Part shown: piece by piece, positions 1 through 20,000 of the stretch
Position numbering within the stretch: the first letter of the stretch is position 1
Layout of the letters: the number at the start of each line of letters is the position of its first letter
From: an uncultured virus (IMG/VR IMGVR_UViG_2850943043_000004)
Taxonomy: Duplodnaviria; Heunggongvirae; Uroviricota; Caudoviricetes
Direction: 5' to 3' (one strand)
Virus record (IMG/VR): IMGVR_UViG_2850943043_000004
Location: 108,698 to 128,697 of that record
DNA length: 20,000 bases
Notes under the pieces: model-generated
Told to the model about the DNA's origin: nothing
The model's input: the letters and a program-made list of their open reading frames with translations, nothing else
The model's database searches: none
Translations under genes and position numbers: made by a program

Positions 1-1
1 T

Positions 2-103
2 CATGTTTGTGTAAGTGTTGAAAATACCGACTTTAAGCCAGTAACGATGGATTGGATTAACTCGAAAAGGTGGGAAGGTGTAAGAAATCCTCATTGGAAA
101 TAG
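2..103 (+). CDS. 3' end of a probable calcineurin-like phosphoesterase (partial)
   Basis: Open frame HVCVSVENTDFKPVTMDWINSKRWEGVRNPHWK* running from the window edge. 'VSVE..DFKPV' resembles the C-terminal motif of phage metallophosphoesterases. Confidence 0.5.
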   Translation, partial: HVCVSVENTDFKPVTMDWINSKRWEGVRNPHWK

Positions 104-163
104 AAATTAATTTCCCGGGCAAGCGCAGTATGCGACAAATCAAAACAAATAACGAGGAGTGAC

Positions 164-343
164 ATGGTGCAATTTGCAATTAATATTCTTGAACTCATCG
201 GTCTTTTGTTGATTGGACTTGTATCATTAGATACATATGGATCGAAAAGGAGAATAAAACCTCAAATCGCTTTTGGAATATTAGTTATAGCTGGAATGTC
301 ATTCTTAACCGGTTTGGGTTTATTGATTATAAGTAATATCTAA
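164..343 (+). CDS. Small two-TM membrane protein, 59 aa (SPbeta YosB-like)
   Basis: RBS GAGGAG, ATG 164, MVQFAINILELIGLLLIGLVSLDTYGSKRRIKPQIAFGILVIAGMSFLTGLGLLIISNI*. Below the ORF-track cutoff. Confidence 0.75.
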   Translation: MVQFAINILELIGLLLIGLVSLDTYGSKRRIKPQIAFGILVIAGMSFLTGLGLLIISNI

Positions 344-361
344 ATAAAATTCAATTTTTAA
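344..361. repeat. Gene-junction palindrome copy 1: ATAAAA-ttcaat-TTTTAA
   Basis: Directly follows TAA at 341-343. Confidence 0.7.
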
Positions 362-385
362 AGAGACTTAAAAGGAGGTGAATAA

Positions 386-808
386 GTGGGACGACATAAA
401 GCAACATTTGAAGGGAAGGTAATTAAAAAAAGTTGGACATTAGGCCTGTGTGATGCCCTTGTCCCAATTGAGCAGCAATGTGAATACCAGCCATTTTTTG
501 AAGGGAACATCGACTTAGACCCAATTGAAGTCGGAGGGAAAGTGTATATCCCAGGGTTTAACGAATACGTAGTCGTAACAGACAGGCAACGCAACACAAA
601 AAATGAATGGGCATATCAGACTGACAAGATCATTAAAACAATTGAGGATAAAGAGAGCCTTGAAAAAGCAATTCAAAAACAAGAAAAAATAGAGAAATGG
701 AATCAGCAAGTTAAAGAAGACTATGAACGCTTTAAAGAGCAAGAAAAGAAACGTAAAACTTCCTGGTGGAAGAGGTTTTGGAAATTCTGTGTAGCAGGTG
801 AGATATAA
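386..808 (+). CDS. Hypothetical phage protein, 140 aa, with coiled-coil C-terminus
   Basis: RBS AGGAGGTG, GTG start, ORF track. Confidence 0.8.
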   Translation: MGRHKATFEGKVIKKSWTLGLCDALVPIEQQCEYQPFFEGNIDLDPIEVGGKVYIPGFNEYVVVTDRQRNTKNEWAYQTDKIIKTIEDKESLEKAIQKQEKIEKWNQQVKEDYERFKEQEKKRKTSWWKRFWKFCVAGEI

Positions 809-826
809 ATGAAAGTTTTATTTTAT
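809..826. repeat. Gene-junction palindrome copy 2: ATGAAA-gtttta-TTTTAT
   Basis: Directly follows TAA at 806-808. Confidence 0.65.
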
Positions 827-848
827 CAGAATAAAAGGAGGAGATAAC

Positions 849-1795
849 TTGATCTTAGGTAGTAAAGAGAATCCTAGACACATTTTAGGGTTATCTGGTG
901 GGAAAGATTCAGCTGCTTTAGCTATACATATTAAAATAACTAGACCAGATATTTTTAATAAGATTGAATTTTATTTCACGGATACTGGAACAGAACTCGA
1001 TGAGCTGTACATTTATTTAGATAAACTTGAAAATATTTGGAGAAACCAATTTATAGAATAAAAGCAAATATTGACGAGAACAAAAGAATACAGTTTAAAG
1101 CTGAAAATGGAAACGATGAATCAATCCCTTTTGATGATATTCTTTTTAATAAATACAATGGATTTTTACCAGCACCGAATGCAAGATGGTGTACTAGGGA
1201 TCTCAAAATAATTCCAATGGAAAAATGGATAAATGGGGATCATTGTATTTCCTATATTGGAATAAGAGCAGATGAACCTAGTCGTGAAGGTTATACAAGT
1301 AGAAGCAAAAAGTCAATATATCACCAGTATATCCGTTTAGGGAAGATGGTTTATTAATTAATGATATTTATAAAATACTTGAGGAAACGGTAGGTATCCC
1401 TCCCTACTATAGATGGAGAACAAGATCAGGTTGTTACTTCTGTTTTTACCAGCGAAGGGTTGAGTATGCTGTAATGTATTATCTATATCCAAATTTATTT
1501 AAGGAAAGTAAGAAATATGAAACTAAACATAGTGATGGAAGAATATTCACTTGGGTCAAGGATAAGCCCTTGGATTACATTAAAGATAATGCAAAAGAAA
1601 TTATCATTAGATACATAAAAAACAATATAAAAAGCATCAAGTGCGTATAAAGAGAGCTTTATATTAAGCCTGGATGAAATGATTAAACTGATTGAAAATG
1701 AAAAAATTGATGAATTCATAAATACTTGGGATTTAAAAAGGCTACACGATGTAGACGGTGAAAATAAAGATGGTTGCAACGTGTGTGTGATATAG
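849..1795 (+). CDS. PAPS-reductase-family (PP-loop) protein, ~315 aa, frameshifted in this sequence
   Basis: SGGKDS PP-loop, FTDTG, RWCT..LK..P, GIRADE, RSGCYFCFYQ and C-terminal GCNVCVI*. The frames join by restoring A's at ~1030, ~1307 and ~1617-1633. Confidence 0.85.
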
Positions 1796-1805
1796 GAGGC
1801 AGAAA

Positions 1806-2170
1806 ATGAAGTATATTTATCAGGAGGTATGAAGAGCGGGTGGCAGGAACAGACTCCTGAAATTGAAGGAGTAGATTATTTTGATCCAAGAATTCATTCC
1901 CCGCAAAATAATACATCCATGGAATTTGTATATAAAGATATCGAAGCTGTAAAATCTTCAGACGTAGTATTCTGCTATATGGAAAAAGACAACCCGACTG
2001 GATACGGGGCAGCGTGGGAATGTGCCATAGCAGCAGAGAATAACATACCAATAATTACAGTTTGGGAAAAGCCCTATACAGACCCATTTTTTGCATGTAA
2101 CTCTCTTTACTTGTACAACAACTTTGAAAAAGGTTTAGAAAGGCTAGAAAAATTCTTAGAAAAAAGGTGA
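1806..2170 (+). CDS. Nucleoside 2-deoxyribosyltransferase / N-glycosidase family protein (~121 aa)
   Basis: Restoring one A at 1809 gives MKVYLSGGMKSGWQ..., then FDP, DIEAVKSSDVVF, GAAWECAIA, IPII. These are the NDT/Rcl-like motifs. RBS GGAGG at ~1795. Confidence 0.75.
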
Positions 2171-2175
2171 AATAG

Positions 2176-2322
2176 TTGGATTGGAAATTAATTGACAAAG
2201 ATGGTAACTTTCTAAAATGGGTTAATTGTCAATATGATGCAAGTGATATCGCAACAATGATGTATGAGGCCCAGATAGTTACCTTAGATTTTAATAAACA
2301 AGAAGCAAAAATTCTTAAATAG
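2176..2322 (+). CDS. Hypothetical protein, 48 aa
   Basis: RBS AGGTGA, TTG start, MDWKLIDKDGNFLKWVNCQYDASDIATMMYEAQIVTLDFNKQEAKILK*. Confidence 0.6.
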   Translation: MDWKLIDKDGNFLKWVNCQYDASDIATMMYEAQIVTLDFNKQEAKILK

Positions 2323-2327
2323 TTTAA

Positions 2328-2345
2328 ATAAAAGGATGATTTTAA
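2328..2345. repeat. Gene-junction palindrome copy 3: ATAAAA-ggatga-TTTTAA
   Basis: 5 nt after stop TAG and overlapping the next RBS. Confidence 0.7.
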
Positions 2346-2437
2346 GGAGTTGATTAGACATTAGTATAAGTCAAAGGCAGTCTCAACGTATTCGAGAAGC
2401 TCTGATAAATTCAAACACAACTGCTGAGGAAATTGGA

Positions 2438-2656
2438 ATGGATAAGGCATTATCAGAAGTTCTCAATCTACTCAAGAGAAGAATTTTGGAGCTGGAAACT
2501 TTGTATTATCCAGAGTGGGAATATGAAAATGCAAAAGTGAAGCTTGAAGAGCTTAGAGAAATGGTGAATAGAATTAATGCACTTCGAGGAACCGGGAAGG
2601 ATGAACAAAGTGAATTTGAAAATGCAGGAAGCGGTTTTACATCTAAACAAATATGA
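2438..2656 (+). CDS. Hypothetical phage protein; true start probably ~2355
   Basis: The frame is open upstream (DISISQRQSQRIREALINSNTTAEEIG-MDKAL) back to a TTA at 2355 placed correctly after RBS AAGGAG, so the start codon may be mutated or miscalled. Confidence 0.6.
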   Translation: MDKALSEVLNLLKRRILELETLYYPEWEYENAKVKLEELREMVNRINALRGTGKDEQSEFENAGSGFTSKQI

Positions 2657-2912
2657 CAGCAGTTCAAAAAGTGCTCAAGATGCACAGAAGTTGTTGAATG
2701 CTTTGAAGGATACATACGATGTAGTCGGTTGTCGGTTTAGACATTATAAAGGCGGTCTTTATAAGGTTATTGGAGAGGTCATTCACACTGAAACAGAAGA
2801 AAAGCTGGTTACATATGAAGACCAAGACGGATTACTTTGGGCAAGACCTAAAGACATGTTCTTTGGAAAAGTGGTTGTTGATGGTAAAGAGACTAAGAGA
2901 TTCACAAAATAG
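2601..2912 (+). CDS. DUF1653-like domain protein, 103 aa
   Basis: FRHYKGGLYKVIG..HTETEEKLVTY..LWARPKDMF..RF is the typical DUF1653 signature. ATG 2601 follows GGAAGG. Confidence 0.75.
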   Translation: MNKVNLKMQEAVLHLNKYDSSSKSAQDAQKLLNALKDTYDVVGCRFRHYKGGLYKVIGEVIHTETEEKLVTYEDQDGLLWARPKDMFFGKVVVDGKETKRFTK

Positions 2913-2930
2913 ATTAAAAGGACGATGAAT

Positions 2931-3074
2931 ATGAATAAAAAATACGGACTTTATTGCATGGGAACACTTGTTAACACTTATGATGACGCTATTGAGGCTC
3001 ATAATGATGCTGTATATGCTCAAGAAGAAAGTGGAGTGCCGCATGAAGTAAGAGAAATCAGAAAAGGAGAGTAG
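2931..3074 (+). CDS. Small hypothetical phage protein, 47 aa
   Basis: MNKKYGLYCMGTLVNTYDDAIEAHNDAVYAQEESGVPHEVREIRKGE*, RBS AAGGA, fills the gap between flanking genes. Confidence 0.7.
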   Translation: MNKKYGLYCMGTLVNTYDDAIEAHNDAVYAQEESGVPHEVREIRKGE

Positions 3075-3079
3075 GTAGG

Positions 3080-3442
3080 ATGGAATACACTAAGTATGGA
3101 AATCTTGTAGAAGGCTATATAACATTCAATCTTTATTTTGAGACATTTGAATACAAAGAAGATAGCTTATTAGAACAAGTGAAATTCACCACAGTTAAAG
3201 AGTTATTCAACATGATGCAGCCAGACTATGTTGAAGAACTAAAGCAAGAAAACGGTGCAGATCAGGTTGAGGTTCATGATATCACGTTTAGCGCTAAAGA
3301 AGATGACACTGAGGCTTTCATCACAATGTATGACAACTCAGGAAACTATCGAATCTCAACAAATCTTGATGTAAGTGGCTTGGATAGCGAGTACAAGCAA
3401 ACATTAAAAAGCATTAAAGGTATTATAGACAAGAAACTTTGA
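3080..3442 (+). CDS. Hypothetical acidic protein, 120 aa
   Basis: ORF track, RBS AGGAG, operon-like packing. Confidence 0.75.
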   Translation: MEYTKYGNLVEGYITFNLYFETFEYKEDSLLEQVKFTTVKELFNMMQPDYVEELKQENGADQVEVHDITFSAKEDDTEAFITMYDNSGNYRISTNLDVSGLDSEYKQTLKSIKGIIDKKL

Positions 3443-3465
3443 GAGTAAAGTAAAGGATGATGAAA

Positions 3466-3764
3466 ATGAATATTAGAGAGTTTATTGCTGAGCAGAGAAA
3501 GACGAAAAGTTCTTGGGTTTGAGATCAAAATTAAGAGAACTAATTGAACACAGAAGACTTGAACTTGTTGAGATGCTTGGATATAAAATCGATAGTTTGA
3601 ATCAAGAGCAACTTATAGAATTCAAAGAAAAATTCAGTGAATTAACTGCATTTAAAGAAAAGGTAGGTAATGATCCTTTCAGCATTAGTCTGGATGAACT
3701 TGGCGAACTTCTATGTTTCCAAAAAAATAAGGAAGGTAGATACAAAACTCTGGAGTATGTTTGA
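3466..3764 (+). CDS. Hypothetical protein, ~99 aa, one frameshift
   Basis: ATG 3466 after AAGGA. Adding one A at ~3497 joins MNIREFIAEQRKDEKF to the track ORF 3513-3764. Confidence 0.65.
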
Positions 3765-3819
3765 GTAAAACGATTGATCCATACATTGATAAACCAAAAC
3801 AGGCTACAGCTATTTCTAG

Positions 3820-3837
3820 ATAAATTCACAGTTTTAT
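3820..3837. repeat. Gene-junction palindrome copy 4: ATAAAT-tcacag-TTTTAT
   Basis: Intergenic, ~20 nt before the RBS of the yosL-like gene, followed by TCAAA as in copies 7 and 9. Confidence 0.65.
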
Positions 3838-3869
3838 TCAAAATAAAAACAAAAATAAGGAGATGTAAA

Positions 3870-4223
3870 ATGGGAGCAGCTACACGAATTGATCCAACTC
3901 AACCATATGTAAAAAAGAAGAACATTATTAACTTTACAGTAGCCACTGAGAACACTCATATTCATTTAGCTGATGGGCAATCTTTTCCTGTATTAAAAGG
4001 AGAGATTATTGCAACTGACCAACAGGGAAATCAATTTGTTGAATTAGAAAAGAATCTAGATGATTACGTTCCAGTTAAGAAGAGTTCCTTATATGAAAGT
4101 ATGGCACAGGGCTACATGGAAATGGGCGACATTAATCGTGAAATATCAGAAGCATTTAATCATGCTGAAAATGAAGCTGAAACAGCGACTACAAAATTAA
4201 TTACTGGGGCATATAACGATTAG
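3870..4223 (+). CDS. yosL: YosL-like protein with MazE/EndoAI-antitoxin-like C-terminus, 117 aa
   Basis: RBS TAAGGAG, ATG 3870. C-terminus MAQGYMEMGDINREISEAFNHAENEAETAT resembles the MazF-binding tail of Bacillus MazE (recalled as MRRGYMEMAKINLNISSEAHFAECEAETT). Lies just upstream of nrdI. Confidence 0.8.
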   Translation: MGAATRIDPTQPYVKKKNIINFTVATENTHIHLADGQSFPVLKGEIIATDQQGNQFVELEKNLDDYVPVKKSSLYESMAQGYMEMGDINREISEAFNHAENEAETATTKLITGAYND

Positions 4224-4616
4224 TGATCATTACATATGAGAGTAAAACTGGCAATGTAAGAAGGTTTGTAAAAGCGCTGCAACAAGAGTTTGACGTTGAG
4301 GCAATTGAAATAACTGATGATACGATCATCAATCAAGAATTCATACATATTACATATACGATAGGCTTTGGGGAAGTACCTGAAAGGACTTTGAGTTTTA
4401 TCAATAAGAATAAAAATAAAATTAGAGGAGTTGCTGTTAGTGGTAACAAGGTTTGGGGTGATAACTATGGTTTAGCTGGAGACAAGCTTTCAGCTAAGTT
4501 CCACACCATTGTTATTAAAGTTTGAACTTAGTGGAACGAAACAAGATCTACAGAAAATCATTCAGGAGGTACAACTTATTGACAAACACAATACCAAATT
4601 GGATCAAGCTCAATAA
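4223..4616 (+). CDS. nrdI: Class Ib RNR flavodoxin NrdI (frameshifted near 4503)
   Basis: YESKTGNVRRFV, TYTIGFGEVP, SGNKVWGDNYGLAG. Restoring a CA in the CACA run at ~4502-4507 gives HTPLLLKFELSGT...QAQ*. Confidence 0.92.
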
Positions 4617-5719
4617 TGAAATCATGATCCAGAAAGATGGGAAGTATCAATTTGAAAAGGATAAGGAGGCCGTACATAGTTACTTTGTTGATTACATAAA
4701 TCAAAACACAGTCTTTTCCATGATCTGAAAGAGAAGCTGGACTATCTGATTAAAATGATTATTACGAGGAAGAATTCTTAAGCAAATATACATTCGAACA
4801 GATTAAATCAATCTATAAGATTGCTTACAGTTACAAATTCAGATTCCCTTCTTTTATGAGTGCCTTTAAGTTCTACAATGACTACGCATTGAAGACAAAC
4901 GATAAAACAAAGATCCTGGAAAGGTATGAGGATCGTGTCTCAATTGTGGCTTTATATTGCGCTGATGGCGATTACGAGAAGGCTGTTGAGGAAGTACATA
5001 CTATGATGAAACAAGAGTATCAGCCAGCAACACCTACTTTCCTTAATGCTGGACGTAAGCGAAGAGGTGAAATGGTGAGCTGCTTCTTACTTGAAGTAGG
5101 CGACAGTTTGAATGATATTTCACGTGCTATTGATATTTCCATGCAGCTTTCTAAGCTAGGTGGAGGAGTAGCATTAAATCTAAACAAACTAAGAGCCAAA
5201 GGTGAAGCGATTAAAGACGTAGAGAATGCGACTAAAGGTGTCGTAGGTGTTATGAAACTATTGGATACTGCTTTTAGATATGCAGATCAGATGGGACAAA
5301 GGCAAGGGTCAGGAGCGGCTTATCTAAGTGTATTCCATCCAGACATTACAGACTTCCTGGATACAAAAAAAATCTCAGCAGATGAAGATGTCCGAGTTAA
5401 AACACTATCCATTGGTGTAGTTGTTCCTGATAAGTTTATTGAACTTGCAAGGGAAGACAAGGATTATTACATGTTCTATCCGCATTCAGTATACAAGGAA
5501 TATGGACAATATCTTGATGAGTTAGACATTAATGAAATGTATGATGAGCTTGTTGAAAATCCAAGAGTTAGAAAATCAAAGGGAAATGCTCGAAAGCTGT
5601 TAGAGCAATTGGCCATTCTAAGAAGCGAATCTGGTTATCCATATATCATGTTTGCTGACAATGTAAATAAAGTGCATCCAAATGAACATATTTCAAAAGT
5701 GAAGTTTTCTAATTTGTGT
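4579..5719 (+). CDS. nrdE: Class Ib ribonucleotide reductase alpha subunit, exon 1 (frameshifts at ~4715 and ~4753)
   Basis: TTG after GGAGG. MTNTIPNWIKLNN..., PATPTFLNAG, SCFLL, GGGV, ESGYPY, ending at active-site SNLC. Confidence 0.95.
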
Positions 5720-5999
5720 TAACTGTAGCACCTTCGGTCAGCAATGATCGTAGCAAACCCGTCTAAACGGTGAAACTCTATTCAATAGACAATACCGTGC
5801 TAAGCCGCACCTTGCGGAAATGCCGAACGACTATCGAAACCACGCATACGCGTAAGGGAGTAGAGTACATCGCAAGCATATGGCGATGGAAACGGCGGGC
5901 GGCCTTATAGGTCGATGATATAGTCTATTCTTACGAGTGATCGTAAGCAGTTCATAAGAGAACGGACGAGAGTGTTGCGCCTTTCGTTGAATATTAAAG
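5720..5999 (+). ncRNA. Group I self-splicing intron (280 nt, no ORF) in nrdE
   Basis: Removal restores ...SNLC|SEVLQ.... The 5' exon ends in U and the intron ends in G. Core elements: P-like AAACGGTGAAAC, Q-like AATACCGTGCTAAG, and P7 pairing GACTAT (5829-5834) with ATAGTC (5920-5925). Locally raised GC. Confidence 0.93.
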
Positions 6000-6956
6000 T
6001 CAGAGGTACTCCAAGCATCACAAGTGTCAGTTTATACAGATTATGATCAGGAAGATGAAATTGGATTAGATATCTCATGTAATCTTGGCTCCATGAACAT
6101 TGTAAATGTAATGAGTAATCAATCAATTGCTTCAACAGTCAGAATAGCAATTGACTCACTGACAACCGTCACAAGAAAAACAAACATTGTAAATGCTCCA
6201 GCAGTTGCGAGAGCAAATACACTAATGAGATCAATTGGTCTAGGTCAGATGAACCTCCATGGATTTCTAGCTCAAAATAATATTGCTTATGAAAGTGAAG
6301 AAGCTAAGGATTTTGCAAATACATACTTTATGATGGTTAACTTCTACTCCCTGCAGCGTTCTATGGAAATTGCACGAGAAACAGGGGAGACATACTACAA
6401 GTTTGATGGTTCAACTTATAAATCAGGTGAGTATTTCGAAAAGTACGTAGCAAATGATTATAGCCCTCAGTTTGAAAAGGTTAAAAAGCTATTTGGAGAT
6501 CAACATATTCCTAACATTGAAGATTGGACGAAACTTAAAGAAGATGTAATGAAATATGGCATATACCATTCGTATAGGCAGGCTATTGCACCTACGGGAA
6601 GCATCTCATATGTTCAATCATCTACAGCAGGTGTAATGCCAATAATGGAGAGAATTGAGGAACGTACATACGGAAACAGTAAGACATATTATCCGATGCC
6701 AGGTTTATCGGCTCAGAACTGGTTCTTTTATAAAGAAGCCTACGATATGGACATGTTCAAGGTAGTTGATCTTATTGCTACGATTCAGCAGCATGTTGAC
6801 CAGGGAATTTCATTTACCTTGTTCTTGAAAGATACGATGACAACGAGAGACCTAAACAGAATAGACCTCTACGCTCATCATAAAGGAATTAAGACCTTGT
6901 ATTATGCTCGCACAAAGGATACAGGCCAAGAAGGTTGCTTGTCATGTGTAGTTTAG
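6000..6956 (+). CDS. nrdE: Class Ib ribonucleotide reductase alpha subunit, exon 2
   Basis: SEVLQ..., SCNLGS, AIAPTGSIS, KTLYYART, C-terminal CLSCVV. Spliced product ~699 aa. Confidence 0.95.
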   Translation, partial: SEVLQASQVSVYTDYDQEDEIGLDISCNLGSMNIVNVMSNQSIASTVRIAIDSLTTVTRKTNIVNAPAVARANTLMRSIGLGQMNLHGFLAQNNIAYESEEAKDFANTYFMMVNFYSLQRSMEIARETGETYYKFDGSTYKSGEYFEKYVANDYSPQFEKVKKLFGDQHIPNIEDWTKLKEDVMKYGIYHSYRQAIAPTGSISYVQSSTAGVMPIMERIEERTYGNSKTYYPMPGLSAQNWFFYKEAYDMDMFKVVDLIATIQQHVDQGISFTLFLKDTMTTRDLNRIDLYAHHKGIKTLYYARTKDTGQEGCLSCVV

Positions 6957-7055
6957 GAGAAAACGGAAGGAGCATCACAATCTTCAATTAAGAGTTAACA
7001 ATTGGTGTGTGAAGGATATAAACGAGCTAAACATTAGGAAGTATAAGTGGAATAT

Positions 7056-7085
7056 AAGCAAGCCAGCAATTTTACCGACTTGCTT
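7056..7085. terminator. Possible imperfect hairpin/terminator downstream of the antisense gene
   Basis: AAGCAAG (7056-7062) ... CTTGCTT (7079-7085) inverted repeat. Confidence 0.35.
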
Positions 7086-7099
7086 TGGGGATCACTGGG

Positions 7100-7517
7100 C
7101 TACAACTTTACAGCTTTAAAGAAACCATCAACGCTTTCCCCAGTTCCACTATCGTAGTTGAATATATATTCTCCTTGTTGTTTAACAGTATATTCTTTGA
7201 TGAAGGTTTTTCCTGGTTTTAACTCCTGATCTGATTGAAGGACATTTCCATTTGGATAATAAATTGAAAACTCGAAAGTTTTATTTCCATCATTTGCAAC
7301 AAAAACTCGGATTTTGCTTTTAGTGCCGCCTTCATAAGTAAAAGTAACATCTCCTTTTCTTCAGAAAAAGGGCCACACTTTAAAAACGTGCCTTCACATG
7401 CCCAACTAGATTTTGTGGGGATGATTGATCTTTAATTGTTTTTGCAGATACGTCCGTAACTCCCATAAAAGGAATTAGTCCTAGAGCAAGAGCACCAGCA
7501 ATAAATTTCTTTTTCAT
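7100..7517 (-). CDS. Secreted beta-rich protein, ~139 aa, two frameshifts; absent from the ORF track
   Basis: RBS GGAGGAAT, ATG 7517, Sec signal MKKKFIAGALALGLIPFMGVTDVSA. Adding one base at ~7417-7426 and one at ~7356 gives a continuous frame to ...GESVDGFFKAVKL*. Confidence 0.75.
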
Positions 7518-7633
7518 TTTTTATTCCTCCCTTAATAGTGAATATGTTGCATTATAAAACTTACAACATCTATAAAATATTTCCTTCTTTTTACAAGTGT
7601 TGAGGGAGGAAAAATATTTAGGAGGTCACATTT

Positions 7634-8635
7634 TTGTCACAACTAAACAATAACAAGCTGTATACCGCAGCAAACTGGTCAAAGCATGAAGACGATTTTA
7701 CCCAAATGTTCTATAACCAAAACGTGAAACAGTTCTGGCTTCCGGAAGAGATTGCTTTAAACGGCGATCTCCTCACATGGAAGTACCTCGGAAAAAATGA
7801 GCAGGACACTTATATGAAAGTCTTAGCTGGGTTGACGTTGTTAGATACAGAACAAGGCAACACTGGCATGCCTATCATTGCTGAACATATAGATGGGCAT
7901 CAAAGAAAGGCAGTTCTAAATTTCATGGCTATGATGGAAAATGCTGTTCATGCAAAGTCTTACAGCAACATTTTTCTTACATTAGCTCCAACCGAGCAGA
8001 TAAATGAAGTCTTTGAATGGGTGAAAAACAATAGGTTTCTTCAAAAGAAGGCTAGAACAATTGTTTCAGTCTATAAATCAATCAAGAAAAACGATGAAAT
8101 TTCTTTATTCAAAGCAATGGTTGCATCTGTTTTTCTGGAGAGTTTCCTTTTCTACTCAGGGTTTTATTATCCACTTTACTTTTACGGACAAGGAAAACTT
8201 ATGCAGAGCGGGGAAATTGTAAATTTAATTATCCGTGACGAGGCGATACACGGCGTTTACATCGGTTTATTAGCACAGGAGATATATAAGAAACAAACTC
8301 CTCTGAAGCAAAAAGAACTGTATGCATGGGCTTTAAGTTTACTGCAGGAGCTTTATGAAAATGAACTGGAGTATACAGAAGATGTTTATGATCAGGTTGG
8401 ATTAGCTCCAGATGTAAAGAAATTCATCAGATATAACGCAAATAAAGCTTTAAACAATCTGGGCTTTGATCATTGGTTTGAAGAAGAGGATGTTAATCCA
8501 ATTGTTATCAATGGTTTGAGCACTAAGACTAAATCCCATGACTTCTTTTCAACTAAAGGAAACGGGTACAAAAAAGCCACGGTTGAACCATTAAAGGATT
8601 CAGATTTTATTTTTAACGAGAGAGGATGTATTTGA
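7634..8635 (+). CDS. nrdF: Class Ib ribonucleotide reductase beta subunit (uninterrupted)
   Basis: [47 protein letters not shown]. Confidence 0.97.
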
Positions 8636-8877
8636 TGAGAGTAATTAAATTAGAGCAGCCTAATTGTAATCCATGTAAAATGGTGTCCAATTACTTAGAG
8701 CAAGCAAATATTCAATTTGAGACAGTTGACGTTACACAGGAACCAGAAGTGGCAGCTAGATTTGGTGTTATGGGAGTTCCGGTAACCGTTTTGCTGAGTG
8801 ATCAAGGAGAGGAAGTAAACCGAAGTATTGGTTTTAAGCCTGATGAACTTGATGAGTTACTAAAGGAATTACGATAA
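8635..8877 (+). CDS. yosR: Thioredoxin/NrdH-like redoxin, 80 aa
   Basis: CNPC motif, GVMGVP, GFKPD. Coupled to the nrdF stop. Confidence 0.88.
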   Translation: MRVIKLEQPNCNPCKMVSNYLEQANIQFETVDVTQEPEVAARFGVMGVPVTVLLSDQGEEVNRSIGFKPDELDELLKELR

Positions 8878-8891
8878 AAGGGTAATTTTAA
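8874..8891. repeat. Gene-junction palindrome copy 5: ATAAAA-gggtaa-TTTTAA
   Basis: Left arm contains the thioredoxin stop codon TAA (8875-8877). Confidence 0.7.
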
Positions 8892-8919
8892 ACAAACTTA
8901 AATTTAAAGGAGCAAATAA

Positions 8920-9282
8920 ATGTATTTCATTGAAAATCAGGAAGGGTTAATCGGAAAAGAAGTTGCTTATGTTTGGGCAAATCAATTTTGTGAGCAAACA
9001 ACGATTATAACTAAAGATGGAGGCGTGTTTATGGTTTGTCAACAATCTGACTGGGATGATGGCTATGAGACCAGAATATTATACCCGCATGAAGCTAAGA
9101 AGATATTACATCCCTTGAAAAAAGACTTGCATGTCAAAGGAGTGATTGATGAAACAGAGTGGGAAGAGTACGAGAATGAGCTAAAAAAGAAACAAGATGC
9201 TGAAAGAGAAAAGTATCTCAAAGAGAAAGAAGAACGCGATCGTAAGCTATATGAAGAGTTGAGGGCAAAGTTCGAACAATAA
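8920..9282 (+). CDS. Hypothetical phage protein, 120 aa, with coiled-coil tail
   Basis: RBS AAGGAG, ORF track. Confidence 0.8.
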   Translation: MYFIENQEGLIGKEVAYVWANQFCEQTTIITKDGGVFMVCQQSDWDDGYETRILYPHEAKKILHPLKKDLHVKGVIDETEWEEYENELKKKQDAEREKYLKEKEERDRKLYEELRAKFEQ

Positions 9283-9352
9283 TGAACAGTTTGCTTAACT
9301 GAAGAATGCAATACAAGAACTTACATACCAAAACAAAAGGGGCTATTAAATA

Positions 9353-9781
9353 ATGCAAATTAAAATCAAATACTTAGATGAAACACAAACAAGAATCAGC
9401 AAAATTGAGAAGGGAGACTGGATCGATCTTCGTGCAGCTGAAGATGTAGCGATCAAAAAAGATGAATTTAAACTTATCCCATTAGGTGTGGCCATGGAAT
9501 TGCCTGAAGGCTATGAAGCACATGTCGTTCCTCGTTCGAGTACGTATAAGAACTTTGGTGTGATTCAAACAAACTCAATGGGTGTTATCGATGAGTCTTA
9601 TAAGGGAGACAATGATTTTTGGTTCTTTCCTGCTTATGCATTGCGTGATACTGAAATTAAGAAAGATGATCGTATCTGTCAGTTTAGAATCATGAAGAAA
9701 ATGCCGGCGGTTGAATTGGTTGAAGTAGACTATCTAGGCAACGATGACCGAGGTGGGTACGGTTCAACTGGAACGAAGTAA
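9353..9781 (+). CDS. dut: Trimeric dUTPase (YosS-like)
   Basis: [31 protein letters not shown] motifs. Confidence 0.96.
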
Positions 9782-9810
9782 TTTACCATGTAGACAGTCT
9801 CTTTTTGGAC

Positions 9811-9836
9811 TGAAACTTTTATAAAGCATTAACGTA
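9811..9836 (+). promoter_or_regulatory. ECF sigma (sigmaW-type) promoter
   Basis: TGAAAC (9811-9816), 16-nt spacer starting TTTT, CGTA (9833-9836). Matches the B. subtilis sigmaW consensus and lies ~30 nt before the next start. Confidence 0.7.
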
Positions 9837-9868
9837 GTACTTTATAAAGGGAATAAGGAGGTTTCTTC

Positions 9869-10051
9869 ATGGGGTTGAATTTCTTTAATGCAGAGTTAAA
9901 GTGCTCAAACTGCGGTAAAGTACTTAATTCAGGTGATGAAATAGTGGTACATATTACCCTGCCAAGTCAAAAGAAAATGCCTGTTGGTATCTTAGACAAA
10001 GTATTAAGTAAACACTCTGATAAGGTTTATTGTAAGAAGTGTAGTGAGTAA
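9869..10051 (+). CDS. Small Zn-ribbon protein, 60 aa
   Basis: RBS AAGGAGG, CSNC...CKKC. Confidence 0.8.
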   Translation: MGLNFFNAELKCSNCGKVLNSGDEIVVHITLPSQKKMPVGILDKVLSKHSDKVYCKKCSE

Positions 10052-10059
10052 GTTTTCAA

Positions 10060-10095
10060 TGTTATGAGGATGCTCCTAGAGGTTTCCTCATAACA
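10060..10095. terminator. Hairpin after the Zn-ribbon gene
   Basis: TGTTATGAGGA (10060-10070) / TCCTCATAACA (10085-10095), a perfect 11-bp inverted repeat without a strong U-tract. Confidence 0.55.
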
Positions 10096-10115
10096 AATAT
10101 CAATTTAAATTAGAA

Positions 10116-10133
10116 AATAAAGATTACTTTTAT
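10116..10133. repeat. Gene-junction palindrome copy 6: AATAAA-gattac-TTTTAT
   Basis: Intergenic, ~11 nt before RBS AAGGAGG. Left arm slightly degenerate. Confidence 0.55.
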
Positions 10134-10157
10134 CTAAAATCAATAAGGAGGAAAGAG

Positions 10158-10370
10158 ATCATCAACAACAAAGAAAGAGCTTTACAAGCAAAATATGACG
10201 ACATGCTTTATAGGAATGGCCTTTGCTTTGGGTTTCTTCAATTGCAAGGACTTGAAGATGAATTTATTGACCATATGAGACAAGTTGCTGAGTACGAGAA
10301 AGACCTGAGATACAAAAAGGCAGCGACTAACTTCCTTAAGATACATGACCAAAATAAACTGGGTGGGTGA
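10158..10370 (+). CDS. Hypothetical protein, ~70 aa, non-canonical (ATC) start
   Basis: Strong RBS AAGGAGG followed by ATC ATC. Open frame INNKERALQAKYDDMLYRNGLCFGFLQLQG...KLGG*. Confidence 0.6.
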   Translation: MINNKERALQAKYDDMLYRNGLCFGFLQLQGLEDEFIDHMRQVAEYEKDLRYKKAATNFLKIHDQNKLGG

Positions 10371-10374
10371 TTAA

Positions 10375-10668
10375 TTGTTAAAGGATAAAAATAAAATATT
10401 AAAGAGTATTGAAAAGATCAACAAACTTGAAGAAGGGTTGTCACTATTTGAAGAAGGTGACGAAGAATATTTAAGTGTATTAGTGAAAATTCAGGGGCTA
10501 TATGATGAAATCTCAGATACTGCTTTAGAGTGTTTTAAAGAGATGACTGCAAAAATCAGGAAAACTGGTCAGAAACGGATTGTAAAAGGGATTGATCAGT
10601 TACCACATGCAATTAAAGAAAGTATTGCTGATCAAGTGAATGGTTTAAAAGGGGAGCTATTTGAATAA
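10375..10668 (+). CDS. Hypothetical helical phage protein, 97 aa (YosV-like)
   Basis: ORF track, TTG after GGTGA. Confidence 0.75.
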   Translation: MLKDKNKILKSIEKINKLEEGLSLFEEGDEEYLSVLVKIQGLYDEISDTALECFKEMTAKIRKTGQKRIVKGIDQLPHAIKESIADQVNGLKGELFE

Positions 10669-10738
10669 AAGCAAATATGAATGGTGTTGAATTTGAGGGT
10701 GAGTAATAGCTAATCAAACACAAATATAAAATTAGGAG

Positions 10739-11155
10739 ATGTTTATTATAACATATGTAACTTTATTTCTAGCAGCTTATCTAATTGCATTAAACATTAA
10801 TGAGGTCAGATTGATTGTTCGAGGAGAAGGTAATGCGTATAGAAAAGTAAAGAATGTGGTCGATAATTCATCATTAGAAAGTATGAAACGAAATAAGAAC
10901 TTGATTTACCTGTTTACTTTGCTCAAGGGGATATCTTTCATTGTCCCTTTGGCTTATATCGGATTAATTATGCATGATAACATCCTAATGCTTGCATGGA
11001 CAGCAGTTTCACTTATATATGTTGTCCTTAGTATGTTTAAAGTTTTAGATGTATTAGACGGTGAAAAAACTAAGCAAAATACATATATTTACTGGCTGTT
11101 TGTTTGTGGGAATTTTCTTTTTGTTGTATTTTATTTGGCAGGTGTATTCTTATAA
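10739..11155 (+). CDS. Hypothetical membrane protein (~4 TM), 138 aa
   Basis: Four hydrophobic segments. Exact start uncertain because the RBS abuts the ATG. Confidence 0.7.
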
Positions 11156-11211
11156 AATATTTAATTAATGCTTTGTTTTTTCATATATAATTCAAAAAAG
11201 GACTGAGAAAT

Positions 11212-12051
11212 ATGACTCAATTCGATAAACAATACAATTCAATTATAAAGGATATTATCAATAATGGAATCTCAGACGAAGAGTTTGATGTAAGAACCAA
11301 GTGGGACTCAGATGGAACACCGGCACATACTCTAAGTGTAATGAGTAAGCAAATGAGATTCGACAACTCAGAGGTTCCGATTTTAACGACAAAAAAGGTT
11401 GCCTGGAAAACAGCCATTAAAGAGTTGCTCTGGATTTGGCAGCTGAAATCTAATGATGTTAATGATTTAAACAAGATGGGCGTACATATTTGGGATCAGT
11501 GGAAACAAGAAGACGGCACCATCGGACATGCATATGGATTTCAGCTGGGGAAGAAAAACAGAAGTCTAAATGGAGAAAAAGTGGATCAGGTAGACTATCT
11601 TCTTCATCAATTGAAGAACAACCCGTCTTCACGCAGACACATTACAATGCTGTGGAATCCTGATGATTTAGATGCAATGGCCTTAACACCATGTGTATAC
11701 GAGACACAATGGTACATTAAACAAGGTAAGCTCCACCTCGAGGTAAGAGCACGGAGCAATGATATGGCATTGGGAAATCCATTCAATGTATTCCAGTACA
11801 ATGTGTTGCAGCGCATGATTGCTCAAGTCACAGGTTATGAGCTTGGTGAATTTATCTTTAATATTGGGGATTGTCATGTGTACACACGTCATATAGACAA
11901 TTTGGAAGTCCAAGTGGAAAGAGAACAATTTGAAGCACCTGAACTATGGATCAATCCTGCAGTGAAAGATTTTTATCATTTTACAATCGATGATTTCAAG
12001 TTAATCAACTATAAGCATGGAGACAAGCTTTCATTTGAGGTAGCGGTTTAA
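11212..12051 (+). CDS. thyA: Thymidylate synthase (Bacillus ThyA / phi3T ThyP3 type)
   Basis: PILTTKKV, SRRH, LTPC, RSNDMALGNPFN, DCHVYTRH; 279 aa. Confidence 0.97.
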   Translation: MTQFDKQYNSIIKDIINNGISDEEFDVRTKWDSDGTPAHTLSVMSKQMRFDNSEVPILTTKKVAWKTAIKELLWIWQLKSNDVNDLNKMGVHIWDQWKQEDGTIGHAYGFQLGKKNRSLNGEKVDQVDYLLHQLKNNPSSRRHITMLWNPDDLDAMALTPCVYETQWYIKQGKLHLEVRARSNDMALGNPFNVFQYNVLQRMIAQVTGYELGEFIFNIGDCHVYTRHIDNLEVQVEREQFEAPELWINPAVKDFYHFTIDDFKLINYKHGDKLSFEVAV

Positions 12052-12572
12052 TGCTATCTCTTATTGCTTGCTGTGATAAAACTCTGGCCATTGGATATAA
12101 AAACAAATTACTGTATCATTTGCCTGCTGACATGAAACACTTCAAAGAAAAAACTGAGGGGAAAATATGTATTCAAGGAAGATCAACATACGAATCAATA
12201 ATCGGTATAACAGGTAAGCCTCTACAGAATAGAAGGAATATTATACTTACTAGGGATCAGAACTTTAAGCCAGATTATTCGTCGTTTGTTTATCATTCAA
12301 TTGAGGAGGTCTTAAAGCTCATTCAAGGACAAGTTAACACTGATGAGGAAGTAATGGTGATAGGAGGAAGTATGATTTACAAAGCATTCTTGCCCTACGC
12401 TGATAAAGTGTATTTGACAATTGTTGATTCAGAGTCAAATGAAGTAGATTCATATTTCCCAATGTTAGATGATCATTGGAAAGTGACTAATAAACAACAT
12501 AATAAAGCCGATGAAAAGAACAAATACAATTATTCCTTTATAACTTTTGAAAATAATTATAGACAAAGGTAA
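12051..12572 (+). CDS. dfrA: Dihydrofolate reductase
   Basis: IG..NKL.YHLPADMKHFK, GRSTYES, PLQNRRNIILT, VIGG, DSYFP. Coupled to thyA (TAATG). Confidence 0.95.
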   Translation: MLSLIACCDKTLAIGYKNKLLYHLPADMKHFKEKTEGKICIQGRSTYESIIGITGKPLQNRRNIILTRDQNFKPDYSSFVYHSIEEVLKLIQGQVNTDEEVMVIGGSMIYKAFLPYADKVYLTIVDSESNEVDSYFPMLDDHWKVTNKQHNKADEKNKYNYSFITFENNYRQR

Positions 12573-12654
12573 AAAATATGTATAATATGATAATAAGGAG
12601 GTTATGTGACAACAGTTTTTTATTTAAAAACAAAAACAAAAAATATGCATTTTG

Positions 12655-12672
12655 ATAAAGCTAATATTTTAT
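12655..12672. repeat. Gene-junction palindrome copy 7: ATAAAG-ctaata-TTTTAT
   Basis: Flanked by TTTG / TCAAA, 9 nt before RBS AAGGAGG. Confidence 0.65.
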
Positions 12673-12695
12673 TCAAACTTTAAGGAGGTGATTAA

Positions 12696-13048
12696 TTGGA
12701 AGTAGGAGACAAAATACATAACACCAACGAACAGATAACAGCCTTAGAGAAAAAGAAATACCAAATTGAAACAACTTTACTTGAAAAACAAAGGGATCTG
12801 TTAAAACTCGAAACTCAGCAAAATAAAGAGAAGCTTGAATTGTTATTCGAGCTAAGTGAAGTCTTAACCCAATTGGAAGGTGAAGAATGGGTAAGCTGCA
12901 CGATTGCTTTACGAATTATTAGAAGAAATAAAAGAAAGTACTTAGACCTTTTGAGCTGGTTAACGAAAAAGCATACATAAATAAGGATAAATTTAAAGTT
13001 CTTCATGATGAATTCTTTCAATTGAAGCTACAATTAAATGAGATATGA
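12696..13048 (+). CDS. Coiled-coil hypothetical protein, ~117 aa (YosX-like), one frameshift
   Basis: Adding one T at ~12950 continues the frame as [33 protein letters not shown]. Confidence 0.72.
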
Positions 13049-13091
13049 GGAGTTGTCAGTTGACGGTAGCGAAATTGGAGGTGACAAATAT

Positions 13092-13157
13092 ATGTGTACA
13101 TGTGAAGAGGGTAGTGGCAAATGTCCTTATTGTGACGGAGCACTATCTGTATTTTAA
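13092..13157 (+). CDS. Putative 21-aa Cys-rich micro-protein
   Basis: RBS GGAGGTGA, MCTCEEGSGKCPYCDGALSVF*. Confidence 0.4.
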   Translation: MCTCEEGSGKCPYCDGALSVF

Positions 13158-13175
13158 AGAGAAGGATAGTGAGCT

Positions 13176-13481
13176 ATGGAGAAAATCAATGGCAGGTATA
13201 GGATTAAAACACCTTGTCCAAAGGGAATTTCAGGATGTGCTGTTTGTCATTATTTATGGATAGACGAAGATGCGTACGACCAGATTTTCGATTGTTATTA
13301 TGATTATTATGGCAAAAAACCAGACCCAGCATCTATTGTTCAAATACATAAACACCTGCCGAAAGATATTCATTTGTTAGCAGAAGAGTGGGGATGGCAT
13401 GACACAGAGGTCAGAGAAAAAATTTATAAATGGTTGAGAGAAGAGATGATCTGGGTGTTCGGGTTTGGGAAAGGAGTATAA
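13176..13481 (+). CDS. Hypothetical protein, 101 aa
   Basis: RBS AAGGA. N-terminal CPKGISGCAVCH possible metal-binding motif. Confidence 0.7.
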   Translation: MEKINGRYRIKTPCPKGISGCAVCHYLWIDEDAYDQIFDCYYDYYGKKPDPASIVQIHKHLPKDIHLLAEEWGWHDTEVREKIYKWLREEMIWVFGFGKGV

Positions 13482-13503
13482 AAATAGAGGGGATTAACCC
13501 TCA
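13479..13503 (-). terminator. Intrinsic terminator of sspC, between convergent genes
   Basis: On the minus strand GAGGG-ttaatc-CCCTC followed by TATTTTT. Confidence 0.55.
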
Positions 13504-13507
13504 TACA

Positions 13508-13720
13508 TTAATGAAATTGGCCATTCATACTTTGTTGAGCTAAACGTACTAAACGTTTTGTGATCTCTCCACCTACTGATCCGTTTGCTCTACTTGTTGT
13601 CTCAGGCCCTAAGTTCACACCGAACTCAGAAGCAATTTCATACTTCATTTGTTCAAGGGCACCAGCAGCTTGAGGCACAAGTAATTCATTGCTGTTGTTT
13701 GATCTGTTTTGTTGAGCCAT
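13508..13720 (-). CDS. sspC: Alpha/beta-type small acid-soluble spore protein, 70 aa
   Basis: [50 protein letters not shown] before ATG 13720. Confidence 0.96.
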
Positions 13721-13878
13721 ATGATCATCTCCTAAAGTTGTATGTAAACAAGCTTGTTCAATTGTATTGTGTGGAGATGTTTTGTAAATATACACATTAA
13801 TTTAAAGTGAGGGGATTTAAATGTCAATTGGTCATGGAGCATGAATTAACACGTACTTAAACAAAGAAGGGGGATAAA

Positions 13879-14709
13879 ATGAAAATCGATTATGTTTCAG
13901 ATCTGCATATTAATCACTGGATACCTTGGGACAATGACCAAATTAAATGGGAAAGGCGAACAAGGGAGATTATTAGAAGGCTGATATCGAATGGAAATGG
14001 AGAGGTATTAATCATTGCCGGTGATTTTACTGAGTGGAATCAACAGACACTGTGGGTACTTGATGAAGTAGCAAAGCAGTATGAAAAGGTTTACTTCACA
14101 TATGGTAATCATGATCTTTATTTACTCAGTAAAAATCAGCAACGAAAATATTCCGATTCATTGGGAAGGGTGAATGATTTAATTCAGAAGGCTACAGACA
14201 TCAATAATGTCACTCCATTAATAAAGTCTACGGATACATACAAAGGGAAAGTCTTTGCAGGAGATGTTATGTGGTATCTTCCAAAAGGAAATGAAGGATG
14301 GGATTTCTTCAAAGGTGTCTCTAATGATTCAAACTATATCAGCCTTAATGGATACAGCAAAGAAGATGGGGTACGAGCAATGTGGAAAGAATCAATGGGC
14401 TGGTATGACACTCTTGAAAACTCTCACATTGATGTATTTGTCTCACATGTTCCACCTGTTCACAATCCTTATTCTCCGTTTGAGCCTAACAGCTGCTATA
14501 TGGTTGATGTCCCGTTCATTAACGCAAAACATTGGGTTTGTGGTCATGATCATTTACAAGCTGAGTTTGACAAAGATGGAACGAGCTTTCACATGAACTG
14601 CATTGGATATCCATATGACTATGATATGTATCCTAGAGTAAATGAGATACCAGGTAAGCAAGTTGATACGTATAAAACGTTTGAGCTGAAGACATTTGAA
14701 ATCAAATGA
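13879..14709 (+). CDS. yotB: Calcineurin-like metallophosphoesterase
   Basis: SDLH, AGD, GNHD, SHVPP, GHDH motifs. Position after sspC. Confidence 0.88.
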
Positions 14710-14723
14710 AATTCTAATTTTAT
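14706..14723. repeat. Gene-junction palindrome copy 8: ATGAAA-ttctaa-TTTTAT
   Basis: Left arm contains stop TGA (14707-14709). Confidence 0.68.
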
Positions 14724-14742
14724 ACAGAAGGGAAGGGGAGAC

Positions 14743-14934
14743 ATGGAAAATGAAGTTGTGTTTTTTTGTAGAAAATGCAATCATCACTTGTTTGCTAAAA
14801 ATCCTATGATAAACACATTAAAGGTTATATCTGAAATGGATTGCCCTAATTGTGGAGAAGAGGGTTATCATAATTGGATTCTTTCGCATATAGGTGATTC
14901 AGAGAAAGAAAAGGAGAACTACAATTGGAAGTAG
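14743..14934 (+). CDS. Small Zn-ribbon protein, 63 aa (YotC-like)
   Basis: CRKC...CPNC, RBS GGGGAG. Confidence 0.8.
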   Translation: MENEVVFFCRKCNHHLFAKNPMINTLKVISEMDCPNCGEEGYHNWILSHIGDSEKEKENYNWK

Positions 14935-14952
14935 ATAAAATGTTGATTTGAT
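14935..14952. repeat. Gene-junction palindrome copy 9: ATAAAA-tgttga-TTTGAT
   Basis: Directly follows TAG at 14932-14934, followed by TCAAA. Confidence 0.65.
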
Positions 14953-14972
14953 TCAAAAAAGGAGGGGATGAC

Positions 14973-15329
14973 ATGTTCCTTAAATGGGTTGAAAAAAGAG
15001 AGAAGGATAAGATGATGGATGACCTAAGTGCATTCATCGACAATCTAATCAATGAAAGGGATTCCCTTGTAGACAAGGTAAGAAAGCTCAGCAAAGATGA
15101 GGAAATCGCAAAATTGTTAAAAGAAAATGATAATCTTAGAAATAATAGCCTTCATACTTTATCAGAAAAAGAAAGAAATGAAGCAGATGCTTTTAGGGAT
15201 GAACATTTGGGGAAATGCAAAGGTAGCATAGCTTATCTTTTGACAGGAGTGAGTATGGGTACAGCTGTAGAGGTTATTTGCTCCAAATGTAAAACCAAAA
15301 AAGACATTACAGACATTAGTACGTGGTAA
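14973..15329 (+). CDS. Hypothetical protein, 118 aa (coiled coil plus H/C..CxxC)
   Basis: RBS AGGAGG, ORF track. Confidence 0.78.
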   Translation: MFLKWVEKREKDKMMDDLSAFIDNLINERDSLVDKVRKLSKDEEIAKLLKENDNLRNNSLHTLSEKERNEADAFRDEHLGKCKGSIAYLLTGVSMGTAVEVICSKCKTKKDITDISTW

Positions 15330-15364
15330 ACAAAGTAGCGAAGTGATTTAAAGGAGATGAACTC

Positions 15365-15706
15365 TTGACTGTATATGAAAAAATTATGAGCCACCCTGAA
15401 AGCAAAAAGGCAGTGTTAATCAAGTTTGGTTTTGGGCAATTGTCCCCGATTAAAGTGGAAAAATGGTTTAAGTCATACAATCCACCCAAATACTACGAAT
15501 TTAGAAAAGCAGCTAACCACAGAAAGGTTACTGACCTACATACTCAAGCAATGACAAAGGATCAAAGGACGCATTTATTAAACTTGGAAGAGGTCTTTAA
15601 TGATGAAAAGTCTAGAAATGCGTTATTAAAATTAGCAGAACAAAACACTAAGAGAAATAAGGATGGACTGACTATTATCGAAAAACATGATCCTTGGAGG
15701 GGCTAA
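15365..15706 (+). CDS. Hypothetical basic protein, 113 aa
   Basis: RBS AAGGAG, TTG start. Confidence 0.75.
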   Translation: MTVYEKIMSHPESKKAVLIKFGFGQLSPIKVEKWFKSYNPPKYYEFRKAANHRKVTDLHTQAMTKDQRTHLLNLEEVFNDEKSRNALLKLAEQNTKRNKDGLTIIEKHDPWRG

Positions 15707-16141
15707 ATGCAGGCGAACATTACTAAGGAACTGTCGTGGTGGGGAGTTACTTTGACTGGAAGTATGAAAACCGTAAAATCTTTAAGCGAGCTGATGGAAA
15801 TAAACAAAGAACTGTTCGAGAATCTCTACAAAGTCCAAACAGACACAATTGAAGAGCTTGTAAACAAATTATATGAACAGGTTCCTGAGTATGAGAAGAA
15901 ATTCTTGAAGTATATTAATGAACAGCTACCTAATCTGAGGAGGTGCTTACAAGTCGAACTGCCCTATAATACTCAACTAATATCGAGCATTGAATACGAA
16001 ATATACATATCAGGTGCCGAAATTGATTGTGAATACCCTTTTGATGCGAGAGGTTGTATTATTACTTTCTTTCAACGGTTACCAGAAATAATCGATTTGC
16101 ACAGGGAGGGATTGAATGAAAAACGCAATGTCCTGGTTTGA
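15707..16141 (+). CDS. Hypothetical protein, 144 aa (paralogue A)
   Basis: RBS GGAGG. Shares the RGCIIT motif with the next gene. Confidence 0.78.
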   Translation: MQANITKELSWWGVTLTGSMKTVKSLSELMEINKELFENLYKVQTDTIEELVNKLYEQVPEYEKKFLKYINEQLPNLRRCLQVELPYNTQLISSIEYEIYISGAEIDCEYPFDARGCIITFFQRLPEIIDLHREGLNEKRNVLV

Positions 16142-16541
16142 TTTAGATTTTGAGTTTAAACCAGACAATAACATTGATGAAGCTCTATTGCGATTATTTG
16201 ATCTCATGAAGAAGAGTCTCCACATTTATTTCAATATTGAAAATTCTTCTGATATTCATGAGTTTTTAAAAATCGCTGCAACAAAGAGCAATGTTGATTA
16301 TTCCTTCATTGAATGGATTAGGGGAAAGGGCATCCCAAGATTAAAGAAAATTGATTTCGAAAATTTACCAAGCAATGATCAATTTCTTGCAATGATTGAG
16401 ATCGATGAATACTGTCTTAAATGTGAGATGGATTTTAAAGAGCCAGAAGAGGTAAGGGGTTGCATCATCACGATCATTAATAGTATTCAGGAATATACTA
16501 ATATTTGCAAACAGTTAATTAAGGGAGGGCGAGTGATCTGA
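16116..16541 (+). CDS. Hypothetical protein, 141 aa (paralogue B)
   Basis: RBS GGAGG, overlaps the previous gene. Confidence 0.78.
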
Positions 16542-16708
16542 TTGTTACGGCATGGGTTTTATTAGTTGTATTTGGGCTTGTGTTTTTAGCAAATGTGGAT
16601 TCCGAAGAGGATATTAAATTTGCAGTGTATATTGGTGTAATAAAATTTGTTTCAGTTTTCATTGTTGCAATTGCAGCAGGTGTAATATGGGGAGGGTTGT
16701 TTCAATGA
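16538..16708 (+). CDS. Small two-TM membrane protein, ~56 aa (YotH-like), non-canonical start
   Basis: After [28 protein letters not shown]...[20 protein letters not shown]. Confidence 0.6.
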
Positions 16709-16947
16709 GTGATATTGAAAATAAGTATGTGAAACTAAAGCATGTTAAAGAACTATTGGGGTTAATAAAGACCAGAGACAGTTATTATGATTGGTCGGAT
16801 AACTATGAAAAATATGATAACAAAGTAAAAAATACAGTAGAGTGGTTGGAACGGAATGCTAAAACATTGGATAAGCCGATCAAATTTAATCAAAAAGAAG
16901 AATTTTATGAAGTGACAAATTATGAACCAGTGGAATTAAGTAAATGA
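16705..16947 (+). CDS. Hypothetical phage protein, 80 aa
   Basis: ATG 16705 after GGAGG with ATGA overlap, [14 protein letters not shown]... Confidence 0.75.
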
Positions 16948-17108
16948 ATAAGCCGGTAATAACGTTAACATATGGTTTGGGTATTGTTGAAGCGTTTATT
17001 ATGGGTTTTACCTTAGCACAGAAGTATTTTGTTCCGGCCATCATAAGTGGGATATTGACTTTAATCATTGGTTATTTCCATGTATGTAAAGGCTCAAAAA
17101 CTAAATAA
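16944..17108 (+). CDS. Small membrane protein, 54 aa
   Basis: ATGA overlap, [54 protein letters not shown]. Confidence 0.6.
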   Translation: MNKPVITLTYGLGIVEAFIMGFTLAQKYFVPAIISGILTLIIGYFHVCKGSKTK

Positions 17109-17126
17109 AATCGGTCTTTTATTTAG
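17101..17126. repeat. Gene-junction palindrome copy 10: CTAAATAAAA-tcggtc-TTTTATTTAG
   Basis: Perfect 10-bp arms. Left arm contains stop TAA (17106-17108). Confidence 0.75.
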
Positions 17127-17160
17127 AGTGAAAATAAAATTAGTGGATAATTTAAGGGAT

Positions 17161-17379
17161 TTATGAATTTAAAAGTCCAACTAATAAGCCAAAGAGACTT
17201 AACACTATTGAAATGCAAAGAAAAGCCCATATCAAAGCTGTTAAGGGATTGTTAAGTCCAATCCTTTCTTTCCATCCTATTTTAGTGGATTCAGCAGTTT
17301 TATTCTTTGCTAATTGAATGTATAAAACAACATTAAGACAAAGTGAAATAACGAGCGCCGGAATTAAATAAAGGTTCAT
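17161..17379 (-). CDS. Antisense two-TM membrane protein, 72 aa
   Basis: RBS AAGGTGG, ATG 17379, MNLYLIPALVISLCLNVVLYIQL...ALIWAFLCISIVLSLFGLLVGLLNS*. Confidence 0.7.
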   Translation of the reverse strand: MNLYLIPALVISLCLNVVLYIQLAKNKTAESTKIGWKERIGLNNPLTALIWAFLCISIVLSLFGLLVGLLNS

Positions 17380-17470
17380 TTTGACCACCTTTCCAACATT
17401 TAAGACTAATACAAGAGCAATATTAACACAACCATATTTTACCTTCAATATAGATTAGGAGAGTGATTGA

Positions 17471-18070
17471 TTGGGAGCAAACAATCAAGGGAAAGTTTTT
17501 GAAGCGAACATTGAAAAATCAGCAGCAGATCAGAAGCTGTTCTTTTACCGGATTAAAGATGTTAATCCAATGTTCTTGAAAAGAGGGGCAGCAGTATCAA
17601 AAAACAAATATGACTGTTTCTTGCATTTTAACGGATACTTGTTCCCCTTTGAGCTTAAGTCGACAAAGAACAAGTCCATTTCCTTCAGTGAGAAGATCAT
17701 AAAAGGGCAGCAGATTAAACATTTAAAAGAGGCAGCACAATACCCAAATATAATTCCTGGTTTCCTGTTTCAATTTAGAGAGCCAGAGAACAAGGTTTAT
17801 TTCGTACATATTGATGATTTCCTTACATATAAGAACATAGCAGAAAAACAGTTGGAACATACATATAAGAATAAAGTTAACAAGTCCAGTATCCCGATAG
17901 CAATTTGTGAAGAGATCGGTACAGAAGTGCGCTGGATGAAAAAGAAAGTGAATTATACATATTATCTAAACAAACTTTGCGATGAATTGATAAAGAAATC
18001 CAAGTTATTGGACAACCCACTTAATTCATACATTGATGACAAGTCATCTATGGGAGTGGTGCATCAATGA
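17471..18070 (+). CDS. RecU-like Holliday junction resolvase (YotM-like)
   Basis: GKVFE, YDC, FELKST, QIKHL, GFL PD-(D/E)xK motifs of the RecU family. Confidence 0.85.
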   Translation: MGANNQGKVFEANIEKSAADQKLFFYRIKDVNPMFLKRGAAVSKNKYDCFLHFNGYLFPFELKSTKNKSISFSEKIIKGQQIKHLKEAAQYPNIIPGFLFQFREPENKVYFVHIDDFLTYKNIAEKQLEHTYKNKVNKSSIPIAICEEIGTEVRWMKKKVNYTYYLNKLCDELIKKSKLLDNPLNSYIDDKSSMGVVHQ

Positions 18071-18270
18071 GCAAAAGAAGAGAATGCGCAGAAAACTATA
18101 AGGTAACCACAGTTATTAATCAGGATGTAGAAAATTGGGTAGAAGAGGTGATATCAACTAAAGAATTTTATGATTTTGCAGCTACATTAATGTACAAGTA
18201 TAAAAAGCATAAGGTAAAACAAGTATACCTGTTTTTCCCATGGTATACTTGTGCTTATATACAGACATAA
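18067..18270 (+). CDS. Probable recombination directionality factor (SprB-like); true stop may be ~18212
   Basis: Small ORF between the RecU-like gene and the integrase. ENYKV..INQD..EFYDFAATLM is weakly reminiscent of SPbeta SprB. One extra A at ~18205 would end it YKKA*. Confidence 0.45.
   Translation: MSKRRECAENYKVTTVINQDVENWVEEVISTKEFYDFAATLMYKYKKHKVKQVYLFFPWYTCAYIQT
18219..18252. promoter_or_regulatory. 11-bp inverted repeat overlapping an extended -10 upstream of the integrase
   Basis: ACAAGTATACC (18219-18229), 12 nt, GGTATACTTGT (18242-18252). TGgTATACT at 18241-18249. Confidence 0.55.
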
Positions 18271-18300
18271 AAGATAAAGCAATATGGAGGTTATGATCTA

Positions 18301-20000
18301 TTGCTTATATTAAAGGGAGATCAAAAGCTAAGTACGGACAATATAATGCATTTGATTGGTAAAATTAATGCATTGATTTATGCCAGAGTATCAACAACAG
18401 ATCAAGCTAATAAGGGTTTTTCAATTGAGTCACAAATAGAAAGGTGTAAAGAAAGAGCAATCTCTAAATTTGGATACAAGGAAAGCGAAATAATTGCGTT
18501 AGTTGAACCGGGGGGCATGGGAGATGATCCAAACCGGCCAGCTCTTAATCACGCCTTATATTTATTAGAAAAAGGACTAGGAAAAAAATTCATAGTATTA
18601 CACCCAGATCGTCTAACTAGAGATAACACCTTACAGGGTGTGGTATCAAGAAGAATATGGGGTATGGGTGTTGATATCGAGTTTATTGAATTTGAAGTAA
18701 ATCCTCATGATCCTGAATCAATGCTGATGTACAACATTCAAGGTTCAATTGCACAGTACAATAAGGCGAAAATTCATGCTAACTCAAAGCGAGGAAGATT
18801 GGCTAAAGCGAAGAAAGGTGAATTTCCTTCATTTAAAAGGTTGTATGGGTACAAATTTAATACAGTGACAGATCTTCCTGAGTATAACGAAGAAGAAAAA
18901 GAAATTTTGCTTGAAATGAAGGATATGCTCTTAAACAAAAAATGTCCTCGAATGAAATTGCTAAAGAACTTTCAAGAAGGGGAGTTGCTGCTCCTAACGG
19001 AAAGACTTGGTATCAGGCAACTGTAAGTAGAATGTTGCAGAATGAAGATTACACAGGTGATTTTTATTATGGAAAGTCAAAAGTTGTTCAAATTAACGGT
19101 AAGAAGAAACAGGTGCCGACAAACAAAGACGAATGGATATTGATAAAGATTCCTCCAATGTGGGATAAAGCTACACGAGAGCAAATCATTGAGCGATTGA
19201 AGAGCAACTTTAAGGGAAGAAGTCGAGCTACTAAAGACTATTTGCTGAAAAACAAGGCGAAATGCGGCCGTTGTGGAGGGGCATGTGGCTCAGGAATAAC
19301 TTCTAAAACTAAATCAGGCGTATATAAGTATTATTCTTGTAGAGCAAAGACTGCAAAAGGATATCAAAATGGCAAGAAAGTTGTTTCATGTGAAGGTAAG
19401 AACTGGAGAGTCGATATCGTTGATGAAGTTTTTTGGAACTGGTTTATAAAACTCATGAAGAATCCAGAGAAATTTCTAGAATCATTTTTAGAGGAAGCGT
19501 CTGATCAAAAGAAAATCGATGAACTCAAAGCAAAAGCAAGTCGACTAGAAAAACAACTCGGTGAGATAGATGAAGAAATAGCAAATTATGTAATTCTTTT
19601 TGGGAAAGGGAAAATTAAAGAAAGTATGTTCGACCAACTGTCTCAGCCATTGGAACAGAACAAAGAGCATATTGAGAATGAGATTAAAATAATTAATTCA
19701 CAATTGGCTGCAAATAAACAAACTGAAGACAAAAAACAAAAAATGATCGAGTATATTGGCTCGTTCTCTAAAATGATTAAAAATGAAATTACAATAGAAG
19801 AAAAACGGCAATTCCTTGATTTCTTCATTGAAAAAGTAACTCTGTTTGATGATGATCACATGGAAGTTGTATGGAAAAGTTCTTCACTTAATAATGAAAA
19901 CAGCCATGTGGATTTTCTTAACGGCGAGCAGGGAGGGGAGTTTATAAACTCGCATAAAAGACTAAACCATATTCAAGCATATGGAAGACAAACAGCATGA
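18301..20000 (+). CDS. Large serine recombinase (phage integrase), ~566 aa, frameshift at ~18940
   Basis: IYARVST catalytic motif, DRLTR, YGY, recombinase domain W....V..ML.NEDYTG, Zn ribbon CGRCG...YYSC..C and coiled coil. One extra A in the 18937-18942 run fuses the two track ORFs. Confidence 0.93.

What the first reader, a model, noticed from the sequence alone, without database searches (positions are those of the whole stretch)
344..17126. Dispersed palindrome ATRAAA-N6-TTTTAW at gene junctions: candidate recombination sites of a phage gene-cassette (module-shuffling) system
Seen: at least 10 copies with constant 6-bp spacing and ten different spacers, at 344 (ttcaat), 809 (gtttta), 2328 (ggatga), 3820 (tcacag), 8874 (gggtaa), 10116 (gattac), 12655 (ctaata), 14706 (ttctaa), 14935 (tgttga) and 17105 (tcggtc). 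Six abut or contain the upstream stop codon, and nine lie within ~20 nt of the next RBS. Symmetry often extends outward (perfect 10-6-10 at 17101-17126; right flanks TCAAA, CTAAA, TTAGA, ACAGA). More degenerate versions follow stops at 3765, 11152, 12569 and 15330. The sites bracket single genes (386-808; 14743-14934) or coherent modules (PAPS reductase/NDT; yosL-nrdIEF-trx; thyA-dfrA). Known: an ~11-6-11 inverted layout is the geometry of tyrosine-recombinase core sites (dif/pdif modules), and SPbeta-family phages encode tyrosine-recombinase-fold proteins outside this window. Inference: these are cassette boundaries through which accessory genes are gained, lost or shuffled. Variable spacers would need a heterology-tolerant enzyme, as with Tn916-type integrases. 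Alternatives are operators of a dimeric phage regulator or weak RNA hairpins/processing sites.
Basis: partly seen in the sequence, partly recalled or inferred. Interest (0 to 1): 0.85.

Follow-up and report, generated by a model that had tools for sequence, protein, structure and literature searches.

The report
Phage gene-junction palindrome marking module boundaries
A short two-armed DNA motif that sits between genes of SPbeta-like and related large Bacillus-type phages is real, looks like a docking site for a paired phage protein, and marks the exact points where these phages swap blocks of genes.

Summary
ATAAAA-N6-TTTTAT(/A) occurs 6 times strictly in the window (expected 0.14). It occurs 36 times (14 perfect, 22 with one mismatch) in the 128.7-kb phage genome, and only at a 6-bp gap.

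It is not SPbeta-specific. All 20 large siphovirus genomes counted, other than Lactococcus 949, carry 9-28 perfect copies against 0-1 in the controls. These include PJN02, Tsamsa, Geobacillus E3, Perkons and a Staphylococcus phage. Two host chromosomes, SPO1 and SPP1 are not enriched.

It is not the known SPBRE/MrpR operator. It is not an RNA stem either: in Perkons the two arms vary independently, and 8 of 9 window sites fold no better than shuffles.

Mosaic breakpoints between phages pile up exactly at the motif's edges. That holds for 28 of 36 sites, at 37.7 breakpoint clusters per kb against 5.4 in other intergenic DNA.

Best reading: a dimeric phage protein site that serves as the linker for module exchange. 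The binding protein and the enzymology are unproven. The conserved Xer-like YomM and YopP proteins are the leading candidates. The searches run here found no description of the motif.

The parts
344..361 (.). Motif copy ATAAAA-ttcaat-TTTTAA. It abuts the stop of ORF 164-343 and lies 24 nt before the start of ORF 386-808.
   Evidence: In 4 relatives homology stops at its right edge.
809..826 (.). Motif copy ATGAAA-gtttta-TTTTAT. It abuts the stop of ORF 386-808 and lies 22 nt before the start at 849.
   Evidence: In 4 relatives homology stops at its right edge. A relative's contig joint runs 825->2736.
2328..2345 (.). Motif copy ATAAAA-ggatga-TTTTAA, 5 nt after ORF 2176-2322. There is no clear RBS behind it.
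   Evidence: No breakpoint at its edges among the 14 relatives.
3820..3837 (.). One-mismatch copy ATAAAT-tcacag-TTTTAT, 32 nt before the yosL-like gene (3870-4223), at the head of the nrdI/E/F block.
   Evidence: In 7 relatives homology starts at its left edge. Alignments to SPBc2, Hyb2 and Hyb3 begin at window 3815.
8874..8891 (.). Motif copy ATAAAA-gggtaa-TTTTAA. The stop codon of the thioredoxin-like gene (8626-8877) is motif positions 2-4.
   Evidence: In 1 relative homology starts here.
10116..10133 (.). Decayed copy AATAAA-gattac-TTTTAT (two mismatches). It corresponds to the 'gaatac' slot of relatives.
   Evidence: (SPBc2 128076). A relative's contig joint runs 9783->10119.
12655..12672 (.). 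One-mismatch copy ATAAAG-ctaata-TTTTAT, 23 nt before the yosX-like gene (12696). It follows directly on an SPBRE-like element.
   Evidence: Homology starts here in 3 relatives and stops here in 1.
14706..14723 (.). Motif copy ATGAAA-ttctaa-TTTTAT. The stop of the metallophosphoesterase gene (13879-14709) is motif positions 2-4. This is the left border of the yotC-like cassette.
   Evidence: The cassette shared with PJN02 begins here.
14935..14952 (.). One-mismatch copy ATAAAA-tgttga-TTTGAT. It abuts the stop of the yotC-like gene (14743-14934). This is the right border of the cassette.
   Evidence: PJN02 homology ends at motif position 15. A relative's contig joint runs 14953->16101.
17105..17122 (.). 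Perfect copy ATAAAA-tcggtc-TTTTAT. Its symmetry extends to 17101-17126. The stop of ORF 16944-17108 is motif positions 2-4.
   Evidence: In 2 relatives homology starts here. A relative's contig joint runs 16357->17105.

Best explanation
The motif is a protein-binding dyad. It has two independently read half-sites (ATAAAA, with a weaker outer TYT two bases further out) held at a fixed 6-bp gap, about 28 bp in all. A clade of large siphoviruses of Bacillota carries 30-40 copies per genome, in the short gaps between a stop codon and the next ribosome-binding site.

Because it is the only sequence shared by otherwise unrelated neighbouring genes, it is the joint at which related phages exchange gene modules. 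Crossovers fall in its arms, on either side of the spacer.

My committed mechanism is as follows. The sites are dif/lox-like core sites for the clade's conserved Xer-like tyrosine recombinases (YomM-like and/or YopP-like). Recombination between sites at the same slot in two co-resident phage genomes swaps modules. The slot-specific spacers keep sites within one genome from recombining with each other.

Shown: the motif, its spacing, its clade distribution, the independence of its arms, and the breakpoint coincidence.
Inferred: that a phage protein binds it, which protein that is, and that exchange is catalysed rather than ordinary short-homology recombination.

The confidence given (0.4) is for the whole statement including the recombinase mechanism. 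For the shown part alone (a protein-type dyad that marks module joints) I would say about 0.85.
For: Reality and geometry:
- Searches give the counts and the spacing control.
- The logo (225 oriented contexts, not independent of each other) gives T-Y-T-n-n-ATAAAA-(t)nnnn(a)-TTTTAW-n-n-A-R-A.
- A de novo scan puts ATAAAA at gap 6 as the top inverted repeat in 6 of 8 genomes. The two exceptions are Lc949 and the 60 kb of SPO1 that was fetched.

Clade specificity:
- Perfect copies number 12-28 in 16 phage records and 9-20 in Perkons, E3, Staphylococcus SPbeta-like and Tsamsa. Controls give 0-1.
- Host chromosomes hold 7 per 4.2 Mb and 4 per 4.5 Mb, against controls of 3 and 6. SPO1 and SPP1 hold 0.

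DNA site rather than RNA stem:
- In Perkons the ATRAAA/TTTYAT combinations are A/T 9, A/C 12, G/T 9 and G/C 8.
- Eight of 9 window sites fold at -0.1 to -1.7 kcal/mol, with z-scores of +0.35 to -1.5.

Breakpoints:
- 34 of 320 breakpoint clusters lie within 12 nt of a site centre, against 2.2 expected.
- Homology starts peak at motif position +1 and stops at positions 17-18.
- 28 of 36 sites have an edge breakpoint, and 10 act as a border in both directions.
- 28 of 31 site-bearing junctions hold a breakpoint, against 40 of 110 site-free junctions with a gap of 30-400 nt (Fisher p = 8e-8).
- Density is 37.7 clusters per kb in the motif, 5.35 in other intergenic DNA and 1.47 in coding DNA.
- The same spacer is found with reassorted left and right flank types.
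- Junctions resolved to the arm-spacer border are seen.
- A cassette was transferred between genera, with both ends in motifs.

Candidate enzymes:
- YomM-like and YopP-like proteins are Phage_integrase plus SAM-like N-terminal domain.
- Both are present in all 5 distant motif-bearing phages tested.
- Arg-I, Lys, His, His and Tyr are conserved. Arg-II is R or K.
- A 2026 paper on Perkons (passages read) treats the extra tyrosine 'integrases' of this clade as unexplained. Integration there is done by the serine integrase.
Against: No binding or cleavage data exist for any protein at this motif.

Lactococcus phage 949 has both YomM and YopP homologues, but only 2 perfect copies and no other abundant 6-mer inverted repeat. 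The proteins therefore do not need a dispersed motif.

Arg-II is Lys in the SPbeta-subgroup YomM and in most YopP homologues, so catalysis is not assured. Their paralogue MrpR is a catalytically dead repressor (abstract and passages of PMC10516654).

The phyletic pattern fits MrpR better: 5 of 5 motif-bearing phages have it and 949 does not. However, ChAP-seq found MrpR only at 10 SPBRE promoters.

Phage-encoded annealing proteins could use an 18-28-bp conserved site without any site-specific enzyme. The phage has a Sak4-like AAA_24 protein and a Holliday-junction resolvase (yotM, annotated in SPBc2).

Laboratory phi3Ts x SPbeta hybrids crossed over inside 1.4-18-kb identical blocks, which is ordinary homologous recombination.

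Breakpoints at the outer motif edges cannot be told apart from crossovers inside the motif.
Confidence: 0.4

Rival explanations
1. The motif is the operator or roadblock site of a dimeric phage regulator. This could be a catalytically inactive use of YopP, as for its paralogue MrpR, or the DndB-like YopQ, or a small undetected protein. The regulator would silence or time the long operons. In this reading module exchange is a by-product. The motif is the only conserved 18-28 bp between unrelated genes, so the phage's annealing-type recombination and selection for intact gene borders put the breakpoints there.
For: - Independent half-sites at fixed spacing fit any dimeric DNA binder.
- The sites lie in gene gaps of both early and late clusters, in both gene orientations.
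- Seven or 8 of 13 SPBRE-like operators lie within 18-273 nt of a site.
- MrpR sets a precedent for a recombinase fold used as a repressor.
- yopP, yopQ and mrpR are reported as expressed in the lysogen (passages of bioRxiv 10.1101/2021.11.22.469490).
- T4-type PeSLs show that regulatory motifs can mediate modular shuffling (abstract of PMC2839356).
- Laboratory hybrids arise by plain homologous recombination.
Against: - There is no promoter association. Sigma-70-like matches in the window number 64, against 74.6 in shuffles.
- The late genes form one YonO operon with a single start site (passages of PMC5467207), so the sites inside it are not promoters.
- YopQ is not detectable in PJN02 or Tsamsa, although both carry the motif.
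- The sharpness of the breakpoints is hard to get from selection alone: peaks fall on single positions, with a 7-fold excess over other intergenic DNA.
Confidence: 0.36
2. The motif is the target of a phage nuclease or nickase. Its breaks start recombination-dependent replication or repair, and so seed exchange tracts at the sites.
For: The sites are phage-specific, nearly absent from host chromosomes, and coincide with breakpoints. The interrupted palindromic layout fits dimeric nucleases in general, which is my own knowledge and not a tool result.
Against: - No nuclease family is shared by all motif-bearing phages in the tblastn comparison.
- Break-induced tracts should end at variable distances, yet both starts and stops of homology sit at the motif edges.
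- A phage cutting its own genome about 35 times would need protection.
Confidence: 0.08
3. The motif acts in the mRNA as a small AU hairpin that insulates, stabilises or processes cistrons.
For: The motif sits between a stop codon and the next RBS. One copy (17100-17127) folds at -6.3 kcal/mol with z = -4.4. The SPBc2 record annotates two copies as stem_loop features (2622-2651 and 116406-116431).
Against: - There is no covariation. In Perkons mismatched A/C (12) and G/T (9) arm combinations are as common as matched ones (9 and 8).
- Eight of 9 window sites fold no better than shuffles.
- Arm sequence, not pairing, is conserved across genera.
- The outermost 'pair' is often A/A (TTTTAA variant).
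Confidence: 0.03
4. The motif is a chance by-product of AT-rich intergenic composition, stop codons and RBS-proximal A/T runs.
For: The half-site words are common: 390 ATRAAA and 314 TTTTAW on the + strand. Stop codons overlap the left arm.
Against: The spacing control uses the same words in the same genome: 28 at N6 against 0-3 at 20 other gaps. It repeats in 6 further genomes. The reversed-pattern controls give 0-1.
Confidence: 0.01

Closest known systems
PeSL regulatory cassettes of T4-type phages (Arbiol et al. 2010, PMC2839356, abstract read; PMC4122927, search listing only)
   Same: Both are short conserved intergenic motifs, dispersed among accessory genes, at which insertion, deletion and replacement events between related phages are located. 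Both define modular shuffling of single genes or small modules.
   Different: PeSLs are a sigma-70 promoter plus a terminator stem-loop and recombine by homology. This motif is an 18-28-bp AT-only dyad with a free 6-bp spacer. It has no promoter and no stable stem. It also occurs inside the single late operon, is conserved letter for letter across phages of at least five host genera, and has slot-specific spacers. Mini-circles were shown for PeSLs; nothing of that kind was tested here.
Tyrosine-recombinase core sites: dif (XerC/XerD, 11-6-11), loxP/FRT (13-8-13) and pdif modules (layouts recalled, not from a call)
   Same: Both have inverted arms of about 11 bp around a 6-bp non-conserved centre. 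Two Xer-like paralogues are encoded by the same genomes. Junctions can be placed at the arm-spacer border.
   Different: There are about 35 sites per genome, each with its own spacer, instead of one site or a few identical ones. No cleavage or binding has been shown. Arg-II is often Lys. Lactococcus 949 phages have the enzymes without the motif.
SPBRE, the MrpR (YopR) operator of SPbeta (Lazarevic 1999, not seen; Kohm et al. 2023, PMC10516654, abstract and passages)
   Same: Both are dispersed intergenic repeats of the same phages. SPBRE is read by a tyrosine-recombinase-fold protein. Several SPBRE lie within 18-273 nt of a palindromic site. The left part of SPBRE (ACAAAA) is one mismatch from the half-site.
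   Different: The sequence differs: about ACAAAWAATATGTATAT, not palindromic, overlapping a -10 box. There are 13-14 copies against 36-38. The 10 ChAP-seq peaks are at SPBRE promoters, not at the other palindromic sites.
Module 'linker' or boundary sequences of lambdoid phages (Botstein's modular theory; Clark et al. 2001; recalled, not read here)
   Same: Both are short conserved sequences at module borders that serve as recombination joints.
   Different: Those are heterogeneous short homologies. This is a single defined dyad motif with fixed geometry, shared by a whole clade, which implies a dedicated reader.

Membership tests
Tyrosine-recombinase core-type site (dif/lox-like) | Inverted arms of about 9-13 bp flanking a 6-8-bp non-conserved central region | tested here: met
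   The 6-bp gap is exclusive. The logo shows ATAAAA inner arms plus outer TYT/ARA at -4..-2 and 21..23, giving 11-6-11.
Tyrosine-recombinase core-type site (dif/lox-like) | A cognate tyrosine recombinase with an intact catalytic set is encoded alongside | tested here: inconclusive
   YomM-like and YopP-like proteins carry the Phage_integrase domain. R, K, H, H and Y are conserved. Arg-II is R in the PJN02, Tsamsa and 949 YomM and in the E3 and Perkons YopP, and K in the others.
Tyrosine-recombinase core-type site (dif/lox-like) | Motif and recombinase co-occur across genomes | tested here: inconclusive
   Both proteins are present in 5 of 5 distant motif-bearing phages. They are also present in Lactococcus 949, which lacks the motif. 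Only one motif-free relative was examined.
Tyrosine-recombinase core-type site (dif/lox-like) | Strand exchange at the arm-spacer borders, with protein binding to the arms | not testable with these tools
   Natural junctions are compatible. The spacer travels with the left module in L1:110919 and with the right module in L1/Goe11 and SPBc2/L4. Microhomology would give the same pattern.
SPBRE / MrpR operator | Match to the 15-bp SPBRE and location at the 10 MrpR ChAP-seq promoters | tested here: not met
   The SPBRE derived from the 10 promoters is a different, non-palindromic sequence. It has 13 copies in this genome, none overlapping a palindromic site.
PeSL-type promoter-terminator cassette | Conserved intergenic motif at insertion, deletion and replacement breakpoints between related phages | tested here: met
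PeSL-type promoter-terminator cassette | Contains a strong sigma-70 promoter and a terminator stem-loop | tested here: not met
   Promoter-like matches number 64 against 74.6 in shuffles, and terminator-like matches 9 against 9.3. Stems are -0.1 to -1.7 kcal/mol at 8 of 9 sites.
Structured RNA element (hairpin or processing site) | Pairing kept by compensatory change, and stability above background | tested here: not met
   The Perkons 2x2 table shows independence. Folds are no better than shuffles at 8 of 9 sites.

The most novel reading that the evidence does not exclude
The motif would be a natural 'heterospecific-site cassette exchange' system. In this reading each of the roughly 35 dif-like sites carries a slot-specific 6-bp overlap that acts as an address. 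The phage's Xer-like pair (YomM/YopP) then recombines only matching slots of two co-resident phage genomes. Modules are shuffled at high frequency while gene order is kept and deletions within a genome are avoided. This is the same logic as engineered lox-variant cassette exchange, but evolved in a phage clade that spans Bacillus, Geobacillus, Psychrobacillus and Staphylococcus hosts.
Probability: 0.17. Interest if true: 0.92.

Novelty: new variant of a known kind. Interest (0 to 1): 0.72.

Why it matters
SPbeta-like phages are a main model for phage communication, for prophage-host development and for mapping defence-system determinants with hybrid phages. A defined motif that predicts where their genomes break and rejoin gives a map of exchangeable modules. 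It also gives natural cloning joints for engineering.

It further offers a concrete, testable target for the two conserved tyrosine 'integrases' of this clade. Their function is an open question: integration is done by a serine recombinase, and the 2026 Perkons paper lists only hypotheses.

If exchange is enzyme-driven and addressed by the spacer, it would be a new way for viruses to have ordered genetic exchange. If the motif is a regulator's operator, it defines a second genome-wide control layer beside MrpR/SPBRE.

Tried and rejected
- SPBRE identity. I derived the element from the 10 MrpR-bound promoters of SPBc2. It is a different sequence.
- YonO promoter. The late genes are one operon with one start site, and PJN02 showed no YonO match.
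- Host factor. Two host chromosomes, SPO1 and SPP1 show no enrichment.
- Laboratory hybrids (Hyb1-3 and the PP526179 hybrid) as a live test of site use. Their real junctions lie in 1.4-18-kb stretches identical in both parents, so the crossover cannot be placed. The k-mer painting also gave many spurious short switches.
- Site-to-site deletions. Two ungapped searches missed a known case. An edit-distance search found only 3 candidates.
- RNA evidence. The one raw-read RNA run laid 0 reads. The three RNA-library contig sets come from relatives and show only further mosaic joints at the sites, not transcript ends.
- Promoter and terminator scan: at chance.
- Earlier notes of this scan: nothing relevant.
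- Literature. Searches for SPBRE, for SPbeta with mosaic/intergenic/palindrom, for Tsamsa with intergenic/repeat, for yopP/yopQ, and for the two hexamers with 'phage' found no description of this motif. Lazarevic et al. 1999 is not in the library and was not seen, so it may mention these palindromes. The SPBc2 record annotates two of them only as stem_loop.
- A search for an alternative dyad in Lactococcus 949 found nothing abundant.
- I did not run complex prediction or structure prediction, because a pass would not have decided between the readings.

Full report
**Source and setting.** The window is the last 20 kb (108,698-128,697) of a 128,697-bp virus record. It is an SPbeta-like Bacillus phage. 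The best matches are 90-95% identical but cover only 34-69% of the window, in 7-13 pieces, so the region is strongly mosaic. Pfam names nrdI, a split nrdE, nrdF, a thioredoxin-like gene, a dUTPase, thyA, dfrA, a SASP gene, a metallophosphoesterase and a serine recombinase at the window's end.

Site 10116 has two mismatches.
- The four 'more degenerate' sites are not copies. Site 12569 is an SPBRE.

A composition-matched control is to keep the two words and vary the gap. Over the whole genome the pattern occurs 28 times at a gap of 6 and 0-3 times at each other gap from 0 to 20. The perfect palindrome occurs 14 times against 0-1 elsewhere, and one-mismatch forms 22 times against 1-8. Two-mismatch forms show no excess. 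This gives about 36 sites, with 36 different spacers.

**Anatomy.**
- Sites lie in gene gaps in both gene orientations. The site's end is typically 17-32 nt before the next start codon, directly 5' of the RBS.
- A stop codon often abuts the left arm (positions -2..0) or is the TAA/TGA at motif positions 2-4.
- The logo from 225 oriented contexts (related phages, so not independent) extends the symmetry to T-Y-T at -4..-2 and A-R-A at 21..23. It also shows a weak T at spacer position 1 and a weak A at spacer position 6. The result is an 11-6-11 layout.
- The frequent TTTTAA variant on the downstream arm parallels the A-over-T skew of the coding strand. I read it as a weakly constrained outer position.

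**Distribution.**
- SPBc2 shows the same spacing signal: 13 perfect and 25 one-mismatch copies.
- All 16 records counted first hold 12-28 perfect copies, with reversed-pattern controls of 0-1. They include PJN02, a 166-kb phage of another genus, with 28.
- So do four much more distant large siphoviruses: Perkons 9, Geobacillus E3 17, Staphylococcus SPbeta-like 10 and Tsamsa 20. Lactococcus 949 has only 2. Spacing tests repeat this.
- A de novo scan ranks ATAAAA at gap 6 as the top 6-mer inverted repeat in every genome tested except 949 and SPO1.
- Two host chromosomes hold 7 and 4 copies in 4.2 and 4.5 Mb, against controls of 3 and 6. SPO1 and SPP1 hold none.
- The motif is therefore about 100-fold denser in this phage clade than in the host. 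It is not a host-factor site with host targets.

**What it is not.**
- It is not the SPBRE. The element common to the ten MrpR ChAP-seq promoters is about ACAAAWAATATGTATAT. It has 13 copies here and 14 in SPBc2, one at each of the ten published promoters, and none overlaps a palindromic site.
- It is not a YonO promoter. The late genes are one operon with one start site.
- It is not an RNA stem. In Perkons position 3 (A/G) and position 16 (T/C) assort independently: 9, 12, 9 and 8. Eight of 9 window sites fold at -0.1 to -1.7 kcal/mol, no better than shuffles. Only the extended 17100-17127 copy is stable.
- Independent half-sites at a fixed gap are the signature of a dimeric DNA-binding protein.

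**Module boundaries.** I aligned the genome to 14 SPbeta-like phages.
- Of 320 clusters of alignment ends, 34 lie within 12 nt of a site centre, against 2.2 expected.
- Homology starts pile up at motif positions -4 to +2 (32 at +1). Homology stops pile up at positions 17-18.
- 28 of 36 sites have such an edge breakpoint: 23 as a left border, 15 as a right border, and 10 as both.
- With gap length matched (30-400 nt), 28 of 31 site-bearing junctions hold a breakpoint, against 40 of 110 without a site (p = 8e-8).
- Per kb, breakpoints are 37.7 in the motif, 5.35 in other intergenic DNA and 1.47 in coding DNA.
- These counts use my own crude gene calls and related phages, so events are not independent.
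- Contigs of relatives in three RNA libraries show further joints at 825, 10119, 14704, 14953 and 17105.

**Spacers.**
- Orthologous slots keep their spacer: 254 of 273 pairs are identical. Mismatch is 2.3% in the spacer against roughly 1-8% per 10-nt bin in the flanks.
- The same spacer is found with several left and right flank types, including all four combinations.
- Homologous inter-site segments keep both flanking spacers in 206 of 215 pairs. In the other 9 pairs (3 distinct cases) the right spacer differs. In two of these three cases homology ends at the left-arm/spacer border; in the third, SPBc2 against phi3T, the left flank also differs.
- In L1 a 431-bp one-gene segment between sites 87795 and 88226 is missing. 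The left spacer is kept and the right arm comes from the second site.
- Such simple site-to-site events are rare: 3 candidates.
- Two slots carry reverse-complement spacers in some phages.

**Cassette shared across genera.** PJN02 shares with this phage, at DNA level, only a thyA fragment and window 14692-14949 (98% identity). The latter is the yotC-like gene with both flanking motifs and both spacers. The outer arms differ between the two phages.

**Who reads it?** The proteins shared with all five distant motif-bearing phages include only three DNA-binding candidates, all with the tyrosine-recombinase fold: YomM-like, YopP-like and MrpR.
- YomM and YopP families keep Arg-I, Lys, His, His and Tyr. 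Arg-II is R or K.
- Both families are spread over the same clade, including virulent Lactococcus 949 phages.
- The 949 phage has both proteins but not the motif, and lacks MrpR.
- MrpR itself binds SPBRE only.
- YopQ is DndB-like and was not detected in PJN02 or Tsamsa.
- The link between motif and reader is therefore an inference, not a result.

**Mechanism.** Two readings fit almost equally.
- (a) dif-like core sites for the Xer-like proteins, with exchange between same-slot sites. The slot-specific spacer would then explain why 36 sites coexist in one genome without rearranging it.
- (b) An operator or roadblock motif whose conservation makes it the only homology available for the phage's annealing-type recombination. 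PeSLs are the precedent.
- Laboratory hybrids show that ordinary homologous recombination inside long identical blocks is enough to make hybrids, and they cannot resolve use of the sites.
- I place (a) slightly ahead because of the geometry, the single-position sharpness of the breakpoints, and the two conserved recombinases without a known role.

**Novelty.** None of the searches listed under Tried and rejected found this motif described. Lazarevic et al. 1999 was not available. The kind of element, a conserved linker at module borders, is known. This defined dyad, conserved across a clade and with addressed spacers, is a new variant of that kind.

Noticed in passing
window 12571-12585 and 12638-12652 (+): Two SPBRE-like MrpR operators sit upstream of the yosX-like gene. 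The second ends 3 nt before palindromic site 12655. Written as 6-6-6, SPBRE reads ACAAAA-AATATG-TATATA, and its left part is one mismatch from the ATAAAA half-site. Paralogous recombinase-fold proteins may therefore read related half-sites.
   Followed up: partly
window 18301-19026 and 18942-20000; also G000 74315-74668 / 74626-75303 and 28018-31800 / 31842-34949: Several genes that are single in SPBc2 are split into two overlapping or adjacent ORFs here: the large serine recombinase, mrpR (N-terminal CB domain and C-terminal domain on separate ORFs) and the tape measure. There is also no ORF of 400 aa or more where yonO should be. The cause is either indel errors in the record or a decaying or clear-plaque variant.
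   Followed up: no
G001:C1:2002249-2003444 (Bacillus spizizenii chromosome), beside L166: Two of the 7 perfect motif copies in this host chromosome flank its thyA gene, and one has the phage slot spacer 'gaatac'. The chromosomal thyA region looks phage-derived.
   Followed up: no
G000 91900 and 7433 (outside the window) and their slots in phi3T, BUCT083, L3 and L8: The spacer is the reverse complement in some phages: tgataa against ttatca, and ttccca against tgggta (one further change). This is what inversion of the centre between the inverted arms would give.
   Followed up: partly
window 4856-5719 and 6024-6956: nrdE is in two ORFs about 300 nt apart. In relatives' contigs 1155 other letters lie between 5719 and 6000. 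This fits the variable intron/intein content known for SPbeta nrdE (annotation).
   Followed up: no
window 849-2322: This stretch holds five short ORFs in different frames with no Pfam match. G000 also carries a second set of nrdE/nrdF-like genes at 1180-4288.
   Followed up: no
Perkons (L243-L249): Perkons uses a relaxed half-site ATRAAA (38 one-mismatch copies at gap 6 against 1-11 at other gaps), whereas PJN02 and Tsamsa are strict. If the reader protein is found, this difference in specificity could be mapped to residues.
   Followed up: no
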